64,000 bases of DNA from a virus (taxonomy: Duplodnaviria; Heunggongvirae; Uroviricota; Caudoviricetes). The stretch lies in the IMG/VR virus record IMGVR_UViG_3300003332_000015, positions 82,576 through 146,575 of that record; one strand, written 5' to 3'. Below the pieces are notes generated by a model that saw only the letters and a program-made list of their open reading frames with translations, made no database searches and was not told the DNA's origin. Positions 1 to 64,000 of the stretch are shown here, one piece after another (positions within the stretch are counted from its first letter, which is position 1; each line of letters opens with the position of its first letter). A program made the translations under genes and the position numbers.

Positions 1-1
1 A

Positions 2-433
2 GCGGATCCTGTAGGAGGGTATGGAATACAGAATCCTTTCGATGGGTTTACAGTTGCATTTGATAAGCATATTTATTGGGAAGGAAAAATAGTTAAAGGT
101 GGTTTTTATTCTTTTAATTTTAATCGTATAGAAGATCATCAGTATAATAACTTATTACAGATAAGAGATCAATTACATAGTATATGTATAATCAATTTAG
201 CAATCTGGCAATCAAGAAAATTCTTTTACTTTTTGTTATTTGATATTGAGCTTATAAAATATTTAAAAGATAAAAATAAAAATTCTTTTATTGGAAAGGA
301 ATTAAAACAATTTGTAGATAATAATTTATATTTAGAAGTTAAAAAAAAGGAGATAGTTAATATAGATGATTTTTTAAGTAAAATTATTTCTATAGATAGT
401 TATGAGGATATGGTAACAAAAAATGGAAACTAA
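2..433 (+). CDS. hypothetical protein, 5'-truncated at window edge (same frame as the 233..433 ORF, open to position 2)
   Basis: Frame 2 stays open from the window start into the 233..433 ORF; no stop upstream. Confidence 0.45.
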   Translation, partial: ADPVGGYGIQNPFDGFTVAFDKHIYWEGKIVKGGFYSFNFNRIEDHQYNNLLQIRDQLHSICIINLAIWQSRKFFYFLLFDIELIKYLKDKNKNSFIGKELKQFVDNNLYLEVKKKEIVNIDDFLSKIISIDSYEDMVTKNGN

Positions 434-1268
434 AATTAAAACTGACTTAAGAATTGTTAATAAAAAACATAAGACAGAAAAAGGAGTTGTCTACTCTAGG
501 ACATGTGTTTACTGTGGAAATATTGTATCCTTTCTACATACAAAAAAACCAACTGAGTGTCCTTTCTGTAATCAATCAGACTATGTAAAACCATATACAG
601 AAACACAATTATTTTTATTACAAACAAGATATTTAGAAACTAGGGAACAAGATTTATTAGCTGATATGTATATAATACTTATTGATTATTCTAAATCTAT
701 AATTAAAAAGTTATTACCAAATAGTTTTTCTTATCACTATGATGCTGTTAATGAAAAAGCACAGGATGTAACAAATATAATAATTGAATTGTATCTAACA
801 AAAAATGCTTTTAAGATAGAAAAATCTTTTGCAGGATATCTTGACTGGAAAGCAAAAGAAGTACTATGGAATAAAAAAACTCAACGTGAGGAAGATCATT
901 TAAGTCTTGAGACATTAGTACATGACGGTGAAGGTAACTCTTCAGAGTTAAATGATTTGATAGATACAACAGACGATAATCCATTCTTTAATGATTATAA
1001 TGAGTATGAAAAAAGAGAACTTATTAAGGCTGACCTAGTACAAGGTATTACTAAAATAATAAATAGAATTTTACAAACAGTACAAGTAGAATATACTTAT
1101 AAAGATACACTATTACTTCTAATAGGTGTTTGGATAGAAATAAATAATACATCGAACTTAGAGGATAGAAATAGTTTTTATGAACTGTATCATTCTAATA
1201 TAAAAAAGTTTGTAGATAAATCATTATTATTTATCTATGAATATATAAAGGATAGCCAAAGGCATTAA
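423..1268 (+). CDS. hypothetical protein with N-terminal Cys4 zinc ribbon (CVYCG...CPFC)
   Basis: Long ORF with start overlapping the upstream stop (ATGA); CxxC...CxxC motif near the N-terminus. Confidence 0.5.
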   Translation: METKIKTDLRIVNKKHKTEKGVVYSRTCVYCGNIVSFLHTKKPTECPFCNQSDYVKPYTETQLFLLQTRYLETREQDLLADMYIILIDYSKSIIKKLLPNSFSYHYDAVNEKAQDVTNIIIELYLTKNAFKIEKSFAGYLDWKAKEVLWNKKTQREEDHLSLETLVHDGEGNSSELNDLIDTTDDNPFFNDYNEYEKRELIKADLVQGITKIINRILQTVQVEYTYKDTLLLLIGVWIEINNTSNLEDRNSFYELYHSNIKKFVDKSLLFIYEYIKDSQRH

Positions 1269-1270
1269 TT

Positions 1271-1732
1271 ATGAATTTTGAAAGTGAATACGCAGATGTT
1301 TGGGAACAACGAATAAAAGAAGCATTTAAAAATAAAGGTAATAAACAAAAAACAGTTACAGATGTTCTTTGGAATATTGTAAATTTAATTTTGTTTGAGA
1401 ATGCAGGAGAAACCTTATTAAATGAGGTTTATGAATTGTTTGAAGATAAATCAGATTTTGTTAGACTAATAACTTTACTTGATGGTAGAGTTTTAAAAAG
1501 TCCTACTAAAAAAGAATTAGAGGAAACTCTTCTTTTAGCTCTTTTATATTATGAAAAAGAAATAGAAAAGAAAGAGTGGAGAGACATAGAAAAATCTTAT
1601 GATTTTAAAATACCAACTGTTAAGTATGGTATAAGAATTCGTAATTTAGATAATTGGATTAAACAAAGAACTTATGAAATTTTAAGTAAGCAAGAACAAG
1701 ATAAAAAAAGAAAGGAAGAAGATGATGGGTGA
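1271..1732 (+). CDS. hypothetical protein
   Basis: ORF tightly packed with its neighbours on the + strand. Confidence 0.45.
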   Translation: MNFESEYADVWEQRIKEAFKNKGNKQKTVTDVLWNIVNLILFENAGETLLNEVYELFEDKSDFVRLITLLDGRVLKSPTKKELEETLLLALLYYEKEIEKKEWRDIEKSYDFKIPTVKYGIRIRNLDNWIKQRTYEILSKQEQDKKRKEEDDG

Positions 1733-2192
1733 GAAAGACGAGTTTTTAGACACTGTTAGAGACTTTAAAAATAAAGAGCTTATTGATGGTGTATATAATA
1801 TTAAGGAAGCAAATCCATTAGATAGTTTAAAAGCAACTCTATTTAGTTTTTTTGAAACAAGACTTTCTAATTTACAACAAGAGGAAACTTTTAAGACTAC
1901 TATTAAAAATGCTTTACTAGATAAGATAGAACTAGGTGAAGTAAGTTTTAATCAGTTAATGCAATTGTATAAAGAAATTCAAATGGCTAATACTAAAGCA
2001 GTTGATTCAATATTAGATATTTTAAAACCAGCTCCAGCAGGAACAGTTTCTTTATTGGTTAGTTCTCCTAAGGTTGAAGAGGAACACGATGATCGTTTTA
2101 ATTCTTTAAATCCTGAAGAAAGAGATTTACTTACAAAATTATCAAGTTTTGTAAATAGAATTTCTGAAGAGAAAGTAGTCCCAGATGAATAA
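1722..2192 (+). CDS. hypothetical protein
   Basis: ORF overlapping the previous stop. Confidence 0.45.
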   Translation: MMGEKDEFLDTVRDFKNKELIDGVYNIKEANPLDSLKATLFSFFETRLSNLQQEETFKTTIKNALLDKIELGEVSFNQLMQLYKEIQMANTKAVDSILDILKPAPAGTVSLLVSSPKVEEEHDDRFNSLNPEERDLLTKLSSFVNRISEEKVVPDE

Positions 2193-2703
2193 AGGTAAAT
2201 TAACATTTGATAGTTTTGTTGAATTTTATGAAAAATATGGTAAGACACCTAATCAAATTAATAAACCTAAAAATAAGTTTAATGAACAACAATTACGTTC
2301 TAAGTATGTATCATATTCAAAAACATACGATAAAAAAATAGAAAAATTAAATAAAGTTGATGAAAGGATGGAAGAAGTTTTTTCCTTAGTTGATGTTCGT
2401 GATAATTTTTCTTGTCGTCTTTTAATTAAATTAAGTACACAAGAATTATTTTATATAAGTCGTACAGTAGGAAACTACTTTTTAAAACCTATAGATCATG
2501 CACACATCTTTCCTAGGAGCACTCATCCTCACTTAAAATATGATGTTGATAATATTGTTTTATTATCTCGATTATTCCATTCTCGATTAGATGAATTTAG
2601 AGATCCTATAACAGGAGAGTACATAGGAAAAGTTATGGCAGGAAAATGGTGGTGCTTCATATTGGGTAGTCCTCAATTCAATTCTTTAATTAAAAAAACT
2701 TAA
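2185..2703 (+). CDS. HNH-endonuclease-like protein
   Basis: C-terminal DHAHIFPRS...NIVLLSRLFH pattern resembles the HNH His-Asn-His motif. Confidence 0.45.
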   Translation: MNKGKLTFDSFVEFYEKYGKTPNQINKPKNKFNEQQLRSKYVSYSKTYDKKIEKLNKVDERMEEVFSLVDVRDNFSCRLLIKLSTQELFYISRTVGNYFLKPIDHAHIFPRSTHPHLKYDVDNIVLLSRLFHSRLDEFRDPITGEYIGKVMAGKWWCFILGSPQFNSLIKKT

Positions 2704-2732
2704 ATAAATATTATTATAATAGTATAGAGGTT
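2703..2732 (+). promoter_or_regulatory. phage promoter motif (AT-rich TTATTATTATA box)
   Basis: aatattattataatagtatagagg upstream of recA. Confidence 0.45.
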
Positions 2733-2740
2733 ATAAATAC

Positions 2741-3826
2741 ATGGCGAAAACAAAAGTAAAAAATAATGAAAATGAATATCAAGACGAACTACAAAAATTA
2801 GATGAATTACTTAAAAATATGGGTAAAAAATATGGACAAGGGGCTGCTCTTAGAGCTGATAAAATGGATGAAGCTTCACGTAAGATTTCTCGATGGCCTA
2901 CAAGTTCCCCTCAATTAAATTATGTTTTAGGTGGAGGAATTCCTAAAGGAAGAATTATTGAAGCTTTCGGTCCTGAAAGTGGTGGTAAAACAACTATAGG
3001 AACTTTCATGGGAGCAGAGATTCAAAAGCAAGGTGGTAGAATAGCTATTGTTGATGCTGAGAATTCTTTTGATTTAACTTATGCAGAGACACTAGGATTA
3101 GACATTACAAAAACAGTTTTTTCACAACCATCTTCAGGAGAGGAAGGCTTAGGACTTGTTGAAGATTATTGTCGTTCAGGTTTATTTAGTTTTGTTATTG
3201 TAGACTCAGTAGCAGCTCTTACTCCACAAGCTGAAATAGATGGTGAAATGGGTGATCAGCAAATGGGTTTACAAGCTAGACTAATGGGTAAAGCTCTTCG
3301 TAAGATTACTTCTATATCTGCTAAAACAGAAACAACAGTTTTTTTTATAAATCAATTAAGAATGAAAATTGGGGTTATGTTTGGAAATCCTGAAACTACA
3401 CCAGGCGGAAAAGCATTACCTTTTTATAGTTCTATTAGACTTGATGTTAGAAAGGCTGAATATATTAAAGAGGATGAAGATAATGTTTTAGGTATTATTA
3501 TTAAAGTAAATGCTAAGAAAAATAAAACAGCACCTCCTTTTAGAAAGGCTGAAATAGAAGTTGTTTTTGGTAAAGGTGTACAGTATGAAAAAGAATACTT
3601 AGCTTTTGCAGTCGACTTTGGTTTTGTAATAAAAGCTGGTAGTTGGTATTCTTATAAAGAAGAAAGAATAGGTCAAGGTAAAGTAAATGTTACTTCTTTC
3701 TTTAAATCAAATCCTGAGTTTTTTCAAAAAATAAAAGATAGTGTTGATAAAGCACTATCAGGAGGGATTGTAGTTGAAGATGATGTAGTTGAAGATGTAG
3801 TAACTATTACAGAGACTAAGGAGTAA
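2741..3826 (+). CDS. recA: RecA recombinase (bacterial type)
   Basis: Walker A GPESGGKTT, the RecA-typical KMDEASRKISRWPTSS/ALGGGIPKGRIIE region and an L2-loop-like segment; preceded by a promoter motif and RBS. Confidence 0.9.
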   Translation: MAKTKVKNNENEYQDELQKLDELLKNMGKKYGQGAALRADKMDEASRKISRWPTSSPQLNYVLGGGIPKGRIIEAFGPESGGKTTIGTFMGAEIQKQGGRIAIVDAENSFDLTYAETLGLDITKTVFSQPSSGEEGLGLVEDYCRSGLFSFVIVDSVAALTPQAEIDGEMGDQQMGLQARLMGKALRKITSISAKTETTVFFINQLRMKIGVMFGNPETTPGGKALPFYSSIRLDVRKAEYIKEDEDNVLGIIIKVNAKKNKTAPPFRKAEIEVVFGKGVQYEKEYLAFAVDFGFVIKAGSWYSYKEERIGQGKVNVTSFFKSNPEFFQKIKDSVDKALSGGIVVEDDVVEDVVTITETKE

Positions 3827-3836
3827 ATATTTAATA

Positions 3837-6104
3837 ATGTTAAAATTTAAATTTATACAGAATATAAGTAATGAAATATTTGAACAAAAATACATGGGAC
3901 CAGATGATGAAAGTGTTGATTCAATTTTTAAAGAGGTTTCTACAGAGATAGCATCTGTAGAATCTAAACCTATTAAGGATTCTTTAACAGCACTTTTTCA
4001 TGAAGAGTTATCAACTACTAGGTTTATACCTGGTGGGCGTATATTTGCAAATGCACGTTCTAAAAAAAATGTACATAATTATATTAATTGTTTTACAATT
4101 AACATTGAAGATTCTATTGAAAGTATTGCAGATGCTATAAAAGAGTATATGTTAATATTAAAAAGTGGAGGGGGAGTAGGTTTTAATGCTTCCGCAATAC
4201 GACCTGAAGGAGCTGTTATATCTACTGGTGGTATAACTTCTGGTGTAATGTCTTTCTTAGAAATTTTTAATACTGCAAGTGCCCAAATATCTGTTGCTGG
4301 AAATAGAAGAGGTGCATCTATTGTTGTTCTTAATATTGATCACCCTGAAATAGAAAAATTTATTACTTATAAACAAGGTGATGAAAATGAAGTATTAAAA
4401 CAATTTAATATTAGTGTTGGTGTATCAGATGCTTTTATGGAAGCATTAAAAAATGATGGTGATTGGGATTTAGTATTTAATCAAAAAGTTTATAAAACAG
4501 TTAAAGCAAAATACTTGTATGATTTAATAACTAAAAATGCTTTCGAACATAATGAACCAGGTCTATTTAATTTAGACACTGTTAATAAAAATAGTAATTC
4601 AAGATATTTATATTATATACAAACTGTTAATCCTTGTGGTGAACAACCTTTACCTATATATGGTAGTTGTGATTTAGGTGCATTAAATCTTTCTAAATTT
4701 ATTTTACATCCTTTTACTTCTAAATCAGTAATTAATTGGAAACAGTTAAGAGAATCAATATCGTTAGCTGTTAGATTTTTAGATAATGTATTAGATACTA
4801 CAGAATATCCTTTAAAGAAAATTAAAAAAATTGCATTGTCCGAACGTAGAATTGGATTAGGATTTACTGCATATGGTGATATGCTTAGTATGCTACAAAT
4901 TATTTATGGTAGTGAAGAAGCAAATAAGTTAACTGAAAAGTTAGGTGCTTTCTTTAGAGATGTTAGTTATGAAACATCTATTGAGTTAGCAAAAGAAAAA
5001 GGTTCTTTTAATAAATTTGATTTTAGTGGTTATTCACAAAGTGAGTTTTATAAAAGATTACCAAAAAAGATACAAAAAGATATTGAAAAATATGGTATAA
5101 GAAATATTGCTATTAATACAGTAGCACCAACAGGAACTACAAGTTTTTCTTTAGGTCAAAATTGTAGCTCTGGTATTGAACCTATTTTTTCTTTACAGTA
5201 TGATAGAACAATTCGTTTTGGAAAGGGTGATGAAACTAAGGTAGAGACAGTTTATGATAATGCTTGGTTAGAATATTTAGAGTATTTAAAAAATAATAAT
5301 TTTGAGTTTAGTGGAATACCTCCTTATTTTATAATCTCTAGTGAAGTTGATCCTTATGATCATGTTAAAGTCCAAAGTATATGGCAAACCTATATTGATG
5401 CTAGTATTTCTAAAACAGTTAATTTACCAAAAAAGTATACATTAGAACAGTACCAAGATTTATATAAATATGCTTATGATTTAGGTTTAAAAGGAATAAC
5501 TAGTTTTAACCCTAGTGGATCTATGAAAGGTATATTAGAAGATTCTGAGACAAGTAATAATGAATTAAAAAGAACTTTAGAAGGAGTTATAATTCGCCCT
5601 AAAAAAGTTCCTTGTGATATTCATGAAGTAAAGTTAGATGGTAATAACTATCTTGTTTTAGTTGGTATTTTAGATGGAAGACCTTATGAAGTTTTTGTAA
5701 CAGCAAATATAGATAAGAAAGACTATCCTATGAAGGGGAAGAAAAAAGGAGTTATACACAAAGTAAAAAAAGGGTTATATAATTTAGTTATTCCAAATGG
5801 AGAAAATCAAATTTATATAGAAGATATAACAAATAAATTTGATCCTATATACCTTACCTTAGGTCGTTTTATCTCCATGAGTTTAAGGTCTAACCATCCA
5901 TTACAGTTTATAGCAGAACAACTGCTTAAAGATAAAAATTTTGTTGGATTTGAAAAGACAGTAGGAAGAGTTCTAAAGAAATATATATCACAAGATGAAA
6001 AAGTTAAATCTTCAACAATGTGTGAGAACTGTGGTAGTACTAATTTAGTTTATCGAGATGGATGTGTTACTTGCTTAGATTGTGCAAATTCAATATGTGG
6101 ATAA
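3837..6104 (+). CDS. nrdJ: ribonucleotide reductase, class II (B12-dependent, NrdJ-like) with C-terminal zinc ribbon
   Basis: NPCGEQPLPIYGSCDLGALNLSKF active-site motif typical of class II RNR; C-terminal CxxC...CxxC. Confidence 0.75.
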   Translation: MLKFKFIQNISNEIFEQKYMGPDDESVDSIFKEVSTEIASVESKPIKDSLTALFHEELSTTRFIPGGRIFANARSKKNVHNYINCFTINIEDSIESIADAIKEYMLILKSGGGVGFNASAIRPEGAVISTGGITSGVMSFLEIFNTASAQISVAGNRRGASIVVLNIDHPEIEKFITYKQGDENEVLKQFNISVGVSDAFMEALKNDGDWDLVFNQKVYKTVKAKYLYDLITKNAFEHNEPGLFNLDTVNKNSNSRYLYYIQTVNPCGEQPLPIYGSCDLGALNLSKFILHPFTSKSVINWKQLRESISLAVRFLDNVLDTTEYPLKKIKKIALSERRIGLGFTAYGDMLSMLQIIYGSEEANKLTEKLGAFFRDVSYETSIELAKEKGSFNKFDFSGYSQSEFYKRLPKKIQKDIEKYGIRNIAINTVAPTGTTSFSLGQNCSSGIEPIFSLQYDRTIRFGKGDETKVETVYDNAWLEYLEYLKNNNFEFSGIPPYFIISSEVDPYDHVKVQSIWQTYIDASISKTVNLPKKYTLEQYQDLYKYAYDLGLKGITSFNPSGSMKGILEDSETSNNELKRTLEGVIIRPKKVPCDIHEVKLDGNNYLVLVGILDGRPYEVFVTANIDKKDYPMKGKKKGVIHKVKKGLYNLVIPNGENQIYIEDITNKFDPIYLTLGRFISMSLRSNHPLQFIAEQLLKDKNFVGFEKTVGRVLKKYISQDEKVKSSTMCENCGSTNLVYRDGCVTCLDCANSICG

Positions 6105-6198
6105 TTTTTTAATATTTTTTTTAAAAAATTTAATTTTAATATTATTATGTTTATACGTACTATAAATCTGTCCTAAAAATGAAAAAAATAACTACTAA

Positions 6199-6897
6199 AT
6201 GTATATAGGAGTTTTTATGAATTACAAATTAAAGTATAATTTATCAATAGTAGCATTATTTATTGTTATTACATTATTCCGTATAGGAGTACAGTTTGAT
6301 AATAAAATAAAATTTTTAGAAGGTGAAAATACTATATTAATATCTAGTTTAACACGTACTATAATTACTATGGACTATATGCAACAGTTTAAAGAGTTAT
6401 ATAATAAACCACCTACTATGTTATGGCCTATGATGTTAGAAGACTATAAGTATATGAGTTCTTATAAAGGAATTAGAGATATTCCTAAGACATTATATAC
6501 TGGAGGTTCTTTAACAAGAGAACATGATGGAGTTGATATAGTAGGAGAAAAGATTAAAATTGATGGTATAGAAGGTGCAAGAATTATAAATGTTTATGAT
6601 GGTGTTGTTATAGATCATTATCTTCCTCCAGGTTGGCATAACGGTAAGTTATATACTGGAGATCCTGAGTTAGGTGGAAAAGTAGTAATACTACATGATA
6701 ATGGTTTTACTTCTGTATCAGGACATATGGACTGGACTAATGTACATATAGGACAAAGAATTCCTGCTGGATATGTTATTGGTAGACAAGGAAATAGTGG
6801 GATGAGTACAGGGCCACATTTACATTTTGAATTATATGATGAGAACATGAAATTATTACAACCACTGTTTTATATAAAGGATCCAAACGATGTCTAG
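6199..6897 (+). CDS. M23 family metallopeptidase with N-terminal transmembrane segment
   Basis: HxxxD...GxSxG...HLHFE (M23 HxH) motif; hydrophobic N-terminus. Confidence 0.75.
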   Translation: MYIGVFMNYKLKYNLSIVALFIVITLFRIGVQFDNKIKFLEGENTILISSLTRTIITMDYMQQFKELYNKPPTMLWPMMLEDYKYMSSYKGIRDIPKTLYTGGSLTREHDGVDIVGEKIKIDGIEGARIINVYDGVVIDHYLPPGWHNGKLYTGDPELGGKVVILHDNGFTSVSGHMDWTNVHIGQRIPAGYVIGRQGNSGMSTGPHLHFELYDENMKLLQPLFYIKDPNDV

Positions 6898-7099
6898 TTG
6901 TGTACTAATAGTTAAAGAGAGTTGCTTAAAAGACGTTTTTGACGAGCTACAAGAGCAAATAGTCGAGCATGGTCTACTAGTAAGAATCATGGAAGAAAGT
7001 GAATTTAATAGTATGATGAACATATTAAAAGAAGATGAATATAAGGAAGAAAATGATGGGCAAAAACTTCTCTATGGCAAACAAAGGTCAAAGGAATAA
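6890..7099 (+). CDS. small hypothetical protein
   Basis: 69-aa ORF overlapping neighbours; weak. Confidence 0.25.
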   Translation: MSSCVLIVKESCLKDVFDELQEQIVEHGLLVRIMEESEFNSMMNILKEDEYKEENDGQKLLYGKQRSKE

Positions 7100-7640
7100 A
7101 TCAGATTTTTACCAAACTCCCTATAGCTTAACTAGGGAATTATTAAATCATGAATTGTTTGATTTTAATTTATCTGTATTAGAACCAGCTTGTGGACAAG
7201 ATGCTATAGTAAAAGTATTAAATGAAAGATTTAATATAAATTGTGTAGTTAAAGGGGATATACAAAAAGGTGTAGATTTTCTTAAATTTGATGGTATAAC
7301 TTTTCCTTATTTAATAACAAATCCTCCTTTTTCTTTAGCTTATGAATTTATTGTAAAAGCAAAAGAAGTTACTGAAGATAAAATAGCGATGGTATTACCT
7401 CTAAATTATTTACATGGTCAAAAAAGATATGAAACATTGTGGAAGGATAAAGAATTCCCATTAAAAAAAGTTTATGTATTTAGTCGATATCCTATGTTAA
7501 CAGATAAAGTTAGGGAAGATGGACTGTTTAATACTGGTATGATGGTGTATATGTGGGCAGTCTGGGAAAGAAGTTATACTGGATTACCTTATATAGATTG
7601 GATTGATATTAATAAATATATAATTAAAAAGAAAAAATAA
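7053..7640 (+). CDS. N6-adenine DNA methyltransferase
   Basis: LITNPPF catalytic motif (NPPF/DPPY class); start moved to the ATG after AAGGAAG. Confidence 0.6.
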   Translation: MMGKNFSMANKGQRNKSDFYQTPYSLTRELLNHELFDFNLSVLEPACGQDAIVKVLNERFNINCVVKGDIQKGVDFLKFDGITFPYLITNPPFSLAYEFIVKAKEVTEDKIAMVLPLNYLHGQKRYETLWKDKEFPLKKVYVFSRYPMLTDKVREDGLFNTGMMVYMWAVWERSYTGLPYIDWIDINKYIIKKKK

Positions 7641-7706
7641 GTTTTTTTAAAAAAATGAAAATAAATATTATTGTATTAATACAAAGATACAATAGGAGAA
7701 AAACAA

Positions 7707-8051
7707 ATGAGTGACGAAGAGGTAGTTAACAATGGTGCTTTTTTAGATTCTTTGATTAGATCAAACTCAAAGATTAAGAAAGACAGGGCAACAGCGATTG
7801 GAGAAGATACTCAGGTTCTTTACAAAAGGAATATTGAGGATTTAGAGATTTCTGTTAAGAGAATGAAAAGAGAACAGGAGAATATGATGGATTTATCTCC
7901 TGAGAATGCTACAAGCTTAATGCTTGCAAGCGATTTTGACTCTTCCGCATATGTTGAAAAGGATGTTGATCTTGGTGTCAAGATTCATAATACAACTATT
8001 AAACTGGACATCGCAAAGAAAAGATATAAATATCTTTTTGGAGGTGTGTAA
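7707..8051 (+). CDS. hypothetical protein
   Basis: ORF with RBS (AGGAG) upstream. Confidence 0.45.
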   Translation: MSDEEVVNNGAFLDSLIRSNSKIKKDRATAIGEDTQVLYKRNIEDLEISVKRMKREQENMMDLSPENATSLMLASDFDSSAYVEKDVDLGVKIHNTTIKLDIAKKRYKYLFGGV

Positions 8052-8911
8052 TGGGTAGTGGAAGTTATTCTGTAGCTGATTCAATGATGAGGACAGCGAA
8101 TTTTTATTCTGCTGATGTCTCCCGTGATGAAATATTTGTACAGCGTAAAATCACAAATGATATGGATCCTGCAAATACTATTCGGGAATGTTGTGATTCT
8201 GAAGAACATCCAAATACAATTCCAATCATTGTAGCTCTTGATGTAACAGGTTCAATGGGGAGTATTCCTGACCAATTTATTAGAGAGTCAATGACAAAGA
8301 TGATGGACATTTTATATAGAAGTGGATTAAGAGATACTCAAGTATTGTTCCTTGGAATAGGTGATCACGAGTGTGATATTTCTCCTTTACAGGTTGGTCA
8401 GTTTGAAGCTGATGATGAACTTCTTGATAAGTGGTTGAAAGATATCTATCTTGAAGGTGGAGGAGGAGGTAATGCTGGTGAGAGTTATTTACTTGCTTGG
8501 TATTATGCAGCTCGAAATACTAAAATTGATTCTTTTGATAAAAGGAGTAAGAAAGGTTTTCTATTTACAATAGGAGACGAACCCTGTTTAAAACACTTAC
8601 CCGCTAATGCTCAAAAAAGTATTTTTGGTGATAATGGTATTTATAATGATATAACTGCTGATAAACTTCTTGAAGAAGCAAGTGAAAAATATAATGTATA
8701 TCATTTTAATGTAACCGATACTTATAGAGGTAGTCTTGTTAAAGACACTCAGGAAGGTTGGAAGCAAAGAATGGGAGATCGTTGTATAATTGGTCCTCAG
8801 ATAGAAATTGCTGAAAAGATTGCTAATATTGTAAAAGATAATGGGGTTGGAGTTCCTGCTAAAAAAGTAGACAATCCTATAGAGGACAAAGCTGAAGTTG
8901 AAATGATGTAA
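8051..8911 (+). CDS. von Willebrand factor A (vWA) domain protein
   Basis: MIDAS-like motif IIVALDVTGSMGS (DxSxS). Confidence 0.55.
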   Translation: MGSGSYSVADSMMRTANFYSADVSRDEIFVQRKITNDMDPANTIRECCDSEEHPNTIPIIVALDVTGSMGSIPDQFIRESMTKMMDILYRSGLRDTQVLFLGIGDHECDISPLQVGQFEADDELLDKWLKDIYLEGGGGGNAGESYLLAWYYAARNTKIDSFDKRSKKGFLFTIGDEPCLKHLPANAQKSIFGDNGIYNDITADKLLEEASEKYNVYHFNVTDTYRGSLVKDTQEGWKQRMGDRCIIGPQIEIAEKIANIVKDNGVGVPAKKVDNPIEDKAEVEMM

Positions 8912-8929
8912 AGTATTTAGGGAATTAAA

Positions 8930-9751
8930 ATGAAGAGATATGGTTATGTCTATATAACAATTAATTCAGTTAATAATAAAAAATATATTGGACAACATAT
9001 CTCTTCTGAATTTGATTGTTTATATAGAGGTTCAGGTTCCCTCATAGTAAAAGCAATAAAAAAATATAGAAAAAGAAACTTTAAAGTAACACTTTTGGAA
9101 TGGGCGTACTCTTTAGAAGAGCTTAACTCTTTAGAACAAAAGTATATTAGAAAGTATAATGCAGTACAGTTAGACGAATTCTATAATTTAGAGTCAGGAG
9201 ATAGAAACTGTCCTTGTTCTGAAGAGAGAATTCAAAAATATAAGAATACTGTTTACAATACTATTGAAAGTAATGGGTTAACTATTGCCCAAAATATTGG
9301 TCTTAAAGTTTCTAAATCACAGAATGAAATTCAAGAAAATGGAAAAACTAAAGTACAAAATTCTGGTAAAAAGTTTTCTAAGGCAGTAACAACTACTATA
9401 CAAGAAAATGGTTTAACTATAGCACAGAATATAGGAAGAAAGTCAATAGCATCACGTAAACGAATAGAAGATAATGGTTTAACCGTTGTACAAAATACTA
9501 ATATTAAATCAGCAAAAGTTAAAAAAAATACAATATTACCTAATGGTTTAAGTATTGCTCAAGACGCATCTATAAGAGCAGCTAAAACAATGAAAAAAAT
9601 TGAGAGTAATGGAAAAACAATAAAACAAAATAGATTAGAAAAAAGACAGAAAACAATGGCTAAGATAGGTGAAGATGGATTAAATGGATTCCAAAGATCT
9701 TCACTTAGATGTAAAGAAACAAAACTAAAAAATAAGAGGAATAAAAAATGA
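8930..9751 (+). CDS. GIY-YIG homing endonuclease with NUMOD3-like repeats
   Basis: N-terminal YGYVYITIN...YIGQ (GIY-YIG) and repeated NGLTIAQNIG... units. Confidence 0.75.
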   Translation: MKRYGYVYITINSVNNKKYIGQHISSEFDCLYRGSGSLIVKAIKKYRKRNFKVTLLEWAYSLEELNSLEQKYIRKYNAVQLDEFYNLESGDRNCPCSEERIQKYKNTVYNTIESNGLTIAQNIGLKVSKSQNEIQENGKTKVQNSGKKFSKAVTTTIQENGLTIAQNIGRKSIASRKRIEDNGLTVVQNTNIKSAKVKKNTILPNGLSIAQDASIRAAKTMKKIESNGKTIKQNRLEKRQKTMAKIGEDGLNGFQRSSLRCKETKLKNKRNKK

Positions 9752-10845
9752 GTCAATCAATTGTTTTGGGTTTAGGTTTTGGAGATGAAGGAAAAGGTTT
9801 AGTAACAGATTGGTTATGTTCTAAAGTATTTAAACCTGCTGTTATAAGATATTCAGGTGGACATCAAGTTGGACATTGTGTACGTACTGAAACAGACAAA
9901 CATATTTTTTCTAATTTTGGTTCTGGTACGTTAAGAGGTGTTCCTACATTTTGGAATGCAAAGACTGTTGATCCTGTAGGATTTTGTAAGGAGTATAAAG
10001 TACTTTCTTCTTTTGATCCTATTATACAGATCGATCCCTTGTGTCCAGTTACTACTCCTTATGAAAAAGAATTAAATCAAATAAATGAAATAACAAATAA
10101 TCATGGTAGTATCGGAGTTGGTTTTGGTACTACCATTGAAAGAGAAGAAAAAAATTATCATTTGTATTTTCAAGATTTATTTTATCCACCATTACTGCAA
10201 GCAAAATTAGATAGTATAAAAAAGTATTATAGAACTGAAAAAAATATAATGGTATACCCAAAGGTTATTACACAATTTCTTAATAGTTGTCAAGAAATGA
10301 CTAAATTAGTAAAAACTGATTTAGATGTATCAGATGGATATAATCATATTTATGAAAGTTCACAAGGTCTAATGATAGATATGGACTATGGTATTTTTCC
10401 TAATGTTACACGTTCCAAATTAGGAACACAAGAACTTGAAGTAAATGAATTTACAGACTACTTTTTAGTAACAAGAGCTTATCAAACAAGACATGGAAAT
10501 GGTTATTGTTCTGATAGATCATACACTCCTTCAGGTTTTACTGTAGATGAAACAAATTTTCAAAATAAATATCAAGGTGAGTTTAAAACAAGAATTCTTG
10601 ATTTAGATTTACTAAAGTATGTAATGACTATTGATAAAGGAATAAGAGAATCTAATAGAAAGAATTTAGTTATTACATGTTTAGATCATATGAAGACTTA
10701 TGAATTTATGTATAAAGGGAAAATTGTTGTTTTTGAAAATGAATATTATTTTATACAGGCTATTGGTAATATTTTACCAAAAGTAAATTACATATATTTA
10801 AGTCATGGACCAACAGCAGAAGACATAGATTTATTTATATCATGA
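9748..10845 (+). CDS. purA: adenylosuccinate synthetase-like protein
   Basis: N-terminal GLGFGDEGKGLVTDWL P-loop and GVGFGTT motif are characteristic of PurA; shorter than bacterial PurA. Confidence 0.65.
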   Translation: MSQSIVLGLGFGDEGKGLVTDWLCSKVFKPAVIRYSGGHQVGHCVRTETDKHIFSNFGSGTLRGVPTFWNAKTVDPVGFCKEYKVLSSFDPIIQIDPLCPVTTPYEKELNQINEITNNHGSIGVGFGTTIEREEKNYHLYFQDLFYPPLLQAKLDSIKKYYRTEKNIMVYPKVITQFLNSCQEMTKLVKTDLDVSDGYNHIYESSQGLMIDMDYGIFPNVTRSKLGTQELEVNEFTDYFLVTRAYQTRHGNGYCSDRSYTPSGFTVDETNFQNKYQGEFKTRILDLDLLKYVMTIDKGIRESNRKNLVITCLDHMKTYEFMYKGKIVVFENEYYFIQAIGNILPKVNYIYLSHGPTAEDIDLFIS

Positions 10846-11267
10846 AAAAAGTTGCAGTAGTTGGTTCTCGTACATTTAAAGATTTTAAACTCTTAGAAAA
10901 AGAAATTACTAATATAATTAAAATAAACGATATTAGTGAAATTGTTTCTGGTGGTGCTAAAGGAGCTGATAGAGTAGGTAGATCATTTGCTACTATACAT
11001 AAACTTTCTTTAAAAGAGTTTATTCCTAATTGGAAAGTAAATGGTGTTTATAACTCTCGTGCAGGATTTGAACGTAATAATCTTATTATTGAAAGAGCTG
11101 ATATTGTTTTTGCATTTTGGAATGGAGAAAGTAGAGGTACTAAAAATAGTATTGACTTAGCTAAAAAGTTAGGTAAAGAATTACATGTTATCTACTTTGA
11201 AGAAGTTTCTTATACAAAAGAAGAACTAGAAGTTTTCAAACAAAGAGATAAAATGATTGGTTTGTAA
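10842..11267 (+). CDS. DprA/SLOG-like Rossmann-fold protein
   Basis: VAVVGSRTF...SGGAKGADRVG resembles the DprA/DUF2493 nucleotide-binding motif. Confidence 0.45.
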   Translation: MKKVAVVGSRTFKDFKLLEKEITNIIKINDISEIVSGGAKGADRVGRSFATIHKLSLKEFIPNWKVNGVYNSRAGFERNNLIIERADIVFAFWNGESRGTKNSIDLAKKLGKELHVIYFEEVSYTKEELEVFKQRDKMIGL

Positions 11268-11269
11268 AT

Positions 11270-11310
11270 TTCTTTTAAAAAACTGTAAAAAAATATTATT
11301 ATATTAATAT
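11270..11310 (+). promoter_or_regulatory. phage promoter motif
   Basis: ttttaaaaaactgtaaaaaaatattattatattaat. Confidence 0.5.
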
Positions 11311-11491
11311 GGAAACTGTAACAATAGAGTTAGAAGAAAATATACTATTACAATTATGTTTATTAGCACATGAAAAAGACATTACTCTTAATGTACTTGT
11401 AAATAATATTTTAAGAGAGTATATTGAAAAACATGGGGATGATCAGGTTTCGACTAATGAGGTAAATAAAGACGACGATAATTGCATTTAA
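11309..11491 (+). CDS. small hypothetical protein
   Basis: 60-aa ORF after a promoter motif. Confidence 0.3.
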   Translation: METVTIELEENILLQLCLLAHEKDITLNVLVNNILREYIEKHGDDQVSTNEVNKDDDNCI

Positions 11492-11577
11492 ACCCGAAAG
11501 TCTTTGTAGATTAAAATCTTGTATCAAAAATTAGGACCTGGCTTCGATGCCAGCATCTCCACTAAAAGGATTATAGA

Positions 11578-11955
11578 ATGGACGAACCAAAAGTTTTACT
11601 AACATCAGCAGGAGATAGTTTTGCAATAATTAAGACATCAGCAGAAGATTTTCTTAATTCTTTTGAAACACAAGATTTAAAAGAAACTTATTTGTTTGAT
11701 AATTATTGTGCATTACTTTACTGTTATCAAAAAGATAAAGCTAGAAAATTAATGGGTGAAAAAGTTTCATATTTTGAAGAACTTGAAGAATCTGTTAATT
11801 TTTGGAGAAGTGAATTAAATAAAGCAAAAGGTAAAGTAAGTCTTTATGAAGCTGATGGTAAAGTTAAAATGATGTGGGATGATTTTGAGAAAAGGTTAAA
11901 AGGTAATGAAAGTAAAATCATTACAAAGAATTCTAGTAGTATAATTACAATTTAA
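11578..11955 (+). CDS. hypothetical protein
   Basis: ORF with RBS; ends immediately before a tRNA. Confidence 0.4.
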   Translation: MDEPKVLLTSAGDSFAIIKTSAEDFLNSFETQDLKETYLFDNYCALLYCYQKDKARKLMGEKVSYFEELEESVNFWRSELNKAKGKVSLYEADGKVKMMWDDFEKRLKGNESKIITKNSSSIITI

Positions 11956-12026
11956 GCCGTATTGGTGAAGTGGTATCATAAGAGATTTCCAATCTTCGGT
12001 CGCCAGTTCGATTCTGGCATACGGCT
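11956..12026 (+). tRNA. tRNA-Gly (UCC)
   Basis: Acceptor gccgtat/atacggc, T-arm gccag-TTCGATT-ctggc, anticodon loop uuUCCaa counted back from the T-stem; no encoded CCA. Confidence 0.75.
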
Positions 12027-12050
12027 ATATTTAAAATATAGGAGTACAAA

Positions 12051-12272
12051 ATGACAGAATGGAAAAAATATAAAAGAAGTGCAATTGCAGAAATGAGAAC
12101 ATATGAAGAGGGAGAAGTTTTAGAACATGTTTCTATTTCAGAACCTGATTTAGAGAATGGATCTCCTAAAGTAGGGGATATGATTGCACGTAATCCAAAG
12201 AATCATAATGATCAATGGCTTGTTGCAAAACAATATTTTATGGAGAATTTTGAGGACATTAAAAATGAGTAG
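12051..12272 (+). CDS. hypothetical protein
   Basis: 73-aa ORF. Confidence 0.35.
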   Translation: MTEWKKYKRSAIAEMRTYEEGEVLEHVSISEPDLENGSPKVGDMIARNPKNHNDQWLVAKQYFMENFEDIKNE

Positions 12273-12429
12273 AGCTGGTAAAAGTAAAAGTGAACATAAC
12301 AATAATGGAGAAAGAAGAAAAGGTAAAAATAATATGCCTTTAGCTCCTAGAAGTTTACGTCGAGTTGGCAAAAAGTATATGTCAGAGTGTACTGATGCAC
12401 AACTTAAAAAGGCTCAAGTAGAAAAATAA
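12265..12429 (+). CDS. small basic protein (Lys/Arg-rich)
   Basis: ATG at 12265 within the 12184..12429 ORF; highly basic. Confidence 0.3.
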   Translation: MSRAGKSKSEHNNNGERRKGKNNMPLAPRSLRRVGKKYMSECTDAQLKKAQVEK

Positions 12430-12435
12430 ATTTTA

Positions 12436-12541
12436 GCAGGTTAGTGTAAAGGTAACACGGGAGTCTCATTAATATTATATGGTGAGTAGTATTAATAAGC
12501 TCCTGCCGAAAGGCTTCAAGGTTCGAGTCCTTGGCCTGCTA
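12436..12541 (+). tRNA. type-II (long variable arm) tRNA-like gene with a ~27-nt insertion or extension in the anticodon loop
   Basis: Acceptor gcaggtt/ggcctgc, T-arm caagg-TTCGAGT-ccttg, variable-arm hairpin gccGAAAggc, anticodon stem ggagt/gctcc enclosing a 34-nt loop. Confidence 0.55.
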
Positions 12542-12797
12542 AAGACTCTTGCAGGATAGACTTAGGTTGTGATAAGCTTTTAGGAGTGTAAGCAATAAGT
12601 CCTAATTGTAACTACTGTTCAAGATCTTAATATGCACCCTCCCAGTGCTATCTATTAAGATAGTCTAGAAGAGAGGTAGGTGGATGTCCCAACAAAGTTT
12701 CAATCCACCAAAACCCGAAAGCTACGACAGGGTATAAAAAGTGTGAAAGAGATTAGCATATGACAATGATCTTTAGTAGTTTGACGTAGCACCACAT
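12542..12797 (+). other. 256-nt non-coding segment between two insertion-bearing tRNAs
   Basis: No ORF; several hairpins (ggtggat...atccacc). Contains GTAAGCAATAAGTCCTAATTG, resembling the start box of the 13.9-kb repeat family. Confidence 0.3.
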
Positions 12798-12913
12798 TGG
12801 GAAGTAGCTCAGTGGTAGAGCAGCGGAATAGTTTTACTTTTCGCTTATAGCATAAAAAGTTCCTAACACTTATTAGGATCCGCAGGTCGTTGGTTCGAAT
12901 CCAACTTTCCCAA
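12798..12913 (+). tRNA. type-I tRNA gene interrupted by a 44-nt insertion in the anticodon loop (identity undetermined)
   Basis: Canonical acceptor (tgggaag/tttccca), D-arm tagctcagtggtagagc, anticodon stem gcgga/tccgc, T-arm gttgg-TTCGAAT-ccaac. The loop is 51 nt and contains ACTTTTCGCTT-AT-AGCATAAAAAGTTCCTAA. Confidence 0.65.
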
Positions 12914-13008
12914 AGAGGTATTTATTACATGCCTGTAAAATTTGTTTAACGTAAACAAAAGTAATTATTAAGGTGAAAGTGTCACCGAACACAAGTAGCC
13001 TTTTATAT

Positions 13009-13083
13009 GCCACATTAGCTCAGTTGGTTTAGAGCGACGCACTTGTAATGCGTAGGTCCTCCGTTCGAGTCGGTGATGTGGCT
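13009..13083 (+). tRNA. tRNA-Thr (UGU)
   Basis: Perfect acceptor gccacat/atgtggc, loop cuUGUaa, T-arm ctccg-TTCGAGT-cggtg. Confidence 0.85.
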
Positions 13084-13281
13084 TTTTTAAATTACCTAAG
13101 TAAGTGTTGAGGTGTGTTATGACAAGCACTTACCCATTTATCTTGAGTACCTAAGTGGGATAATAAAGGTAATAATAATAAGAGTTATGGCTGAAGAATT
13201 ACCATTTTTGGATATTGTGTAAGAGGTTTTACCCAGCATTTTTGTTCCAAAAGATAACAATAATAGTTATCAATTCTTATT

Positions 13282-13371
13282 TGGGGGAGTAGCTCAGCGG
13301 GTAGAGTAGCTCTTGTAAGTCATGAAATTTTTGTGATGGAGTTGGTCGGTAGTTCAAATCTATCCTTCCCC
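13282..13371 (+). tRNA. type-I tRNA gene with a ~19-nt insertion in the anticodon loop
   Basis: Acceptor gggggag/cttcccc, D-arm tagctcagcgggtagagt, T-arm ggtag-TTCAAAT-ctatc. Loop ttgtaag...ttgtgat carries canonical heptamers at both ends (GUA at 5', GUG at 3'). Confidence 0.6.
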
Positions 13372-13373
13372 AC

Positions 13374-13445
13374 TGTGGATGTAGCTCAGCGGTAGAGCGG
13401 TGGATTGTGATTCCACATGTCGGGAGTTCAAATCTCCTCATTCAC
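13374..13445 (+). tRNA. tRNA-His (GUG) with extra 5' G(-1)
   Basis: 8-bp acceptor including G-1:C73, loop uuGUGau, T-arm gggag-TTCAAAT-ctcct. Confidence 0.85.
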
Positions 13446-13597
13446 CTTAACAGCGTTCGCCTACACTGTATAAATAAGAAAGGGTCGGGGGGAGCGATAC
13501 GACGAGCGTATGCGAGAGATATTTATAAAGTATGTTCACTTGAAGGGATAACCTTAACAAAGAAAACTTTATCTTTAAATCGTAAAAGGAATATAAA

Positions 13598-13840
13598 ATG
13601 AATTTAGGTAAAAAAGGAACAGATATAATAACTGGTTTTACTGGAACAGTTGTTGGTTATGTTGAATATTTAACAGGTTGTAACCAATATTTAATTGTTC
13701 CTGAATGTCGTAAGGGTGAAACTAATAAAAAACCAAGTGGAGAATGGATAGACGATAATAGAATTAAAATTGAAAAAGGAAAAACAATTGATCTATTTAG
13801 AACTAACTCTACTGGATCAGACATTTCACCACATACATAA
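13598..13840 (+). CDS. hypothetical protein
   Basis: 80-aa ORF with RBS. Confidence 0.4.
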   Translation: MNLGKKGTDIITGFTGTVVGYVEYLTGCNQYLIVPECRKGETNKKPSGEWIDDNRIKIEKGKTIDLFRTNSTGSDISPHT

Positions 13841-13849
13841 AAATAATTT

Positions 13850-13898
13850 ATTTTTTATTTAACAAACTGTAATAATTTATTATTATATTAATGTAAGT
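13850..13898 (+). promoter_or_regulatory. phage promoter motif (full consensus TTATTATTATATTAATGTAAGT)
   Basis: Its +1 region runs directly into repeat unit 1 of the array. Confidence 0.55.
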
Positions 13899-14306
13899 AA
13901 GCAAAGGAAGTTCCTAATAATATTCAATTGGTGGAAAAACTTACTTCCCGCTTACATAATTTATTTAGTGTAAGGAAGCATAGAAGGTTCCTAAACAAAG
14001 AATTTTAATCTAAACTACCTTCCGCTTCGCTTATTATATTGTTTATTAATTGGGCATAAAGGGTTCCTATAAAAAAAATACGGAAAACATTTGATTTACC
14101 CTTCGCCCTTATTTTGTTTATTAAGGCATTGAAAGTTCCTAAATAACCTGACTTAAAATCAGGCTCAGCCGAAAGGCTAAGCTATTTACTTTCCGCCTTT
14201 ATTATATTATATAAAATGGAGCATAGGAAGTTCCTATTAAACAATCCAATCGGGAAGTAACCCTAGTGGTGAAAACCCCGATTATCAGTGTATTACTTCC
14301 CGTTTC
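13897..14306 (+). repeat. tandem array of five structured-RNA-like units
   Basis: Units at ~13897-13955, 13974-14030, 14052-14108, 14123-14199 and 14218-14306. Each has 5' stemA-N3/4-stemB-GTTCCTA, a variable core, then 3' stemB'-(C)G-stemA'. Stems covary between units (gtaagc/gcttac, gaagc/gcttc, gggc/gccc, aaggc/gcctt, ggagc/gtttc with G·U pairs). AT-rich promoter-like linkers separate units. Confidence 0.7.
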
Positions 14307-14326
14307 TAATTTTTAAGGAGATGAAA

Positions 14327-16258
14327 ATGATATCTACATTAAGACTATTCAATGGTGTAATTGTTGACGACAAAACAACTAAAGGTCGAAATGATTATGT
14401 TGAAACTGAATTTCAAAAAGAAACTATGAAGAAAGGGTATATTATAGATGAAAAAATCTATAGTACTATGTCTTTCACCGATATTGATCGACTTCATAAT
14501 GTTATTGAAACAGAAGTATTAACTTCTTATGAAAATTGGAATAATGCTTTTTATAAATCTTGGAGTAAATTAGAAACACTTTCTGATCTTGAATTACGTG
14601 TTGATCAGTTACTACATTACTTTACTACATACGGTTTTGAAGCTCTTGGAATAAATAATTCTTTTGTTTATATACCAGAAGGTACAATTGATCTTCCTGA
14701 ACTTGATAAAGATCTTTCTTTCCTTTATATAAAAGCATTAAGCTGGGAAGAAGTAAAAGGTAGACTTGACAGTCTTATTGGTTCCGGTGTTGCTATGTCT
14801 GAACAAACTCAGTTAGACATTATGGAAGTTTATGAAGAGATTGGTTTTGATGCTTCTATTTTAGAAGTTTGTAAAAATAAAGAATTAAAAACTCGTTTTT
14901 ATGAGAAGTATGACTTAGTACCAAAAAATGCAACAGAGTTTTTAAGATATGTAATTATGAAGTCAACAGGAAATTCTCTTGTAATAAAAGATAAGGCAAC
15001 AATCGAGTCTATCAAAATTGGTGGTGGTAAAAAAGAAGTATTAGACACTTTTACTAAGTATGAAAACAGCTATGGTCTAACAGAACTTGCTTCCTCTTTT
15101 TATAGATATAAACCTTTATGGTTAGCTTTTAAAAGTTACACAGGTTTAAGTCCTATGATAAATAAAATTAGAAGATTAGCAGTTAATTACCATAAACCAA
15201 TGAAGGCTGATTTACTTAATGATTTAACAGGAATGTTAAATAGAAAAGAAAATATAAGTTATCCTGAATTAAATAGGGCTCTTGACAAAGCAAATAGTTT
15301 TAGAAAAATAAGATTACTATATGCTTTACAAAATAGAAAGAGTAAAAATACTGAAGTTGTTTATAGAATAAGAAACGGTAAGTCTTATGCAACAAATAGA
15401 GTTATAAATTCTAATCTTTTAGGTGTTGCTACTGTACGTAAGATTGTATACTCTTCTTTAGTTAAAGACTTAAAAGAAAAAGTGGAGAATAAACTTGTTT
15501 ATTTATCACCTAATATTAATTATGCTCTTCCTGCAACTGAAAAACAATTTGTAGGTAATTTTCCTACAGGAACATCTGTAGCAATAGATAAAGATAAAGA
15601 TGTAATCATGGGAGTACACTGGACTAATCAACAACAGAAAAGAGTTGATCTTGATTTATCACTTATTGATATTTCAGGTAACAAGTATGGTTGGGATGGA
15701 TCTTATAGAAATAGTAATAGATCTGTAATGTTTTCAGGAGATTTTACAAATGCACCATTACCAAAAGGAGCTACAGAATTATATTACTTTAAAGGTATAC
15801 AGGATGGAAGTTACTTAGTTAATATCAATTATTATAATAGTTTATATAGTGGTGATGGAGAAGATGTTCCTTTTGATATTGTAGTAGGTGGAAGTGTTGC
15901 TAATAAATCAAATAGAGGATTTATGATTAGTCCTAATGAAATAGTAGCACAAGTTCCTTCATTTATGGGGAACGACCAACAAGTAATTGGTCTTGTTATA
16001 ATTAAAGAAGGACAAGGAACCTTTTACTTTGCTGAAGCAAAAGTTGGTGTAGGACGTACTTCAAGAGGAACTGATACTGCAATGATACATCAAAAGTTCT
16101 TAGTTAATACATTGGAAGATACTATTGACTTTGAAAAGTTATTACTGGATGCAGGAGCTCTTACTACACGAGGTAAAGAGGATAATCCTCAGGATATAGA
16201 TTTTGATTTTTCAGTTGAGTCTATATCAAAAGACTCTATTTTAGAACTTTTTTATTAA
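14327..16258 (+). CDS. large hypothetical protein (~643 aa)
   Basis: Long ORF; ATG at 14327 six nt after AAGGAG. The track ORF begins upstream at a GTG that overlaps repeat unit 5. Confidence 0.6.
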   Translation: MISTLRLFNGVIVDDKTTKGRNDYVETEFQKETMKKGYIIDEKIYSTMSFTDIDRLHNVIETEVLTSYENWNNAFYKSWSKLETLSDLELRVDQLLHYFTTYGFEALGINNSFVYIPEGTIDLPELDKDLSFLYIKALSWEEVKGRLDSLIGSGVAMSEQTQLDIMEVYEEIGFDASILEVCKNKELKTRFYEKYDLVPKNATEFLRYVIMKSTGNSLVIKDKATIESIKIGGGKKEVLDTFTKYENSYGLTELASSFYRYKPLWLAFKSYTGLSPMINKIRRLAVNYHKPMKADLLNDLTGMLNRKENISYPELNRALDKANSFRKIRLLYALQNRKSKNTEVVYRIRNGKSYATNRVINSNLLGVATVRKIVYSSLVKDLKEKVENKLVYLSPNINYALPATEKQFVGNFPTGTSVAIDKDKDVIMGVHWTNQQQKRVDLDLSLIDISGNKYGWDGSYRNSNRSVMFSGDFTNAPLPKGATELYYFKGIQDGSYLVNINYYNSLYSGDGEDVPFDIVVGGSVANKSNRGFMISPNEIVAQVPSFMGNDQQVIGLVIIKEGQGTFYFAEAKVGVGRTSRGTDTAMIHQKFLVNTLEDTIDFEKLLLDAGALTTRGKEDNPQDIDFDFSVESISKDSILELFY

Positions 16259-16315
16259 ATAATAAAGCGTCCTGGGTAAGACGCCTCAACCCCTTTAAAC
16301 TGCCTGCGGAGGACA

Positions 16316-16426
16316 AATGACTGAGAAAGAAATGTTTGAAAAATCCTTTGAAAGACCAAGTAACTATTTTATATTAAATAGTAGGAAACAGTGGGAAATA
16401 GATTCTAAATTAGGAATACTTGATTA
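16316..16426 (+). CDS. possible 36-aa micro-ORF
   Basis: ATG preceded by GGAGG in a GC-richer intergenic region; speculative. Confidence 0.15.
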
Positions 16427-16496
16427 GGTAGGTGAAAATTTAAACAATGCAGAAAAACAAAGATTTAGAGACTATTATGATTTTCCTGATACTTCT

Positions 16497-16612
16497 TATT
16501 TAATGAGATAATAGTTTACATTAAATACGATAATGTAAATAATAGTTTACATTACGGGCCGGTAACCAAGTCCGGTAAGACATCACTCTTTACATAAACA
16601 GTTACTAATACA
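16497..16612 (+). promoter_or_regulatory. candidate operator/leader: three copies of TTTACAT(T/A)A plus ccgg hairpin, then AAACAGTTACTAATACAATATG at the start codon
   Basis: tagtttacatta / taatgtaaataatagtttacatta / ctctttacataa; the final 22-mer recurs at 50649-50672 fused to another ATG. Confidence 0.4.
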
Positions 16613-16614
16613 AT

Positions 16615-17274
16615 ATGAGTATAAAAATTAAAGAAGAATGGAAGAATCAAGAAGGATTATATATTTGTCCTGTATGTCAAAAAAGATATACTAAAAATGG
16701 AATAAGTACACACATTTGGAGAATGCACGGTGAAGGTAACAATCATAAACCTTTTAAAAATAAAATAACATGGAATAAAGGTTTAACTAAAGAAACCGAT
16801 GATCGTGTTAAACAACAAGGTATTAATTTTAGTAAAGCTTTTAAAGAAGGGAAAATAAAATCTAGAAAAGGAACAAAATTATCTAAAGAAATTTGTAAAA
16901 AAATTTCAATAGGTATGCAAAAAGTAGTTAGAGATAATCCAGAATCTTATAATTCTAAGAATGTATGTGGTAGAGTAAAAAATATAGATTATAATGGATT
17001 TACTCTTAAAGGTAATTGGGAACTTTTAGTTGCTAAGTTTTTAGATTCGAAAGGGATTAAATGGACTAATATAGTTGAACCTTTTACTTATATTTGGAAA
17101 GGTAGTAAACATTTATATTTTCCTGATTTTTATCTTTTAGAAAGAGATGAATATATTGAAGTTAAAGGATATGAAAGGCCTAAAGATGTAGAAAAATGGA
17201 AGGTAGTAAGTAATTTAAGAATTATTAAACTTAAAGAAATTAATAACATTAAAAACAATTTATATTGTATATAA
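16615..17274 (+). CDS. PD-(D/E)xK-nuclease-like protein with N-terminal C2H2-type zinc finger (possible homing endonuclease)
   Basis: CPVCQ...HIWRMH zinc finger; FPDFYLLERDEYIEVKG fits a PD-(D/E)xK motif. Confidence 0.45.
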   Translation: MSIKIKEEWKNQEGLYICPVCQKRYTKNGISTHIWRMHGEGNNHKPFKNKITWNKGLTKETDDRVKQQGINFSKAFKEGKIKSRKGTKLSKEICKKISIGMQKVVRDNPESYNSKNVCGRVKNIDYNGFTLKGNWELLVAKFLDSKGIKWTNIVEPFTYIWKGSKHLYFPDFYLLERDEYIEVKGYERPKDVEKWKVVSNLRIIKLKEINNIKNNLYCI

Positions 17275-17346
17275 GGGTTTATAACTCAGGGGTAGAGTGG
17301 GTTTCTCATAAAAACTTGGTCGGTAGTTCAAATCTATCTAAACCCA
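17275..17346 (+). tRNA. tRNA-Met/Ile2 (CAU), elongator-like
   Basis: Acceptor gggttta/taaaccc, loop cuCAUaa, T-arm ggtag-TTCAAAT-ctatc. Confidence 0.85.
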
Positions 17347-17587
17347 TTTTTAAAACCTTTTAAATAAGGTGTACTAACATAATAAAGGATTATAAAAGAA
17401 ATAATGAATATTTTGAAAAGTCAAAAACAGTTTAATTTATCTCAACTCTTAGCCATCGTTTCACCTGTATGGTTTAATGATTATAGAGTAATGAGGAGAT
17501 TGTATTGACAGTGTGATTCTACATGTTAATTTTGATATACAATCCCTTATAATTTATAAAGGATTTTTTTTATGATTATTTATCATA

Positions 17588-17631
17588 AAATTTAAAAAGT
17601 TTTAAAAAATTATTATTATATAAGTGTAAGG
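17588..17631 (+). promoter_or_regulatory. phage promoter motif upstream of the tRNA cluster
   Basis: tttaaaaagttttaaaaaattattattatataagtgtaagg. Confidence 0.55.
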
Positions 17632-17659
17632 AGTATATTTTGTTTAGTGACTTTAGAAT

Positions 17660-17733
17660 GTGAAGGTAGCGTAACAGGTAACGCGCTGGACTGAAAATCC
17701 AGTAATTAGTGAGTTCAAGTCTCACCCTTCACA
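17660..17733 (+). tRNA. tRNA-Phe (GAA)
   Basis: Acceptor gtgaagg/ccttcac, loop cuGAAaa. Confidence 0.85.
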
Positions 17734-17740
17734 ATAACAT

Positions 17741-17820
17741 GCGATAGGCGCTGTCAGGGAACACAAGGAGTCTGTAAAACTCTTGCTTCGGCTTGGAAGG
17801 TTCGAGTCCTTCATGTCGCA
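17741..17820 (+). tRNA. tRNA-Tyr (GUA), type II
   Basis: Loop cuGUAaa, variable-arm hairpin gcTTCGgc, T-arm gaagg-TTCGAGT-ccttc. Confidence 0.8.
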
Positions 17821-17833
17821 TATATTAAATAAT

Positions 17834-17906
17834 GTGAGTGTACGCAAGCGGCTATGCGACTTCGTTTGGGGCGAAGGAGTCGGGTGTTCGAATCACCCCA
17901 CTCGCA
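17834..17906 (+). tRNA. tRNA-Pro (UGG)
   Basis: Acceptor gtgagtg/cactcgc, stem cttcg/cgaag, loop uuUGGgg. Confidence 0.8.
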
Positions 17907-17910
17907 TCTT

Positions 17911-17992
17911 GCCAGGGTGCTGAAATTGGTAGACAATCGGGTTTTAGAAACCCGAGCCTTCGGGTGTAAGGGTTCGAGTCCCTTTCCTGGTA
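17911..17992 (+). tRNA. tRNA-Leu (UAG), type II
   Basis: D-arm tgaaattggtagac, loop uuUAGaa, long variable arm, T-arm aaggg-TTCGAGT-ccctt. Confidence 0.85.
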
Positions 17993-18077
17993 CTACAAAA
18001 ATTTTAAAAGGAGTAATAGTATGAAGAATATAATTTATGGTCTTTAAGTAATTTAATTTATTAAGGAGACATATTTT

Positions 18078-18668
18078 ATGTATTACATTCACAATTATAT
18101 TGAAGACACTTGGAGATCTACAAAAACTTGGTGGGATTTAGTAGAGTATTTTTATAGACCTAAAGTAGATTATTTTGGATTTAAATATTTCTTTGATGAT
18201 GGTTTTGACAATATTGCTCATAGCAAGAATGATACAAAGCTTAGTTATGTTCCAATATCTGAAGGTTCATATGCTACGAAAGCTGTTTATGTACCAAGAT
18301 CGGAAATCATTTATAATGATGATATGGTAATTGTAAATATTGCTGACATTAAAAGGGCTTTAAAAGTTTTCAAACCAAGAGAAGAATCTTATCCTTATAA
18401 AAGTACATGGATGAGAAGAGGTAGATACTTCCAGTTTGAATTTCGTGTAGACCCTGTTCCTTATGTTGGAACTGGAAGAGGAGGAGGAAGTAGTTACAGA
18501 AAACCTAAAAGGAATAAAAACTACTTTGCTAAATTACAAGAGTTTGAAGAGTTTGATTCAAGAGTTAGAAAAGGTATTTTTGATGTCAGTCTTTGGTGGG
18601 ATGACTTTCCATATAGAGGTACTGTAAAATCTTGGAAGAATAAAAAGAAAAAGAAACAATGGATGTAA
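18078..18668 (+). CDS. hypothetical protein (RGG/basic C-terminal region)
   Basis: 196-aa ORF with RBS GGAG. Confidence 0.5.
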   Translation: MYYIHNYIEDTWRSTKTWWDLVEYFYRPKVDYFGFKYFFDDGFDNIAHSKNDTKLSYVPISEGSYATKAVYVPRSEIIYNDDMVIVNIADIKRALKVFKPREESYPYKSTWMRRGRYFQFEFRVDPVPYVGTGRGGGSSYRKPKRNKNYFAKLQEFEEFDSRVRKGIFDVSLWWDDFPYRGTVKSWKNKKKKKQWM

Positions 18669-18679
18669 ATTCATTACGA

Positions 18680-18752
18680 TCCTCTATAGCTCAATTGGTA
18701 GAGCGTCCGGCTGTTAACCGGAAGGTTGGTGGTTCAAGTCCATCTAGGGGAG
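18680..18752 (+). tRNA. tRNA-Asn (GUU)
   Basis: Loop cuGUUaa, T-arm ggtgg-TTCAAGT-ccatc. Confidence 0.85.
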
Positions 18753-18764
18753 CTAGGAGTTATT

Positions 18765-18920
18765 ATGAAATGTAATGGTAACATTCATGACAGAATTGCT
18801 AAAGAACTTGAAAGAATAAAAAATATGGATATAAAAGAACATCCTATGTCTCCTCCAAAAGATGAGATTTATTATGTGAAATTAGTTGAAAAAGAAAAAG
18901 ATTTAAACTTGCCTCTTTAG
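18765..18920 (+). CDS. small hypothetical protein
   Basis: ATG after AGGAG, downstream of tRNA-Asn. Confidence 0.3.
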   Translation: MKCNGNIHDRIAKELERIKNMDIKEHPMSPPKDEIYYVKLVEKEKDLNLPL

Positions 18921-18983
18921 TACAGTGGATTAGTGCATAGGATTTCGGATCCTAGAACACCGGTTCGAGTCCGGTAGGAGGTT
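18911..18983 (+). tRNA. tRNA-Arg (UCG)
   Basis: Stem tagga/tccta, loop uuUCGga, T-arm accgg-TTCGAGT-ccggt. Confidence 0.75.
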
Positions 18984-18985
18984 TA

Positions 18986-19171
18986 ATGAAAGAAGGAGAT
19001 TTTGTAAAAGTTGTTCACTGTAAAAGATCAAAGTATATGAACAGTGAATTTTTGAAATGGGTAGACGGACATAAAGATATAAAGTATTATGTTCTTTCAG
19101 CAGTAGGTAATAGAGTAAGACTTTCAAAAGTTGGTTTCCTTATTACAACTGAATTTTTAGAAAAAGTTTAA
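18986..19171 (+). CDS. small hypothetical protein
   Basis: 61-aa ORF between tRNAs. Confidence 0.3.
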   Translation: MKEGDFVKVVHCKRSKYMNSEFLKWVDGHKDIKYYVLSAVGNRVRLSKVGFLITTEFLEKV

Positions 19172-19176
19172 ATTAA

Positions 19177-19249
19177 GGGCCATTAGCTCAGTTGGTAGAG
19201 CGCCGGTTTTGCAAATCGGATGTCGAGAGTTCGAGCCTCTCATGTGTCC
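19177..19249 (+). tRNA. tRNA-Ala (UGC)-like gene with a defective acceptor stem (possible pseudogene)
   Basis: Canonical D-arm, stem ccggt/atcgg, loop uuUGCaa, T-arm gagag-TTCGAGC-ctctc. Acceptor gggccat vs atgtgtc pairs at only 5 of 7 positions. Confidence 0.5.
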
Positions 19250-19325
19250 ATCGGGAATAGTCCCTTACAGTAAATCATATACTTAACCGGTCAATGGATA
19301 TATGGTGGATAGTTGGTGGCGATAC

Positions 19326-19378
19326 TGGACAGAGATAAGGCCTTATCTCTTAATGGTGGTTCGATTCCATCTTTCTGA
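19326..19378 (+). ncRNA. tRNA-like minihelix element (acceptor-like stem + GGCC-loop hairpin + canonical T-arm); not a full tRNA
   Basis: cagaga...tttctg stem, hairpin agagataaGGCCttatctct, T-arm ggtgg-TTCGATT-ccatc. Homologous to the 21485-21633 element. Confidence 0.4.
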
Positions 19379-19442
19379 ATTTGAGATTCTTAACTGTTCT
19401 TCCTCTTGTAAGAAACAGTCAGTGAGGTGAAATGCCAAGCCA

Positions 19443-19513
19443 GGCCTTATAGTATAATGGTAGTGCGGGAGATTGTCTATCTTCAAGTCAGGGTTCGACT
19501 CCCTGTAGGGTCG
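19443..19513 (+). tRNA. tRNA-Asp (GUC)
   Basis: Acceptor ggcctta/tagggtc, loop uuGUCua, T-arm caggg-TTCGACT-ccctg. Confidence 0.8.
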
Positions 19514-19637
19514 CTAAGGATAATTAAAAATGGAGAATTGGTTTCAAGACATAGAATTTTTCCTAGATGAGAAAGGGGATATTCAACCTAAAAAAAATAT
19601 TAAAAAGGATACAATTGATATTTTGGAGTTGTATAAG

Positions 19638-19770
19638 TATGAAAGACAAATTTGTTTGCAAGAAATGCAAAAATAAATATCTTTGGGTATTAAAAGCAGA
19701 AGAACATCTTTGTGTTTATTGTAAAGGAGAATATCCTGATGGAACAGAGTGTAAAGGTGGTAAAAAATAA
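19638..19770 (+). CDS. small zinc-ribbon protein
   Basis: CKKCKNK...CVYCKGE motif. Confidence 0.3.
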
Positions 19771-19773
19771 CAT

Positions 19774-19846
19774 GCGGGTATAGTTCAACTGGATAGAGCA
19801 TAGGCCTTCTAAGCCTACAATAGGGGTTCGAGTCCTCTTACCCGTA
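19774..19846 (+). tRNA. tRNA-Arg (UCU)
   Basis: Stem taggc/gccta, loop cuUCUaa. Confidence 0.85.
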
Positions 19847-19980
19847 ATAAGTTCTTGTATCAATTTAATAACGTTTAAGGGATTGGTTGCTAGATATTCG
19901 TGACATGTTCACTGAGGCATTAGTGTCCTAGACGATATCATGGAAGTTGGCTCGAAAGGCTTTCTGAAAGAACTTTTTAT

Positions 19981-20052
19981 AGCTTCTTGGTGTAACGGTT
20001 AGCACAGTGGGATTTGGCCCCGCCAGTGAGGGTTCGAATCCTTCAGGAGCTG
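19981..20052 (+). tRNA. tRNA-Gln (UUG)
   Basis: Stem gtggg/cccgc, loop auUUGgc (G37 unusual), T-arm gaggg-TTCGAAT-ccttc. Confidence 0.65.
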
Positions 20053-20066
20053 ATAGGAGATAAAAA

Positions 20067-20252
20067 ATGAGTATTAAAGAACAAAAATTAGTTGATATTT
20101 GTTTTCAAATTGGTTTAGTAATACATAATCAATCGGATTACTTTAAAGATTTATCTTCAGATGAAACAGCTGATTGGATTGCTAACCAATTAAGATGGTG
20201 TGGTTTTCCTACAGAACCAGTAGGTTGTTCACATGGAGTTTTGATTAAATAA
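20067..20252 (+). CDS. small hypothetical protein
   Basis: 61-aa ORF with RBS. Confidence 0.3.
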   Translation: MSIKEQKLVDICFQIGLVIHNQSDYFKDLSSDETADWIANQLRWCGFPTEPVGCSHGVLIK

Positions 20253-20258
20253 AATTTA

Positions 20259-20332
20259 GAACCATTAGCTCAACCTGGTAGAGCATCCGGCTTTTAACCG
20301 GAATGTTAAAGGTTCAAATCCTTTATGGTTCA
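20259..20332 (+). tRNA. tRNA-Lys (UUU)
   Basis: Perfect acceptor gaaccat/atggttc, loop cuUUUaa. Confidence 0.9.
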
Positions 20333-20344
20333 TAATATATGATT

Positions 20345-20431
20345 GGAGGGGCAAGCCAATAGGTGGTGGCCGCAGTTTTGAAAACTGTTAGGAGTGAAAG
20401 TCTCGTGTGGGTTCGATTCCCACTCCCTCCG
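20345..20431 (+). tRNA. tRNA-Ser (UGA), type II
   Basis: Acceptor ggagggg/tccctcc, loop uuUGAaa, long variable arm. Confidence 0.8.
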
Positions 20432-20436
20432 TACTT

Positions 20437-20520
20437 GGAAGGGTGCCCGAATGGTAAGGGAGCAGATTGCTAATCTGTGGCCGAGTAATCGGTCTGGAGG
20501 TTCGAGTCCTCTCCCTTCCG
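20437..20520 (+). tRNA. tRNA-Ser (GCU), type II
   Basis: Acceptor ggaaggg/cccttcc, loop uuGCUaa, long variable arm. Confidence 0.8.
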
Positions 20521-20529
20521 TAAAAGTTT

Positions 20530-20580
20530 TTAAAATTTATTTAAAAAAACTTAAATTTTTATTATTATATTAATGTAAGT
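20530..20580 (+). promoter_or_regulatory. phage promoter motif
   Basis: ttaaaaaaacttaaatttttattattatattaatgtaagt. Confidence 0.55.
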
Positions 20581-20592
20581 AAAAGAAATTAA

Positions 20593-20904
20593 ATGGAGAA
20601 TAAAATGGATGTTCCAAAAGAATTAAAAGCGGAAGTACTTGCTGAACTATATAATAATAGTCAACCATTGGGTATGGGTTTTTTACATTTTACACCTGCA
20701 CCAATGTCAGTAGACCAAGCTGATGAATTATTAATACATGTTGATCATAATGGAGATGTTTATTTTGATTATCTTCAAGGACGTGTAATGAAAATAAATT
20801 TTCGTTCTGATACTGATGAAGTTGAAACGTGGTTATATAATAGAGATAACGGTGATAATGCAGCTGAAAGATGTCTTGAAACTGTATTAGACCGTCACAA
20901 ATAA
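20593..20904 (+). CDS. hypothetical protein
   Basis: ORF after a promoter motif. Confidence 0.5.
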   Translation: MENKMDVPKELKAEVLAELYNNSQPLGMGFLHFTPAPMSVDQADELLIHVDHNGDVYFDYLQGRVMKINFRSDTDEVETWLYNRDNGDNAAERCLETVLDRHK

Positions 20905-20918
20905 AAGCATAGAAGGAG

Positions 20919-21218
20919 ATGATTATTATGCTGATTAAGTATGTGAGAAATGGAGAGGGTAACAGAGTGGGAGTCGTAGTGGCTACTGGTGCTTCTAAGG
21001 TTGGTTGGAGTCTTTGTAATAAGAAAGATAAATGGGACCGAAAGAAAGGACTTATGATAGCTAGTAATCGAGCAGAAAGAGGATTTCATTCTGTAATTCC
21101 AACAATGTATGTTAAGGAACATGATTGTGAAACTGGAAAAGTTATTCAGAGAGAAGTAATGGTAAGTGCTTTCAACCACATGGAAGAAAGAGCTTTAAGT
21201 TATTACAAAGAAGTATAA
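20919..21218 (+). CDS. hypothetical protein
   Basis: ORF with RBS GGAG. Confidence 0.5.
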   Translation: MIIMLIKYVRNGEGNRVGVVVATGASKVGWSLCNKKDKWDRKKGLMIASNRAERGFHSVIPTMYVKEHDCETGKVIQREVMVSAFNHMEERALSYYKEV

Positions 21219-21237
21219 TACCCCAAAAATTAAAAAG

Positions 21238-21270
21238 CGGGACAGGATAAAAACTGTCTCGATTTTATTT
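21238..21270 (+). terminator. rho-independent terminator
   Basis: cgggacag-gataaaaa-ctgtctcg stem followed by attttattt. Confidence 0.5.
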
Positions 21271-21273
21271 CAT

Positions 21274-21347
21274 GCTTCTTTAACTCAGTTGGTTAGAGTG
21301 TCGGTTTTACATACCGGAAGTCCTTGGTTCAAATCCAAGAAGAAGTA
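21274..21347 (+). tRNA. tRNA-Val (UAC)
   Basis: Loop uuUACau, T-arm cttgg-TTCAAAT-ccaag. Confidence 0.85.
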
Positions 21348-21356
21348 TATTATTTT

Positions 21357-21477
21357 GGCCGAATGGCGGAACTGGTAGACGCGCCGGACTTAGAGCAGCT
21401 TCGGATTGGAAACAATGGAGCTCCTCTAAAATCCGGTTCCTGTAATGGGAGTGAGGGTTCGAGTCCCTCTTCGGCTA
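21357..21477 (+). tRNA. type-II tRNA-Leu-like gene with a ~36-nt insertion in the anticodon loop
   Basis: Acceptor ggccgaa/ttcggct, Leu-type D-arm ggaactggtagac, stem ccgga/tccgg around a 43-nt loop beginning cuUAGag (UAG at canonical position, A37), long variable arm, T-arm gaggg-TTCGAGT-ccctc. Confidence 0.6.
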
Positions 21478-21484
21478 ATATTAT

Positions 21485-21633
21485 GGCAGAATAAGCCTTA
21501 TTTTTGAGATGTTATAACGAAAAGTACTTAGTAGTTATAGTGTGTTAATTATACTGTACTGATATTGGAAAGATGATTTATTTGTTGCAACATTTAGAAA
21601 GTCTTAATGGAGGTTCGATTCCTTCTTCTGTCC
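21485..21633 (+). ncRNA. tRNA-like element: 7-bp acceptor-like stem + canonical T-arm with ~100-nt internal insertion
   Basis: ggcagaa...ttctgtc pairing; T-arm ggagg-TTCGATT-ccttc; flanks taagcctta and cttaatgg collinear with the 19326-19378 element. Confidence 0.4.
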
Positions 21634-21660
21634 CTATAAATTTTAAAAGGAGAAAAAAAA

Positions 21661-21933
21661 ATGAATGATGATATGGGTAAGGAACCTGTTAAAAGTACAA
21701 TGACAAGTAATATATTAAATCATATGTATAATCTAATGGAGATGTCTTTAGATTTAGAGTTAGTAACTAATCAAGTAACTAGAACATTTTTTGGTGATCA
21801 ACCTCCATCAGATGAAAAAGATAGTGTAAGAGTTGAAAATAATGAGCCTGGTTTTGAAACTTCTATAAATAGAGCAATAGATGTTTTATACTATAGAATA
21901 CAGGAAGCAATTCTTTTACTAAAAAAATTATAA
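21661..21933 (+). CDS. hypothetical protein
   Basis: 90-aa ORF with strong RBS. Confidence 0.45.
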   Translation: MNDDMGKEPVKSTMTSNILNHMYNLMEMSLDLELVTNQVTRTFFGDQPPSDEKDSVRVENNEPGFETSINRAIDVLYYRIQEAILLLKKL

Positions 21934-21958
21934 ATATGTTACTAATACAGTAACTATT

Positions 21959-22032
21959 TTGGTTCTATAGTCTAATCGGTTAGGACACCAGGTTTTCATC
22001 CTGGCAACCGTGGGTTCGAATCCCCGTAGAAC
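21959..22032 (+). tRNA. tRNA-Glu (UUC)
   Basis: Acceptor ggttcta/tagaact, stem ccagg/cctgg, loop uuUUCau; T-stem has one bulge. Confidence 0.75.
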
Positions 22033-22156
22033 TATTTTAAATTTACACCAAAAAGGAGTCCTATTATGAGAAAATAGATACATCCACCTTAACCTTTATA
22101 TTGTCATATTAAAAGTTGAAAACTAATAATTACATACAATATACAAGGGAAAAATA

Positions 22157-22471
22157 ATGAAATATATAAAGAATGATTTAACAGAATTAAGAAAGAAAAT
22201 TAAGGAAACGAGAGAAATAAGTAAGACAGCAAAAGATATGTGGGATAGATCATCCGCACAATGTAAGTTACATAGTTTAAAACAACAATACAGAAATAAA
22301 CATGTATTGTATTGTTTATGTAAAGGTCGTACTTATAAAGAAATTGAAGCTAAAGTACGTGAAGATAATGAATTACATATTCCAAGTTTAAAAAGATTAT
22401 GTATAGGATATGAAACATTATCTTTTAATGAAATTAGTGAGGAACAGTTAGAAGGATTATTAAAATGGTAA
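22157..22471 (+). CDS. hypothetical protein
   Basis: 104-aa ORF. Confidence 0.45.
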   Translation: MKYIKNDLTELRKKIKETREISKTAKDMWDRSSAQCKLHSLKQQYRNKHVLYCLCKGRTYKEIEAKVREDNELHIPSLKRLCIGYETLSFNEISEEQLEGLLKW

Positions 22472-22833
22472 AGCAAGTAATAATTGTTAGAACTGATTTG
22501 GATATGCCTCTTGGAAGAATTTCGGCACAAGCAGCACATGCTTCAATTGCAGTTTTTCTTGATATGGGAAAATGGAACAAAGATAGTTTTACATTAAATA
22601 ATGTTCCAGAGGATATTCAGTATTGGATGAAAGAATCTTTTACTAAAGTAATATTAAAAGTTCATAGTGAAGAAGAATTAAATGCTTTAGCAGAATATGC
22701 TGAATTAACAAACTTACCTTACGCAATGATATCTGACGATATTAAAAAGAAAATGCACAAGATGGCTTTAGCCATTGGTCCTGCAACAAACGATAAATTA
22801 GATGTTATTACAAAAGGTTTAAAACTTTTATGA
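22465..22833 (+). CDS. peptidyl-tRNA hydrolase, PTH2 family
   Basis: N-terminal VIIVRTDLDMPLGRISAQAAHA matches the PTH2 signature. Confidence 0.65.
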   Translation: MVKQVIIVRTDLDMPLGRISAQAAHASIAVFLDMGKWNKDSFTLNNVPEDIQYWMKESFTKVILKVHSEEELNALAEYAELTNLPYAMISDDIKKKMHKMALAIGPATNDKLDVITKGLKLL

Positions 22834-22881
22834 TTTAGAAATTACATAGTGGTGAGGGTACCAAGTAACTTCACCACACTT

Positions 22882-22954
22882 GCCCTTATCGTATAATGGT
22901 TAGTACAACACCCTCTAAAAGTGTTTGGTTTGGGTTCGACTCCCAATAAGCGGC
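22882..22954 (+). tRNA. tRNA-like gene with anticodon CUA (putative amber suppressor); acceptor stem imperfect
   Basis: D-arm gtataatggttagtac, stem acacc/agtgt (C31·A39), loop cuCUAaa, T-arm ttggg-TTCGACT-cccaa. Acceptor gccctta vs taagcgg pairs at 5 of 7. Confidence 0.45.
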
Positions 22955-22958
22955 ATTT

Positions 22959-23031
22959 GGGAGAGTAACTCAGTGGTTAGAGTTCGGAGCTGATATCTCC
23001 GCGGTCGATGGTTCGACTCCATCTTTTCCCA
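22959..23031 (+). tRNA. tRNA-Ile (GAU)
   Basis: Stem cggag/ctccg, loop cuGAUau, T-arm gatgg-TTCGACT-ccatc. Confidence 0.85.
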
Positions 23032-23120
23032 TATTTATGTAGGTGTCGAAAGACTTTAAGGATACGCAGAAGGGCAACGTTTGTTCACCCTTTACCTATT
23101 ATTAAATAAGGAGACTTAAA

Positions 23121-23687
23121 ATGAATGAAGAAATAGAAGTTAGTGAATTATTATCTATTATTGGTAATTGGTTAAAAAGAAATAAGAAAATTGTTTTAAT
23201 TACCTTTGGTATAATACTTAGTGTATTAGCAATTGTAATGTTTTTTGTAAAAGTTATTGAACTACCCATTAAAGAAGGAAGAGTAGTTGAAAGAACATAT
23301 GATGAAGAACATGTTGCTTATTTAGAAGATAGAAAATCTGTAAAACGTACAGAAGTTTATACCACAACTAATTCGAAAGGTAATATAGTTGTAAGGATTA
23401 GACAAGTACATGACTATTATATGTATTGTGTTGATAAGCATTTAGATAGAGAAGACTATATTGTAAGAATAGAACAACCATCTAAGAAACATGAAGGAAA
23501 AATTCTTGGACGTTATATATATGTTTCTAAAGAAATATATGATAAGTTAGAAATTAAAGATTATTTTGTAGCAGATTTTAAAGAAAGAAAAGAATCTACT
23601 AGAGATAAAAATAATAGTATAAGTCAAGTTACTGATTGGTCACGATTACATGTTAATATGGAACCTTGGCTTACTAAACAGTATTAA
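23121..23687 (+). CDS. membrane-anchored hypothetical protein
   Basis: N-terminal hydrophobic helix after a short charged segment. Confidence 0.5.
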   Translation: MNEEIEVSELLSIIGNWLKRNKKIVLITFGIILSVLAIVMFFVKVIELPIKEGRVVERTYDEEHVAYLEDRKSVKRTEVYTTTNSKGNIVVRIRQVHDYYMYCVDKHLDREDYIVRIEQPSKKHEGKILGRYIYVSKEIYDKLEIKDYFVADFKERKESTRDKNNSISQVTDWSRLHVNMEPWLTKQY

Positions 23688-23692
23688 AAAAT

Positions 23693-23767
23693 GTCCTCTT
23701 AGCCAAGTGGTCAAAGGCGGGGGATTGCAAATCCCCTAGTTCCTCAGTTCGAATCTGAGAGAGGACT
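23693..23767 (+). tRNA. tRNA-Cys (GCA)
   Basis: Perfect acceptor gtcctct/agaggac, loop uuGCAaa. Confidence 0.85.
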
Positions 23768-23783
23768 TATAATTTTTAGGAGT

Positions 23784-24098
23784 ATGAAAATGAAAGATGC
23801 TTTAGGTTTTGAAATGGAAATTGGAAAATTATATGGTTATTCTAATAGGACTAATGGTTGGGTTAAAGTTGTAATAGGAATTTGTACTAAAATAAACGAA
23901 TCTAGTGTTACATTACAAGTTATAAAACGTGGTTCAACAATTTACAATGATAATATTAAACAAGAAGATTTAAAAAGAAGAAGTACTATTAGTCCAAATA
24001 GTAATTCTTTATTTCCATTACCAAATTCAGATACTGATTGGGATTATGATGTTGTATCAAAACCTAAAGGATTAAGAAATCATAGGGAGATTAATTAA
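23784..24098 (+). CDS. hypothetical protein
   Basis: ORF with RBS AGGAG. Confidence 0.45.
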   Translation: MKMKDALGFEMEIGKLYGYSNRTNGWVKVVIGICTKINESSVTLQVIKRGSTIYNDNIKQEDLKRRSTISPNSNSLFPLPNSDTDWDYDVVSKPKGLRNHREIN

Positions 24099-24099
24099 A

Positions 24100-24348
24100 A
24101 TGCATGAAAAATTACACTCTATAAAATTTATGTTAATGGCAATTGGAAAAGTACTATTACCAATATTTATTGTTTTACTTGTTTTGATAATGTTATCAAC
24201 TGCTATTACTGTTAATATAACAAAATGTACAATTGAAGTATTTAAGGAATTACAAGAACAAAATTCTTCAATTTCACAGGAATTTGGTAAAGCTATTGGT
24301 GCAATAGTTAACGAATTTGAAAAAGGATTAGATGAAAGTAGAAAATGA
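24100..24348 (+). CDS. small membrane protein
   Basis: Single strong TM helix. Confidence 0.4.
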   Translation: MHEKLHSIKFMLMAIGKVLLPIFIVLLVLIMLSTAITVNITKCTIEVFKELQEQNSSISQEFGKAIGAIVNEFEKGLDESRK

Positions 24349-24516
24349 AAACACATGAAATTTCTATTTTTATAGACGATAAAAATTATGTAGATAGTTT
24401 AATTATCAGTCTTGTACGAATGGGGTATGAAGCTTATTTATCTTATGATAAAGATGCTGTATGTTTTACTACTTGTGGAGATGAAGTAAAAGAAATAACT
24501 AAAGGAAATAAACAAA

Positions 24517-25233
24517 GTGAGTAGAATATTTGTAACAGGCGATACACATGGTGGAGCTGTTGGTGATTTGGATAAATTAACATCAGACAGCTTTAAAGAA
24601 GGAAAAACACTTACTAAAGATGATTATGTCATTATATGTGGTGATTTCGGTTTGATTTGGGATGTTAAAAAAAGTAGTAAAAGAGAACAGTATTATTTAG
24701 ACTGGTTAGACGAAAAACCTTGGACCACTTTATTCCTTGATGGTAACCATGAAAATCATAAAAGATTAGATGCTTTACCAACTGAAATTAAGTTTAATAA
24801 TCCTGTAGGTAAAGTAAATAATTCAATTTACCATTTAAGAAGAGGATACATTTATACTATAAATAAACAATATTTTTTTGTTTTTGGTGGTGGATTTTCT
24901 ATAGACAAAGCAAGACGAACTACTGATATCTCTTGGTGGGAAAGAGAAATGCCTAATCAAGAAGAATACCAAAGAGGTTTTGATCAATTAGCTTTTCATG
25001 ATAATAAAGTAGACTATATACTAACTCATTCTTGTAGTAATAAAATGTTTAAAGAACTATCTTATCATCAAAACATGGATCATAAAATATCTGGAGAAGA
25101 TGATTTAAGAAATTATTTTGATACAGTTGAGGAAACAGTTAAGTACAAAAGATGGTATTATGGCCACTTTCATTATGATTATCTTTTTGATAAATCACAA
25201 ATATTATATAATTTAGTTGTAGAATTGATTTAA
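24517..25233 (+). CDS. sbcD: SbcD/Mre11-like nuclease (T4 gp47-like metallophosphoesterase)
   Basis: GDTHGG and GDF...GNHE phosphoesterase motifs; immediately upstream of the SbcC-like gene, as in T4 47-46. Confidence 0.7.
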   Translation: MSRIFVTGDTHGGAVGDLDKLTSDSFKEGKTLTKDDYVIICGDFGLIWDVKKSSKREQYYLDWLDEKPWTTLFLDGNHENHKRLDALPTEIKFNNPVGKVNNSIYHLRRGYIYTINKQYFFVFGGGFSIDKARRTTDISWWEREMPNQEEYQRGFDQLAFHDNKVDYILTHSCSNKMFKELSYHQNMDHKISGEDDLRNYFDTVEETVKYKRWYYGHFHYDYLFDKSQILYNLVVELI

Positions 25234-25269
25234 AAAATGTAAATAATTTATTATTATAGTAGTATAAGG
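25232..25269 (+). promoter_or_regulatory. phage promoter motif upstream of sbcC
   Basis: taaaaaatgtaaataatttattattatagtagtataagg. Confidence 0.45.
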
Positions 25270-25282
25270 AAAATAAAAATAA

Positions 25283-27304
25283 ATGATTATACACTCACTA
25301 GATTTAGAAAACTATGGAATTATTAAAAAAGCAAACTTAATTTTTAATGAAAAAGGGTTTAATGTATTCTCTGGTAGTACAGGACAAGGTAAATCACATA
25401 CTATTAGAGCTTTAAATTATTTACTATTTAATTATACATATGGTAAAATTGAAGATGATTGTAATTGGGATTCCAATTTCTTTTCTGCTGAAGTTAAGTT
25501 AAGTCACAATTCAAATAATTTTAAAATCTCTACTTTTTATGATAGGGATAATGGTGCAAGTAAAGAACTTGTTATTAATAATAAGAGTATAACAGGAAAT
25601 AATGAAGTTAAGGATACTCTTGCTAAATATTTTGATCCGTCTATAACAAAAGCATCTATGGTATCTTTGCAAGGTAGTATGGACATTGTTGAAGCAGGTG
25701 ATGCTGAAAGACGTGAATATTTAAAAAAAATATATGACTTAGATTTTAAAACACAAATTGATTCTATAAAAGAAGACATAGAAAATGTTAGTGATAAAAT
25801 TATTAAAATTGAAAAAGATATTTATCTGTATGAAAATAAAGAATATATACCTACTGATGAAAAAGATTCTAATGTAACAGAAGAAGAATATATTAAATGT
25901 GGACTTGAGAGAGAAGTATTAATAGTTAAAAAAGATAATTTACAACAATTACTTGATAAGGTAGATGATCTTTTACTACGAATTACAAAAGAAGAAAATA
26001 ATATTAAAACTTTACAAGAAAAAAAAGAAACTCTAGAAAATAGAACAACAGAAGTACAGAGTTCCTTAGACAAGGTAACAAAGGAAAGTAAAAATTCTCT
26101 TATTAAATATTATGCTGATCTTTTAAAACTTAATAAAGAGAAAGATGATATTGTATTAAAAAGAGTTCCTGCTTTTGATGAAGATAACTTAAACATAAAA
26201 GAAAAAGAATATGCTGATAATTTAATTTCTTTTCATAGTGCTAAAAAAGAATATGAATTAACTCAATTAGGATTATGTCCTACTTGTAAAAAACCTTTTG
26301 AAGTAACTGAAATTGAAACATATAAAAACGAATATGAAACTTCTTTAGAAAGGAAAGAAAGTAGTCTTACTGTAGTAAACAGTTTACGAAATCAAAAAAA
26401 AGATATCGATAATTTACAAAAAAAACAAAATGAACTCAAAGAAAAAAAGAATAGTCTAATAAAAGATATTAACTCATTAGACCTATTACAAAAGTCTTCA
26501 GTTACATACTCCGATGCACAAGTGTTAGATAAAACGACTATACTACAAGAAAAATTTAAAGAGATACAATTAATTTCTCTTGAAATAATATCTAAAGAAA
26601 AAGATAAAGAATTATTAATTTCTGAAAAAACCTCTATAGTAAATAAAACTACCGACCAAACTGATAACACAGATAGAATTAATGAGTTAAGATTGGTTAC
26701 TGATACTTATGAATCAATACAAATAGAAAATGATTTAATAATAAAAGCTAATATTAAATTAGCACAACAACAAATAGATGATGTTAAAAAATTACAAGAG
26801 TATACAAAAGAAAAAGTTAAATTAATAAAGACAAAAGATGAGTATGAAGTTATTAAAGAAATATTAAGAGTTGACTTTCCAAAGTTTGTTATTAACTCAA
26901 TGGTTTCAGATATTGAAAATGGTATGAATAAACTTTTAGATTTATCATACGATGGAAGATACAACTGTAGTATATCAGAATCAAAAAAAGGTTTACAAAT
27001 ACTATATGGAGATAAACAAAAAGATATTAAATTAAGCTCAGGTGGTGAACAAAATCTTTTTAATTTAGGATTTAAAAATGCTCTTACACAAATTGCAAAA
27101 CTTAAGATTTTAATACTTGATGAAGCTGATAACTTTTTAAGTGGTGACATTGCAAAAAGAGCTTTTGAAAGTTTAAACCAACTAATTGAGAACGGTGATA
27201 TCGATCAGATATTTTTAATATCACATAAAGAAGAAATTCGTGATATGATTGAAACAGATTTTAATGGAAAAATTTTCCATTTTGAAGAAGGAGAAGTATA
27301 TTAA
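25283..27304 (+). CDS. sbcC: SbcC/Rad50-like ATPase (T4 gp46-like)
   Basis: Walker A FSGSTGQGKSHT, long coiled coil with CPTC zinc hook, C-terminal ILILDEADNFL Walker B/D-loop. Confidence 0.8.
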   Translation: MIIHSLDLENYGIIKKANLIFNEKGFNVFSGSTGQGKSHTIRALNYLLFNYTYGKIEDDCNWDSNFFSAEVKLSHNSNNFKISTFYDRDNGASKELVINNKSITGNNEVKDTLAKYFDPSITKASMVSLQGSMDIVEAGDAERREYLKKIYDLDFKTQIDSIKEDIENVSDKIIKIEKDIYLYENKEYIPTDEKDSNVTEEEYIKCGLEREVLIVKKDNLQQLLDKVDDLLLRITKEENNIKTLQEKKETLENRTTEVQSSLDKVTKESKNSLIKYYADLLKLNKEKDDIVLKRVPAFDEDNLNIKEKEYADNLISFHSAKKEYELTQLGLCPTCKKPFEVTEIETYKNEYETSLERKESSLTVVNSLRNQKKDIDNLQKKQNELKEKKNSLIKDINSLDLLQKSSVTYSDAQVLDKTTILQEKFKEIQLISLEIISKEKDKELLISEKTSIVNKTTDQTDNTDRINELRLVTDTYESIQIENDLIIKANIKLAQQQIDDVKKLQEYTKEKVKLIKTKDEYEVIKEILRVDFPKFVINSMVSDIENGMNKLLDLSYDGRYNCSISESKKGLQILYGDKQKDIKLSSGGEQNLFNLGFKNALTQIAKLKILILDEADNFLSGDIAKRAFESLNQLIENGDIDQIFLISHKEEIRDMIETDFNGKIFHFEEGEVY

Positions 27305-27669
27305 TGACATTAGATGATTATCAAAAAAAGACTGCTGAAACAGCAATCTACTTAAATAAAGCAAAGGCTTTAAAACCAACACCAGAACAAATGTTTAAAA
27401 TGATTGAATTAGGTTACTTAGGAAATGGACTTGGAGAAGCAGGTGAAATACAAGGTAAACTAAAGAAAATAATTAGAGACAAGGGTGGTAATTTTGATTC
27501 AACCGATGCTAAAGAAATTGAAAAAGAAATTGGTGATGTACTTTGGTATTTAGCTCGTCTTTGTGATGTACTTGGTATTAGTTTACAAAGTGCTATGGAA
27601 GGAAATATTGAAAAACTTTTCAGTCGTAAAGAAAGAGGAGTTTTAGAAGGTAACGGTGATAACAGATGA
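27304..27669 (+). CDS. mazG: MazG-like nucleoside triphosphate pyrophosphohydrolase
   Basis: EAGEIQGKLKK...EIGDVLWYLARL motif. Confidence 0.75.
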   Translation: MTLDDYQKKTAETAIYLNKAKALKPTPEQMFKMIELGYLGNGLGEAGEIQGKLKKIIRDKGGNFDSTDAKEIEKEIGDVLWYLARLCDVLGISLQSAMEGNIEKLFSRKERGVLEGNGDNR

Positions 27670-28268
27670 TTATAATAATTTCAGGGCATAAACAAACAGG
27701 AAAAAATACAGTAACAGATTTTATTATAAGTGAATTTAATTTTACTGAGTATGCTTTTGCAGGTCCTATAAAACAAATTTGTAAAGTTGCATTTGGGTGG
27801 GATGAATCTTATTTTAAAAGTACAGATAAAAAAGAAACTATTGACCTTGAATGGGGTATTTCACCTCGTCAAGCATTACAATGGATTGGAACAGAAGGTT
27901 TTCAATTTGGATTATGTAAAGCTTTTCCTACTTTTGAAAAGAAAACAGGAAGACATATTTGGGTTGATAAATTTATACAAGATTTTAAAAATGGTGAATT
28001 TAATTGGAATCAGAATAATGTAATTATTTCAGATAATAGATTTCCTCATGAATCAAAAGTAATTAAAGACAAGTTAATCCATATACCAATATTACTTGTA
28101 AAAATAGTTAAGAAAGATACTGTAAAAAATGATATGCACTTTTCAGAAATTGCAATTGATGATTTACCTTATGATGTTATAATTAATAATGATGGTACTT
28201 TAGATGACTTACTACAAGAAACTATTACTAAAATATCACCTTATATAAACGGAAGGAGCAGTAAATGA
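27666..28268 (+). CDS. deoxynucleoside monophosphate kinase (T4 gp1-like)
   Basis: N-terminus IIIISGHKQTGKNTVTDFII, FAGPIKQICKVAFGW and C-terminal VIINNDGTLDDL parallel T4 gp1. Confidence 0.85.
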   Translation: MIIIISGHKQTGKNTVTDFIISEFNFTEYAFAGPIKQICKVAFGWDESYFKSTDKKETIDLEWGISPRQALQWIGTEGFQFGLCKAFPTFEKKTGRHIWVDKFIQDFKNGEFNWNQNNVIISDNRFPHESKVIKDKLIHIPILLVKIVKKDTVKNDMHFSEIAIDDLPYDVIINNDGTLDDLLQETITKISPYINGRSSK

Positions 28269-29200
28269 TTATTGTACAACCAACATTTGTAGATATGCTA
28301 AAAGATGTTGATACTCATATCTATAAAGTTATTGAAAGGGCAGGAAGAACTGCTTATAAGTCAGAAGATAAAATTACAGATAATTCATCAGAAAGTTTTA
28401 TTAAAAAGATAATTAAATTAGAGCATGAAGCTGTACTTGAGCATGGTACTATATATCTACATGTAAGTAGTGAAATATTTAATTTAATATTTGAACACGA
28501 ATCTTTTATATTTTTTAATTGGGTGAAAGAGGACAGAGAAAAGCATAATTATATTATATCAGCTAGTGTAAGATCATGGAGAAATTTATTAAGGGAACTA
28601 TACAGTAATTATTCAAAGTATGCTGGTCAGATAATCTATTCAAAATTAAATGGTGAATATCCTTTATTGTTTTCAGATATAACTAATTATGATGATATAC
28701 CTAATATAGATAAATACTGTGAAATAATGGATCCTATTACTATATTAGATTTTTTTCCACAGTTATATAGATTTTCAATTAAATTTATTACTGATAGAGG
28801 TGTTAGTCATGAATTAGTTAGACATCGTAGATGTTCTTATTTACAAGAAAGTACCAGATACTGTAACTATAGTAAAGATAAATTTAATAATCAAATATCA
28901 GTTATTGAACCACTTGCATTTAAAGATAATAATGTTTTATTACAAACTTGGAAAGAAAGTGTTGAATGTGCAGAAAAAAGTTATTTTAAATTACTTGAGC
29001 AAGGAGCTTTACCACAAGAAGCTAGGGCAGTTTTACCTATTGACTTAAAAACAGAAATTATTGTAACTACTTCTTTAAAAGAATGGGAATACATTTTTTC
29101 TTTAAGAACTTCACCAAAAGCACATCCTCATATAAGATCTTTAATGTTACAAGTTAATAAATACTTTCATGAACAGTACGGAGACCTAATAGATGATTAA
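28265..29200 (+). CDS. thyX: flavin-dependent thymidylate synthase ThyX
   Basis: ThyX signature RHRRCSYLQES (RHRx7S). Confidence 0.85.
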   Translation: MIIVQPTFVDMLKDVDTHIYKVIERAGRTAYKSEDKITDNSSESFIKKIIKLEHEAVLEHGTIYLHVSSEIFNLIFEHESFIFFNWVKEDREKHNYIISASVRSWRNLLRELYSNYSKYAGQIIYSKLNGEYPLLFSDITNYDDIPNIDKYCEIMDPITILDFFPQLYRFSIKFITDRGVSHELVRHRRCSYLQESTRYCNYSKDKFNNQISVIEPLAFKDNNVLLQTWKESVECAEKSYFKLLEQGALPQEARAVLPIDLKTEIIVTTSLKEWEYIFSLRTSPKAHPHIRSLMLQVNKYFHEQYGDLIDD

Positions 29201-30008
29201 TACACTTGATACAAAAGTTTTAACTCTTCCTCTTGTTAGAGAATTAATAGAAGAATGTAAAAGTGAAGATGATAACTATATTAAAATAAACTCTAAATAT
29301 GATGTTGACCTACATATAAAGTATGTAAAAGATCAAAAAAGATTATTTATAATTTTTCAAGGTAGTTCCTCATGGAAAGACTGGTTATTAGATTTTAGTT
29401 TTATTAAAAAACCTTATAAAAGAATGGATAAACTATTTTTTGCACATTCAGGATTTTTAAATGCTTATCATTCTATTAGACAATTTATACATAGTCAATT
29501 ACCAAGATACGAAGATGTTCAATATATAAGTATTAGAGGACATAGTTTAGGTGGTGCTTTAGCTGAGTTATGCTATGAAGATTTAAAATGGCATAAAGAA
29601 CATAATAGTGATGTATACAATTTTGAGATAGACGGAGCTACTACTGGAGCACCAAGAGTATGGTCTATACTTTGGGGTTATAAAGAAATAAAAAATAGAA
29701 TGAAAAATTTTATTAGAATCGAAAATAAAAATGATATAGTAACTCGTTTACCTTTTTCTTTTTTACTATTTAAACATATAGGTAGAAAGTTTCGTTTAGG
29801 TAAAAGATTTTGGTATCCTTTACTAGCTAGTGCAATTTATAATCACTCACATTCCTCTTACGTAGGAAGAGCGGGTGACATAGAGAATTATGTAGATACC
29901 GAAGATAATAATCCATACTATACAACTTCTGTTTTAAGTGTATATGTATATTTTTATCCAATTCTGTTTTGCATAATCTTTTTACTTTTCACTTTAAAAA
30001 TTACATAA
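29193..30008 (+). CDS. class-3-lipase-like alpha/beta hydrolase with C-terminal TM segment
   Basis: GHSLGGA nucleophile-elbow motif; hydrophobic C-terminus. Confidence 0.45.
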   Translation: MINTLDTKVLTLPLVRELIEECKSEDDNYIKINSKYDVDLHIKYVKDQKRLFIIFQGSSSWKDWLLDFSFIKKPYKRMDKLFFAHSGFLNAYHSIRQFIHSQLPRYEDVQYISIRGHSLGGALAELCYEDLKWHKEHNSDVYNFEIDGATTGAPRVWSILWGYKEIKNRMKNFIRIENKNDIVTRLPFSFLLFKHIGRKFRLGKRFWYPLLASAIYNHSHSSYVGRAGDIENYVDTEDNNPYYTTSVLSVYVYFYPILFCIIFLLFTLKIT

Positions 30009-30060
30009 TAAATATTATTATAATAGTAACAAATAAATTTAATAAGGAGAATAATATTCA

Positions 30061-30381
30061 GTGTTTGTAGAATTAAAAGATGGTATTGAAATAGACAATA
30101 TAACATGGACAGGGTCTTTCACTCCAATATGCACTATTGGTAAATTGCCTTTTATGGCTGATATAACAATTGAGTTTTCACCAAAGACACAATTGTTAGA
30201 GTACATTGCTTTTGAGAAAGCTATGAAAGAAAGACTAAATGGAAAAGATATGATTATAGAAGAGATTCCTTCTATAATACTCAATGATGTAATAAAAGAT
30301 TTTGATGTATATGAAATCTCAATTACAGTAAAAGCGGAAACTACTGTCCATAATAAGATAGAAGTTTCTTTATTAAGATAA
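30061..30381 (+). CDS. QueF-like (T-fold, 7-cyano-7-deazaguanine reductase-like) protein
   Basis: FTPICTIGKLPFMADITIEF parallels the QueF catalytic-Cys region; placed directly upstream of a YhhQ-family transporter. Confidence 0.45.
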   Translation: MFVELKDGIEIDNITWTGSFTPICTIGKLPFMADITIEFSPKTQLLEYIAFEKAMKERLNGKDMIIEEIPSIILNDVIKDFDVYEISITVKAETTVHNKIEVSLLR

Positions 30382-30390
30382 GGGAAAAGG

Positions 30391-31011
30391 ATGACTTTAA
30401 ATTTTAAGAAAACATTTTTAATTGCATTGTTTATGACATCACTTGTTATAGCAAATGTAATTTCAAGTAAGATTGTACAATTAGGAAGCTTTATTGTACC
30501 AGGAGCATTTATACTATATGCTATCACATTTTTAGCGACCGATTTAATAAGTGAGCTTTACGGTAAAGCCTCAGCAAAGATGGTTGTTAATGTTGGATTT
30601 TTTGTTTCACTGTATGCGGTAGGGATGATTTATTTAACTAAATTGATGCCAGTACCAATATTTGGTATTGATGTATCAAATGCTTATGACATACTACTTG
30701 GTAATAGTTGGAGAATTGTACTTGGTTCAATGATTGCATACTATGTATCACAAACATTAGATGTATGGTTGTTTCATAAGATTCGTACTAAAACAAAAGG
30801 TAAGTATAAATGGCTTAGAAATAACTTATCAACTATGACAAGTCAAATGGTTGATACAGTAATTTTTATTACTATTGCTTTTGCAGGTGTTATACCAGGT
30901 ATCGGTTGGATGATTGTATCACAGTATATAGTTAAGATTATAGTAGCGGCTTTTGATACACCAATTTTTTACTTATTGACACACAATAACAAAATTATTT
31001 TAGAACAGTAG
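30391..31011 (+). CDS. yhhQ: YhhQ/QueT-family (DUF165) queuosine-precursor transporter
   Basis: Multi-pass membrane protein with the IANVISSKIV...ATDLISELYG start typical of the family. Confidence 0.7.
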   Translation: MTLNFKKTFLIALFMTSLVIANVISSKIVQLGSFIVPGAFILYAITFLATDLISELYGKASAKMVVNVGFFVSLYAVGMIYLTKLMPVPIFGIDVSNAYDILLGNSWRIVLGSMIAYYVSQTLDVWLFHKIRTKTKGKYKWLRNNLSTMTSQMVDTVIFITIAFAGVIPGIGWMIVSQYIVKIIVAAFDTPIFYLLTHNNKIILEQ

Positions 31012-31020
31012 ATATATTAA

Positions 31021-31053
31021 AACCGTCTTTCTTTATGTTAGACGGTTTTTTTA
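31021..31053 (+). terminator. rho-independent terminator after the transporter gene
   Basis: aaccgtct...agacggtt stem followed by T7. Confidence 0.7.
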
Positions 31054-31059
31054 TGATTT

Positions 31060-31113
31060 TTTTTAAATTCTTTTTAAAAAGTTTTAAAAAAATATTATTA
31101 TATAAGTGTAAGG
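31060..31113 (+). promoter_or_regulatory. phage promoter motif upstream of pnk
   Basis: tttaaaaagttttaaaaaaatattattatataagtgtaagg. Confidence 0.55.
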
Positions 31114-31121
31114 AGATTGGA

Positions 31122-32003
31122 ATGCAAACAGTTTATATAATGAAAGGACTTCCTGCATCAGGTAAGTCAACAAAAGCAAAACAGATGGTAGAAATGTCTA
31201 GTGGTAATCTTAAAAGAATTAATAAAGATGATTTAAGAGCTATGATGGATACTAAGTGGAGTAGAGAAAGAGAGAAACTTGTAATTGCTACAAGAGATTC
31301 TATTATTAGAACTTGGCTTTTTGAAGGGTTTGATGTAGTTGTTGATGATACAAATCTGGCAAAAAAACATATTACAAGAATTGAATCAATTGTGAACGAA
31401 TATAATAAAAAGTATAACAAAGAAGCAATAACAAAAATTATTGATTTCTCTTATACTGTAAGTGTTCACGAGTGTTTACGTCGAGATCGTAAAAGAGAAA
31501 ATCCTGTTGGTGATGATACTATATGGAGAATGTATAGTCAATTTATTGAATGGACAAAACCTGAAGTAAAAAAAGATAATAGTAAAGAAGATGTTTATCT
31601 TTGTGACTTAGATGGAACTATTGCTTTACATAATGGTAGAAATCCTTACTTATATGAAGAGTGTATACATGACTTACCTAATATGCCGGTTGTTAATGTT
31701 ATAAGGGCACTTATTAAATCTGATTTTAAAGTTGTATTTGTTACAGCAAGAGAAGATATTGGTAACTCAAAATCATTAACAATACAGTGGATTGAAGAAT
31801 ATATTGGTTTAAAAGATCCTATAGTTATTACAAGGGAATTAGGTGATAACAGAAATGATGGTATTACTAAAAGAGAAATGTATAACAAATATATTTTTCC
31901 TAAGTATAATGTTATTGGTGTATTTGATGATCGTAAAAGAGTTATTGATATGTGGCGTGATATGGACATCATGGTTTTTGATGTTGCAGGTCATACGTTT
32001 TAA
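31122..32003 (+). CDS. pnk: polynucleotide 5'-kinase/3'-phosphatase (T4 Pnk-like)
   Basis: N-terminal P-loop GLPASGKST plus C-terminal HAD motif LCDLDGTIA; start at ATG 31122 after AGGAG. Confidence 0.85.
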   Translation: MQTVYIMKGLPASGKSTKAKQMVEMSSGNLKRINKDDLRAMMDTKWSREREKLVIATRDSIIRTWLFEGFDVVVDDTNLAKKHITRIESIVNEYNKKYNKEAITKIIDFSYTVSVHECLRRDRKRENPVGDDTIWRMYSQFIEWTKPEVKKDNSKEDVYLCDLDGTIALHNGRNPYLYEECIHDLPNMPVVNVIRALIKSDFKVVFVTAREDIGNSKSLTIQWIEEYIGLKDPIVITRELGDNRNDGITKREMYNKYIFPKYNVIGVFDDRKRVIDMWRDMDIMVFDVAGHTF

Positions 32004-32014
32004 AGGAGATATAC

Positions 32015-33013
32015 ATGTTAGAAAAAACTATGAAACAAATTATAACAAAAAAAATAAATAAATGGACAGATACTATAACTGATGACACAGTTATAAAAGC
32101 TATTCAAAAAGATTTAATTATAACTGGAGGTTGTTTTACAAGTTTTATTCAAAATGAAGAACCAAAAGATTATGATTGCTATTTTCGTACTAAAGAGACA
32201 GTTTTAAAAGTAGCTGACTACTATGTTAATATATGGAATGAAAATCATAAAGGACAAAAAAATAAGATTGGTGAGACCACTAAAGTATTTGTTTTAGAAG
32301 GTGGTAAACCTTCAGCTGATTTTTTAAAGTACTATCAAATTGATAAGTTGGAAGAATCAGCTTCACGTATGATAGCAAACACACCATCTGACAGAGTTAA
32401 AATAATTTTTCCTTCTGATGGTATTGTTGGAGACCCTGCAGAAGTTAGGGCAAATGAGGAATTAGGAACTGTTATAGCAAATATTGAAGAAATAGATGAA
32501 GTAAAAGCTGATGAAATTCTTGATAAAGAAAGAACATCTTATTTTCCAGTGTTTATGTCTACTAATGCAGTTACTCTAAGTGACGGTATTCAACTTATTG
32601 TACGATTTTATGGTGAGCCTGATGAAATACATTCTACTTACGATTTTGAACATACAAAAGCGTATTATGATATTAAAGATAAAGAAATAGTAATACCAAG
32701 AATAGTATACGAAATGGTAGTTAATAAAACATTAAGATATACTGGTAGTAAATATCCTGTAGCTTCTTTATTCCGTCTTCGAAAATTTATTAATAGAGGG
32801 TGGACAATAAACGCTGGACAAATATTAAAGATTTCAATGCAAGTTTCTGATTTAGATCTTATGGACATTGATGTTTTAGAAGATCAATTAGTAGGTGTTG
32901 ATAGTGTATACTTTATGAATTTAATAGAACAGTTTCGGAAACAAAAAGAAAGTGACGGTAACTTTGAATTAAGTACCGGTTATGTAATGTCGATTGTTGA
33001 TAAAATATTTTAA
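32015..33013 (+). CDS. putative Pol-beta-superfamily nucleotidyltransferase
   Basis: ITGGCFTSF...DYDCYF fits a G[GS]x9-13DxD pattern; weak. Confidence 0.35.
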   Translation: MLEKTMKQIITKKINKWTDTITDDTVIKAIQKDLIITGGCFTSFIQNEEPKDYDCYFRTKETVLKVADYYVNIWNENHKGQKNKIGETTKVFVLEGGKPSADFLKYYQIDKLEESASRMIANTPSDRVKIIFPSDGIVGDPAEVRANEELGTVIANIEEIDEVKADEILDKERTSYFPVFMSTNAVTLSDGIQLIVRFYGEPDEIHSTYDFEHTKAYYDIKDKEIVIPRIVYEMVVNKTLRYTGSKYPVASLFRLRKFINRGWTINAGQILKISMQVSDLDLMDIDVLEDQLVGVDSVYFMNLIEQFRKQKESDGNFELSTGYVMSIVDKIF

Positions 33014-33022
33014 GGAGTTTAA

Positions 33023-33544
33023 ATGCTTGATTATAATACTGTAGATGTTTTAAATGGTCAATTGATGAATAAAGTAATAAGTGAAAGACCTAATATACTT
33101 AATACTGAATGTCTTACTTATCCTATTAAAGGACAAGAAATACAAATTAAAGTTACACATGGTCAAATTACATTTTTTAACATGGAAGAATATGATAAGG
33201 ATATTTTAAAAGTTTCCAAATTATTTTCTGAAGATGCTTTTACTTTATTTCGTTATCTTCCAGTAGATGTTTTATACATTATTGGTTTTTATAAAGATAA
33301 TAAATATTATATAGTAGACATCGCCGGTGATAGTAAAAGACTTGGTTTTAGATATTATCTACCTACAATGATTAGTAAAGTTTTTAATATAATACATATT
33401 AAGAATCATGTTCCTATATCAGATAAACCTAAACTACTTTCTAATATTATTAACTCAGATAAATTTACTAACTGTATTATAAAACCATGTGACTATAACA
33501 TTATGTTAGATGAAGAAGAAAAATTAACATTTCGAAAGGGGTAG
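33023..33544 (+). CDS. hypothetical protein
   Basis: ORF with RBS GGAG. Confidence 0.45.
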   Translation: MLDYNTVDVLNGQLMNKVISERPNILNTECLTYPIKGQEIQIKVTHGQITFFNMEEYDKDILKVSKLFSEDAFTLFRYLPVDVLYIIGFYKDNKYYIVDIAGDSKRLGFRYYLPTMISKVFNIIHIKNHVPISDKPKLLSNIINSDKFTNCIIKPCDYNIMLDEEEKLTFRKG

Positions 33545-33547
33545 AAA

Positions 33548-34681
33548 ATGCTTAAGCTACAAGAGTTTATTAAAGAACATCCTCTTAATTTTCAAGAGTT
33601 TCTTTCAGAGAAACCTTATTGTATTAAGATGCAGGAAGACAAACATTTTATGTTATTTAAATATTCCCAAATCGATAGTGATTTCACTAATCAGCTTGTA
33701 AGAGAATGTCGAGGTATTATACTTGATAAAAATGATTGGTCTATTGCTTGTCACCCCTTTCACAAGTTTGGTAATTATGGTGAATCGTATGTTCCTGAAA
33801 TTGATTGGGATTCAGCTAAAGTACAGGAAAAACTTGATGGTTCTTTAATTAAATGTTGGTATAATAAATATGAAGATAATTTTCAATGGTCCACTAATGG
33901 AACTATTTATGCAAGCTCAGCAAATTTACAAGTACCATTAAATGGATTTGACAATTTTGATCAACTCATAAGTTATACATTAATGTCTATAGGGAAGACA
34001 ACAGTTACATCTATGATGATGAAAGAGTATACTTATTTATTTGAACTATGTACTCCTCATAATAGAGTAGTAGTACCACATAAAGATTTTGAATTATATC
34101 ATTTATCAACTAAACATAATGAAACAGGAAAAGAAATAATTCAAATATTAATGATGCCTGTCCCTAAAGTTTACTCTTTATTAACATTGGAAGAATGTAT
34201 TGAAACAGCAAATGAGTTACCTTTTAATGAAGAAGGTTATGTAGTAGTTGATGATAAATTAAATAGAGTTAAAATTAAGTCACCAGCTTATTTAGCTATA
34301 CACCATTTAAAAGGTGAAGGTATTGTTTCTGAAAAAAGAGCATTAGATTTAATAAGAATGAACGAGCATAAAGAATTTCTTTACTACTATGATGAGTATA
34401 CAGATTTTTTTGATGATTTAGAAAAAAGATATAATCAATTTATGGAAATTATAGACTATGATTTAGATGAAGCAAAGAGTTTTATACATACAAAAAGAAA
34501 AGTATTTGCACATTGGGCAAATACTTATTCTGTATTACCTTCTGCATGTTTTCAGTTTTATGATGGTAAAATTAAAACAGCAAAAGAGGCTATAACTAAT
34601 ATGACTAGTGAAAGGATGCTACCTCATTTAAAGAATGTACTCATTTTAAATATGGAAGGTGAGATTGGTAAAGGGTTATAA
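33548..34681 (+). CDS. rnl: RNA ligase (T4 Rnl1-like)
   Basis: Motif I EKLDGSLIK (KxDGS) at ~residue 95; co-located with pnk. Confidence 0.6.
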   Translation: MLKLQEFIKEHPLNFQEFLSEKPYCIKMQEDKHFMLFKYSQIDSDFTNQLVRECRGIILDKNDWSIACHPFHKFGNYGESYVPEIDWDSAKVQEKLDGSLIKCWYNKYEDNFQWSTNGTIYASSANLQVPLNGFDNFDQLISYTLMSIGKTTVTSMMMKEYTYLFELCTPHNRVVVPHKDFELYHLSTKHNETGKEIIQILMMPVPKVYSLLTLEECIETANELPFNEEGYVVVDDKLNRVKIKSPAYLAIHHLKGEGIVSEKRALDLIRMNEHKEFLYYYDEYTDFFDDLEKRYNQFMEIIDYDLDEAKSFIHTKRKVFAHWANTYSVLPSACFQFYDGKIKTAKEAITNMTSERMLPHLKNVLILNMEGEIGKGL

Positions 34682-34838
34682 GTGTTAGATAAAAGAATAG
34701 GAACAAAAATGATACATCCTATGTTTGGTAATATAGAAATAAAAGATGTTCGTCAAATTGAAGGTTATACTTTAGCATATTTTAATAAGACGCTATGTAA
34801 TATGAATATACTAAAGGAAATATCAAAAGAGGTAGAAA

Positions 34839-35660
34839 ATGCACAAAATAATTCATAGTGAAGAAGAACTTAAATGGTTTTTTGATAATATCATTGTTAA
34901 TTTAAAACAGAGTGAATCACACTTTTTAAGTCTCTCAGCAAGAAATAAATATTTAAATGAATCTGAACGTAAAGAATTTGGTTTAGGTAGAACAGAAATG
35001 TTTTCACTATCCTTAGTAAGATATAATAGTTGGGAAAAATTTTTAAGTACAGTTAAAAAATATGAAACAAATGAAGGATCTTATTTAACTAAAAATGGAA
35101 GTAATATTCCTAGTAAAGCAATGGTTTGTTATTTTAATATAAATCCTAGTGATTGTTTAAAAGCCTATAGAGATTTTTCAAAAGTTATGAATGAATATTT
35201 TTATGAATTAGCTCAGTGTTCAGTTACAGGACATAGTACAGAAAATATTATGAAGAGAATAAATAAACAACCTACTTTATTAATGAACTGCTATCAAAAA
35301 GCTACTGGGACAAGACATTGGTTGGATTTTGATTTTGATGTTGATAAGGATTTTTTACCTTATGTTGAAAAGATTGTTGAACAAGTAGAGGCATTTAGTG
35401 GAACAGCTTTTATAATAGATACAAAATCAGGATTTCATTTACTTGTAAGTAAAAATACAGAGTTTTATAGTAAATTTAATCCAAAGACTATTGTTGATGT
35501 TGCTATGGAAGATTTATTCGAATTTTATGTAAAGGTCTATCAAGGGGAAGAAATAACTAAAAGACTTGCAGAGTCAGAAATCATCCATAATAAAAATCAG
35601 ATGTGCCCACTCCCTGGTACTTATCAAGGAAATTACCCAGTAACGGTTTTAAATAAATGA
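34839..35660 (+). CDS. hypothetical protein
   Basis: 273-aa ORF. Confidence 0.45.
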   Translation: MHKIIHSEEELKWFFDNIIVNLKQSESHFLSLSARNKYLNESERKEFGLGRTEMFSLSLVRYNSWEKFLSTVKKYETNEGSYLTKNGSNIPSKAMVCYFNINPSDCLKAYRDFSKVMNEYFYELAQCSVTGHSTENIMKRINKQPTLLMNCYQKATGTRHWLDFDFDVDKDFLPYVEKIVEQVEAFSGTAFIIDTKSGFHLLVSKNTEFYSKFNPKTIVDVAMEDLFEFYVKVYQGEEITKRLAESEIIHNKNQMCPLPGTYQGNYPVTVLNK

Positions 35661-35719
35661 TTACTCATATAATTGATAAGGACAGTCAATTGTCGTTGAT
35701 TGAAAATAGGAGAATAAAA

Positions 35720-36385
35720 ATGAATTGTCCAATATGTGATAGTGGTTTAGAGAAAGGTGAAATGTTAAGATTTGAAACTTTATGTGATCATATTGAAGAC
35801 CCTAATAATGAAAGAGGATTACCTTTAAGACCTACTTATATATGTAAAAAAAGGACTTGTCCTCTTTCAGGTCAGATGCTTTTTTGGGATGAGTTTGGTG
35901 AAGTTTATATTAATAAATATGAAATATATATGGAACTTGAAAAACAGTTTAAGCATATAAGTAGTCAAAATATTTTAGAAGCACAAAACTCACCTGGAAG
36001 AAAATGGGCAATGGAAGGAACATACAGTGGTACTAAGTATAAGTTGTTTAGAATAGGAAATTATAAATGGGAAATACATAGACAACATACTTGTAATGAA
36101 AAAGGTCAAGTTGTAAAGTATAAATTTTTTATACAAACTTTTAAACATGATAGTCCTGGTTGGATTTATTATTCTGGTTTTTGGCATATACTTATACTCT
36201 GTATTAAACAGTTTAATAGAACTTTAAAAAATTGGAAAGAAGATCATAATGATCATGAGAAAAGAGAATTACTTTCAAACTTTAAAGATCTAACCGAAAG
36301 AGATAAAGAAGATAATTATAGAATAGTTTTTCATTGGTATGTAAATACATTTTATGAAGAACTAAAAGAGGAACTTTCAAAATGA
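35720..36385 (+). CDS. zinc-ribbon protein (hypothetical)
   Basis: Start MNCPICDSG...CDH after GGAG; track ORF begins further upstream. Confidence 0.45.
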   Translation: MNCPICDSGLEKGEMLRFETLCDHIEDPNNERGLPLRPTYICKKRTCPLSGQMLFWDEFGEVYINKYEIYMELEKQFKHISSQNILEAQNSPGRKWAMEGTYSGTKYKLFRIGNYKWEIHRQHTCNEKGQVVKYKFFIQTFKHDSPGWIYYSGFWHILILCIKQFNRTLKNWKEDHNDHEKRELLSNFKDLTERDKEDNYRIVFHWYVNTFYEELKEELSK

Positions 36386-37182
36386 TGACTAATATAATTG
36401 AGAAGGACAGTTGGTTGCCACCAATTGAGGATATCAATAACTCCGGTATTTTTCTAACTTCTCAATTTCTTTCTACTAATATAATACACAGACTTGGCAA
36501 AGTCTTAAAAGTTAAAACACTTCAGGAGTACAAAATGGAAAAGTATACATACCCTAATTTCCCTAAAGATTTAATAAAATCTCAATTACATTTAGATCGA
36601 TATATAAATTTTATTGATTCAAGACCAATAAGAATAAAAAAGTCAAAAGATCTTTATACAGAAAACCACCATAAAGTTCCAAGAGCTTTAAGAGGTTCAA
36701 ATTTAAAAGAAAATATGGTTTTACTTACTGGAAGAGAATACTTCATAGCTCATTTAATTCTATGGAAGGCTTATGGTGGTAAGATGGCTAATGCTTTTTG
36801 GATGATGAGTATTAGCCAAAACTATAATAAATTAACCTCAAAACAATATGCTTCTATAAAATATATAGTATCAGAAAAAATGCGAAAAATGAATCTAAAG
36901 AGAGATCATTCTCCAATGTTGGGAAGAAAACATTCAAAAGAAACTATTAAAAAATTATCTGAGTCTCACATTGGACAATCTCCAGGAAATAAAGGTCTAA
37001 AGTGTTCACAAGAGACTAAAAATAAAATATCAATTGCTCAAACAGGAAAAAAGTATTCAGAAGAAACTAAATTAAAAAAATCTAAATCAATGACTGGTAA
37101 AAAATGGACAGAGAAACAAAAGGAAGCACAAAGTAAAAGATTTAAAATTTGGTACGAAAAGAGGAAATTAAATGAACAATAA
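36382..37182 (+). CDS. HNH homing endonuclease with NUMOD3-like repeats
   Basis: ENHHKVPRAL...NMVLLTGREYFIAH HNH core followed by repeated GxKHSxETxxK units. Confidence 0.65.
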   Translation: MMTNIIEKDSWLPPIEDINNSGIFLTSQFLSTNIIHRLGKVLKVKTLQEYKMEKYTYPNFPKDLIKSQLHLDRYINFIDSRPIRIKKSKDLYTENHHKVPRALRGSNLKENMVLLTGREYFIAHLILWKAYGGKMANAFWMMSISQNYNKLTSKQYASIKYIVSEKMRKMNLKRDHSPMLGRKHSKETIKKLSESHIGQSPGNKGLKCSQETKNKISIAQTGKKYSEETKLKKSKSMTGKKWTEKQKEAQSKRFKIWYEKRKLNEQ

Positions 37183-37756
37183 TTGGTGGTTTTGTAGTGA
37201 TTTACATTTATCACATACATCTATTCTTAGAGGGTTTAGAGGAACAATTTTTAAAACTGTAGAAGATCATAATGAAACTATAGTAAATAATTTATTATCC
37301 ATTCCCAAAGGAAGTAATTTAGTCATAGCAGGTGACTTATTTTGGAAGTTTAATTCTAAACAAGTTGAAGAATTTTTTACTAAGTTCAAAAAAGCTGGTA
37401 TATCTATTTTTATAGTCTACGGAAATCATGATAAATTATCTTGGTTTAAATACTCAATAATTCGTTCACATGGTCATAGAAAAATTATGGCAGTGGAAGG
37501 TCAAAGCATTACTGTTGATCATTATCCTTTAGTAGTATATAATCAATCACATTACAATGCTTGGAATTTGTATGGTCATATTCATTATGAAGATGCTACT
37601 TGGACAAAAGCAAAAAAAGATCCATTAGGATTACGATTCTCTGGAAAGAAATTAAATATAAATATTGAGTTACATGATTTTAAACCTTTAAGTTTCGAAG
37701 AGATAAAAACTTATATGGATTCCAGAGAAAATAATTGGGATTTTATAAAAAAATAA
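37172..37756 (+). CDS. calcineurin-like metallophosphoesterase
   Basis: CSDLHLSH...GDLF...GNHD motifs. Confidence 0.65.
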   Translation: MNNNWWFCSDLHLSHTSILRGFRGTIFKTVEDHNETIVNNLLSIPKGSNLVIAGDLFWKFNSKQVEEFFTKFKKAGISIFIVYGNHDKLSWFKYSIIRSHGHRKIMAVEGQSITVDHYPLVVYNQSHYNAWNLYGHIHYEDATWTKAKKDPLGLRFSGKKLNINIELHDFKPLSFEEIKTYMDSRENNWDFIKK

Positions 37757-37768
37757 GGAAGGAAAAAG

Positions 37769-37984
37769 ATGACGGAAAAGAAAGAAGAAGAGAAAGGTAT
37801 GGTTGCTTCTATAGTAGAAGTGTTTAGAGATCAAATGAAAGAACTGGAACCTAAAGAGGCAACTGTTGCATTTGTAGTATTATCTATTATAGGAACTTTT
37901 GGTCTTATTGGATTTACTTCAGCAATTGCCAGTGGACTAGTAAAATTAGTTCAAGTAATCGGTACAGTAGCTTCTTCTATGTAG
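37769..37984 (+). CDS. small membrane protein
   Basis: 71 aa with a hydrophobic C-terminal half. Confidence 0.4.
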   Translation: MTEKKEEEKGMVASIVEVFRDQMKELEPKEATVAFVVLSIIGTFGLIGFTSAIASGLVKLVQVIGTVASSM

Positions 37985-37999
37985 AAATTTAAAATATTT

Positions 38000-38050
38000 T
38001 AAAAAATTATTTAAAAAAAGTTAAAAAGATATTATTATATTAATAAGTAA
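38000..38050 (+). promoter_or_regulatory. phage promoter motif
   Basis: ttttaaaaaattatttaaaaaaagttaaaaagatattattatattaataagtaa. Confidence 0.5.
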
Positions 38051-38194
38051 ACAGAAGGAGTCTAAAATGGGACTTGAAATGATTGTATTTATTATAGTTT
38101 TTGGTAGCATTACTTTAGGTAGTTTAATATCTATAGTATATATTATTATTAATAGTATTAGACAAAAGATAATATTTAAAAAAGGGGTTTTTAA

Positions 38195-38749
38195 ATGAGT
38201 GTATACCCTATATATTCTATAGATGAAAAAGAAACTCTAAGCACTATGTTTAACCTTTTTCCTAAAGTAGGAAAAGAATTTACTGTCCCTGAAACTAAAG
38301 AAAAATATATCATTAGAGAAAATAATATAAATGAAGTTACTGTTAATATAAGATCTTGGGTTGGTAATGGTGGTGATCATTTAAACTGTTCTATAGATTA
38401 CTCCCCAGTTTATGTAAGTAGTGCAGATAACAAATATAGTAGAATTTCTGGTTATCTTGGGGGTCTTGATATAAATACTTCTTTACAAATAAATTTAGAA
38501 AGATTAGTTACACAAAAAGATTTAGATAATAGATATCAAAATTGGGGTAGTTATCATATAGGGAGTACAACTACTAGATATAATTCTATTGATGATTTAG
38601 CTTATGATCTAGAGGTTGTATTAATAAAATATTTTCCTAAAAATATAATAATTAATTATAGAGGTAATGAAACTCATACTGTTAAGTCTGTTTTAAAATT
38701 AAGAAATATAATATTAAAAGATTGGGAGCCTTATGATGAAGAAGAATAA
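38195..38749 (+). CDS. hypothetical protein
   Basis: ORF after a promoter motif. Confidence 0.45.
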   Translation: MSVYPIYSIDEKETLSTMFNLFPKVGKEFTVPETKEKYIIRENNINEVTVNIRSWVGNGGDHLNCSIDYSPVYVSSADNKYSRISGYLGGLDINTSLQINLERLVTQKDLDNRYQNWGSYHIGSTTTRYNSIDDLAYDLEVVLIKYFPKNIIINYRGNETHTVKSVLKLRNIILKDWEPYDEEE

Positions 38750-39206
38750 AAAACCCATTGAACTAGATCGTTGGGAATCACAATTAATATGGTATGCTAA
38801 AGGTTGGTTGGAGGATGATGAAAAAAATCCAATTGATATAACAATGGAAAAAGCTCTTAAAAATCTTTGGGGTAATCGTTGTGGTTTACTTTCAGAACAT
38901 GTACATATAAGTTATGTAGCTCGCCCTCTTTTAAAATTGTTAATAAAATTAAACTTATTTAGTAATTTAGATCATGCTTTATCAGAAATGATAGAAGGAA
39001 TGGACCCTCAAAATAAATGGAGTAGAGATCCTAATTATACAGATAGTGATAGTTACTATCTTCGTATATGTTGGGTTTGTTTATATACTTTTTTAAGTAA
39101 TATACAAGTATATAATAGTACTGATCAAACAGATCCAAGATTCATTATGTTACCTTTTGAACCACACCTTTTTATGAAAGCTGAATATGATAAAGAAGAA
39201 AATTAA
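38733..39206 (+). CDS. hypothetical protein
   Basis: ORF overlapping the previous stop. Confidence 0.45.
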   Translation: MMKKNKKPIELDRWESQLIWYAKGWLEDDEKNPIDITMEKALKNLWGNRCGLLSEHVHISYVARPLLKLLIKLNLFSNLDHALSEMIEGMDPQNKWSRDPNYTDSDSYYLRICWVCLYTFLSNIQVYNSTDQTDPRFIMLPFEPHLFMKAEYDKEEN

Positions 39207-39257
39207 AATAAAAAAATTTAAAAAAACTTAAATTTTTATTATTATATTAATGTAAGT
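39205..39257 (+). promoter_or_regulatory. phage promoter motif
   Basis: aaaaaaatttaaaaaaacttaaatttttattattatattaatgtaagt; near-identical to the 20530 copy. Confidence 0.55.
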
Positions 39258-39275
39258 TGAACGGGAGGAAATAAA

Positions 39276-39494
39276 ATGACTTGGAAGTTCATAGCAATAG
39301 TCGCCTTTATTATTATAGCTTGGAAAGTAGTAAGATGGGGTATTCGAGAATGGAGAAAGGAGGATCAAAAAGAATTAGATGAGAAGCTAAAAGATTTTGA
39401 TACAGAAAGTGAAATGGTAATAAAGTCATCGTATGTTGACTTAGACGAGGTTAAAGAAAACAAAGAACGCCTAGAAAAAATAAAAAATAGCTAA
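39276..39494 (+). CDS. small membrane protein
   Basis: N-terminal TM helix. Confidence 0.4.
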   Translation: MTWKFIAIVAFIIIAWKVVRWGIREWRKEDQKELDEKLKDFDTESEMVIKSSYVDLDEVKENKERLEKIKNS

Positions 39495-39506
39495 TAGGAG
39501 AAATGA

Positions 39507-40736
39507 ATGAAGATTCGTAAAATGGGAATCATTATATTTGTTGGGCTGATACTTATTGTATTGGCGATGATGATGGGAAACATTGTAGAAACTGTTGATG
39601 GTGGTGAAATACATGTTAAGCAGGGTGCTGTTTCTGGAGACTTTACAGTAATTGTAGATGAAGGTTTATATATGCAGATGTTTGGTAAGATAACTACTTA
39701 TCAAAGAATGTATAGAACATATTTATCTGATGACGATCTTGACGGTGGTAAAGGTGCTGAAACCAGTAGTATTAATGTAAGATTTGGTGATGGTGGAACA
39801 GCAGATATATCTTCAGTAACAGAATGGAGACTTCCTTTAACAACTGAGGCTATGGTTAAAATTAAAAGAAATTATACTTCTTCAGCAATGATAGCTGATC
39901 AAGCTAGACAGTGGGTTATTGAAGTTGAAAAGCAAGTTGCTTCAACGTTTAAAGCTGATGAAACTTATAGCACAAGACGTGGAGAATTTTCACAGTTAAT
40001 AACTGAACAGATTATTAATGGTTTATATAAAACTGAAGCTGTACAAATTGAAATGCCAACCAATGAAGTTGATGATGATGGTAATCCTATTATGGGAACG
40101 TCTACTATTGTAAGAGTAAAACTTGATGATGATGGAGAACCAATTATTGTAAAAATTGGAACATTCCGTGAGTATGGTTTAACACTTGTAGATCATAAGT
40201 TAAAAGACATTGATTATGATGATACTATTGATAAGTTAATATCTCAGAAAAAAGAAGCTGAACAGCAAAGAGTTGTAGCTATTACAAATGCTGAAAAAGC
40301 AAAACAGGATGCTATAACAGCTGAAGAAACTGGAAAGGCAAGAGTTGCACAAGCACGTGCTGATGAAGAAGTTGCAAAGATTACTGCTGTAACAAGAGCT
40401 GAAAAAGATAAAGCTGTAGCTGAACTTAAAGGTAATCAGGAACTTGAAGTTGCAAGACTTGATAAGTTAGCAGCAGGGGAAGCTGCTTCTGCTAGGCTTA
40501 TTACTGAGAAAGCTGAAGCAGACGCAAATAAGTTAAAAGTATCTGCTGGTCTTACACCACAGCAAGCAGCTGAATGGGACTATAAGATTGCAGATGTTGT
40601 ATCAAAGAACCTTGCAAGTGTTGATCTTCCTGACATGATGATATTTGGTGGAGGAGAAGGGTCTCCTATGAATCCTTGGGATGCAGTTGGACTTGAGTCT
40701 TTTATGAATATTGCAGATCAAATTACAAATAAATAA
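39507..40736 (+). CDS. SPFH/band-7-like membrane protein with Ala/Glu/Lys-rich coiled-coil tail
   Basis: N-terminal TM then a VDGGEIHVKQG...GLY region like SPFH domains; long charged coiled coil. Confidence 0.5.
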   Translation: MKIRKMGIIIFVGLILIVLAMMMGNIVETVDGGEIHVKQGAVSGDFTVIVDEGLYMQMFGKITTYQRMYRTYLSDDDLDGGKGAETSSINVRFGDGGTADISSVTEWRLPLTTEAMVKIKRNYTSSAMIADQARQWVIEVEKQVASTFKADETYSTRRGEFSQLITEQIINGLYKTEAVQIEMPTNEVDDDGNPIMGTSTIVRVKLDDDGEPIIVKIGTFREYGLTLVDHKLKDIDYDDTIDKLISQKKEAEQQRVVAITNAEKAKQDAITAEETGKARVAQARADEEVAKITAVTRAEKDKAVAELKGNQELEVARLDKLAAGEAASARLITEKAEADANKLKVSAGLTPQQAAEWDYKIADVVSKNLASVDLPDMMIFGGGEGSPMNPWDAVGLESFMNIADQITNK

Positions 40737-40752
40737 GTATATATAGAACATA

Positions 40753-40787
40753 AAGGCAGGAGGATTGTCTTCCTGCCTCTTTTTTAA
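40753..40787 (+). terminator. rho-independent terminator after the SPFH gene
   Basis: aggcagga...tcctgcct stem followed by cttttttaa. Confidence 0.7.
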
Positions 40788-40869
40788 TACTGTTTTTATT
40801 AAGGACAGTAGTAATGAAGAAGTTACTAATTTTATAACAGACATTATTTTTTAAAGGAGTTTTTTATCA

Positions 40870-41604
40870 ATGGGTAGAGAAGAAAAAAAAGCTTTTAGAA
40901 ATGAGTACGACAAAAATCTTATAGCAAAATATAATAGACTACAAGAAGTTAGAAGTCTAATTTATGCTTTAGGGTGGGAAACATTAGATGTTCCTATACG
41001 TTATGGGTATGAAAGTTATTTTGTTTTAAGAGCTGATTTTCAAAAAAGTAAAAAAGCTAAATTTTATCAATCTTTACTTGATACAGTTAATAAAACAATT
41101 ACATGTCGTAATAGTTCTTTTACTTATGTTCCTTGTACTAATAAACATGTTAATCTACCTATGGAACATGAATTAGGTTACTGTAGTATAAAAACTTTTG
41201 AGACATTAAATGAAGACCAACAAAAATACTATTATACTTATTACAGAAGAACATGGAAAGGACTTCTTTACATTGCTGGGTATAGACTTATTGATACTTA
41301 TATGTTTGTTCCTAAAGTCTTCCCACATTATATATATAAGGTAAAAATTACAGACGAAACATTAGAAAAGGAAAGAGATGAAATAGATCATTACATTGAA
41401 AGTAATAATCTTTGGCCACGTATTTGGAGATATTTTGGTACAAAAGCAGGTTATAAACACGATCCTTGGTATCGAGAATCAAAAGCACAAAGAATAAAAG
41501 GTGTTATAGAGGAATACGAAAAAGAAAAACAAGAAGAAAATGAATATTGGGAAATTTATTTTTCTATGTTTGACGATGATTACGATTGTAATTGGGAGAT
41601 ATAA
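40870..41604 (+). CDS. hypothetical protein
   Basis: 244-aa ORF. Confidence 0.45.
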   Translation: MGREEKKAFRNEYDKNLIAKYNRLQEVRSLIYALGWETLDVPIRYGYESYFVLRADFQKSKKAKFYQSLLDTVNKTITCRNSSFTYVPCTNKHVNLPMEHELGYCSIKTFETLNEDQQKYYYTYYRRTWKGLLYIAGYRLIDTYMFVPKVFPHYIYKVKITDETLEKERDEIDHYIESNNLWPRIWRYFGTKAGYKHDPWYRESKAQRIKGVIEEYEKEKQEENEYWEIYFSMFDDDYDCNWEI

Positions 41605-41797
41605 TATGTTTGTATGTTCAAATTGTTCAAATTCAGAAAATCTTTTTTTAGTTATTGATGAAGAAAAAAGAATTGAGACTACAATTGTAGAAGAAATATT
41701 ACTTTGTCCTAAGTGTCTTGAAGAAATGAATAATAATGTACAGGATATGTATGAAAATAATCAGGATATGTATGAAAATAATCAGGAGATGTTATAA
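41605..41797 (+). CDS. small zinc-ribbon protein
   Basis: CSNC...CPKC. Confidence 0.35.
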
Positions 41798-42388
41798 ATG
41801 AAAATTACACAAGAGATGACAGAACATTTTAATACTAGAACTAACTTACATATTAATTTAGTTAAGAAATGGTATGAAAAAATATATCAATATTACAAGA
41901 ATACATTGTATAAAGATGGTACTTTAAAACGTATTCATATAAATAATCATGATTTCTGTAAATTTGAGTTACCTGAATATACACCTTATGTTTATCTTAC
42001 ATGGAAATATTATTGCAAAGATAATAATATAGAGTTAAACTTATCTGAAGAAATAGAAAATTCTATACATAAAGCAACATTACACCATATACAAAATAAT
42101 GCACATCATCCTGAATATTGGGATTTAGAATTTGATAATAATAAATTAAGTAAAAAGGATAGAGACGAAATACCTGAAGTAATGGTTAATGCAACAGAGA
42201 TGTCATTAAGTCATTTAGCAGAAATGCTAGCTGACTGGCTTGCAATGTCTGAGGAAAAAGAAACAGATGTTATTGAATGGGCTGATAAAAATGTTAATAA
42301 AAGATGGAAGTTTACTCAGGGACAAGTGGACTTTATATATAAAACTCTAAACAAAGTAAGTAAGGGACCAACACTATGGTCAAGATAA
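41798..42388 (+). CDS. hypothetical protein (His-rich, possible HD-like)
   Basis: ATLHHIQNNAHHPEY; weak. Confidence 0.4.
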   Translation: MKITQEMTEHFNTRTNLHINLVKKWYEKIYQYYKNTLYKDGTLKRIHINNHDFCKFELPEYTPYVYLTWKYYCKDNNIELNLSEEIENSIHKATLHHIQNNAHHPEYWDLEFDNNKLSKKDRDEIPEVMVNATEMSLSHLAEMLADWLAMSEEKETDVIEWADKNVNKRWKFTQGQVDFIYKTLNKVSKGPTLWSR

Positions 42389-42924
42389 TATTTTTAGACA
42401 TTGATGGTGTTCTTAATTCAGAAGAGTTTCATAAATCTGAAATAGGAGATCATATAAGAATGGTTGCTCATGCAAACTATATTAATAAAGAGTCACAAGG
42501 GAATGTATTATCCGATAAAGACATTTATATTGACCATATTGACCCAAGAGCGGTAAAACATTTACAGGAGATTATAGATAAAACAGATGCTAAAATAGTT
42601 TTATCTTCTACTTGGAGAAAAGGTCGAACATATACAGCATTACTTGAAATATTAAAAGAGTTAAATTTTACAGGTAAAATAATAGATGTAACAGGTACAG
42701 GGTGTAATGAATGTTACAGAGGAAATGAAATATATACTTGGATTAAAAATAATGAAAAACTTCTTGGTTATAATTATTCAGATTATAAAAACTATGTAAT
42801 TATTGATGGTGATGGTGATATGCTATGGTGGCAAAGAAATAATTTTATAAAAACAAGTTGGAAAACTGGTTTGGAAAGGAAACATATAGTTCAGTCAATT
42901 AAGATTCTTAATCAAGGAGACTAA
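42376..42924 (+). CDS. HAD-superfamily hydrolase-like protein
   Basis: N-terminal IIFLDIDGVLNS (DxDG motif I). Confidence 0.5.
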   Translation: MVKIIFLDIDGVLNSEEFHKSEIGDHIRMVAHANYINKESQGNVLSDKDIYIDHIDPRAVKHLQEIIDKTDAKIVLSSTWRKGRTYTALLEILKELNFTGKIIDVTGTGCNECYRGNEIYTWIKNNEKLLGYNYSDYKNYVIIDGDGDMLWWQRNNFIKTSWKTGLERKHIVQSIKILNQGD

Positions 42925-42925
42925 A

Positions 42926-43108
42926 ATGGGAGACATTTATAATCCATACTATGCTGATGATGAAACAGGTTATTTTTCTTCAGTAACAGATTATATAAGA
43001 ATACCTATACATAAACCTAGAAAAATAAAGGTGGGTTCACGTATTCTACTACATAAGAAACGGTCTAAGAAGAAATATTATTGTAATTGTAACTCAACAA
43101 TATTATGA
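42926..43108 (+). CDS. small hypothetical protein
   Basis: 60 aa. Confidence 0.3.
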   Translation: MGDIYNPYYADDETGYFSSVTDYIRIPIHKPRKIKVGSRILLHKKRSKKKYYCNCNSTIL

Positions 43109-43347
43109 GATGCCCGTGGTTAAATGGAAAGGAAAAAATAAAGATGACAAAAGAACAAATTGATTTAATAGTAGCAAATGCTGAGTATAACAGAATACAG
43201 TATCCTCATTGGAGACAAGGCCAAGCTATTTTTAATTCAGCATTTAACCTTTTTCCTTATGAAGCAAATCAATTACGTGCAACTCCTCATGATTGTTTTT
43301 ATGATAATGATTTAATAGATGAGTTTTTAAGTAACTTAGGGAGATAA
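43105..43347 (+). CDS. small hypothetical protein
   Basis: 80 aa. Confidence 0.35.
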   Translation: MRCPWLNGKEKIKMTKEQIDLIVANAEYNRIQYPHWRQGQAIFNSAFNLFPYEANQLRATPHDCFYDNDLIDEFLSNLGR

Positions 43348-43351
43348 AATA

Positions 43352-43675
43352 ATGAATAAGGAAAATTTTGTTAAAATAATAAATGCTATAAAAGAACAAA
43401 GAGAAATTGATCGTAAAGCTACTGAAGCTTTAGACTCCATATTTATAGATGTGATTGGAGGTTTCTACGATAATGAAACTTTATTTTCAGTTATTGAAAA
43501 TTATTTAGTAGAGCATTTTAAAGATGAGAGTGGTTGGATAGAATATTTTATTTATGATCTTGATTTCGGGAAAGATTGGAAAGAGGATAGTTGTTCTGAA
43601 GAGGATGGAACAATAATTGATATATCAACAATAGAAAAACTGTATGATTTTTTGGTATTAAACAATGGAAGATAA
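43352..43675 (+). CDS. hypothetical protein
   Basis: 107 aa. Confidence 0.4.
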   Translation: MNKENFVKIINAIKEQREIDRKATEALDSIFIDVIGGFYDNETLFSVIENYLVEHFKDESGWIEYFIYDLDFGKDWKEDSCSEEDGTIIDISTIEKLYDFLVLNNGR

Positions 43676-43892
43676 AATAATTGAATTACAAACAGAAAGG
43701 TTAATAGGAGAAAACTTATCTTCTATAGCTGTTGAATATTTACATGAGATTGATAAACCAAGTAAACCAATGCTTGCATATGGTGTTATAGAAGAAACTA
43801 CAGAAACATTAATTGTAGTAGTTAAAAAACCAGCTATTCCAATTGTTATGCAATTTATAAATACATTAAACCAACAAGGAATTCCAACATGA
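43665..43892 (+). CDS. small hypothetical protein
   Basis: 75 aa. Confidence 0.35.
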   Translation: MEDKIIELQTERLIGENLSSIAVEYLHEIDKPSKPMLAYGVIEETTETLIVVVKKPAIPIVMQFINTLNQQGIPT

Positions 43893-44140
43893 TGACAGAA
43901 ATAACTTGGGAAGAATTTAGGAAATCAGGATTACTTTTATTAGTAAATCAATTCTTACATATTTTTGGATTAGCGATTGTAGTTTATATGGAGTATGACA
44001 AAGTTATTCGTACATACCCCGCTAGAGTGAAATTCAGAGGATTTGCTGGGAAATCTTTAGATAAGGCTTATATAAATATTTCTAAATATATGAAAGAACA
44101 TGGTAAAGAACTGTATGATGAGGTGATAGAAAATGAGTGA
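43889..44140 (+). CDS. small membrane protein
   Basis: 83 aa with a hydrophobic segment. Confidence 0.35.
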   Translation: MMTEITWEEFRKSGLLLLVNQFLHIFGLAIVVYMEYDKVIRTYPARVKFRGFAGKSLDKAYINISKYMKEHGKELYDEVIENE

Positions 44141-45269
44141 TAGAAAATTAGCAAGCATTGAAAAAATAATATCTTTAGAACCAATTAAAGGTAAAGATAG
44201 GATTGAATTGGCAACAATATTAGGTTGGCACTGTATAGTAGGTAAAGAGGAATTTAAAGTAGGAGATTATGTTGTTTATTGTCAATATGACACCTTACTT
44301 CCAATCAAACCTGAGTTTGAGTTTCTTAGAAATAGGTGTTATAGTAAGAAATTTGATGGAATGAGAATTCGGAATATGAAAATGGCTGGAGTTTATTCGG
44401 AAGGAATTGTATTTAAAGTTAAAGATATTAAAGATTTAGATGCTTTAAGCGAAAAACAGTTATATGAAGGAAAAGATGTATCTGAAATCATAGGTGTACA
44501 AAAATATGACATCGAATCTCTAGAGGAAGTGGAAAAAGCTAAGGTAAGTAGGAATCCTATAATTAAGTATCTAATGAGATATAAATGGTTTAGAAAATGG
44601 ATAGGTAATAGAAAACCAAAATATGGATATCCTGAAGGTGTTCATAAAGCTAATGAAACAAATATTCAAGTAATATTTAATCGTTTAAAGGATAAAGATT
44701 TACTTTATTATAAATCCGAAAAACTTGAAGGTCAAGCTTGTACTTATCTTGTAACGAATAAAGGTAGATTTATGGTGTTTTCCCATAATGTAGGACTACC
44801 CAAATCAAATAATAATTGGTGGAGAATAGCTGAAAAGTTCAATATTGAAAGAAAAATTAAAAACTTTATGAAACTATATGATGTAAATGAAATGTATATA
44901 GGTGGTGAGATTATAGGACCAGGAATTCAAAGAAATATTTATGGTTTAAATGACTTAGATATGTATATTTATAATATTATATCTTTAGATAATAATAGAG
45001 TAGAAAATAAAATATTTGGTTTAAATGATATGAGATTATTCTGTAATGTTACAGGATTAAAAATGGTTCCTGTACTTGAAGAAAATGTTAAATTACTTGA
45101 ATCATCAGACGCTATACTAGAGGATTGTGAAGGTGAATCTATTTTTAATTCTTCTGTTAAAGGTTTAAGAGAAGGAATTATCTGGCGATCAAATTGTGGT
45201 AAATATGGTTTTAAAGCAAAATCTAAAAAATATCAAGATTTGTGGAATAAAAAGGAGAAAACAGAATGA
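44133..45269 (+). CDS. ATP-dependent polynucleotide ligase-like protein (KxDGxR motif)
   Basis: SKKFDGMRIR (KxDGxR) and SEGIVFK (EGxVxK-like); family assignment uncertain. Confidence 0.4.
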   Translation: MSDRKLASIEKIISLEPIKGKDRIELATILGWHCIVGKEEFKVGDYVVYCQYDTLLPIKPEFEFLRNRCYSKKFDGMRIRNMKMAGVYSEGIVFKVKDIKDLDALSEKQLYEGKDVSEIIGVQKYDIESLEEVEKAKVSRNPIIKYLMRYKWFRKWIGNRKPKYGYPEGVHKANETNIQVIFNRLKDKDLLYYKSEKLEGQACTYLVTNKGRFMVFSHNVGLPKSNNNWWRIAEKFNIERKIKNFMKLYDVNEMYIGGEIIGPGIQRNIYGLNDLDMYIYNIISLDNNRVENKIFGLNDMRLFCNVTGLKMVPVLEENVKLLESSDAILEDCEGESIFNSSVKGLREGIIWRSNCGKYGFKAKSKKYQDLWNKKEKTE

Positions 45270-45430
45270 GTAATGTTTATTGTACAGTATGTGGAAGTGA
45301 CTTTGTAAGATATAGATCAGATGGAAAAGTAGTATGTATGGATTGTCACTTTCACGGAAAACCGTCAAGATTTAAATGGATTGCTGAATTATTCTTTATG
45401 TTAAAGATTGGTAAGAAGAATGAAAATTAA
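45266..45430 (+). CDS. small zinc-ribbon protein (54 aa)
   Basis: CTVCGS...CMDCHFHG; ATGA overlap with the upstream stop; not in the track (<60 aa). Confidence 0.3.
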   Translation: MSNVYCTVCGSDFVRYRSDGKVVCMDCHFHGKPSRFKWIAELFFMLKIGKKNEN

Positions 45431-45596
45431 AATATTGGAATCTCAATCTTTTTATAATACTACGAATGCTTCCTCTGTATTGGAAACCGATATAAATAAA
45501 TGGTTATAGTATCATAGTGAAATTACTGTCTTTAAGATTGAGTCGACAACAATAAATAGTCATATTATAACAAGAGTTTGGTATGAGGAGTAAATT

Positions 45597-45857
45597 ATGA
45601 ATGTTAAAATTAAAGTTAGAATTGAAACAGATAAAATTAATGTTGAGTTAACTGAAGAGGAAGCACGATCATTATATAATCAATTGAAAGAATTCTTTGA
45701 ACAGGAGAAAACAGTTTATGTTCCCTATCAAATTCCTCTTTTCCCACTTGAACATATAATTAATCCTCCTTTATATATAAATGATTCTCCACCATATAAA
45801 ACAGGACATATTCCTAATGTAGTAATTACCTGTTCTTCAAGTAAAGAGGGTGAATAA
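45597..45857 (+). CDS. hypothetical protein
   Basis: 86 aa with RBS GGAG. Confidence 0.4.
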   Translation: MNVKIKVRIETDKINVELTEEEARSLYNQLKEFFEQEKTVYVPYQIPLFPLEHIINPPLYINDSPPYKTGHIPNVVITCSSSKEGE

Positions 45858-45862
45858 ACAAA

Positions 45863-46186
45863 ATGAAAGAACTACTATTTTCAATTACCAAAAAAGACTT
45901 TACTGTAACCTGGTTCTCAGGGACTGGGGCAGGAGGTCAACATAGAAATAAGCACCAAAACTGTTGCAGAATTAAACATAATGAATCAGGTGTTATCGGA
46001 ACAGGGCAGTCTAATCGAACAAGAATAGCAAATCAAAAAGAAGCTTTCAACAGTTTAACAAAGAATTTTAAATTTAAGTTATGGCTTAATAAGAAAATAT
46101 TTGAAATAGACTTAGATGTACAAGCAATTCAGGACAGAGTTGACAAGCAAATGCAACCAGAAAACATAAAAATCGAATATTTTTAA
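45863..46186 (+). CDS. GGQ-domain peptidyl-tRNA hydrolase (ArfB/RF-1-domain-like)
   Basis: FSGTGAGGQHRNKHQN...IGTGQSNRTRIANQKEA matches the release-factor/ArfB GGQ catalytic domain. Confidence 0.7.
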   Translation: MKELLFSITKKDFTVTWFSGTGAGGQHRNKHQNCCRIKHNESGVIGTGQSNRTRIANQKEAFNSLTKNFKFKLWLNKKIFEIDLDVQAIQDRVDKQMQPENIKIEYF

Positions 46187-46265
46187 AAAAATTTAAAAAA
46201 AACCTTGTGTTTCTATTCTTTCGGTACTATAATATAAGTATAAACAATTAGAAAGGAGAAACAGA

Positions 46266-46571
46266 ATGGAAAAATACATGTTAATGGAACACAATAATTT
46301 AACAGAACTTATACAAGTATACAAAGGTGATATTACTAAAAAAGAAGATTTAATTGTTGGTGTTTATAGTTATAGTGTTTTATATGGACATACTGACTTT
46401 AATGAGATGGATGTTGATCAGGACCTAATAAAAGAACACAATATTAAGTTTAAACCAATTACTACTATCTTAGCAAATTTAATATTAGAAAAAATGAAAA
46501 AATTAACTATTTCTAATACTGCTGTAATTGATGTAACTGATCTTAATAATCCAGTAGTAAAGGAACTTTAA
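46266..46571 (+). CDS. hypothetical protein
   Basis: 101 aa. Confidence 0.4.
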   Translation: MEKYMLMEHNNLTELIQVYKGDITKKEDLIVGVYSYSVLYGHTDFNEMDVDQDLIKEHNIKFKPITTILANLILEKMKKLTISNTAVIDVTDLNNPVVKEL

Positions 46572-46572
46572 A

Positions 46573-46839
46573 ATGACAAAAATTGAAGAACTTCGTAAAC
46601 AGTTATTAATACTTACTAATCCTGCTGAACGTAAAATAGTTATAATGGCAATACAAAAAGAGCATAATCGTTCAGTTGTTGAACGTGGTAACAAACAAGC
46701 TTTTATTGAAAATGAAGTTCGTAAAACACGTAAAAAAGAATTAGTACAGTTTAATCAAAAAGTAATAAAAAGTATAGTTGAATTTATAGACGAAGAATAC
46801 TATAAAAGACAAGCATTAATTTTAAAGGAGATAATATGA
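46573..46839 (+). CDS. hypothetical protein
   Basis: 88 aa. Confidence 0.4.
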   Translation: MTKIEELRKQLLILTNPAERKIVIMAIQKEHNRSVVERGNKQAFIENEVRKTRKKELVQFNQKVIKSIVEFIDEEYYKRQALILKEII

Positions 46840-47222
46840 AACAGAAAATTACATGGAAAATGTTAAAAGAACAGAAAGAATTTGCTAAGCAATACCCTAA
46901 ATGGAAGCATTTCTATTTAGACACACGTAAAAGGTTTTTGAATCAACTTACAGTTGTTCGTGCTTATAAAAAAACAAAATGGTTTTTATCAGAGTTGATT
47001 GGTATATGTTCAGCTGGTGGTGATGGTGATTGTGATGGACATTCTGAACGATATGTACTTAGATTTTTATTTGTAGAGTGTTATCTTGGAAGTACTTTTT
47101 CAAGATCCTTTACAGCACCTTCTAATGTATCATATAACTGTTCACATGGACTGGAATGGAAATTAAAAGATCTTCTCCAAAGTTGGAGATGGGGATTTAA
47201 CTCAATGTGGAAGGTAATATAA
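46836..47222 (+). CDS. hypothetical Cys-rich protein
   Basis: 128 aa, CSAGGDGDCDGH. Confidence 0.4.
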   Translation: MKQKITWKMLKEQKEFAKQYPKWKHFYLDTRKRFLNQLTVVRAYKKTKWFLSELIGICSAGGDGDCDGHSERYVLRFLFVECYLGSTFSRSFTAPSNVSYNCSHGLEWKLKDLLQSWRWGFNSMWKVI

Positions 47223-47295
47223 ATGAACTATTTATCATCTTTGTACTTACTGTTACTAGTAATAGTTATGTTTACCATCGGTTGTATAAAAGACG

Positions 47296-47532
47296 GTGGT
47301 ATTAAACATTTTACAAGAAACTTTTTTGGAGATAATGATGAAAAAGAAAATAGTTCTTGGTAGTATGGTTTTACAATCTTTTGTTGTACACTTGAAAAAC
47401 AATAAAGATTTAAAAGTCTCCAGAAGTAAAACTTGGAAAAGTTATGTAGATGGAAAGTCTGTTAGTGAAGATATGGATGCACATAAATATATGATGGATC
47501 TTTGGGATGAATTTATAAAAGGAAGGAGTTAG
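47296..47532 (+). CDS. small hypothetical protein
   Basis: 78 aa; start uncertain (internal MMKKK). Confidence 0.3.
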   Translation: MVLNILQETFLEIMMKKKIVLGSMVLQSFVVHLKNNKDLKVSRSKTWKSYVDGKSVSEDMDAHKYMMDLWDEFIKGRS

Positions 47533-47535
47533 AAA

Positions 47536-48066
47536 ATGAATGATTTTGAACTATTGAAAAAGAGGATTAAAGATTTTGAAAATACTCAAAGGTATTATTC
47601 AGATACAGGGGCATTTGATACAGAGCCTTGTTATTTATTTCATATCAAGTTACATGACATTTTTACTAATGAAGTTTATACAGATTCGACAGTAGAAGAA
47701 TGGGATTTATATAAACCCAATTATAAACATGAAAAGATAAAAGTTTCTTTTGCTGTTAATAAAATGAATGCCATTATAAGAGATATATTTCTAATAATGG
47801 GTCGTATTAACGATAGAGAAAAACTTCGTTTATACCTTAAAGATTTTGCTTGGAGAGTTTCATGGGAAACAGAAGAACTTGATAAAGAAGAGCAAGCTAT
47901 AGAAGTTCTTGAAAATAGAGTTGAGGAGTTAACTTGTTACATGAGAACATTAGACTCTTATGCAAATATAACTAAACAATGTCCTAACTGTAAAAAGTAT
48001 ATGATGCTTGAAGGTTATGTTTGTTTCGGTTGTGGTTATGATGATTCAGATAATGAAGGAGAATAA
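47536..48066 (+). CDS. hypothetical protein with C-terminal zinc ribbon
   Basis: CPNC...CFGC. Confidence 0.45.
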   Translation: MNDFELLKKRIKDFENTQRYYSDTGAFDTEPCYLFHIKLHDIFTNEVYTDSTVEEWDLYKPNYKHEKIKVSFAVNKMNAIIRDIFLIMGRINDREKLRLYLKDFAWRVSWETEELDKEEQAIEVLENRVEELTCYMRTLDSYANITKQCPNCKKYMMLEGYVCFGCGYDDSDNEGE

Positions 48067-48067
48067 A

Positions 48068-48328
48068 ATGAAAGTATTTGGTTATAGTGTAATAATTACA
48101 AAAACACCTCCAAATGGAGATGGTAGTACAATGTTAATAAATAAAAAGTTTGCAAAAGAATATTGCAGACGGTTTAAAAAAGAACAGTATACACAAAACC
48201 GTTTACCTTACATTAAACAACTCATAACAGCTCATAGGTCAGCTTTTGGTAGACCAAGTGGTTTACAGTCAACAAAGAGGTTTTTAGACGAATATTTCAA
48301 TTATGACCATATAATGACCTCAGTATAA
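48068..48328 (+). CDS. hypothetical protein
   Basis: ATG at 48068 after GGAG; the track ORF starts earlier in an overlapping frame. Confidence 0.4.
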   Translation: MKVFGYSVIITKTPPNGDGSTMLINKKFAKEYCRRFKKEQYTQNRLPYIKQLITAHRSAFGRPSGLQSTKRFLDEYFNYDHIMTSV

Positions 48329-48329
48329 A

Positions 48330-48372
48330 ATTATTTAAAAAAGTTTAAAAAATTATTATTATATTAATGAGG
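48330..48372 (+). promoter_or_regulatory. phage promoter motif upstream of the SLT lysozyme
   Basis: ttatttaaaaaagtttaaaaaattattattatattaatgagg. Confidence 0.5.
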
Positions 48373-48882
48373 AAAAAAATGAAAAACGAAACTAAAATTG
48401 GAATAGTATTTATATTAACAATAATATTCTTTTTTATTGTACCGTCTTTAATGAATTCAGAAATAATCGACTCACCTTATCTTAATTGGTTTATTGATAG
48501 ATGTGCTGTTCATGATGTTGATTTAGAGGTAGTACTTGCAGTTGCCATTGTTGAATCTAATATAGAAATGGTAATTTCACATCCTAATAGTAATAACAGT
48601 TTTGATATTGGAATAATGCAGTTAAACAGTAAATATTTAAATTATCATACTGAACAATTTTGGTATAAAAATAGAATTTTTGATGTTAATGATCCTGAAG
48701 ATAATATTGAGATGGGAATACTTATACTGAAGAATCTTTATATTCAAACAGGTAGTTGGGATTTAGCAGTACAAGCATATAATATTGGTTGCTCAAAACT
48801 TAAACAAGATCCTGATTCGGGAAAATCTTATTTAGTTAAAGTTATAAATGTATTAAATACACTTGAATTAAGGAAAATGTAG
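48367..48882 (+). CDS. lytic transglycosylase (SLT-domain) with N-terminal signal/TM
   Basis: AIVESN...FDIGIMQLN SLT catalytic region. Confidence 0.7.
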   Translation: MRKKMKNETKIGIVFILTIIFFFIVPSLMNSEIIDSPYLNWFIDRCAVHDVDLEVVLAVAIVESNIEMVISHPNSNNSFDIGIMQLNSKYLNYHTEQFWYKNRIFDVNDPEDNIEMGILILKNLYIQTGSWDLAVQAYNIGCSKLKQDPDSGKSYLVKVINVLNTLELRKM

Positions 48883-49206
48883 ATGAAAGATACAGAAGAG
48901 ATAATAGATGATATGAGTATTTTAGAAGAATTCAATAATATTCCTTTAAATTTAGAAATACTCGCTGAAGAATGTGCTGAGATTATTAAAATAAAATCGA
49001 AGATTATAAGGTTCGGTTTAGAGGAAACTCATCCTAATGATGATACAGTAACAAATAAAGATAAATTAGAAAAAGAAATTGGTCATTTTCTTTTAATAAT
49101 GGAAATACTTATTAGTAATGGGGTAGTAACAAAAAAAGGAATTGATGCTGGAATGGATCATAAATTAGATAAACTACCTAAATGGTATACATACAAAGGA
49201 GAATAA
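48883..49206 (+). CDS. hypothetical protein (possible MazG-like all-alpha NTP-PPase fold)
   Basis: EECAEII...EIGHFLLIME; weak. Confidence 0.35.
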   Translation: MKDTEEIIDDMSILEEFNNIPLNLEILAEECAEIIKIKSKIIRFGLEETHPNDDTVTNKDKLEKEIGHFLLIMEILISNGVVTKKGIDAGMDHKLDKLPKWYTYKGE

Positions 49207-49207
49207 G

Positions 49208-49399
49208 ATGAAGAAAATGTTAATCATATTAGTTATATTTTTATTATTGGGTTCTTGTACTACTGTTCAGTGGGACAATATGTCACAAAACGATAAGAGA
49301 GCAACTATCATCTATACTGCTGTAGGTGTTCTTTATGCTGGTGGAATGACTTATTGGGTAATGAATCCTATGGAAACACAGGTAGATTGGCCACAATAA
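49208..49399 (+). CDS. small lipoprotein (lipobox LLGSC)
   Basis: Signal peptide with LGSC lipobox; possibly lysis-associated (o-spanin-like position near the lysozyme). Confidence 0.45.
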   Translation: MKKMLIILVIFLLLGSCTTVQWDNMSQNDKRATIIYTAVGVLYAGGMTYWVMNPMETQVDWPQ

Positions 49400-49632
49400 A
49401 AATAAATAAATCACATGTAAGGAGAAATAAAAAATGGGTATGCAGGAAACAGGAATTACTAACACAGAGGAAGAGAAAATTTTAGATTTTGATACATTTG
49501 TTGCTGAAGTAATTATGAAAGATGACGAAAAGAAAAAGTACTTTCAGTGGTATCTCGATAAGTGGAATGGTTTAGTAAAGAAGAATTAAATGGTGGAGTA
49601 ATGAAGAGAAGAAAGAGAACGTAAAGTGATGA

Positions 49633-49869
49633 ATGAAGAAATGTATGGAGGATGGTAAAGTGTACTACTATACAAATATACATTTTTATATTGACCCTAA
49701 AAGAATACCTAAAAATGTAGTAGTAATTATTTCTGATGCTCGGTCTAATGGGTTAGCTTTATATGCTGATAATAAAAAATGTTTTGATAAGTTAAGTAAA
49801 TGTCCTGTACAGTTACCTTTACCAAAACAGGAATGTGAACAGTATTTTTTATATGAAAAACTTAAATGA
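49633..49869 (+). CDS. small hypothetical protein
   Basis: 78 aa. Confidence 0.3.
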   Translation: MKKCMEDGKVYYYTNIHFYIDPKRIPKNVVVIISDARSNGLALYADNKKCFDKLSKCPVQLPLPKQECEQYFLYEKLK

Positions 49870-50194
49870 TTATCGTCTAAGGATGGTTATAAAAAATCAA
49901 ACAGTTATGAATTTGATTATTGGGTAGAAGAATACCCAAAGGAGATGTATATAGATGAATGTTGAAACAGGTGAGATAAAAAGGTATACTAATGAAGAAC
50001 TAAAAGAATCTTTGAAGTCTGAACCTTTAGTTTCAGTTGAGGAAAAGGATATGACTAAGAAGTAAAAGATAACTGGGGTAGTCAGTAAATTTGATAATAA
50101 GTCAAAGCTTGGTAAAAAATTTACAACTGCAAGAGCAGAAAGAAAGTGGAAAGCAAAACAAATAAGGAATCAAAATAAAAAAAATTAAAACTCT

Positions 50195-50236
50195 TCTTAA
50201 AAAAATTTAAAAAAGTGTCATTATATAAATGTAAGT
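50195..50236 (+). promoter_or_regulatory. phage promoter motif (variant)
   Basis: ttaaaaaaatttaaaaaagtgtcattatataaatgtaagt. Confidence 0.45.
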
Positions 50237-50257
50237 AAATAATAAGTAGGAGGAAAA

Positions 50258-50569
50258 ATGAGAAATAGAAGACAGATACGACACTTAGATGATAAGAAGA
50301 ATGCTCAGTCAGCTCATTTCAAAAAAAGAGTTAGAGAAAGATATAATATATTTTTTAATAATGAAGATAAAAGAATAGCTCTAGAGGACATAAGATCGAG
50401 TAGACAGAATGCTAGTTTTATATCAGCAGAAAGTAGAACTAGAGAAACTTGGGTGATTGTACTTAAAGGAGTAAAACTTCCAGTAGTGTACGATCGTAAA
50501 AGACATAATCTAGTTACTTGCTTAGATTGGGAATGGGTAACACCAGAAGAAATTGAAAAAAGGAGATAA
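50258..50569 (+). CDS. hypothetical protein
   Basis: 103 aa after a promoter motif. Confidence 0.45.
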   Translation: MRNRRQIRHLDDKKNAQSAHFKKRVRERYNIFFNNEDKRIALEDIRSSRQNASFISAESRTRETWVIVLKGVKLPVVYDRKRHNLVTCLDWEWVTPEEIEKRR

Positions 50570-50603
50570 TCAGTAATTTAAAATATTTATTTTTTATTCT
50601 TAA

Positions 50604-50638
50604 ACCCTCTATTAAACAGTAGTAGAGGGTTTTTTTTA
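50604..50638 (+). terminator. rho-independent terminator
   Basis: ccctcta...tagaggg stem followed by T8. Confidence 0.75.
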
Positions 50639-50648
50639 ATTTTTATTA

Positions 50649-50672
50649 AAAAACAGTTACTAATATAATATG
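50649..50672 (+). promoter_or_regulatory. AAACAGTTACTAATATAATATG start-codon-fused motif (second copy)
   Basis: Near-identical to 16592-16617; sits between a rho-independent terminator and the terminase-like gene. Confidence 0.4.
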
Positions 50673-52736
50673 AATGAAATTGAAAACACTAAATATATAC
50701 TTAAAGATATGTTGTATGGAAATACAAATACTCAAAAAAAAGATGATATAAGTTTAACAGGACAAGAACTACAAGAAGCGTTAAAATTAATTCTTAATAA
50801 TGAAAAACTTAATGATTCAGAAAAAAAATATTTTATAGAAAATACTTGGAGAATACATTATAATGTTCGTCCACCAACAGTAGACGAATTTTTAACACCT
50901 AAATGGATAGGTGCTATAGCAGATGGTTTATATCCACAAGTAAGAGAAACATTTAAAGCATTCTTTCATCCATACTCTGGTAAAAGGGTTCTTGCTTTAT
51001 CAACAGCCATAGGTTGGGGCAAGAGCAGTTTGGCGACTTTAATAGTTGTCTACATAATAGTACATTTACAGTACATGAAGAATCCTAAAGAATTTTTTAA
51101 TTTAAATGAAATGGGTTCTATAGTAATTGCATTATTATCTTTTACAATGAAAAAAGTTAATCAAATTTTATTAACACCGTTTACTAATGTACTAAGATCA
51201 TCTCCTATGTTTGAAAGAGTGAGACATGAAGATAGACTACTTCTAAAACAGGAAGAAATTGGTAAATATAAAATTGCATATACTTCAGCAGGGAGAATGG
51301 GAGCTTTTCAATTCTCTAAAGATATACATATTGCAGTTATGTCTGATAGATCAGCTCTACTTGGTATGAATATAATTGCAGGAGTTGCTAGTGAGATTTC
51401 TTTTTGGATTGAAAAAGGAGTAAGTGTAGAAGAAATATGGGGAACATTCAGTGATTTAAGAGAACGTATAAACTCAAGATTTCATCATAGATATTTAACA
51501 GCAACAATACTTGATTCATCTCCTTTAGATTTATCTTTATCACCTATAGATAAATGGTTGTATACTCCTGGTGAAGCTGATGCTGATCCTGAAGTAATGT
51601 TTGTTAATGAAAAGCATTGGGAAGTATTCCCAGAAAAATACCCTATATGGAGTAAAACAAAAGAAACATTTCCAGTATACAGAGGATCGGCAGCAAAGCC
51701 TCCTAAAGTAATTAGTAAAAAAGAAATAAACAATTATGGAAAAGAGGAAGTATTTGCTGTTCCTATAGATCTTGAATTAGCTTTTCAAAATAATACTAAA
51801 AAAATGGTTGCTGATTATGCCGCTTGGCCTGCAGGTGGAATAGCAAAATTAATTGATAACTTTGATTATATAGATGGTATATTTGATGATAGACTACAAA
51901 ATATTTATACTTATATAACTGCTTCTTCGATAAAGGATCCTGAAAGACTTATATGGGATCAAATAAAAGATTTATTCTTTATTAAAGCAGGTGAAACTTA
52001 TAATTTTTATAGAGCACCTAAAGCTAGGAGAGCAATACATATTGACCTTGCAGAGAGTGGAGATATGGCATCACTTTCCATGACGCATTTAGAAACAGGA
52101 GTACCTTCCGGTAAATTATTTTTAGTTAATGACTTTACTTTAGCGATATCACCAGAAAAGTCAAAAATTAATTTAGATGCAGTAGCTTCATTTATAACAG
52201 ATTTAAAAGTTCTTGGTAGAATAACACTTTATAAAGTAACTGCTGATCAATATCAGAGTTCAGCAATGTTACAAAGGTTAGATAGACTAGGTATTAATGT
52301 TGGTAAATTGTCTGTTGACAGAGAGACTTCACCATATAGAACAGTATCATCTTGGATGTTCAGTGAGAAAGTTAAAGTTGGTAGAAATATATTTTTAAAG
52401 AATAATTTTAAAAGTTTAGTTGAAACACGTACTGATTCAGGAAAGACTAAAATAGATCATAGTAAAGGTAAAATTGTTTATGAAGATGGTGCAGACTGGG
52501 TAAAATCTTTTATGGGAGTTAATGCAAAGGATATATCAGATTCTTTTACAGGGTCTGCTTATACACTTATAACTGAACTAAATAAAAAGATTCCTTTTTA
52601 TACATGGGATGAACTGTATGATCCTAACGATTTTAAAGATGTTAGCTATCAAACAAAGAAACATATAAAGAAGAAATTTATTGGAGCAACACTAAACAAA
52701 GATGAATCATCAAATTTACAAGATATAATGTTTTAA
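50670..52736 (+). CDS. large terminase-like ATPase-nuclease (tentative)
   Basis: Walker-A-like ALSTAIGWGKSS near the N-terminal third and a C-terminal acidic IDLAESGD nuclease-like motif; size fits TerL. Confidence 0.45.
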   Translation: MNEIENTKYILKDMLYGNTNTQKKDDISLTGQELQEALKLILNNEKLNDSEKKYFIENTWRIHYNVRPPTVDEFLTPKWIGAIADGLYPQVRETFKAFFHPYSGKRVLALSTAIGWGKSSLATLIVVYIIVHLQYMKNPKEFFNLNEMGSIVIALLSFTMKKVNQILLTPFTNVLRSSPMFERVRHEDRLLLKQEEIGKYKIAYTSAGRMGAFQFSKDIHIAVMSDRSALLGMNIIAGVASEISFWIEKGVSVEEIWGTFSDLRERINSRFHHRYLTATILDSSPLDLSLSPIDKWLYTPGEADADPEVMFVNEKHWEVFPEKYPIWSKTKETFPVYRGSAAKPPKVISKKEINNYGKEEVFAVPIDLELAFQNNTKKMVADYAAWPAGGIAKLIDNFDYIDGIFDDRLQNIYTYITASSIKDPERLIWDQIKDLFFIKAGETYNFYRAPKARRAIHIDLAESGDMASLSMTHLETGVPSGKLFLVNDFTLAISPEKSKINLDAVASFITDLKVLGRITLYKVTADQYQSSAMLQRLDRLGINVGKLSVDRETSPYRTVSSWMFSEKVKVGRNIFLKNNFKSLVETRTDSGKTKIDHSKGKIVYEDGADWVKSFMGVNAKDISDSFTGSAYTLITELNKKIPFYTWDELYDPNDFKDVSYQTKKHIKKKFIGATLNKDESSNLQDIMF

Positions 52737-52739
52737 TTA

Positions 52740-52776
52740 AAAAAGATGATTTTTTTATTATTATAATAGTATAGGA
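52740..52776 (+). promoter_or_regulatory. phage promoter motif
   Basis: aaaaagatgatttttttattattataatagtatagg. Confidence 0.45.
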
Positions 52777-52946
52777 GAACAACAATGAGTAAGGAAACAG
52801 AAAAATTAGTTGAAGTAAATGGTAAAAAAGTAAACAACGAAGAACTTAAAAAGAAAAAAGAAGAAGTTAAAGAAATGCCACAAGCAGACTTAGTAGAGAC
52901 TCAACCAAATGTGTATAAAACTAGACTTCGAGATTAGGAGAACTGT

Positions 52947-53291
52947 TTGAAACTAACTAATAAAGGTCGTGAGACTATAGAGAAAATGCACTTGATAAGT
53001 GGTTTAAAAAAAGCTGACATACGTACTTTCTTTGAGTCAATGTTTACTTTGTCAGTATTAGATTATTTAGAAAAAGAAAATACTCATTTACCGTTTATAG
53101 GATCTTTAAGTATTGAGTATATAAAAGAAAAATATGATAACAATTTAAAATCTGCTCAATTAAAAGTAATAGTAGAACCTGATGATGACCTTGAAAGAAA
53201 CATAGGTCAAATAGTAGATGGAGATACAACGGATATTGAACAGATATTCGAAAAGAGAATTCAAGCATCATTAGATTTATACTTAGAATAA
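52947..53291 (+). CDS. hypothetical protein
   Basis: 114 aa. Confidence 0.35.
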   Translation: MKLTNKGRETIEKMHLISGLKKADIRTFFESMFTLSVLDYLEKENTHLPFIGSLSIEYIKEKYDNNLKSAQLKVIVEPDDDLERNIGQIVDGDTTDIEQIFEKRIQASLDLYLE

Positions 53292-53303
53292 AGGCTTAAT
53301 AAA

Positions 53304-54032
53304 ATGGATAAATATATACCTTGTAGTAAATGTGATAATGGTTGGATAATAATATTAAATGAATATGGAGTAGATGAAGCTAAAAAATGTTCTTGTTTAG
53401 AGAAATATCAAAAAGATAATACTCTTGAGATTAGTTTAAAAAAAAGTAATATACCTATGGAAGCTTTAGACTATACTATAAGAAGTTATATAGGAAAGCA
53501 ATCTTTATCTTCTGTAAAGAAATTACAAAAATATATCAAAAAATATAAACAAACTTTTTATAATAAACATATATATTTATATGGTAGTAAAGGAACTCAA
53601 AAAACTACTTTGTCATGGTGGGTTGGTAGAGAGCTACTTAAAAAAGGTGTGACAGTTAAATATATTTTAATGAATGATTTAATTAAGGAATTACAGGATG
53701 ATAATTTTAAAGATGAATCATCTATTGATCAATACTATAACGTTGACTGTTTAATTATTGACAGATCTTTTTCTAAAGAACAAATAACACTATATAAAAG
53801 TGGTTATCAATTACCGTTTTTAGATAACTTTTTAAGAAAAAGAATTGATCAATTACAAAAGTCAATAATATTTATAAGTAATATAAACATTTATGAAATA
53901 GCTGAAAATGGTTTTACTAAAGATATTGAAGATTTAATAGTTAGAAAGATAAAAGTTTTTAATTCTGATTTTCTGTTTGAAGATCATTACTCAATCAAAG
54001 ATGACTTTGATACTATAGATTTATGGAGCTAG
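53304..54032 (+). CDS. DnaC/IstB-like AAA+ helicase loader with N-terminal Cys cluster
   Basis: Walker A LYGSKGTQKTT and Walker-B-like LIIDRSF. Confidence 0.5.
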   Translation: MDKYIPCSKCDNGWIIILNEYGVDEAKKCSCLEKYQKDNTLEISLKKSNIPMEALDYTIRSYIGKQSLSSVKKLQKYIKKYKQTFYNKHIYLYGSKGTQKTTLSWWVGRELLKKGVTVKYILMNDLIKELQDDNFKDESSIDQYYNVDCLIIDRSFSKEQITLYKSGYQLPFLDNFLRKRIDQLQKSIIFISNINIYEIAENGFTKDIEDLIVRKIKVFNSDFLFEDHYSIKDDFDTIDLWS

Positions 54033-54033
54033 A

Positions 54034-55434
54034 ATGTCGATTGAAAATAATTTTATTATTCAGGAACAGAATCTTATAAGATTAATTATATCACAACCTT
54101 CTTTTTTAGGGATACTAAATACAGATTATTTAATAACTGATTCAGCAAAAAATATAGTTAAAGGTATGAAGGACTGTATACACGAAAGTCAAACTATTAG
54201 TGTTCGTAATGTGACAGCTAGATCTAACAATTATATGGACATTAGTGAAGGTCAAATACAAACATTATTTGATATCACTTTACCAGAAGACTCTTTTGAC
54301 ATACTATATAATACAGTTAAAAAAGAATGGGCAAAGGAAAATTTAAGAATAGAAGTTTTTGGTAAACTACTAAATGAAGTTTCTTCAAAAGGTCCATTTG
54401 ATCTTGAAACATTTGAAAATATTAGAAATGAAATAAATAATAACATTCAAATAATACAAGGAGTGGACGACCGTGTATATAATTTATCACAGATGTTGGA
54501 TACTTATGAGGAAGAGCTACATAGACGTAATTCTGGTTCTTCTTTTTATGATACAGGATGTAGTCATTTAAATAAACATTTAGTAGAAGGGTTTGCTCCT
54601 CAAAAAATAACTATTATATTTGGTGCTTCAGGTGTTGGTAAAAGTACATATGCTTTATACTTAATAAATAAACATATTAACAAACAAATACCTTGTATTT
54701 ATTTTTCTCCTGAAATGCCATTGATCTCAACAATGGATAGACTAATAGCACAAAGAAATAAAATACCTATATCAGAATTTTATCCTCATTTACGAGAAGA
54801 TAATAACAATGTTATTGAAGATTATGTTTTTCAAGTATTACAGAAGGAAAAAGAAAAATTAAGTAGTAATGAATTGTTTCAATTTGTTGAGCAAGAATCT
54901 ATTACTCTTGCTTATATAGAAAAAGTTATTAAAGAGTTTCTTCAAAAACAGGGTTTAAATTATGCTGTTATATTTGTTGACTTACTAACAATGATTAAAG
55001 AATTTAATATAGGTAATAAAAGTAAAGCAGACAAGTATGAAGATGCTATGAATATACTACATGAAATTGCAAGAAGACTTAATATACATATAGTAGGAGT
55101 CGTTCAAGCAAAGAGACCTCAAAATAAAGTACACATAACATCTATAGAAGATTTAGATAGATTAAGACCTGGTCCTGAAGAAATTAAAAATGCTGGAGCT
55201 ATTGAAGAAAGAGCACGTATTATAATAGGTACATTTAGAAAGAAGTTCTTTGCTGATAAATATTTACGTGATGATCCTGAAGTTGAACTTATGGATGACA
55301 TTATGGATATAAGTATACTTAAACAAAACATGGGAAAGCTCCCTATGCTACATTATTTATATAGAGGAGACATAGCTCATCTTATAAAGTACGAGTCTGT
55401 ACCGGACGAAGAAGGACAGGACACACTAGAATAA
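54034..55434 (+). CDS. dnaB: DnaB-family replicative helicase
   Basis: RecA-like C-terminal domain with Walker A IIFGASGVGKST and Walker-B-like VIFVDLLTM. Confidence 0.7.
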   Translation: MSIENNFIIQEQNLIRLIISQPSFLGILNTDYLITDSAKNIVKGMKDCIHESQTISVRNVTARSNNYMDISEGQIQTLFDITLPEDSFDILYNTVKKEWAKENLRIEVFGKLLNEVSSKGPFDLETFENIRNEINNNIQIIQGVDDRVYNLSQMLDTYEEELHRRNSGSSFYDTGCSHLNKHLVEGFAPQKITIIFGASGVGKSTYALYLINKHINKQIPCIYFSPEMPLISTMDRLIAQRNKIPISEFYPHLREDNNNVIEDYVFQVLQKEKEKLSSNELFQFVEQESITLAYIEKVIKEFLQKQGLNYAVIFVDLLTMIKEFNIGNKSKADKYEDAMNILHEIARRLNIHIVGVVQAKRPQNKVHITSIEDLDRLRPGPEEIKNAGAIEERARIIIGTFRKKFFADKYLRDDPEVELMDDIMDISILKQNMGKLPMLHYLYRGDIAHLIKYESVPDEEGQDTLE

Positions 55435-55440
55435 ACTAAA

Positions 55441-55499
55441 TTTAAAAAAATTTAAAAAAACTCTTTACAAATATTATTATATTAATGTATAATTAATGT
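55441..55499 (+). promoter_or_regulatory. phage promoter motif (duplicated core) upstream of the GHKL ATPase
   Basis: tttaaaaaaatttaaaaaaactctttacaaatattattatattaatgtataattaatgtaag. Confidence 0.5.
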
Positions 55500-55524
55500 A
55501 AGAACTAATAAATAAGGAGCGAAA

Positions 55525-57780
55525 ATGATACTAACACAAACCAAAAAAAAGATAACATCTAACTTACCTGGAGAAAAGAGTTTTCAAATATCCACTACTG
55601 CAAAAGCTTTTGAAATACTTTCCAGTGGACTATACAATAATAAGGAAGCGGCTGTTATACGAGAGTTAGCTTGTAATGCTTATGATGCACATCTTGATGC
55701 AAGTAACCCAGAACCTTTTGAAGTATTTTTCCCAACAGAATTAGATCCTACTCTTGTCGTAAAAGATTATGGAACTGGCATGTCTGAAAAGAATATATAT
55801 GAACTGTACACTACATATTTCGGAAGTGATAAAACAGAAAGTAACATATTCACAGGAGCTTTAGGCCTTGGGTCAAAAAGTCCTTTTGCTATTGCTGATC
55901 AATTTACAGTTAAAAATAGATACAAAGGTACCAAAAGTACATTTATCTGTTTTATATCAGAAGATGGTGTTCCAACAATAAGTAAACTAAACGAAGAAAA
56001 AACAGATGAAAAAAATGGAATGTCAATTGTTGTTCCTGTACCAGAAAAAAGAGTTATTAACCTCCTTAAACAAGAAGCTCCAAAATTACTTTCAGTTTTT
56101 AAACGTCCTCCTATATGTCATAACATAAGTGAGATTAAATCTGTATTTAATAAAACTGTTATAAAAGGAAAAGGTTGGACACTTATAAGTAGTAATAGTT
56201 ATAACAAAACTAGTTTTCTTCAAGCGAATGTTCGTTATCAAATAGAAAACGATAAAATATTAGAACTTGTTAAAGAAGTATACACTGAAGATTCTCCTGA
56301 ATTTTATAAAGTATACTTAATGAAAGATGCTTTGTATAATGCAGATACTGAATTCTTAATTGAAACATCCAATGGTGATTTAAACTTTACAGCATCTAGA
56401 GAAGAACTTGCTCTTAATGCTAAAACTAAAAAAGTTATAGTAGATAGACTTCTTGCTTCTATTAATGATTATATAGAAGTAACACAAAAAGAGATTGATT
56501 CAAAAACGACAATACAAGAAGTACTTGACATTGCACAAGATAAACAATTCTTTATACTGAAATTACATATTAATAAAATAAAACAAAATTATTATTATAA
56601 TTATGTAAGTGGTTCATATAATCCTGATTGTGAAAAAATGAGTAAATTTTTACAAGTTCTATTTACATTCAAAAATAAAAATATAGTTAACTACATTATG
56701 TTTGATATCCCTTCTGAGGAATGTAGTAAAATATATAAATATGAAATTGCTAAAATACATGTAAAAAAAATTAAGTATACTTATGGAGTAAAAAAGTATA
56801 TTAACAATTATATGAAATTCTTTTTTGTTCGACCTGATGATAACTTCAATAAAAACAATTCAATACTTCGAGCACATGTACTTAAACACGATTGGAAAGC
56901 TTATGTAATAATAGACAGGACAATGAAACAATATTTTCCTGATACTGTTATATTTGAAGATATAAGTAAACTTGAAGATATAAGGGAAAAGAGAATAAGG
57001 GGATCAGCTAAATATTTTACAAGGGAAATGTCCTTAGTTGCTAATACCCATATTGACATTCCAAGTAAATTTTCTTACAATACACTGTATGACCTACAAG
57101 AAGAGTATGAGGGTCGTTCAATTGTATATACTATTCGAGACAGTAGTGATAGAAAAAGTGTTTTAGTAAACAACTATTCTATAACTAGAAATGAAATATA
57201 TAGCAATGAGATAATTAGAAAATTAAGGAACAGTCCTGCATTTTCTAAGTATGTAAACACTAACTTTTTCCCATGTGTAATATCAGTTAATAAAGCAGAA
57301 TCAAAAAGTAAAAAGTTTCTTGCTCTTAAAAATATGATTTCTTTAGAAACTGTATTACAATATATTGCTAATAAATCAAAACATAAATTGGAAGAAGCAA
57401 TGTATAATAAAAGTGTATATAAAAAAATGGAGGCAAGTGTAGATAGCAATAATTTTACTTATAAGGTTTCAACATACCTTGAAAATAATAATATTGCTGA
57501 TTTCATAACAAAGCATTACCCTTTAATAAATGACTTTGTAGAAATAATGTCTAATCATAGTGATACAAGAAATGATTTAGACAATTTTTCATTATTCATT
57601 ACATATAAGTTTTTAGTAAGTCCTACAGTTACATCAAAAGTAGATACTAAGGTAAAAGGTATTGTTGATGAAATGAATAAGATAGTAACTGATTATCCAT
57701 TACTTCCAATGTTAGAAACATACGGTCATAATAATAAGGTAAAGGAGGCAATTTTAGATTATTTTGAAAATAAAATTTAA
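55525..57780 (+). CDS. GHKL-superfamily ATPase (Hsp90/MORC-like N-terminal Bergerat fold) with long C-terminal extension
   Basis: N-box RELACNAYDA, G1 box DYGTGMS, G2 box GALGLGSKS. Confidence 0.55.
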   Translation: MILTQTKKKITSNLPGEKSFQISTTAKAFEILSSGLYNNKEAAVIRELACNAYDAHLDASNPEPFEVFFPTELDPTLVVKDYGTGMSEKNIYELYTTYFGSDKTESNIFTGALGLGSKSPFAIADQFTVKNRYKGTKSTFICFISEDGVPTISKLNEEKTDEKNGMSIVVPVPEKRVINLLKQEAPKLLSVFKRPPICHNISEIKSVFNKTVIKGKGWTLISSNSYNKTSFLQANVRYQIENDKILELVKEVYTEDSPEFYKVYLMKDALYNADTEFLIETSNGDLNFTASREELALNAKTKKVIVDRLLASINDYIEVTQKEIDSKTTIQEVLDIAQDKQFFILKLHINKIKQNYYYNYVSGSYNPDCEKMSKFLQVLFTFKNKNIVNYIMFDIPSEECSKIYKYEIAKIHVKKIKYTYGVKKYINNYMKFFFVRPDDNFNKNNSILRAHVLKHDWKAYVIIDRTMKQYFPDTVIFEDISKLEDIREKRIRGSAKYFTREMSLVANTHIDIPSKFSYNTLYDLQEEYEGRSIVYTIRDSSDRKSVLVNNYSITRNEIYSNEIIRKLRNSPAFSKYVNTNFFPCVISVNKAESKSKKFLALKNMISLETVLQYIANKSKHKLEEAMYNKSVYKKMEASVDSNNFTYKVSTYLENNNIADFITKHYPLINDFVEIMSNHSDTRNDLDNFSLFITYKFLVSPTVTSKVDTKVKGIVDEMNKIVTDYPLLPMLETYGHNNKVKEAILDYFENKI

Positions 57781-57813
57781 AAAGTTTTAAAAATTTATTA
57801 TTATATTAATAGG
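57780..57813 (+). promoter_or_regulatory. phage promoter motif
   Basis: aaaagttttaaaaatttattattatattaatagg. Confidence 0.5.
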
Positions 57814-57826
57814 AAGGAGAAAGAAA

Positions 57827-59155
57827 ATGAGATATTTTTTAATTACTAATTCAGGAATAACAGTATGTAAGGATTCTGGGGATACACTTGTTATTCCAAC
57901 ATCACATATTAATTACGATAAGATAAAAGAACTTGTCATGGATACTGATAATGAGATAGATGATGAGACTATCTTTAAACTCGCTCAGGTTATGAAAAAC
58001 ATAATAAAGTTTTCAAAAGGGTTTATTACTATTGGAGAAAATGGTAATGGATTAAACATTGCTTATAAAGGGAATCCTATTGCAGGAGCTTTATCAACAC
58101 GTATCTTAGAACTGTATAAGAAGGATGGAAAGTTTGAACACTTTTTGGACTTTTATACAAACATGATGTCCAACCCCAGACCGGAAGCTGTTGAAGAATT
58201 GTATGACTTTCTTAATACAAGTGACTTACCTATTACTGAAGACGGTTGCTTTCTTGCATATAAGTTGGTTGACAAAGACTTTAAGGACATTTATACACAC
58301 AAGATGGATAACTCAGTTGGGTCACTTGTTAAAATGGAAAGAAAAGATGTTGACAATAATCGTAGAAATCAATGTTCACAGGGTTTACACTTTGCCGCTT
58401 ATGGTTATTTAACATCTTATGGATCTGGTAATACAGAAAATAATGTAATTATTGTTAAAATTAATCCAAGAGATGTTGTTGCAATACCAGAAGATTATAA
58501 TCATATGAAAGGTCGCTGTTGTGAATACACTGTAATAGGTGCAATTGAAAATCATGGACAGTTTATAAAACCAAATTATGTTAACACAAAAGATGAAGAT
58601 ATCACCACAAGTGTTAATTCTTGGGATGAACTAGAAATGGATGAAAATGAAGAATTTAGTGAACCTGACATTTACGAAGACATGGAGGATATGGGAGATT
58701 TTGTAGACCATCAAGAAAATGTTTTTGAAAATGAAGATGAAGATTTTGATAACGACATTTTTGAAGAAGATGAGAAAGAGGAAGAACTTTCTTTAGATTC
58801 CAAAATTGATGTTATACTTGATGAAGCAAAAGAAAACAATTACCATGAATTCAAAGCAGTTCTTATTGAAAGTAACGGAGCTATTAAAGCTGGTATAAGA
58901 ATTGATGATGTAACTCCTGGTTCATCTGTTACAGATGTTGTACAGTCTTATATTTTCCGAAGAGGTTCAATATCAGAAACACTTGGTGCTGAACTTTATG
59001 AAAATGGTTTTTCACTTAAACCAATTCGTCCTACTCGAAGAATTAATACTTCAGATAAGAATAGACCTTGTGTACTTGTTTCCTCAATAGATGGAATACA
59101 ATTAAACAAGCTTACCGTTTATACACCAAAAGAAAATACTATAGAGGTTGTTTAA
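57827..59155 (+). CDS. hypothetical protein with acidic D/E-rich central region
   Basis: 442 aa. Confidence 0.5.
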   Translation: MRYFLITNSGITVCKDSGDTLVIPTSHINYDKIKELVMDTDNEIDDETIFKLAQVMKNIIKFSKGFITIGENGNGLNIAYKGNPIAGALSTRILELYKKDGKFEHFLDFYTNMMSNPRPEAVEELYDFLNTSDLPITEDGCFLAYKLVDKDFKDIYTHKMDNSVGSLVKMERKDVDNNRRNQCSQGLHFAAYGYLTSYGSGNTENNVIIVKINPRDVVAIPEDYNHMKGRCCEYTVIGAIENHGQFIKPNYVNTKDEDITTSVNSWDELEMDENEEFSEPDIYEDMEDMGDFVDHQENVFENEDEDFDNDIFEEDEKEEELSLDSKIDVILDEAKENNYHEFKAVLIESNGAIKAGIRIDDVTPGSSVTDVVQSYIFRRGSISETLGAELYENGFSLKPIRPTRRINTSDKNRPCVLVSSIDGIQLNKLTVYTPKENTIEVV

Positions 59156-59707
59156 TTGAAGTGGTTACAAATTATAAAAAGTAATGGAAAGAAAGATTAT
59201 ATCCTGATCGAGTCAGTCAAATGGTTCGGTCAGGAAGTAAAAGAAGTACTAGATAAGAAGGGTAATTTTAAAACTTTTCAAAAAAAGTTATGGGTTAAAA
59301 ATGATAAGAAACATTATTTGGATTCCAAATATCTTCTTAAAGATATAAGAAAATTGTTTCCTAATTATGATGTGCAGATAAGAGAACATCGTAAATCAAG
59401 AAATGGAAAATTGAGAAAGGCTATTAGTAGAGTATATGAAGTTTTAATTGAAGGTGTAACTAAAGTATATAGTGATGATCATGATATGATTGTTACAAGT
59501 ATAGACAAAAAAACATTGTTCACTTTAAAAGGTGAAACATACTATTGTATATTTGATTGTTTTTTTAGACAAACTGATAGTGATGAATATGTATACTATC
59601 AAGCAGAAAAACAATTTTTGTATAATACAGGAATACTAATAAGTCCTGATACAAAGAAAGAACATTTAATAGACTTTAAAAATAAAGTCGTAGGAGAAAT
59701 AAAATGA
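59156..59707 (+). CDS. hypothetical protein
   Basis: 183 aa; start may be the TTG/ATG near 59156. Confidence 0.4.
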   Translation: MKWLQIIKSNGKKDYILIESVKWFGQEVKEVLDKKGNFKTFQKKLWVKNDKKHYLDSKYLLKDIRKLFPNYDVQIREHRKSRNGKLRKAISRVYEVLIEGVTKVYSDDHDMIVTSIDKKTLFTLKGETYYCIFDCFFRQTDSDEYVYYQAEKQFLYNTGILISPDTKKEHLIDFKNKVVGEIK

Positions 59708-60558
59708 TTACTTTTCAAGATGTAGAAGCATTAGATTATGATGTAGTACAAAATCTAATTGACTATCCAGTAAGGAGAGTTGAATTAGTTAGAGAAGATG
59801 ATGTAACAAAACACGTTAATCGTGAAGCAGTATTAGAATTTCATACTGACAGAAGACTTGGTATTGTAAACTCTAATAGAATGAATATTGAATACCCTGA
59901 ACTGATGAACTGGACATGGGGTGAAATGCAGAAAACAGGAGTTCCTTTTAAACTAAAAGATTCTTTGATAACTCAATCAGGTGATTTATATCAGGAGTAT
60001 ATTTTTGATTATGTAATTGACACACCTGATAATGAAGGAATGGCTCCTCTTGTAATTCTTAAAGGATCACATGTAAGAAAACCTTTGGAACTTTTCTTTG
60101 GTACTTATCGGTTTGTTTGTAGTAATGGTGTTATGGTAGGTGAAACAATTCGCAAGATAAGTATTAATTCAAACATTAAAGATTTAATTAAAACATCTAT
60201 TACAGATGATATAAGAATTAAGTTTGGTGAGTTTGCAAAAGTGTCACAGTTATATACAGGACTTGAAGCAAGACCATTTACAGACTACTTATATACAATG
60301 ATTGCTGATCAGTATCTTGGTACAAAGATTAAAAAAGAAGTATTGAATCTACTTGTAAGTGATGGAGACATTACAGTAACAAAAGAAAAGATTCGTTCAA
60401 GTGATCTTGCAAGACCAGATCATCTTATTAATATTGTAAATGAAATAAATGCTTGGGCATTTTACAATGTAGTTACAAGTGTAGCAACATTTCAAAGTAA
60501 GTCAGTTCATACACGTACAAAGAACTTTGAAAGAGTATCAAATATTTTCGGAGTATAA
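59704..60558 (+). CDS. hypothetical protein
   Basis: 284 aa. Confidence 0.5.
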   Translation: MITFQDVEALDYDVVQNLIDYPVRRVELVREDDVTKHVNREAVLEFHTDRRLGIVNSNRMNIEYPELMNWTWGEMQKTGVPFKLKDSLITQSGDLYQEYIFDYVIDTPDNEGMAPLVILKGSHVRKPLELFFGTYRFVCSNGVMVGETIRKISINSNIKDLIKTSITDDIRIKFGEFAKVSQLYTGLEARPFTDYLYTMIADQYLGTKIKKEVLNLLVSDGDITVTKEKIRSSDLARPDHLINIVNEINAWAFYNVVTSVATFQSKSVHTRTKNFERVSNIFGV

Positions 60559-60559
60559 A

Positions 60560-60961
60560 ATGATTAAATGTATATTATGTAAATACTATTTTGAAACAAC
60601 AATTGAAAAAACTAAAATGGAGTATAGTAGTCTAGCAAAAAAAGAAGTTAGTGTTCCATATAAAGTTAAAAGTCATCGTTGTGGTTTTAATCCTCAGTCT
60701 GTACAGTTAGAAGAAGGTCAACCACAATGTCACCATTATGAAAGTATTCGTACAGACGAAGGTACTATAATAAATTCTGGTGTTAAAAATATAAATGGAA
60801 ATTCCTATCTTATATTTGATGGTAATGAAGGCCCTGGTTGTTGGAATAAAGGAGACTTCCATTTTAGTAATATAGGTAATTTTGAACAAGTTGATGACAG
60901 TTGGGATATGGAAGATTTAAGACAAGGTGAAATTATATATCGCCCTATAGAAGAAAGATAG
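60560..60961 (+). CDS. hypothetical Cys-containing protein
   Basis: ATG after the previous stop. Confidence 0.4.
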   Translation: MIKCILCKYYFETTIEKTKMEYSSLAKKEVSVPYKVKSHRCGFNPQSVQLEEGQPQCHHYESIRTDEGTIINSGVKNINGNSYLIFDGNEGPGCWNKGDFHFSNIGNFEQVDDSWDMEDLRQGEIIYRPIEER

Positions 60962-61106
60962 TATGTTAAGTTTAAAAGAATGGCTTAAAGAAAATAATTA
61001 TCCTGAATGTGTTGATGCTCAGTTTATACAGAGTTATCAAATAAGTTATTTAGCGTATTGTGTTAAATATTTAAATGAAGAATTAATTAAAATAAAGGAA
61101 TAAATA

Positions 61107-61475
61107 ATGAGAGTATCAAGTAAAGATTTAAAAGAATTTAAAGAAGATCCTCCAGGTATTAACTATGACAGGATGCAAGTATTATACTTGGAAAAGAAGT
61201 TAACAAACTTCGTAAAAATCATACAAGCTCGTGAAGGCTCTATGGCATCACTCTATGTATGGAAACAACTAATGAAGTTCTACGCAAAGCTAGTACGTCA
61301 AATTCAGGACATAGAAGAGGAAATACTTTCTGAGCATACGCCTACTACAAAACCTTTTCTATTCCCTAAGGATAATGAAAAGATTATTATCACAAAGGAT
61401 AAAGAGATTGTATTTATAGACTCTTTAACAGAACGTGAATGGAGAAGAGCTTACAGGGAAAATGTTAAGGAGTAA
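61107..61475 (+). CDS. hypothetical protein
   Basis: 122 aa. Confidence 0.45.
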   Translation: MRVSSKDLKEFKEDPPGINYDRMQVLYLEKKLTNFVKIIQAREGSMASLYVWKQLMKFYAKLVRQIQDIEEEILSEHTPTTKPFLFPKDNEKIIITKDKEIVFIDSLTEREWRRAYRENVKE

Positions 61476-61673
61476 ATGATGTGGGGAATTAGTTATGTTA
61501 TTAAAGGTTTTTTTGGTTTATTGTTTGCTTTTTCAGCAATAATAATTTTTACTGTAGGTCCTATTATTGTTTCTATAGTATTACAAAATCCATTTTATCT
61601 TTTTACTTATTTAATATCCTGGATTCCAACATTACTCTTTTGGTTAATTGCATACCTTATAATGGAGTTTTGA
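61476..61673 (+). CDS. small membrane protein (two TM helices)
   Basis: Highly hydrophobic 65 aa. Confidence 0.4.
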   Translation: MMWGISYVIKGFFGLLFAFSAIIIFTVGPIIVSIVLQNPFYLFTYLISWIPTLLFWLIAYLIMEF

Positions 61674-61674
61674 A

Positions 61675-61869
61675 ATGAAGATTATACAGGCTAATGAAAT
61701 AAATACTAAAGAAAAGCTTCTTATAGAATTACCCTTAATTTCTTTAGATTATTTAGACCTTGCTATTTTTGAAGCAGCTCTTTATAATTATTCACATAGT
61801 TCTTGTCTTGTTACAAAAAAAATAGAAAGAATAAATAAAATATTAAATCAATTAAGTGAGTTAACATAA
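61675..61869 (+). CDS. small hypothetical protein
   Basis: 64 aa. Confidence 0.3.
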   Translation: MKIIQANEINTKEKLLIELPLISLDYLDLAIFEAALYNYSHSSCLVTKKIERINKILNQLSELT

Positions 61870-61964
61870 TGGAAATAGAATTTGTTAAATGGATGGTAGG
61901 ATATGCGTATGGATTTGAAGTAAAAAATGATAATTCTATTACTATACCAATAAAAAATACATGA

Positions 61965-62189
61965 TTGGAATGGAAATATAAACATTTTGAAACGGATAAT
62001 TGGAAGCAAGCATACTATCCATTACTTTTACAAAGAACTATAGAAGGAATAAATACTTTAAAAGATTTTGAAATAATTCAAACAAGATCTAATGTTGTTG
62101 TCTATTCAGAATATCCTGTACAGGAATTTGAGATAGAACCTAAAAATGAGGATGAAGCTAAAGAACAAGCTTTAAAATATATTTATTAA
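61965..62189 (+). CDS. small hypothetical protein
   Basis: 74 aa. Confidence 0.3.
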   Translation: MEWKYKHFETDNWKQAYYPLLLQRTIEGINTLKDFEIIQTRSNVVVYSEYPVQEFEIEPKNEDEAKEQALKYIY

Positions 62190-62984
62190 ATGTGTAAAGG
62201 AGCCTAAAAATGGATGGATGGAAATGCGGTTCTAAATTTGGAAAATTTATAAAAAATTTAAACTCTAAAATATATTGGTCATCTTACAAATTACGCAAAA
62301 GAAAATATTATAATCAGTATATTAAAGATACACATCAAAGATTCCAATTTATTCAAGAATTTATTAATTACTGGCTTTAGGGCTCATAGTAAACTAAATT
62401 TTGTTAAATGTGATTCTTGTATGGATGCAATTGGTATTGATTACCAATCTGAAAAGCATGGATGGAACTATGAAGGATATCATTATTGGGCATGTCCTGA
62501 CTGTTTAAAAAAAAAGAAAAATAATGTTTGATGATATACCTGAAGATAAAGAAGAAAGTTATCCATGGCCTAATTGTGAAAATGGAAATGTTACATTAGA
62601 TGAATCTAGTGGAATATGGAGATGTGATATTTGTGAGTTTGGAGAACTTAATTAATAAATGGAGTAAAATATGCTTGAAAAAATAAAAGAAAAAATAAGA
62701 ATTAAAAGACTTGTTAATCAAAAGTGTGTTACCTATAATTATATTAAACATTTTGTCGGACCCGAACTACTATCAGAAATGGTTATGGTTATGGATTTGT
62801 ATCAGATGAGTTTATTTATGACAATGGATATTTAGAATTAGGTTTTGGTAAAATAAGAAGTGGTTATGGAGATTAGGGTGGAGGATTCTCACACTCACTC
62901 ACTTAACCTCTAAAAGTTATTATTGATAAAGATTTTAATATTATTGAATGTAAAACTGACTCTTTCTATAATGTTAAACACCAA

Positions 62985-63197
62985 GTGGAACATGAAGCTA
63001 AACGAATTATAGAAATGTTAGGTTGTAAACTCGATTTAAATAATGATTTTTTATACTGTATAATAGTTCGAACATTTACAATACAAAAATTAAAATCACC
63101 TTTATCTATAAATTTTATTGATACAGATGATATAGATGAAGTTCTAAGAATACTTGGGTTTGCTGAACTTAATTTTGTAAGAGTAAAGAATGATTAA
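62985..63197 (+). CDS. small hypothetical protein
   Basis: 70 aa. Confidence 0.3.
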   Translation: MEHEAKRIIEMLGCKLDLNNDFLYCIIVRTFTIQKLKSPLSINFIDTDDIDEVLRILGFAELNFVRVKND

Positions 63198-63436
63198 AAA
63201 AAGGTTCAAATTAGAAATAAATTATATTGTATACTATGGTTAATAAGTCATGGATTTGTTCCTATGAAATATTTTTGGATTTAACATCATAATTTATTAA
63301 AGACTTCACATAAATATTTTTCATATGATAAATTTAAGATGTGTGGTAATAGTTATAAAGGTGAAAACTTTTTAAATAGGGAAACTTGGATAGTGAATGA
63401 AGTATGGGATTTCCCAAAAGGACTTTTAAAAATTAA

Positions 63437-63916
63437 ATGAAAACAAAAAATGAAAAAAATTGGAAGTTTAAAAAAGAACCACCTATTACAAGACATACTC
63501 ATCCTAATGATTGGTCTTCATATATGAATGCAAAAAGAAGATGCTATTATAAAAGTCATGATAGTTACCCATGGTATGGAGCAAAAGGTATTAAGTTATC
63601 ATATAGATGGTATAAAAGTTTTCCTCGATTTGTACTTGACATGGGACCTAAACCAAGTAAGGAGCATGTACTACATCGTAAAAATAGTAAGAAAAACTAT
63701 TCACTAAGAAATTGTGTCTATATGGAAAAGCATGAACATACTCTTTTTCATATACTTGAGAAAAAAGAAATTATGAATAAAAAATTAGCAAAGAATTTAA
63801 GAAAATATGTTTTGTGTAATAATAAAACTGTAAATGAATTATGTACAGAATTTCTTTTTTCTTATTCAGTTATGTATAAAATATTAAAAGATTTAACATG
63901 GAAAGAAACTATTTAA
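63437..63916 (+). CDS. HNH-endonuclease-like protein
   Basis: HVLHRKNSKKNYSLRNCVYMEKHEH (H-N-H spacing). Confidence 0.45.
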   Translation: MKTKNEKNWKFKKEPPITRHTHPNDWSSYMNAKRRCYYKSHDSYPWYGAKGIKLSYRWYKSFPRFVLDMGPKPSKEHVLHRKNSKKNYSLRNCVYMEKHEHTLFHILEKKEIMNKKLAKNLRKYVLCNNKTVNELCTEFLFSYSVMYKILKDLTWKETI

Positions 63917-63924
63917 AAAACTCC

Positions 63925-63970
63925 CAAAAAATATTATTATATTAATAACAGAAGGATTTACTTTAGTAAG
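63925..63970 (+). promoter_or_regulatory. phage promoter motif
   Basis: tttaaaaaactcccaaaaaatattattatattaataacag. Confidence 0.5.
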
Positions 63971-64000
63971 AGTAAATAAAAACTAAAGGAGTGTATAGTG

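Follow-up and report, generated by a model that had tools for sequence, protein, structure and literature searches.

An AT-rich T4-like phage carries, inside its cluster of tRNA genes, two tRNA-like elements, E1 and E2. They appear to be paralogues that descend, with internal rearrangement, from a single tRNA gene whose sequence is of the Arg(UCU)/Trp type. The window, i.e. the whole stretch of DNA analysed, covers 64 kb of this genome, and the positions of the elements and of their parts are given in Table 1. Both elements retain the 3' two-thirds of this tRNA: the anticodon stem is represented by its 3' strand and is followed by the variable loop TAAT, a T arm of consensus sequence and the 3' strand of the acceptor stem. 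Their purine-rich 5' strand has two possible pairing partners, the 3' strand of the acceptor stem and that of the former anticodon stem. As the D arm is missing and no usable anticodon loop is left, neither element can decode. Our reading, in which we place about as much belief as doubt, is that E1 and E2 are non-decoding derivatives of the tRNA 'top half', perhaps retained as handles for 3'-end processing and for RNase P; that they are plain debris is almost as probable. The most that they could still provide would be marks for cutting, or a small RNA that resembles a tRNA.

Table 1. Coordinates of E1, E2, their parts and the neighbouring tRNA genes within the 64-kb window
Feature	Position	Strand	Basis and remarks
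tRNA-Ala(UGC)	19177..19249	+	Called; upstream of E1
E1, truncated tRNA-like element, 51 nt	19329..19379	+	Sequence; A.A end pair and discriminator included
E1 palindrome agagataaGGCCttatctct = AGAGATAAGGCCTTATCTCT, 20 nt	19331..19350	+	Perfect; self reverse-complement match
E1 T arm GGTGG-TTCGATT-CCATC	19355..19371	+	ggtgg 19355-19359, ttcgatt 19360-19366, ccatc 19367-19371
E1 3' acceptor-like strand TTTCTGA	19372..19378	+	6/7 positions pair with ACAGAGA 19329-19335
tRNA-Leu(UAA)	21356..21478	+	aragorn -i; Rfam tRNA 47 bits; directly upstream of E2
E2, tRNA-like element, 149 nt	21485..21633	+	Sequence and fold prediction; starts 7 nt past tRNA-Leu(UAA)
E2 5' block GGCAGAATAAGCCTTAT	21485..21501	+	Acceptor 5' strand ggcagaa 21485-21491; homologous to E1 19329-19346
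E2 100-nt segment	21502..21601	+	Replaces one E1 base; AU-rich; predicted long imperfect hairpin
E2 3' block	21602..21633	+	TCTTAAT, T arm, acceptor 3' strand, discriminator C (21633)
E2 T arm GGAGG-TTCGATT-CCTTC	21609..21625	+
E2 acceptor 3' strand TTCTGTC	21626..21632	+

From its 5' end, E1 consists of an acceptor-like strand, the palindromic hairpin, a variable-loop remnant of 4 nt, the T arm, the acceptor 3' strand and the discriminator. Its 3' block (19348-19373) is identical to that of E2 (21602-21627) at 24 of 26 positions, with a blastn E-value of 1.4e-4 within the window and a local alignment score of 43 against 13.7 +/- 2.2 for shuffles. The 5' blocks, which have CAGA[G]ATAAG[G]CCTTAT in common, reached a score of 21 against 10.1 +/- 1.8, and in both cases none of 500 shuffles scored as well. 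Directly after the 26-nt block, both elements continue with TT[T]CTG. Between the 5' and 3' blocks, E1 has a single base (c19347) and E2 exactly 100 nt. The only two differences within the 26-nt block form the T-stem pair 51:63, U-A in E1 and A-U in E2; if two substitutions fall at random, the probability that both hit this pair is about 0.006, for an argument that concerns one pair only and was noticed post hoc. The acceptor strands of the two copies differ by one additional base per strand, so that the helix still abuts TAAG on its 5' side and the T stem on its 3' side in both, and the E2 acceptor stem has two further pairs beyond the region common to E1 and E2. The compensated T-stem pair and the helix flush with the T stem in both copies argue for structural constraint after duplication.

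These comparisons bear out an earlier note on this DNA, which had described a homologous pair of tRNA-like elements of which one carries an insertion of ~100 nt at a single site. The ends it gave for E2 also hold, with a 7-bp acceptor-like stem in which all pairs are standard, and the hairpin that it called perfect in E1 is so. Its sequences for E1 are right, with small corrections: cagaga lies at 19330-19335 and not at 19326, tttctg lies at 19372-19377, and a 'gg' was counted twice in the linker, where tctcttaat is followed directly by ggtgg.

To identify tRNA-type T arms outside called tRNAs, both strands of the window were scanned for a 5-bp stem around a T-loop-like heptamer. Four sites were found. 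Two of them, E1 and E2, have the GGTTCGATTCC consensus; no other tRNA-type T arm occurs in the window except within called tRNA genes. The pair is located in the tRNA array, on the + strand. In each, a T arm with a GTTCRANYC loop and a 5-bp stem is followed directly by the acceptor 3' strand. Against the Rfam tRNA model RF00005, E1 scored 18.4 bits, under the gathering score of 29, and the alignment deleted the D and anticodon arms, in agreement with the absence of both that had been noted before. E2 did not match RF00005, and no Rfam family matched it at threshold, the best being tRNA-Sec with 23 bits for a gathering score of 47. ARAGORN called neither element under standard, intron or mitochondrial settings. 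The best candidate anticodon loop of E1, CCUUAUC, has C33 and U37, whereas the canonical loop has U33 and a purine at 37. An interrupted tRNA was rejected for both elements: 2,989 single-segment excisions of E2 gave no ARAGORN call, and excisions in E1 with its upstream region gave only nonsense calls with 4-nt anticodons. The segment upstream of E1 formerly described as resembling a tRNA 5' half gave no tRNA signal with the Rfam tRNA model or in the excision test. The roles suggested in the same note, as priming or recognition mimics or as half-tRNAs, found no support in the analysis. The window contains no tmRNA gene according to aragorn -m and no match to RF00023 or to YrlA (RF02553), and E2 has no G3:U70.

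A metagenome scan with a relaxed form of the common 3' motif returned 97 loci, 94 of which lie inside called tRNAs: 56 in Arg(UCU), 32 in Trp(CCA), 3 in Asn and a single one in each of Thr, Gly and Arg(CCU). The remaining 3 are unlike E1 and E2. Judged by its sequence, the 3' block has the kind of variable loop and T arm typically found in Arg(UCU) and Trp tRNAs, and the TCTCT-TAAT-T arm run of E1 matches the anticodon stem, variable loop and T arm of these tRNAs. The E1 palindrome probably descends from the anticodon arm.

Fold predictions differ between the copies. In E2, the acceptor stem is part of the minimum-energy fold and occupies ~66% of the ensemble; its 7 pairs include one G.U (G2.U71, followed by C3-G70), and it abuts the T stem with zero unpaired bases, forming a predicted 7+5-bp stack. 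E1 could form a 6+5-bp stack on paper. Its dominant hairpin is the 20-nt palindrome, with a minimum-energy fold of -12.4 kcal/mol against -8.7 kcal/mol when the acceptor stem is forced, and the acceptor stem is predicted in ~0.3% of the ensemble because the palindromic hairpin takes the same 5' strand. In these secondary-structure predictions, the 'minihelix' fold proposed earlier for both elements stands for E2 and not for E1. The fold of the whole of E2 is not significant relative to shuffles (z = -1.65). The 100-nt segment is of ordinary background composition, its G+C content being 26% for 28.9% in the window, and it was rejected as a repeated or mobile element, with no second copy within the window. 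E2 is identical in the independent Logan assembly L001 (0 mismatches over 11,383 nt). We also rejected a longer, 128-nt version of E1 starting at TCGGGAA (19251, 2 nt past tRNA-Ala), in spite of 7/7 pairs with the 3' strand, because such matches are expected by chance and because homology to E2 fixes ACAGAGA as the equivalent strand; over a span of 250 nt, a full 7/7 complement of an acceptor 3' strand is not unusual by chance, two being present upstream of E2. The small ORFs that overlap E1 (19302-19430) and E2 (21573-21668) lack a ribosome-binding site; they were discounted.

The tRNA-Ala called defective in the earlier note does have acceptor-stem mismatches (G3.G70 and C4.U69), which suggests a decaying stretch of the array. 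The tRNA-Leu(UAA) upstream of E2 carries a 36-nt hairpin insertion in its anticodon loop (fold z = -3.05), and four real tRNA genes of this genome have anticodon-loop insertions of 19-44 nt; 'insertion-bearing family member', another earlier suggestion for E2, is therefore a fair description. The CAT tRNA at 12434-12542 carries such an insertion, which is absent from its relatives. E2 is on the same strand as every tRNA of the array, and a 90-aa ORF starts 28 nt downstream of it. The scan for promoters and terminators gave no guidance: promoter-like sites number 63 for 58 expected, and the one good terminator (21238-21261) precedes tRNA-Val.

No homologue of E1 or E2 was detected in GenBank phages, IMG/VR, JGI metagenomes or around the homologues of neighbouring genes. 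A blastn search of GenBank phages with 19100-21700 returned ordinary tRNA matches only, and an exact-pattern scan of IMG/VR with the common 3' block returned no match. Searches with the neighbouring 90-aa and 99-aa proteins retrieved only this phage and three tiny, distant contigs. Relatives found through PTH2 (L005, L006, L009, L010, L108 and L111-L114) have no E-like element; the nearest relatives share ~70% protein identity in PTH2, and E-like elements are absent from them where their contigs reach. The search of related genomes for the minihelix with or without its insert, advocated in the earlier note, was thus run and found none; no close relative of the phage is present in the collections searched, which therefore reveal no conservation of E1 and E2. 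More distant relatives do have arm-less elements of their own. L005, which encodes a true tmRNA, contains a 41-nt perfect minihelix (14857-14898) followed by the same spacer motif as real tRNAs, and a tRNA-like element of 59 nt that lacks the anticodon arm is common to L006 and L108, its T stem showing a U-A/C-G covariation. A tandem element of L108 (AGATAAG...TTAT, then a T arm) was rejected as kin of E1 and E2, 65 of 1,000 shuffles being as good and the motif being common in AT-rich DNA.

From these observations we infer that E1 and E2 are transcribed from the + strand within a polycistronic run of tRNAs and small ORFs. E2 equals E1 with a 100-nt AU-rich segment added in one place, on the 3' side of what used to be the anticodon loop, and E1 would be the more decayed copy, folding mainly as two hairpins. 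The acceptor/T-arm module of tRNAs is recognised by RNase P, 3'-end processing enzymes and the CCA-adding enzyme, and the 7+5-bp top half of E2 would present this module; E2 is therefore probably excised as a tRNA-like RNA of ~150 nt. Its excision would part tRNA-Val and tRNA-Leu from the downstream 90-aa ORF. If selected at all, the two elements would most plausibly act as processing handles, i.e. as punctuation marks rather than adaptors. Observations against the handle reading include the absence of any homologue from the collections searched, the thermodynamically disfavoured acceptor stem of E1 and a long-arm fold of E2 no better than its shuffles (z = -1.65, as above).

The elements may well be pure debris, in other words non-functional pseudogene fragments left behind as deletions, duplications and insertions rapidly reshaped the tRNA array, with pairings inherited from the parent tRNA rather than maintained; we find this quite credible while leaning somewhat away from it. 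It agrees with the lack of detectable conservation in the collections searched, with the acceptor fold disfavoured in E1, with the mismatches of the adjacent tRNA-Ala and with the background composition of the E2 insert. Truncated tRNA pieces are common in the arrays of relatives (L005 5749-5799, for example), and endonuclease genes in or near the array (16615-17274; a NUMOD3 protein at 36382-37182) could drive rearrangement. A deletion mediated by microhomology, in which the acceptor strand became joined to that of the anticodon stem, would leave just such a 5' strand with two potential pairing partners, and this fits simple decay. Decay accounts less readily for differences confined, within the 26-nt block, to one compensated T-stem pair (~0.006 by chance), for the two pairs gained by the E2 acceptor stem outside the region common to both copies, for a helix flush with the T stem in each, and for the retention of two copies in a compact genome. 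It seems improbable that E1 and E2 are trans-acting, stable tRNA-like small RNAs functionally similar to T4 species 1 RNA (rnaC), for instance top-half decoys or substrates for host toxins or phage enzymes acting on the tRNA acceptor end. Their size and position do recall rnaC (139 nt; a T arm; an acceptor-like stem that is imperfect), the window of this RNA-repair-rich phage encodes Pnkp, Rnl1, a second RNA ligase, HAD_SAK_2, Band_7 and PTH2, and arm-less tRNA-like elements recur in the relatives, one of them with covariation. However, a covariance model (R1) built from the rnaC of five Tevenvirinae gave 9.0 bits to E2 (E = 0.39) and 5.6 bits to E1 (E = 3.4), under the scores of ordinary tRNAs (up to 14.9 bits), and sequence similarity to T4 rnaC does not extend outside the T loop. 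The function of rnaC is itself unknown, and the analogy therefore predicts nothing (PMC3014915, PMC9697503). A Ro/TROVE protein, whose partner in cellular organisms is a tRNA-like RNA, has been reported in some large phages (PMC7824862); no TROVE-domain protein was found among the ~40 ORFs scanned.

The other explanations are weaker. E2 could be a real adaptor without a D arm, its loop CUUAU...AG (anticodon UAU) interrupted after position 36 by a removable 100-nt sequence comparable to the four shorter insertions, and E1 its uninterrupted paralogue. Relative to a 4-5-bp stem (TAAG[C]/[T]CTTA), the insertion does lie on the 3' side, in the position that it also has in the CAT tRNA, removal of 21502-21599 would leave a loop CUUAUAG with C32, U33 and A37, a relative encodes tRNA-Ile(UAU), and ligation enzymes are present. 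Such an adaptor would nevertheless have no residues 8-9, 2 nt only between the candidate stem and the T stem, and a candidate stem of 4 bp plus a C.U mismatch; the corresponding E1 loop has C33 and U37, ARAGORN rejects every single excision, the similarity of E2 to the relative's tRNA-Ile(UAU) is limited to the T loop, and no splicing endonuclease was identified, all of which makes this very unlikely. We give still less credit to a DNA-level site, in which the (quasi-)palindrome AGA(G)ATAAG(G)CCTTAT(C)T(C)T would be bound or cleaved by a protein and the tRNA-like flank would be incidental. The palindrome is perfect over 20 nt in E1, and E2 retains 7/8 arm positions with a paired one-base deletion in both arms; yet there are two copies only in 64 kb, the ATAAG-N0-4-TTAT motif occurs often in DNA as AT-rich as this, quasi-palindromes are readily produced when a former anticodon arm undergoes hairpin-templated mutation, and the conserved T arm would be left unexplained. 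A broader proposal, which we regard as a long shot, is an undescribed phage class of 'top-half tRNA' RNAs comprising E1, E2 and the 41-nt minihelix, 59-nt element and miniature-D-arm tRNA-Arg genes of relatives. These would be made on purpose in RNA-repair-rich phages as decoys or substrates for host defence enzymes attacking the acceptor end or for phage repair and CCA-adding enzymes, the E2 100-nt segment and the four 19-44-nt insertions being protein-removed intervening sequences. If true, their removal would point to a cut-and-ligate tRNA splicing pathway (Pnkp and RNA ligase) in a bacteriophage.

If they are debris, E1 and E2 record how a phage tRNA array decays: microhomology removed an arm, the result was duplicated, and a segment was gained by insertion. 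Should the elements be maintained, they would constitute a second, independent case of the riddle of T4 species 1 RNA, namely why a phage keeps a tRNA-like RNA among its clustered tRNA genes, a question that, to our knowledge, has stood for 50 years. The lineage would then combine arm-less tRNA-like genes, anticodon-loop insertions and a full RNA-repair toolkit, and would offer tractable natural variants for asking what a lone tRNA top half does during infection.

Among known systems, the acceptor-TΨC minihelix, or tRNA 'top half', is the minimal substrate of RNase P, of the CCA-adding enzyme and of several synthetases. E2 is predicted to resemble it by a 7-bp acceptor stem contiguous with a 5-bp T stem and by a consensus T loop, and differs in an additional arm of ~110 nt between the helices, whereas E1 favours another fold. 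The minihelix is a biochemical concept and not a gene family, and CCA is not encoded in E1 or E2. The tRNA-like domains of tmRNA and YrlA resemble E2 in joining an acceptor/T-arm module to a long helix that replaces the anticodon arm. Unlike tmRNA, E1 and E2 have no G3:U70, tag ORF or pseudoknots, and the free ends of YrlA are on the long helix and not on the acceptor stem, which would be the reverse of E2.

The closest known analogue of E1 and E2 is T4 rnaC. Like E2, its gene lies inside a phage tRNA cluster, directly downstream of a tRNA and on the same strand (PMC3014915, PMC9697503, PMC2330249), its position being directly after tRNA-Arg and rnaD. Its length is 139 nt for 149 nt in E2, which lies within the range of ~120-150 nt taken for rnaC. 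In rnaC and, by prediction, in E2, a consensus T arm is followed by a strand pairing with the 5' end, and long hairpins fill the interior in place of the D and anticodon arms. T4 rnaC is a small stable RNA; the block TCGGTTCGAGGA conserved at its 5' end and the two conserved U.U mismatches of its terminal stem are absent from E1 and E2. A 12/13 match between E1 (GAGATAAGGCCTT) and T4 rnaC (GAGATATGGCCTT) is probably due to chance, because the block is only partly conserved among rnaC homologues and absent from E2. Finally, E1 and E2 have in common with the tRNA pseudogenes of phage arrays their tRNA descent, array location, missing arms and damaged or odd neighbours (tRNA-Ala here; the elements of L005, L006 and L108), and differ from them in being two paralogues with a common derived junction and a compensated T-stem change.

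E1 (51 nt, downstream of tRNA-Ala(UGC)) and E2 (149 nt, starting 7 nt after tRNA-Leu(UAA)) are non-decoding, tRNA-derived top-half elements. Both are present as the earlier note described, except that the start of E1 was off by 4 nt and a 'gg' had been counted twice. Their 3' blocks are identical at 24 of 26 positions and their 5' blocks could be aligned with two one-base gaps, each beating all 500 shuffles; the similarity ends at the element boundaries. The insertion claimed for one copy was confirmed: E2 has exactly 100 nt between the blocks where E1 has one base. This segment has background composition and no second copy in the window, and the E2 sequence was identical in a second assembly. 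Scanning the 64 kb for T-arm-like hairpins outside called tRNAs, the GGTTCGATTCC consensus was found only in E1 and E2.

Neither element was accepted by a tRNA finder or an Rfam family, and no tmRNA signal was detected in either. The Rfam tRNA model aligned with E1 from end to end (18.4 bits), the D and anticodon arms being deleted. The only Rfam alignment of E2 was to tRNA-Sec (23 bits), via an inner, poorer 5' strand. E2 was also considered as a tRNA interrupted by one segment; of the products of 2,989 single-segment excisions, ARAGORN accepted none.

The shared 3' motif CTTAATGGNGGTTCGATTCCNYC was then scanned against the JGI metagenomes, yielding 97 loci. In 94 of them the motif lay inside a called tRNA (56 Arg(UCU), 32 Trp(CCA), 3 Asn, 1 Thr, 1 Gly and 1 Arg(CCU)); none of the remaining 3 was like E1 or E2. 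In those tRNAs it corresponds to the last anticodon-stem bases, a TAAT or TTAAT variable loop and the T arm, and the TCTCT-TAAT-T arm string of E1 matches almost base for base a Trp tRNA from L012. Because of this correspondence, the palindromic hairpin of E1 (AGAGA...TCTCT) most likely derives from an anticodon arm whose loop turned into the self-complementary TAAGGCCTTA. The tRNA set called by ARAGORN (window positions 11955-23767) covers all amino acids except Trp, and a lost tRNA-Trp is therefore a reasonable parent. The purine-rich strand of each element (CAGAGA in E1 and GGCAGAA in E2) has two complements, the 3' strand of the former anticodon stem and that of the acceptor stem. Such a dual-pairing strand would result if a short-repeat deletion had removed the D arm and joined the 5' strands of the acceptor and anticodon stems, the likely origin of both elements.

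According to fold prediction, the 'minihelix' label of the earlier note is fair for E2 and not for E1, because the acceptor stem is formed in ~66% of the E2 ensemble and the acceptor-containing form in ~0.3% of that of E1. In its minimum-energy fold, E2 has a 7-bp acceptor stem flush with the T arm, and it also forms a 4-bp stem (TAAG/CTTA) and a long, AU-rich hairpin that is imperfectly paired. For E1, a pair of hairpins, the palindromic one of 8 bp and that of the T arm (together -12.4 kcal/mol), is favoured over the acceptor-containing form (-8.7 kcal/mol).

Positions of the elements and of features in the window and in contigs of related phages (L005, L006, L108)
Sequence	Positions	Feature	Detail
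Window	19329-19379 (+)	E1	ACAGAGA-TAAGGCCTTATCTCTTAAT-GGTGG-TTCGATT-CCATC-TTTCTGA-A
Window	21485-21633 (+)	E2	GGCAGAA-TAAGCCTTAT-[100 nt]-TCTTAAT-GGAGG-TTCGATT-CCTTC-TTCTGTC-C
Window	12434-12542	Interrupted tRNA (CAT)	27-nt insertion
Window	12797-12914	Interrupted tRNA	44-nt insertion
Window	13283-13373	Interrupted tRNA	19-nt insertion
Window	21356-21478	Interrupted tRNA	36-nt insertion
Window	12543-12796, 13084-13282, 19848-19979	Non-coding gaps	130-250 nt
Window	14288-16258	ORF	656 aa
Window	19177-19249	tRNA-Ala(UGC)	
Window	22465-22833	PTH2 peptidyl-tRNA hydrolase	RNA-repair set
Window	22882-22954	Amber-suppressor-type tRNA	anticodon CTA
Window	31035-32003	Pnkp	RNA-repair set
Window	33548-34681	Rnl1-type ligase	RNA-repair set
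Window	39507-40736	Band_7 protein	RNA-repair set
Window	42376-42924	HAD_SAK_2 protein ('Swiss Army Knife' domain)	RNA-repair set
Window	44133-45269	Second RNA ligase	RNA-repair set; PHA02142 OB fold
Window		RecA	
L005	14857-14898	41-nt minihelix	AGAGGTG-AAGGAATATT-GCTGG-TTCGACT-CCAGC-CACCTCT
L005	15484-15771	Phage tmRNA	RF00023, 72.9 bits
L006	2917-3164	RNase P RNA-like	class A, 37 bits, E = 1.5e-8
L006; L108	3498-3556; 2394-2452	59-nt element	
L108	2700-2925	Tandem duplication	112-nt copies
L108	3812-3885, 4104-4177, 5420-5495	tRNA-Arg(-like) genes	anticodons TCT, CCT, TCG
L005	~5830, 7375, 8660, 10935, 15850	Promoter-like copies	
L006; L108	3565; 4185	Promoter-like copies	

The source of the window (G+C content 28.9%) is a distant T4-like phage, judging from a gene content that includes rIIA, rIIB, ribonucleotide reductase, a gp46-like SbcC, RecA, a DnaB-type helicase and the RNA-repair genes. 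The genes marked as the RNA-repair set in the table form a large repertoire for RNA repair and translation rescue. An array of tRNA genes with small ORFs scattered among them, all on the + strand, occupies 11.9 to 23.8 kb. ARAGORN called 23 tRNAs in the window and 26 when introns were allowed, 4 of the latter carrying hairpin-forming insertions of 19-44 nt in the anticodon loop, below group I intron size. As the CAT tRNA at 12434 has counterparts with an unbroken CTCATAA loop in three contigs of related phages (L108, L010 and L009), its insertion is, on these sequences, lineage-specific. The tRNA-Ala(UGC) has G3.G70 and C4.U69 in its acceptor stem, without the G3:U70 alanine identity pair, and may be inactive or differently charged. 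The amber-suppressor-type tRNA lies just downstream of PTH2, a succession seen in every relative examined whose contig reaches downstream of PTH2. Within the array, the 656-aa ORF had no match in Pfam, PHROG or PDB, its sole hit being a weak NCBIfam match of residues 424-497 to the MXAN_6230/SCO0854 RING-domain family. Three non-coding gaps free of tRNA or Rfam calls could contain further small RNAs.

In the closest relatives, which were reached via PTH2 (60-73% identity), the succession of PTH2, amber-suppressor tRNA(CUA) and tRNA(CAU) is retained, and the array layouts differ. Truncated top-half derivatives recur in this phage group, since arm-less tRNA-like elements are found in L005, in L006 and L108, and again in L108. 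The L005 element is a perfect acceptor/T-arm minihelix followed by a spacer motif TTTAGACATTAACAGCA... that also follows real tRNAs at ~6080, 8964 and 9258. The 59-nt element common to L006 and L108 consists of an acceptor stem, a D arm with GG, a 9-nt linker and a T arm, without an anticodon arm, and its copies display compensatory T-stem covariation (U-A vs C-G). Three tRNA-Arg(-like) genes of L108, not called by ARAGORN, have a miniature D arm (e.g. CTTA-AGGA-TAAG) directly against the acceptor stem. From these sequences, at least one of the arm-less elements looks maintained.

Other features accompany them. In the 201-kb phage L005, 5 nt separate the Rnl2 gene from the minihelix that follows it, and a tmRNA lies near the genes for RtcB, the CCA-adding enzyme and Rnl2. 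In L006, bacterial RNase P RNA gave a weak hit, under the gathering score, upstream of an ORF that carries a LAGLIDADG-like motif; this may be either an interrupted gene or part of a phage RNase P RNA. Just upstream of tRNA-Asn in L108, each duplicated copy comprises a promoter-like TTGTTA-N17-TATACT and a ~60-nt tRNA-like remnant with a T arm. A strong promoter-like sequence, TTGACAAAAAAAGAATAAT(A/T)TGGTATAAT, occurs in near-identical copies throughout the relatives' tRNA arrays; no copy was noticed in the parts of the window read (11900-13500 and 18600-22200).

Beyond the tRNA derivation of E1 and E2 and their inability to decode, we infer every step. The favoured reading, at about even odds, is that E2, and less surely E1, still acts as a handle for RNase P and 3'-end processing in a polycistronic tRNA-ORF transcript. 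Within the 26-nt 3' block, E1 and E2 differ at just two positions, the partners of T-stem pair 51:63 (U-A in the former, A-U in the latter); for two substitutions placed at random, the probability of this is ~0.006. The G.U at 50:64 is retained in both. Compared with the other, one copy has an extra base on either strand of the acceptor helix, which leaves that helix flush with TAAG and the T stem in both, and the E2 stem has two more pairs outside the region shared with E1. For two sequences and a pattern spotted post hoc, this is suggestive of constraint on the pairings. Nearly as likely as a processing handle is plain debris. Shuffled sequences fold about as well as E2 as a whole, whose z of -1.65 is not significant. 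No homologue of either element was found in GenBank phages, IMG/VR, metagenomes or contigs bearing homologues of the flanking genes. For the 90-aa ORF that lies downstream of E2, no homologue exists at all.

Other readings have much lower probability. An adaptor that lacks a D arm and carries an intron is very unlikely; no splicing endonuclease was identified for the interrupted tRNAs of the array, and Pnkp and two RNA ligases are present in the window. Least probable is a palindrome acting at the DNA level. A role in trans, such as the one presumed for the T4 species 1 RNA (rnaC), is improbable, if less so than these two.

T4 rnaC is the nearest described counterpart of E1 and E2. This 139-nt RNA, whose gene is immediately preceded by tRNA-Arg and rnaD, is processed out of the transcript of the tRNA cluster. 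It has a T arm and a terminal stem that is imperfectly paired, and no function has yet been assigned to it. A covariance model built from the aligned rnaC of five Tevenvirinae was searched against the tRNA array and gave 9.0 bits for E2 and 5.6 bits for E1, below ordinary tRNAs, so that neither is a member. T4 rnaC GAGATATGGCCTT and E1 GAGATAAGGCCTT (window 19333-19345) match at 12 of 13 positions, and CTTAAT precedes the T arm of rnaC; the 12/13 match is probably a coincidence, the block being only partly conserved in rnaC homologues. It is thus in architecture and context, rather than by membership, that E1 and E2 resemble rnaC.

What the first reader, a model, noticed from the sequence alone, without database searches (positions are those of the whole stretch)
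21357..21477. tRNA-Leu-like gene with a ~36-nt insert exactly at the canonical 37/38 intron position
Acceptor ggccgaa/ttcggct, Leu-type D-arm, long variable arm and T-arm are all canonical. The anticodon stem ccgga/tccgg encloses 43 nt that begin cuUAGa (U33, anticodon UAG, A37) and then gcagcttcggattggaaacaatggagctcctctaa before the final a. A 37/38 insertion is the archaeal/eukaryotic intron position. The insert contains a self-complementary ggagct/agctcc core that could present a bulge-helix-bulge-like structure.
Basis: seen in the sequence. Interest (0 to 1): 0.75.

Follow-up and report, generated by a model that had tools for sequence, protein, structure and literature searches.

The report
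Phage tRNA-Leu gene split by hairpin
A bacteriophage leucine-tRNA gene, like at least three other tRNA genes in the same phage, has a short hairpin-forming insert in its anticodon loop that matches no known tRNA intron type; it would have to be cut out and resealed, possibly by the RNA-repair enzymes the phage encodes.

Summary
The feature is real. Window 21357-21477 is a complete long-variable-arm tRNA-Leu gene (Rfam tRNA, 47 bits) with 43 nt in the anticodon loop instead of 7. An independent assembly has the identical sequence. The 36-nt insert plus the flanking loop bases fold into a ~22-bp rod capped by GAAA.

- No bulge-helix-bulge can be drawn at any splice choice that restores a 7-nt loop.
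- Position 37/38 with anticodon UAG is only one of two possible readings.

Removing 21392-21427 (+/-1) gives CUUAAAA, tRNA-Leu(UAA). I favour this (~0.7) for four reasons:
- TTA is 58% of Leu codons.
- An intact Leu-UAG gene already exists.
- A syntenic relative has Leu(UAA) at this place.
- A second interrupted tRNA (12435-12541) has intron-less homologues that place its insert inside the anticodon.

At least four tRNA genes here carry hairpin inserts of 17-44 nt, and relatives carry them too. The host is bacterial. I found no EndA, RtcB or group I core, but the phage encodes Pnkp, Rnl1, a second RNA ligase and other repair proteins.

Best reading (0.5): hairpin intervening sequences excised by an unidentified nuclease and resealed by phage repair enzymes. 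The only precedent, the 'enigmatic' Lak-phage tRNA introns, is longer and built differently.

The parts
21357..21477 (+). Interrupted class II tRNA-Leu gene (121 nt; 85 nt after removal of the insert)
   Evidence: Rfam RF00005 47 bits, full-length match. ARAGORN -i calls tRNA-Leu. Cloverleaf MFE -50.3 kcal/mol, z -3.0. Identical in L017.
21357..21391 (+). 5' exon under the favoured Leu(UAA) reading (ends at U34; the boundary is equivalent at 21390, 21391 or 21392)
   Evidence: The spliced sequence is called tRNA-Leu(taa) by ARAGORN.
21392..21427 (+). 36-nt intervening hairpin AGAG-C-AGCUUC-GG-AUUG-GAAA-CAAU-GGAGCU-C-CUCU.
   Evidence: MFE pair table: first and last nt pair with each other, and the flanking exon bases U34 and A35 also pair. 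Arm z -4.5. Single copy in the window. No Rfam ribozyme or intron family at E<=10.
21428..21477 (+). 3' exon (AAAA-UCCGG..., variable arm, T arm, acceptor, A73)
21273..21348 (+). tRNA-Val(UAC) 8 nt upstream on the same strand, probably in the same transcript
   Evidence: A terminator-like hairpin lies at 21238-21261, just before it.
12435..12541 (+). Second interrupted tRNA: class II body, anticodon CAU, 27-nt hairpin insert (12469-12495, +/-1)
   Evidence: Fold z -5.2. Intron-less homologues L187:2908-2993 and L188:730-815 have loop CUCAUAA, which fixes the insert at 34/35 to 36/37 and excludes 37/38.
12798..12913 (+). Third interrupted tRNA (class I, 51-nt anticodon loop, insert about 44 nt)
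   Evidence: Rfam tRNA 56.2 bits. Fold.
13283..13372 (+). Fourth interrupted tRNA (class I, 24-nt loop; 17-19-nt hairpin; ARAGORN -i reads Tyr-GUA with the intron after position 37)
   Evidence: Rfam tRNA 48 bits..
17911..17993 (+). Uninterrupted tRNA-Leu(UAG), loop UUUAGAA
31035..32003 (+). T4-type polynucleotide kinase-phosphatase (Pnkp), an RNA end-healing enzyme
   Evidence: PF25109 HAD_PNKP 9e-35 plus AAA_33. phrog_505 4e-68.
33548..34681 (+). T4 Rnl1-type RNA ligase, whose family seals breaks in tRNA anticodon loops
   Evidence: PF09511 RNA_lig_T4_1 1.4e-13. phrog_562 1.8e-50.
41798..42924 (+). DUF5662 protein and a 'Swiss Army Knife' RNA-repair HAD phosphatase
   Evidence: PF18907 1.7e-22 and PF18143 4.4e-26.
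44133..45269 (+). Second RNA ligase (PHA02142 OB fold plus PF09414 RNA_ligase)

Best explanation
The locus is a bacteriophage tRNA-Leu gene, most likely isoacceptor UAA, whose anticodon loop is interrupted by a 36-nt palindromic intervening sequence. In the primary transcript the insert and the loop bases zip up into a ~22-bp rod capped by a GAAA tetraloop, so the anticodon is buried and the RNA cannot decode. To work as a tRNA, the hairpin must be cut out on both strands and the halves rejoined within the anticodon loop.

The excision is not by a BHB endonuclease and not by self-splicing. I infer a protein nuclease that recognises the hairpin or rod. A staggered RNase III-type cut at 21392|21393 and 21428|21429 would give exactly CUUA + AAA. 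Sealing would be done by the phage's own Rnl1, with Pnkp healing the ends if the nuclease leaves a cyclic phosphate and a 5'-OH.

Shown: the gene, the insert, its fold, its siblings in the same phage, and the presence of the repair genes. Inferred: that excision happens at all, the identity of the nuclease, and the use of Rnl1/Pnkp.
For: 1. The tRNA body is intact: full-length Rfam match at 47 bits, higher than the phage's uninterrupted Leu-UAG at 41.5 bits.
2. It is not a one-off. Four tRNA genes in the window have inserts confined to the anticodon loop. Relatives L180 and L187 also have tRNA-like genes with expanded anticodon arms.
3. For 12435-12541, two intron-less homologues show a normal CUCAUAA loop. 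All stems are kept through compensatory changes, so the insert sits in an otherwise conserved decoder.
4. L180:4464-4574 and L187:6-122 share an insert hairpin at the same place. Three of its base pairs are changed on both sides, and the acceptor stem also changed compensatorily. This indicates selection on the insert's RNA structure after it was acquired.
5. Need for the tRNA: TTA is 755 of 1311 Leu codons and ATA is 624 Ile codons. The uninterrupted tRNA set has Leu-UAG but no Leu-UAA. Splicing at 21392-21427 yields a sequence ARAGORN calls tRNA-Leu(taa).
6. A syntenic relative (L194) has an uninterrupted Leu(UAA) with loop CUUAAAA after the homologous upstream ORF. The phage tRNA L195/L196 is 88% identical overall, shares the G1.U72 pair, and is Leu(UAA) with loop CUUAAAA.
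7. Geometry: in both the validated 12435 insert and this one, the insert is a closed hairpin flanked by a 2-nt repeat. One equivalent description leaves 2-nt 3' overhangs, as RNase III does. Bacterial 23S rRNA intervening sequences are excised in that way (PMC8708148).
8. Sealing machinery is encoded 10-24 kb downstream: Pnkp, Rnl1, a second RNA ligase, a SAK HAD phosphatase and DUF5662. From established knowledge, T4 Pnkp and Rnl1 repair tRNA-Lys cut in the anticodon loop, and yeast Trl1 uses the same chemistry for tRNA splicing.
Against: - There are no RNA data, so neither transcription nor excision is shown.
- No nuclease was identified. I found no EndA, RtcB or RNase III among 60 ORFs scanned.
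- Pnkp and Rnl1 are common in phages whose tRNAs are uninterrupted (T4), so their presence is permissive, not specific.
- The RNase III-type geometry fits only two of the four inserts. The 13283 hairpin has 8 bp, and 12798 is a branched structure.
- The insert sits at different loop positions in different tRNAs, so no single ruler from the tRNA body can set the cuts.
- The L180/L187 tRNA-likes have no obvious 7-nt mature loop, which hints that some of these RNAs may act unspliced.
- UAA versus UAG is not settled. Among the first 120 bacterial and archaeal tRNAs with the same anticodon stem, CUUAGAA (7) is as frequent as CUUAAAA (3), and body similarity does not discriminate.
Confidence: 0.5

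Rival explanations
1. Functional but never spliced. This would be a tRNA-shaped RNA with a rod in place of the anticodon loop. It could still be 3'-processed and probably leucylated, because bacterial LeuRS does not read the anticodon (established knowledge). It would serve a non-decoding role, such as a decoy or sponge for tRNA-targeting nucleases or tRNA-binding enzymes, or a donor of Leu outside the ribosome.
For: The L180/L187 tRNA-likes keep an expanded anticodon arm through compensatory change but offer no clean 7-nt loop. Insert positions differ among the tRNAs. No splicing nuclease was found. A73 and the Leu-type body are intact.
Against: This tRNA and 12435 have uninterrupted homologues with ordinary anticodon loops, and removing the insert restores exactly such a loop. 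The phage otherwise lacks the isoacceptor for its commonest Leu codon. The four inserts share no sequence, which argues against a common binding partner.
Confidence: 0.2
2. A recently inactivated gene. A small palindromic DNA element inserted with a 2-bp TA/AT target duplication into the anticodon-loop DNA, and the gene is now a pseudogene.
For: The insert is a near-perfect palindrome flanked by a 2-nt repeat: TA here, AT in 12435 and 12798. Only an identical second copy of this phage is available, so selection acting after the insertion cannot be measured for this gene.
Against: All four inserts lie in the 7-nt anticodon loop of genes about 75 nt long, and none lies elsewhere. All four cloverleafs are flawless. 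The inserts are single copy and unrelated to each other within 64 kb. A homologous insert in two diverged relatives shows compensatory pairs. A 2-nt repeat is weak evidence in 28% GC DNA.
Confidence: 0.17
3. An archaeal/eukaryal-type intron at 37/38 in tRNA-Leu(UAG), presented as a bulge-helix-bulge and cut by a splicing endonuclease.
For: The 37/38 cut restores CUUAGAA, the same loop type as the phage's own Leu-UAG, UUUAGAA. CUUAGAA occurs on this stem in bacteria. A heal-and-seal ligase set is present.
Against: At 37/38 the central BHB helix would be CUUA/UCUA, with 1 of 4 pairs. The only 3-4-3 motif present leaves a 16-nt loop and is no better than chance. No EndA domain was found. The host is bacterial: an 82-nt long-arm tRNA-Tyr, RecA, M23 and SLT, and tmRNA in relatives. 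The comparatively validated sibling intron is not at 37/38.
Confidence: 0.05
4. A self-splicing or self-cleaving RNA: a group I remnant at the classical U34/A35 site of tRNA-Leu(UAA), or a small ribozyme.
For: The favoured insertion site coincides, within +/-1 nt, with the site of the cyanobacterial/plastid tRNA-Leu(UAA) group I intron (established knowledge).
Against: 36 nt cannot hold a group I core. No Intron_gpI or ribozyme family matched, even at E<=10. None of the equivalent 3' ends is a G. The fold is a plain rod.
Confidence: 0.02

Closest known systems
'Enigmatic' tRNA introns of Lak megaphages (Devoto et al. 2019, PMC6784885)
   Same: These are bacteriophage tRNA genes in an AT-rich genome with a suppressor tRNA. 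The insert is in the anticodon loop, presence and absence vary among relatives, and no mechanism is known. A class I Tyr(GUA) tRNA is interrupted there, as 13283-13372 may be here.
   Different: Lak introns are 79-114 nt. From their Table S6 sequences, each carries a T-arm/acceptor minihelix or a whole tRNA-like element. The inserts here are 17-44 nt plain hairpins with no T-loop motif, and in the one validated case the insert lies inside the anticodon.
Archaeal/eukaryal protein-spliced tRNA introns (BHB motif, EndA/Sen, RtcB or Trl1)
   Same: A short intron in the anticodon loop that needs a protein nuclease plus a ligase. The phage Pnkp and Rnl1 are the homologues of the yeast Trl1 healing and sealing domains (established knowledge).
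   Different: No BHB, no EndA, a bacterial host, and junctions buried in a continuous helix rather than in 3-nt bulges.
Group I intron of cyanobacterial/plastid tRNA-Leu(UAA)
   Same: The same isoacceptor and, within +/-1 nt, the same insertion site (U34/A35).
   Different: That intron is a ~250-nt ribozyme ending in G. This insert is a 36-nt hairpin with no Rfam match.
Intervening sequences of bacterial 23S rRNA excised by RNase III (PMC8708148)
   Same: An extra stem-loop grafted onto a hairpin loop of a stable RNA. The junctions lie in duplex, and a 2-nt staggered cut is geometrically possible.
   Different: rRNA IVSs are 100-200 nt and are not religated, since the rRNA works in pieces. A tRNA cut in its anticodon loop would need ligation.
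T4 tRNA repair (PrrC cut of tRNA-Lys, healed by Pnkp and sealed by Rnl1)
   Same: The same two enzyme families are encoded here. The nick to be sealed would lie next to the wobble base, which is Rnl1's natural substrate (established knowledge).
   Different: In T4 the break is host-inflicted damage at a single site. Here two cuts would remove a gene-encoded insert.

Membership tests
tRNA (Rfam RF00005), class II Leu type | Cloverleaf with conserved U8, A14, G18G19, T-loop UUCGA and a 7-bp acceptor, scoring above the gathering score | tested here: met
   47.0 bits against 29, model 1-71.
tRNA (Rfam RF00005), class II Leu type | Leu identity elements: A73, long variable arm, 3-bp D stem | tested here: met
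   Read. ARAGORN calls Leu for both spliced forms.
tRNA (Rfam RF00005), class II Leu type | 7-nt anticodon loop | tested here: not met
   The gene has a 43-nt loop; the feature is met only after removal of 36 nt.
BHB (archaeal/eukaryal) tRNA intron | Two 3-nt bulges separated by a 4-bp helix, with the splice sites in the bulges | tested here: not met
   1-2 of 4 central pairs at the cut choices that restore a U33/purine-37 loop (k=2-6). k=7 gives 4/4 central pairs but 0/2 flanking h1 pairs and a CUUAGAG loop. The only 3-4-3 motif gives a 16-nt loop and is at chance level.
BHB (archaeal/eukaryal) tRNA intron | Splicing endonuclease (EndA/Sen) available | tested here: not met
   No PF01974/PF02778 in 60 ORFs of the window. 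Host markers are bacterial. The rest of the ~147-kb genome was not seen.
BHB (archaeal/eukaryal) tRNA intron | Canonical position 37/38 | tested here: inconclusive
   37/38 is one of five equivalent or alternative cuts. The validated sibling intron is not at 37/38.
Group I intron in tRNA-Leu(UAA) | Insertion between U34 and A35 of Leu(UAA) | tested here: inconclusive
   Compatible if the UAA reading is right. UAA is favoured but not proven.
Group I intron in tRNA-Leu(UAA) | Catalytic core P3-P9 with a terminal G | tested here: not met
   The insert is 36 nt, there is no Intron_gpI match at E<=10, and the 3' end is C, U or A.
Lak-phage tRNA introns | Insert in the anticodon loop of a phage-encoded tRNA that is absent from some homologues | tested here: met
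   Lak description.
Lak-phage tRNA introns | 79-114 nt with an embedded T-arm minihelix or tRNA-like element | tested here: not met
   This insert is 36 nt and a plain GAAA-capped hairpin.
RNase III-excised intervening sequence | Junctions within a ~2-turn duplex, with cuts staggered by 2 nt (3' overhang) | tested here: met
   A ~22-bp rod. The cut pair 21392|21393 and 21428|21429 gives a 2-nt 3' overhang and the correct product. The same holds for 12435. This is geometric only.
RNase III-excised intervening sequence | Actual cleavage by RNase III | not testable with these tools
   Needs an enzyme assay or RNA end mapping.
Miniature palindromic insertion element (MITE-like) | Terminal inverted repeats plus a target-site duplication | tested here: inconclusive
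   There is a palindrome with a 2-nt TA repeat, but a 2-nt repeat is expected by chance fairly often.
Miniature palindromic insertion element (MITE-like) | Multiple related copies in the genome | tested here: not met
   Each insert matches only itself in 64 kb; the next-best matches are <=14 nt (14 nt at 93% identity; longest exact match 12 nt).

The most novel reading that the evidence does not exclude
Bacteriophages run a protein-only tRNA splicing pathway that does not use the BHB motif. Short hairpin intervening sequences placed at variable positions in the anticodon loop bury the anticodon in a duplex. A duplex- or hairpin-recognising nuclease (host RNase III or an unrecognised phage enzyme) cuts them out, and the T4-type Pnkp/Rnl1 pair rejoins the exons. 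Those 'repair' enzymes would then have a gene-encoded splicing substrate. The phage's tRNAs for its commonest codons (TTA, possibly ATA) would become splicing-dependent, and shielded from host anticodon nucleases until matured.
Probability: 0.35. Interest if true: 0.85.

Novelty: new variant of a known kind. Interest (0 to 1): 0.62.

Why it matters
Outside self-splicing group I introns, bacteria and their viruses are not known to splice tRNAs. The only report of phage tRNA introns (Lak megaphages, 2019) left them unexplained, and I found no later mechanistic work in the searchable literature.

This phage offers a compact, testable case:
- four short inserts, one with its boundaries fixed by intron-less homologues;
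- a simple rod-like precursor;
- a full set of RNA end-healing and sealing genes in the same 64 kb.

If the inserts are removed, that would define a third route to tRNA splicing and give a physiological substrate to phage RNA ligases. It would also matter for annotation, because default bacterial tRNA finders miss these genes, so phage tRNA repertoires and codon-supply arguments are biased. If the inserts are not removed, the phage makes a family of tRNA-shaped RNAs with blocked anticodons, which would also be new.

Tried and rejected
- A gapped exon pattern (CCGGACTTAGA N20-50 ATCCGGT) in viral contigs returned 13 hits. All were chance matches in coding DNA and none was a tRNA.
- The 5'-exon 18-mer in viral contigs gave 115 hits. 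Most were cyanophage or marine contigs carrying only the 5' part of a tRNA-Leu(UAA), and none had an insert.
- Anchoring on the SbcD-like and 656-aa proteins brought 47 loci from gut phages. They had no tRNAs nearby and were not informative.
- Megablast and tblastn against cultured and deposited phages found no close relative.
- The ORF just downstream (90 aa) and the 173-aa ORF between Pnkp and Rnl1 have no homologues in 1.8-5.8 billion proteins, so they are not a conserved splicing factor.
- A single-sequence AlphaFold model of the 332-aa ORF between Pnkp and Rnl1 failed (pLDDT 34) and was discarded. Pfam, NCBIfam and PDB searches also found nothing for it; only PHROG 4400, of unknown function, matched.
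- 3'-exon patterns for the 12798 and 13283 tRNAs gave no hits, so their mature anticodons remain unresolved.
- I first took nearest-neighbour body similarity as proof of UAA. A wider set showed that Leu bodies with UAG, UAA and CAA are about equally close, so this argument was downgraded.
- MAFFT misplaced the gap in the 12435 alignment. I replaced it with an alignment anchored on CUCAU...AAGC.
- A scan for stop-codon recoding in this window found no clear in-frame TAG or TGA use.

Full report
**What is at 21357-21477**

The sequence is a tRNA. Rfam's tRNA model matches it end to end at 47.0 bits (gathering score 29; E 6.7e-7 for the whole window), with one large insertion inside the anticodon loop. 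Read directly:
- acceptor GGCCGAA/UUCGGCU with a G1.U72 pair, and discriminator A73;
- a Leu-type D arm;
- anticodon stem CCGGA/UCCGG;
- a long variable arm;
- T arm GAGGG-UUCGAGU-CCCUC.

The loop holds 43 nt, so the insert is 36 nt. Default ARAGORN skips the gene, but ARAGORN with introns allowed reports a tRNA-Leu. A contig assembled independently from run SRR3223410 is identical over the whole region, so this is not an assembly artefact.

**How the precursor folds**

The minimum-energy structure keeps the cloverleaf and turns the anticodon arm into a rod. The order is: the 5-6-bp stem, a 1x2 internal loop, UUAGAG/CUCUAA, a C.C mismatch, AGCUUC/GGAGCU, a GG bulge, and AUUG/CAAU capped by GAAA. 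The arm alone folds at -25.5 kcal/mol against -12.8 for shuffles (z -4.5; none of 200 shuffles as good).

**The genome around it**

The window has 28% GC, and nearly all ORFs lie on the + strand. It carries a tRNA array from 11.9 to 23.8 kb: 23 genes by default ARAGORN and 26 with introns allowed.

It is a bacterial virus:
- tRNA-Tyr is 82 nt long, consistent with the bacterial long-variable-arm type;
- it encodes a bacterial RecA, an M23 peptidase and an SLT lytic transglycosylase;
- its two nearest relatives (PTH2 66-67% identical) encode tmRNA.

No close relative exists among deposited phages. The longest contig carrying its proteins is 146,575 nt.

**It is one of a set**

Rfam also finds tRNAs with oversized anticodon loops at 12798-12913 (56.2 bits, 51-nt loop) and 13283-13372 (48 bits, 24-nt loop). 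A fourth, 12435-12541, folds as a perfect class II cloverleaf with a 34-nt loop region (z -5.2). Each insert forms its own hairpin. The inserts share no sequence with each other or with anything else in the window. Relatives L180 and L187 also carry tRNA-like genes with expanded anticodon arms.

**A comparatively validated sibling**

Contigs L187 and L188 are linked to PTH2 genes about 70% identical to the window's. They carry uninterrupted homologues of 12435-12541, with the same class II body and loop CUCAUAA. Anchored alignment shows that the window gene equals these plus 27 nt:

CUCAU[UAAUAUUAUAUGGUGAGUAGUAUUAAU]AA

The insert can be slid by +/-1 because of an AU repeat. It therefore lies at 34/35, 35/36 or 36/37, inside or next to the anticodon. 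It cannot be at 37/38, which would put U at position 37. All stems of the three genes are kept through compensatory changes.

**Selection on an insert**

L180:4464-4574 and L187:6-122 are homologous class II tRNA-likes with an identical D arm and a conserved UAACAGCAAUC. Both contain a hairpin at the same place in the anticodon arm: GUAUCU...AGAUAC versus AAGUCUU...AAGACUU. The three outer pairs differ on both sides, and the acceptor stems also changed compensatorily. So in this lineage the insert's structure has been maintained after it was acquired.

**Is there a BHB?**

I defined the canonical geometry as follows: a 4-bp central helix, a 3-nt bulge 3' of it on each strand, and the cut after the second bulge base. 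I then tested every cut pair that restores a 7-nt loop. The validated 12435 intron also fails. The BHB reading is rejected.

No tRNA-intron endonuclease, RtcB or RNase III domain appears in 60 ORFs scanned. No group I or ribozyme family matches, even at E<=10.

**Which anticodon?**

Five cut choices restore a 7-nt loop. Three are equivalent and give CUUAAAA (UAA); their intron coordinates are 21391-21426, 21392-21427 or 21393-21428.

For UAA:
- TTA is 755 of 1311 Leu codons. The uninterrupted set already has Leu-UAG (17911-17993) but no Leu-UAA.
- In relative L194, an uninterrupted Leu(UAA) with loop CUUAAAA follows the homologue (53% identical) of the ORF upstream of this gene.
- Phage tRNA L195/L196 is 88% identical overall, shares the unusual G1.U72 pair, and has loop CUUAAAA.
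- Only the UAA reading reproduces the geometry of the validated sibling: a closed hairpin whose first and last bases pair, flanked by exon bases that pair with each other, with a 2-nt repeat.

For UAG:
- The phage's own Leu-UAG has loop UUUAGAA.
- Among the first 120 genomic tRNAs with this exact anticodon stem, CUUAGAA occurs 7 times and CUUAAAA 3 times; most are CUUAGGA.
- Overall body similarity does not separate UAG, UAA and CAA types.

I put UAA at about 0.7.

**How it might be matured**

The junctions lie inside a duplex, not in loops or bulges. One of the three equivalent descriptions, cuts at 21392|21393 and 21428|21429, releases the hairpin with a 2-nt 3' overhang and leaves CUUA-3' and 5'-AAA. 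That is the RNase III cut pattern, and the same holds for 12435. Bacterial 23S rRNA intervening sequences are extra stems removed in this way, but they are not religated (PMC8708148).

The window encodes what religation would need:
- a T4-type Pnkp (31035-32003);
- an Rnl1-type ligase (33548-34681);
- a second RNA ligase (44133-45269);
- a SAK-type HAD phosphatase and DUF5662 (41798-42924).

From established knowledge, T4 Pnkp and Rnl1 reseal tRNA-Lys cut next to the wobble base, and yeast Trl1 uses homologous domains for tRNA splicing. The chain 'nuclease, then Rnl1' is inference. The RNase III geometry does not fit the 8-bp hairpin of 13283 or the branched 12798 insert. The repair genes are also common in phages without interrupted tRNAs.

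**Rivals**

- The RNAs may act unspliced, as tRNA-shaped molecules with a blocked anticodon. The L180/L187 RNAs, which have no obvious 7-nt loop, point that way.
- This particular gene may be a fresh casualty of a palindromic insertion with a TA duplication. Against that: all four inserts sit in the 7-nt loop, the cloverleafs are flawless, the inserts are single copy, and a homologous insert is under structural selection.

**Comparison with what is known**

The only precedent I found is Devoto et al. 2019, who reported 'enigmatic introns' in Lak megaphage tRNAs and stated that introns in phage tRNAs had not been reported before. Their Table S6 sequences are 79-114 nt, and each contains a T-arm minihelix or a tRNA-like element. 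The inserts here are 17-44 nt plain hairpins. Later papers only note that Lak tRNAs need eukaryote-mode prediction. Searches for a mechanism returned nothing relevant.

I therefore class this as a new variant of a known but unexplained kind.

Noticed in passing
window 12435-12541; L187:2908-2993; L188:730-815: These are class II (long variable arm) tRNAs with anticodon CAU and a weak or mismatched 1-72 pair (A-U, A x A, C x U). This body/anticodon combination is unusual. If C34 were lysidinylated it would read ATA, the phage's second commonest Ile codon, and its amino-acid identity is unclear.
   Followed up: partly
window 12798-12913 and 13283-13372: Two further tRNAs have 51-nt and 24-nt anticodon loops, and their mature anticodons could not be fixed. 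12798 would give AUUAGGA (UAG on a class I body). 13283 would give UUGUAAG (GUA, like the interrupted Lak Tyr tRNA) or UGUAAGU (UAA with G33).
   Followed up: partly
window 21485-21633: Directly after the tRNA-Leu there is an acceptor-like pairing GGCAGAA/UUCUGUC and a good T arm (GGAGG-UUCGAUU-CCUUC) enclosing about 100 AT-rich nt. Support is weak: tRNA-Sec model 23 bits, fold z -1.5. It may be a heavily interrupted or degenerate tRNA, or a minihelix.
   Followed up: partly
window 22465-22954; L187-L191, L319-L323: An amber-suppressor-type tRNA (anticodon CUA) sits immediately downstream of the PTH2 peptidyl-tRNA hydrolase gene in the window and in most PTH2-linked relatives fetched (not in L180). 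The window itself shows no clear in-frame TAG use.
   Followed up: partly
window 33023-34681: The orphan 173-aa ORF ends in TAG and is in frame with the Rnl1 gene that starts one codon later. Read-through by the phage's CUA tRNA would make a 552-aa N-terminally extended ligase.
   Followed up: no
L180:4464-4574, L180:6754-6834, L187:6-122: Related phages carry tRNA-like genes with a shared D arm (UUAGUGUAAUGG-A-CAC). Two of them (L180:4464-4574 and L187:6-122) have a long variable arm and an anticodon arm made of a 6x6 internal loop plus hairpin, with 3' strand UAACAG conserved; L180:6754-6834 has a short variable loop and a 15-nt anticodon loop. None has an obvious 7-nt anticodon loop.
   Followed up: partly
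L014:15484-15771; L180:11397-11690: Phage-encoded tmRNA genes (Rfam 72.9 and 66.5 bits) lie at the end of the tRNA arrays of the two nearest relatives.
   Followed up: no
window 45863-46186: A 107-aa ORF with an RF-1 domain resembles an ArfB-type ribosome-rescue peptidyl-tRNA hydrolase. It adds to PTH2, the suppressor tRNA and the RNA-repair genes as a translation-maintenance toolkit.
   Followed up: no
window 2185-2703, 8930-9751, 16615-17274, 36382-37182: Four homing-endonuclease-like ORFs (weak sub-threshold HNH and GIY-YIG matches; zinc finger plus a weak sub-threshold T7 endonuclease I-like nuclease match, supported by PHROG 'endonuclease' 2e-29; NUMOD3 above threshold) lie in and around the tRNA array. 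Inserts in tRNA genes could also serve as immunity against tRNA-gene-targeting homing nucleases.
   Followed up: no
L193:483-554: In a relative, a class I tRNA has loop CGUAGAG: G at position 33 and anticodon UAG.
   Followed up: no
window 61475-63437: About 2 kb has no ORF of 100 aa or more in the standard code, even with TAG or TGA read through, and no Rfam match.
   Followed up: no
L020-L131 (IMG/VR marine contigs): Dozens of marine viral contigs carry only the first ~40 nt of a cyanobacterial-type tRNA-Leu(UAA), up to CUUAAAA, followed by unrelated conserved sequence. This is probably the known tRNA-Leu attachment site of P-SSP7-like cyanophages.
   Followed up: no

Follow-up and report, generated by a model that had tools for sequence, protein, structure and literature searches.

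The 64,000-nucleotide stretch of DNA analyzed here (the window) comes from an uncultured phage with a low-GC genome of roughly 146 kb, recovered from a hydrothermal-vent metagenome. Near the phage's own tRNA genes, it encodes enzymes of families that mend cut RNAs and free stalled ribosomes. An ORF check found all of the ORFs named in an initial annotation to be present on the + strand at the coordinates given below. Families were assigned by Pfam profile search with Pfam's own cut-offs; seven of the eight named ORFs passed, and with the predicted fold and precomputed label of the eighth, a nucleotidyltransferase (NTase), all eight family calls hold. The initial annotation had also described the genes as one toolkit across ≈24 kb. 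This was not borne out: the repair and rescue genes are not one operon and the 24-kb span is not a single unit, its genes being spread among SbcCD-like, MazG, dNMP kinase, ThyX and lipase genes, with a homing endonuclease and many uncharacterized genes also interspersed. Just two sub-clusters have the look of units, one from Pnkp to a metallophosphoesterase (31122–37756) and the other consisting of PTH2 and tRNA(CUA), and the only conserved linkages seen were that of the block from Pnkp to Rnl1 and that between PTH2 and tRNA(CUA). The region is best explained as the accessory (early/middle) part of the phage genome, with the block at 31122–37984, the PTH2–tRNA(CUA) pair and a looser group at 41798–46186 as its functional units.

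The Pnkp–Rnl1 block

The genes at 31122–37984 are co-directional, with intergenic gaps of at most 12 nt, in the order Pnkp–NTase–orf173–Rnl1–orf58–AEP-fold protein and then on to the metallophosphoesterase. The first encodes a T4-type bifunctional polynucleotide 5'-kinase/3'-phosphatase (Pnkp; 31122–32003, +, with the start taken as called in L001/L002), as originally proposed. It has the P-loop GLPASGKST and the HAD motif DLDGT, matched AAA_33 (kinase) and HAD_PNKP in Pfam (120.3 bits) and aligned over its full length with T4 Pnkp (1ltq; E 1e-29). The Rnl1-family RNA ligase (33548–34681, +) matched RNA_lig_T4_1 with 51.7 bits against a cut-off of 28.3, and T4 Rnl1 (2c5u) with an E-value of 6e-9. 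The lysine of its motif I, correctly identified at the outset as KLDGS, aligned with the T4 motif I lysine. Four loci show Pnkp and Rnl1 linked: the window, L006, L097 and L180.

In T4, Pnkp and Rnl1 are an experimentally established tRNA repair pair that counters the PrrC anticodon nuclease. The pair described here is similar: its Pnkp homolog is full-length and has both active-site motifs, its ligase is of the Rnl1 family and has the lysine of motif I, and ≈1.5 kb separates the two genes inside one gap-free block. It differs in that the Rnl1 proteins are only about 25% identical, that the NTase and orf173 genes lie in between, and that an AEP-fold gene follows.

The product of this last gene, orf273 (34839–35660, +), has an archaeo-eukaryotic primase/primase-polymerase (AEP) fold and belongs to an unannotated family in which DxDxD and SGxH are invariant. 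Members of this primase-polymerase-fold family were seen repeatedly beside RNA ligases: in the window, L006 and L180 the gene is a neighbor of Rnl1, and in L182 it directly adjoins an OB-type ligase. The final enzyme gene of the block encodes a calcineurin-type metallophosphoesterase (37172–37756, +), confirmed by a Metallophos match of 34 bits (cut-off 21.5). Homologs lie near PTH2 genes, GGQ genes or tRNA clusters at seven other loci. The protein is a candidate 2',3'-cyclic or 3'-phosphoesterase; its best named relative is the DNA-damage-response endonuclease PdeM, with a score under that family's cut-off.

The NTase (32015–33013, +) had been listed as a Pol-beta-type candidate, in keeping with its predicted fold, that of class II tRNA-nucleotidyltransferases (CCA-adding) and poly(A) polymerases. 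It had no match in the local Pfam, including PF10127 (RlaP) and PF01743 (canonical CCA-adding enzyme). The precomputed Pfam labels place the ORF and all listed homologs in PF26128, 'Gad2'; none of 36 NTase family members matched PF26128 in the local Pfam copy, and the Gad2 assignment is thus that of the precomputed labels. For Gad2-family NTases, the sole tested phenotype is anti-Gabija activity (bioRxiv 10.1101/2023.05.01.538930). Gad2 itself (Yirmiya et al., same preprint) is likewise a predicted nucleotidyltransferase whose mechanism is not established, but it has 400 aa to the 332 aa of the phage NTase, and the NTase genes of the window and its close relatives, unlike Gad2, sit amid RNA-repair genes. 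No SPbeta-type phage was among the tblastn matches of the NTase.

Close relatives of the NTase adjoin ligases from three different families. The order in L097/L098 is Rnl1–Pnkp–YAcAr–NTase; L006 has Rnl1, Pnkp and NTase inside 7 kb; in L099, RtcB, a PF09414 ligase and the NTase occur together; and in L095 the NTase is found with a PF09414 ligase. In the wider family, a detectable RNA ligase lies within 6 kb at just 2 of 80 viral loci, and the NTase is alone or in a replication or anti-defence context in L007, in cultured phages and at 78 of the 80 IMG/VR loci.

The tRNA array and PTH2

The tRNA array (11955–23767, +) comprises 23 tRNA genes detected by ARAGORN and two long tRNAs found via Rfam only. 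Co-location of the repair and rescue genes with this array applies to only one of them, a PTH2-type (archaeal/eukaryotic type) peptidyl-tRNA hydrolase gene (22465–22833, +) embedded in the array; the others lie outside, 7–22 kb downstream. The assignment of PTH2 was upheld by a PF01981 match of 97.6 bits (cut-off 23) and a full-length alignment to Sulfolobus solfataricus Pth2 (1xty; E 1.6e-15). Core residues are kept across 16 relatives, with Arg or Lys at the position of Sso Lys18. A tRNA gene with a CUA anticodon, the amber-suppressor type, follows 48 nt 3' of PTH2 (22882–22954, +). The two genes are adjacent in this order in the window and in four related contig sets; in the tRNA alignment (A2) the U-CUA-A loop is kept while the stems vary.

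Three tRNA genes in the array carry inserts in the anticodon loop and otherwise score well as tRNA (47–56 bits). The first (12798–12913, +) has a 51-nt anticodon loop with a 44-nt insert, the second (13283–13372, +) a 17–19-nt hairpin insert, and the third, of Leu type with a long variable arm (21357–21477, +), a 36-nt helical insert. These structured inserts of 17–44 nt had led to the proposal that Pnkp and Rnl1 could be the sealing machinery of a tRNA splicing pathway. In fuller form, Pnkp, Rnl1 (or the second ligase described below) and the NTase would heal and seal the ends in a protein-catalyzed pathway that removes the inserts. Placing the insert at 37/38 gives, in our reading, plausible anticodon loops for two of the tRNAs, and T4 Pnkp and Rnl1 can together stand in for the tRNA ligase of yeast during splicing. 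However, the ORFs scanned gave no match to a splicing-endonuclease family, the insert-bearing tRNAs lack bulge-helix-bulge geometry, and none of the ribozyme and intron families searched was found in the inserts. Compared by eye, the three inserts show neither an obvious resemblance to one another nor a common junction motif, and a search for relatives with or without inserts that would define splice sites found none. Pnkp and Rnl1 are, moreover, retained by phages without such tRNAs. The proposal is left without support, and we regard splicing as a highly improbable role for these enzymes.

The downstream group and the GGQ protein

Downstream of the block, an SPFH/Band-7 protein gene (39507–40736, +) is followed by a strong terminator (40754–40778); its product might conceivably act as an RNA-repair scaffold. 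The looser group then begins with a DUF5662 protein (41798–42388, +) that has an HD-like pattern of invariant His and Asp residues. Elsewhere, DUF5662 occurs in fusions with nucleotidases of the NT5C type and with P-loop kinases, and in L006 its gene adjoins a dNMP kinase gene; the domain therefore suits nucleotide-pool metabolism equally with RNA repair. The gene overlaps the start of the next (42376–42924, +), which encodes a stand-alone HAD phosphatase with the motif DIDGV. This protein, already recognized as HAD phosphatase-like, is of the 'Swiss-army-knife' RNA-repair type (HAD_SAK_2, 92.3 bits).

The second ligase (44133–45269, +) is of the Naegleria/Deinococcus (DRB0094) type, with an N-terminal OB domain (PHA02142) and a nucleotidyltransferase domain (RNA_ligase, PF09414). 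It matched Naegleria RNA ligase (5cot) across both domains (E 1.4e-22) and TIGR02306 (6e-33), the latter with a score of 114, under the NCBIfam equivalog cut-off of 151. The protein had been described as a KxDGxR ligase, of which the ligase family stands and the motif does not: KFDGMR sits in the N-terminal OB domain, and motif I is KLEGQ, which aligns with KLDGS of NgrRnl. The N-terminal-OB ligases of Naegleria gruberi and Deinococcus radiodurans are its known counterparts; both domains and the motif I lysine align, and the difference lies in a motif I of KLEGQ in place of KLDGS.

The last gene of the group (45863–46186, +) encodes a 107-aa stand-alone GGQ (RF-1 domain 3) protein (46.8 bits; cut-off 35), in effect a mini release factor. 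Its GGQ domain and size agree with the earlier label 'ArfB-like hydrolase', and like ArfB and ICT1 it is short and has no codon-reading domains. In contrast to them, it lacks a basic C-terminal tail, the last 38 residues having a net charge of about 0 as read from the sequence; it is matched best by domain 3 of RF2, RF1 and PrfH, and its PDB matches included no ArfB or ICT1 chain. Counterparts in other phages are mini release factors of ≈100 aa (ScottMcG group, Tunturiibacter phages), with 97% coverage and 34–40% identity. The PrfH–RtcB2 pair, a system for rescue and repair of ribosomes (PMC6514570), is comparable in that a truncated GGQ release-factor homolog, here ≈600 bp from the OB-type ligase, accompanies a ligase, and PrfH is among the NCBIfam matches (1.1e-7). 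PrfH, however, retains a codon-recognition-like domain where the phage protein is domain 3 only, the phage ligase is an ATP-dependent PF09414 enzyme and not RtcB, and the adjacency is kept in only 1 of 80 loci. Indeed, GGQ genes occur near ligases inconsistently (Rnl5 in 1/80; Rnl1 in 5–6/80, varying with the query set). Mini release factor genes are frequent in phage tRNA arrays, with at least three tRNA genes within 8 kb at 33 of 80 viral loci of GGQ relatives.

For one phage to have two types of peptidyl-tRNA hydrolase is rare, as had been suggested: 50,697 phage records gave 33 matches for PTH2 and 32 for the GGQ protein, 17 of the latter covering most of its length. PTH2 occurs in tRNA-rich mycobacteriophages and large phages such as Myrna, phiM12 and XacN1; among the matches listed, Mycobacterium phage WXIN alone has both proteins, so a precedent exists.

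Rather than serving damage repair, PTH2, the mini release factor and tRNA(CUA) could form a translation-reprogramming set, in which amber codons of the phage or its host would be suppressed and the hydrolases would clear aberrant or dropped-off peptidyl-tRNAs or tune termination. The conserved PTH2–tRNA(CUA) pairing with its intact U-CUA-A loop fits this idea, as does a tmRNA gene in the relative L008. Furthermore, orf173 (33023–33544, +) ends in a TAG that is in frame with, and one codon before, the Rnl1 start, so that read-through would fuse the two; this layout, however, is not preserved in L006 by frame check. TAG still serves as the stop of 6 of the 75 ORFs in the window, and ORFs lengthen no more without TAG as a stop than without TGA. 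Codon-reading domains are missing from the GGQ protein, and Myrna, phiM12 and WXIN carry PTH2 or mini release factor genes away from annotated tRNAs, unlike the fixed position of PTH2 beside tRNA(CUA) here. Overall, we consider reprogramming improbable.

A candidate kit for sustaining translation

Our preferred reading, with a probability of about 0.6, is that the genes make up a multi-part kit that sustains translation under host attack on tRNAs or ribosomes. Enzyme families and catalytic motifs are what was observed; the activities are deduced from what is established biochemically for each family. Pnkp would strip 2',3'-cyclic or 3'-phosphates from nuclease-cut tRNAs and phosphorylate their 5'-OH ends, after which Rnl1 would reseal the anticodon loop, as in T4. 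The metallophosphoesterase, the SAK-type HAD and the HD-like DUF5662 protein may provide extra end-healing, while lost nucleotides may be restored by the CCA-adding-like NTase, perhaps also by the primase-polymerase-fold protein. The OB-type ligase would seal nicks in duplex RNA. PTH2 and the mini release factor would hydrolyze peptidyl-tRNA that had dropped off or was trapped on stalled ribosomes or on large subunits after splitting, allowing tRNAs and ribosomes to be recycled, and the 23–25 phage tRNAs would replace destroyed host tRNAs. We favor this kit because of the families and motifs, the NTase fold, the gap-free co-directional block at 31122–37984, the recurrence of NTase and AEP-fold relatives beside RNA ligases, the recurrence of PTH2–tRNA(CUA), the tRNA-rich setting of 33 of 80 GGQ loci, and the list of components known from jumbo phages (PMC7824862).

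Counted against the kit is, first, that genes of DNA and nucleotide metabolism are interspersed with the eight genes along the 24 kb. DNA is also the usual substrate of AEP enzymes. The remaining points are the ligase near the wider-family NTase in only 2/80 loci together with that family's anti-Gabija phenotype, the DUF5662 fusions and neighbor, the PdeM-like phosphoesterase match and the inconsistent GGQ–ligase adjacency. A rival reading is that these are unconnected accessory genes, brought together solely by the packing of variable early genes into a single co-directional region in large phages. Some of them would then have non-RNA roles: the Gad2-family NTase as an anti-Gabija factor, which its solitary or replication/anti-defence contexts would suit; the AEP-fold protein, the metallophosphoesterase (given its PdeM-like match) and the OB-type ligase in DNA repair or replication; and DUF5662 and the HAD acting on nucleotide pools, as the DUF5662 fusions and L006 neighbor suggest. 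The interspersed SbcCD-like, MazG, dNMP kinase, ThyX, lipase, homing endonuclease and uncharacterized genes point the same way. Yet Pnkp and Rnl1 are an established pair in T4 and are linked at four loci including the window, the NTase and AEP-fold protein recur by different ligase families in close relatives, PTH2 is fixed beside its tRNA gene, and tRNA arrays are enriched for GGQ genes. We judge an unconnected collection of this kind to be unlikely.

A framework for the syntax of RNA-repair systems was set out by Burroughs and Aravind (2016), and the RNA-repair and ribosome-rescue complement of jumbo phages was catalogued by Iyer et al. (2021; PMC7824862, section 3.4.9). The gene set described here matches that complement, and we assign it to a known kind for this reason. 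Shared components are the many tRNAs, Rnl1 and Rnl2-superfamily ligases, PNK-HAD, a stand-alone SAK HAD, calcineurin-like and HD-like phosphoesterases, a Pol-beta-fold NTase and PTH2. On the other hand, the genome, at about 146 kb, is not that of a jumbo phage, its NTase is neither RlaP nor a canonical CCA-adding enzyme, and it adds stand-alone GGQ and AEP-fold proteins that are unmentioned in the RNA-repair section of PMC7824862. The system as such is not new; comparable kits have already been reported for large phages, and this phage is a richly stocked example.

Gene content and the Pnkp–Rnl1 block

The window has a G+C content of 26–33%, and its called genes lie essentially all on the + strand. 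No near-identical DNA was found among 50,697 cultured-phage records. The product of the ORF at 32015–33013, a putative nucleotidyltransferase (NTase), is identical to a protein on the hydrothermal-vent metagenome contig SRR3223410 (135–146 kb), and relatives are carried by IMG/VR viral contigs of ~147 kb. Other genes encode RecA, ribonucleotide reductase, ThyX and homing-endonuclease-like proteins, and no structural genes are present within the window. We infer that the source is a large uncultured phage. ARAGORN identified 23 tRNA genes in an array at 11955–23767. A sigma-70 promoter scan was uninformative in this AT-rich DNA, yielding 119 sites where 111 were expected.

The initial annotation had described eight genes within ~24 kb as an RNA repair and ribosome-rescue toolkit. 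When the eight family calls were checked by profile search, seven of the ORFs scored above the curated Pfam cut-offs, and the observation was confirmed; RNA repair and rescue is the best-supported explanation for the gene set, to which we assign a probability of about 0.6. That the 24-kb span constitutes a single toolkit was not borne out, as other genes intervene between the peptidyl-tRNA hydrolase PTH2 (22465–22833) and the polynucleotide kinase-phosphatase Pnkp (31122–32003): an SbcCD-like pair and genes for MazG, a dNMP kinase, ThyX, a class 3 lipase and a Vut_1 transporter. The SbcCD-like pair, at 24517–27304, resembles an SbcD/SbcC-type nuclease: a metallophosphoesterase, distinct from the one at 37172, is encoded together with an AAA protein of 673 aa that matches AAA_23/AAA_27 weakly. 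The Vut_1 membrane protein (30391–31011, E = 1.4e-51), of the YhhQ-type, queuosine-precursor transporter family, is encoded directly upstream of Pnkp and may be a link to 7-deazaguanine modification of tRNA or DNA.

Pnkp combines an N-terminal P-loop 5'-kinase and a C-terminal HAD 3'-phosphatase in one chain (Pfam AAA_33 and HAD_PNKP). Its residues 3–291 align with residues 3–299 of T4 Pnkp (1ltq, E = 1e-29), and the active-site motifs GxxxSGKST and D-x-DGT are both present. The RNA ligase Rnl1 (33548–34681) matched RNA_lig_T4_1 (PF09511) with 51.7 bits against a cut-off of 28.3, its KLDGS aligning with TKEDGS of T4 Rnl1, which contains the motif I lysine of the adenylyltransferase domain. The Rnl1 alignments end at residues 298–320 of 377, short of where a C-terminal tRNA-specificity domain would lie, and the TIGR02308 score was 65 bits against an equivalog cut-off of 242. 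The metallophosphoesterase at 37172–37756 matched Pfam Metallophos above the curated cut-off.

These genes belong to a block at 31122–37984 of ten co-directional ORFs with intergenic gaps of at most 12 nt, which looks like a unit. Its order is Pnkp, NTase, orf173, Rnl1, orf58, orf273, orf242, a NUMOD3 homing-endonuclease-like gene (36382–37182), the metallophosphoesterase and a small ORF. Farther downstream, a strong terminator (40754–40778) lies 3' of an SPFH/Band-7 gene (39507–40736), and the genes at 40870–46186 may form another transcription unit, which includes DUF5662 and HAD_SAK_2, followed by an OB-type ligase and a GGQ protein. A study (bioRxiv 10.1101/312249) cites a Band-7 protein together with a tRNA-like RNA proposed to be a cofactor for ligation; nothing was found that ties the Band-7 gene of the window to repair.

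The OB-type ligase (44133–45269), of the Naegleria/Deinococcus type, carries at its N-terminus the PHA02142 OB domain (PF21189) and an RNA_ligase domain (PF09414), and aligns with the Naegleria RNA ligase (5cot, E = 1.4e-22) in two stretches covering both domains, with KLEGQ falling on KLDGS. Its earlier description as a KxDGxR ligase-like protein was thus right as to the RNA ligase family but not as to the motif: KFDGMR sits in the OB domain, and motif I is KLEGQ. HAD_SAK_2 (42376–42924) scored 92.3 bits against a cut-off of 27.5, with FLDIDGV at its N-terminus. The start of this gene is overlapped by the DUF5662 gene, whose product has invariant residues (H18, H51-D52, H97, H103-H104 and D146) in an HD-like pattern. 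Elsewhere, DUF5662 forms fusions with zeta/AAA_33-type kinases and with an NT5C HAD nucleotidase; such contexts are compatible with end healing as well as with nucleotide-pool metabolism. A profile search of DUF5662 against PDB sequences gave nothing significant.

The nucleotidyltransferase and the primase-polymerase-fold protein

The NTase is predicted to adopt the head-domain fold of class II CCA-adding enzymes and poly(A) polymerases, with a GG...DxD signature. The Pfam scan gave no match to the PF01743 sequence family. Visual inspection suggests that motif A of class II is retained and that the two motifs for nucleotide selection, B (RRD) and D (EDxxR), are not, the corresponding stretches being FPVFMSTNA and YDFEH. 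A search of BFVD by fold retrieved nothing beyond unnamed phage NTases and tRNA nucleotidyltransferases of giant viruses, and a profile search against PDB sequences gave nothing significant.

Precomputed labels place the protein in PF26128 ("Gad2"); with the local copy of Pfam, none of 36 family members matched PF26128. Gad2 is a 400-aa predicted nucleotidyltransferase that enables SPbeta-like phages to evade Gabija through an unknown mechanism, and inhibition of Gabija is known from the SPbetaL7 and Brevibacillus proteins alone (bioRxiv 10.1101/2023.05.01.538930). No SPbeta-type phage was among the tblastn matches of the NTase.

In close relatives (64–76% identity), the NTase gene has RNA-repair genes as neighbors, with ligases of varying family. 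The related viral loci L097/L098 have the order Rnl1–orf55–Pnkp–YAcAr–NTase, while L006 encodes Rnl1, Pnkp, YAcAr, NTase and an Rv2179c-like exonuclease within ~8 kb. L099 combines the NTase with RtcB and a short PF09414 ligase, and in L095 a PF09414 ligase is found 2.5 kb from the NTase. The YAcAr genes are situated directly between Pnkp and the NTase in L097 (3202–3567) and L006 (9604–9963); in the window, a YAcAr SLOG-domain protein is encoded just upstream of the tRNA array (10842–11267).

We considered that the NTase might be a general partner of RNA ligases, like RlaP. No family member matched RlaP (PF10127) at E ≤ 1. In the wider family (80 IMG/VR loci, mostly 37–45% identical) tblastn detected a ligase within 6 kb at only 2 of the 80 loci, so this idea was rejected for the family at large and retained for the closest clade only. 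Among cultured phages, Nachito and RSP15 have no repair gene near the NTase, and KASIA encodes a polynucleotide kinase ~3.5 kb away. In L007 the NTase adjoins replication genes and a Tad2-like gene. The NTase–ligase link is therefore real in this clade but does not extend to the family as a whole. L007 is a prophage-like region of GCA_900198705.1, where the Tad2-like gene (7404–7658; anti-Thoeris family) and the NTase (10001–10999) are 2.3 kb apart; the setting of this NTase is anti-defence, not RNA repair.

The protein encoded by orf273 (34839–35660) is predicted with confidence to have an archaeo-eukaryotic primase (AEP) fold, and its acidic DxD and sGxH motifs are those of the superfamily. 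The gene closely follows Rnl1 in the window, in L006 (5663–6511) and in L180 (5001–5834), whereas in L182 a homolog with 41% identity (5001–5795) is immediately followed by an OB-type ligase. In L096 it is found near the NTase. Of the 120 homologs listed, a single one has a Pfam label, and a profile search against PDB sequences returned nothing significant. RNA-acting prim-pol domains were reportedly noted by Burroughs and Aravind in 2016.

PTH2 and the mini release factor

PTH2 matched PF01981 with 97.6 bits (cut-off 23) and aligned over its full length with Sulfolobus solfataricus Pth2 (1xty), scoring below two NCBIfam equivalog cut-offs (92 vs. 126 and 76.5 vs. 82). In the S. solfataricus enzyme the catalytic residues are Lys18 and Asp86. 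The Asp is retained; the Lys position is occupied by Arg in this clade and by Lys in more distant phage relatives.

The PTH2 gene lies within the tRNA array and is followed 48 nt later by a tRNA with anticodon CUA (22465–22954). The same pair, with gaps of 28–49 nt, was present in all relatives for which DNA was recovered: L008 (10001–10469), L091 (2203–2693), L092 (159–642) and L093 (482–976; L093 and L094 are one set). PTH2 of these relatives is 66–73% identical, and the U-CUA-A loop of the tRNA is constant while its stems vary. The 201-kb L008 also encodes another ribosome-rescue element, a tmRNA (15484–15771) with the tag DETETYYAQVA. In Myrna, phiM12 and WXIN, PTH2 or mini release factor genes are not adjacent to tRNAs.

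TAG is the stop codon of 6 of the 75 window ORFs, including orf173 (33023–33544), and recoding of TAG was rejected, no sign of it being seen in the window. The end of orf173 reads ...FRKG-TAG, and a single AAA codon separates this stop from the in-frame ATG of Rnl1 (33542–33550), so that amber read-through would yield an orf173–Rnl1 fusion. This arrangement is not kept in L006.

The 107-aa GGQ protein (45863–46186) matched the RF-1 family above the curated Pfam cut-off, and its GAGGQHRNK aligned with RF2 and RF1 at their GGQ loop. It consists of release factor domain 3 only. It had been called ArfB-like, which holds for its size and GGQ domain but not for its tail or its best matches, which are RF2, RF1 and PrfH; the PDB matches included no ArfB or ICT1 chains. 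The basic C-terminal tail of ArfB enters the empty mRNA channel, whereas the last 38 residues of the window protein comprise seven basic and seven acidic residues. The protein also differs from PrfH, which has a codon-recognition-like domain in addition to GGQ and is linked to RtcB: the match is confined to positions 104–163 of the 200-position PrfH model, and there is no RtcB in the window. PrfH–RtcB is a precedent for a truncated release factor coupled to RNA repair (PMC6514570). A similar pairing of the GGQ gene with its neighboring ligase was rejected, as an OB-type ligase occurs within 8 kb at only 1 of 80 GGQ loci.

Near-full-length relatives of ~100 aa, bearing the annotation RF-1 domain protein, are found in ScottMcG-group mycobacteriophages and Tunturiibacter phages. 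IMG/VR contained 258 stretches matching the GGQ protein, and at 33 of the 80 loci kept there were at least three tRNA genes within 8 kb, many loci having more than 10. The gene is seldom adjacent to ligases or PTH2. At 120 unrelated metagenome loci, no match to any of the queries was obtained.

tRNA inserts and comparison with known phage kits

Three tRNA genes carry structured inserts of 17–44 nt in the anticodon loop, which fold as hairpins or as a long helix capped by GAAA. By Rfam, the anticodon loops measure 51 nt (12798–12913), 24–26 nt (13283–13372) and 43 nt (21357–21477, a Leu-type tRNA). ARAGORN missed two of these genes and miscalled the third. Placing the insert at position 37/38 leaves a Leu(UAG) loop or a Tyr(GUA)-like loop in two of the three.

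The initial annotation had suggested that the repair genes might serve tRNA splicing. In such a pathway, short inserts that do not self-splice would be cut out by an endonuclease or by host RNase III attacking the helices of the inserts, and the exons rejoined by the Pnkp/ligase/NTase block. The inserts fall short of group I intron length, and Rfam gave no match to a ribozyme or an intron at E ≤ 1. The predicted folds are continuous helices or hairpins with no bulge-helix-bulge, and Pfam revealed no splicing endonuclease family among 46 window ORFs scanned. The splicing idea thus found no support, and we consider it very improbable; if true, it would represent protein-catalyzed tRNA splicing in a bacterial virus. 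Comparison with relatives of the tRNAs gave little: one metagenome scan yielded 120 chance matches and no tRNA, and the tRNA arrays beside PTH2 relatives have no long inserts. An ORF of 656 aa, located midway through the array (14288–16258) and without a Pfam family, has relatives of 37–38% identity on viral contigs that lack tRNA arrays; these are too distant to be informative on the inserts. The array also contains a weak Phage_endo_I-like ORF (16615–17274) and a tRNA (20345–20430) that scored 47.2 bits against a cut-off of 47 for Rfam tRNA-Sec and was called Ser(TGA) by ARAGORN, and which is probably a normal Ser tRNA with a long arm.

The same ensemble, with the same logic, is described for jumbo phages in section 3.4.9 of PMC7824862, which lists phage tRNAs, Rnl1, Rnl2 and RtcB ligases, PNK-HAD, a stand-alone "Swiss-army-knife" HAD, calcineurin-like and HD-like phosphoesterases, RlaP and CCA-adding NTases and an archaeal-type PTH2. 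The system is therefore of a known kind, and the window is an unusually complete case outside the jumbo size class.

By itself the gene set adds little beyond showing that a jumbo-phage-style, full RNA-repair and ribosome-rescue complement is also found in a ~146-kb hydrothermal-vent phage. Its value lies in four testable leads: an unannotated primase-polymerase-fold family, that of orf273, repeatedly located beside RNA ligases; PTH2, fixed next to an amber-suppressor-type tRNA(CUA); mini release factors, common in phage tRNA arrays; and the NTase, whose CCA-adding/poly(A)-polymerase-like fold and whose repair-gene settings, in close relatives, with three ligase families hint that the anti-Gabija mechanism may involve nucleotide addition to an RNA 3' end.
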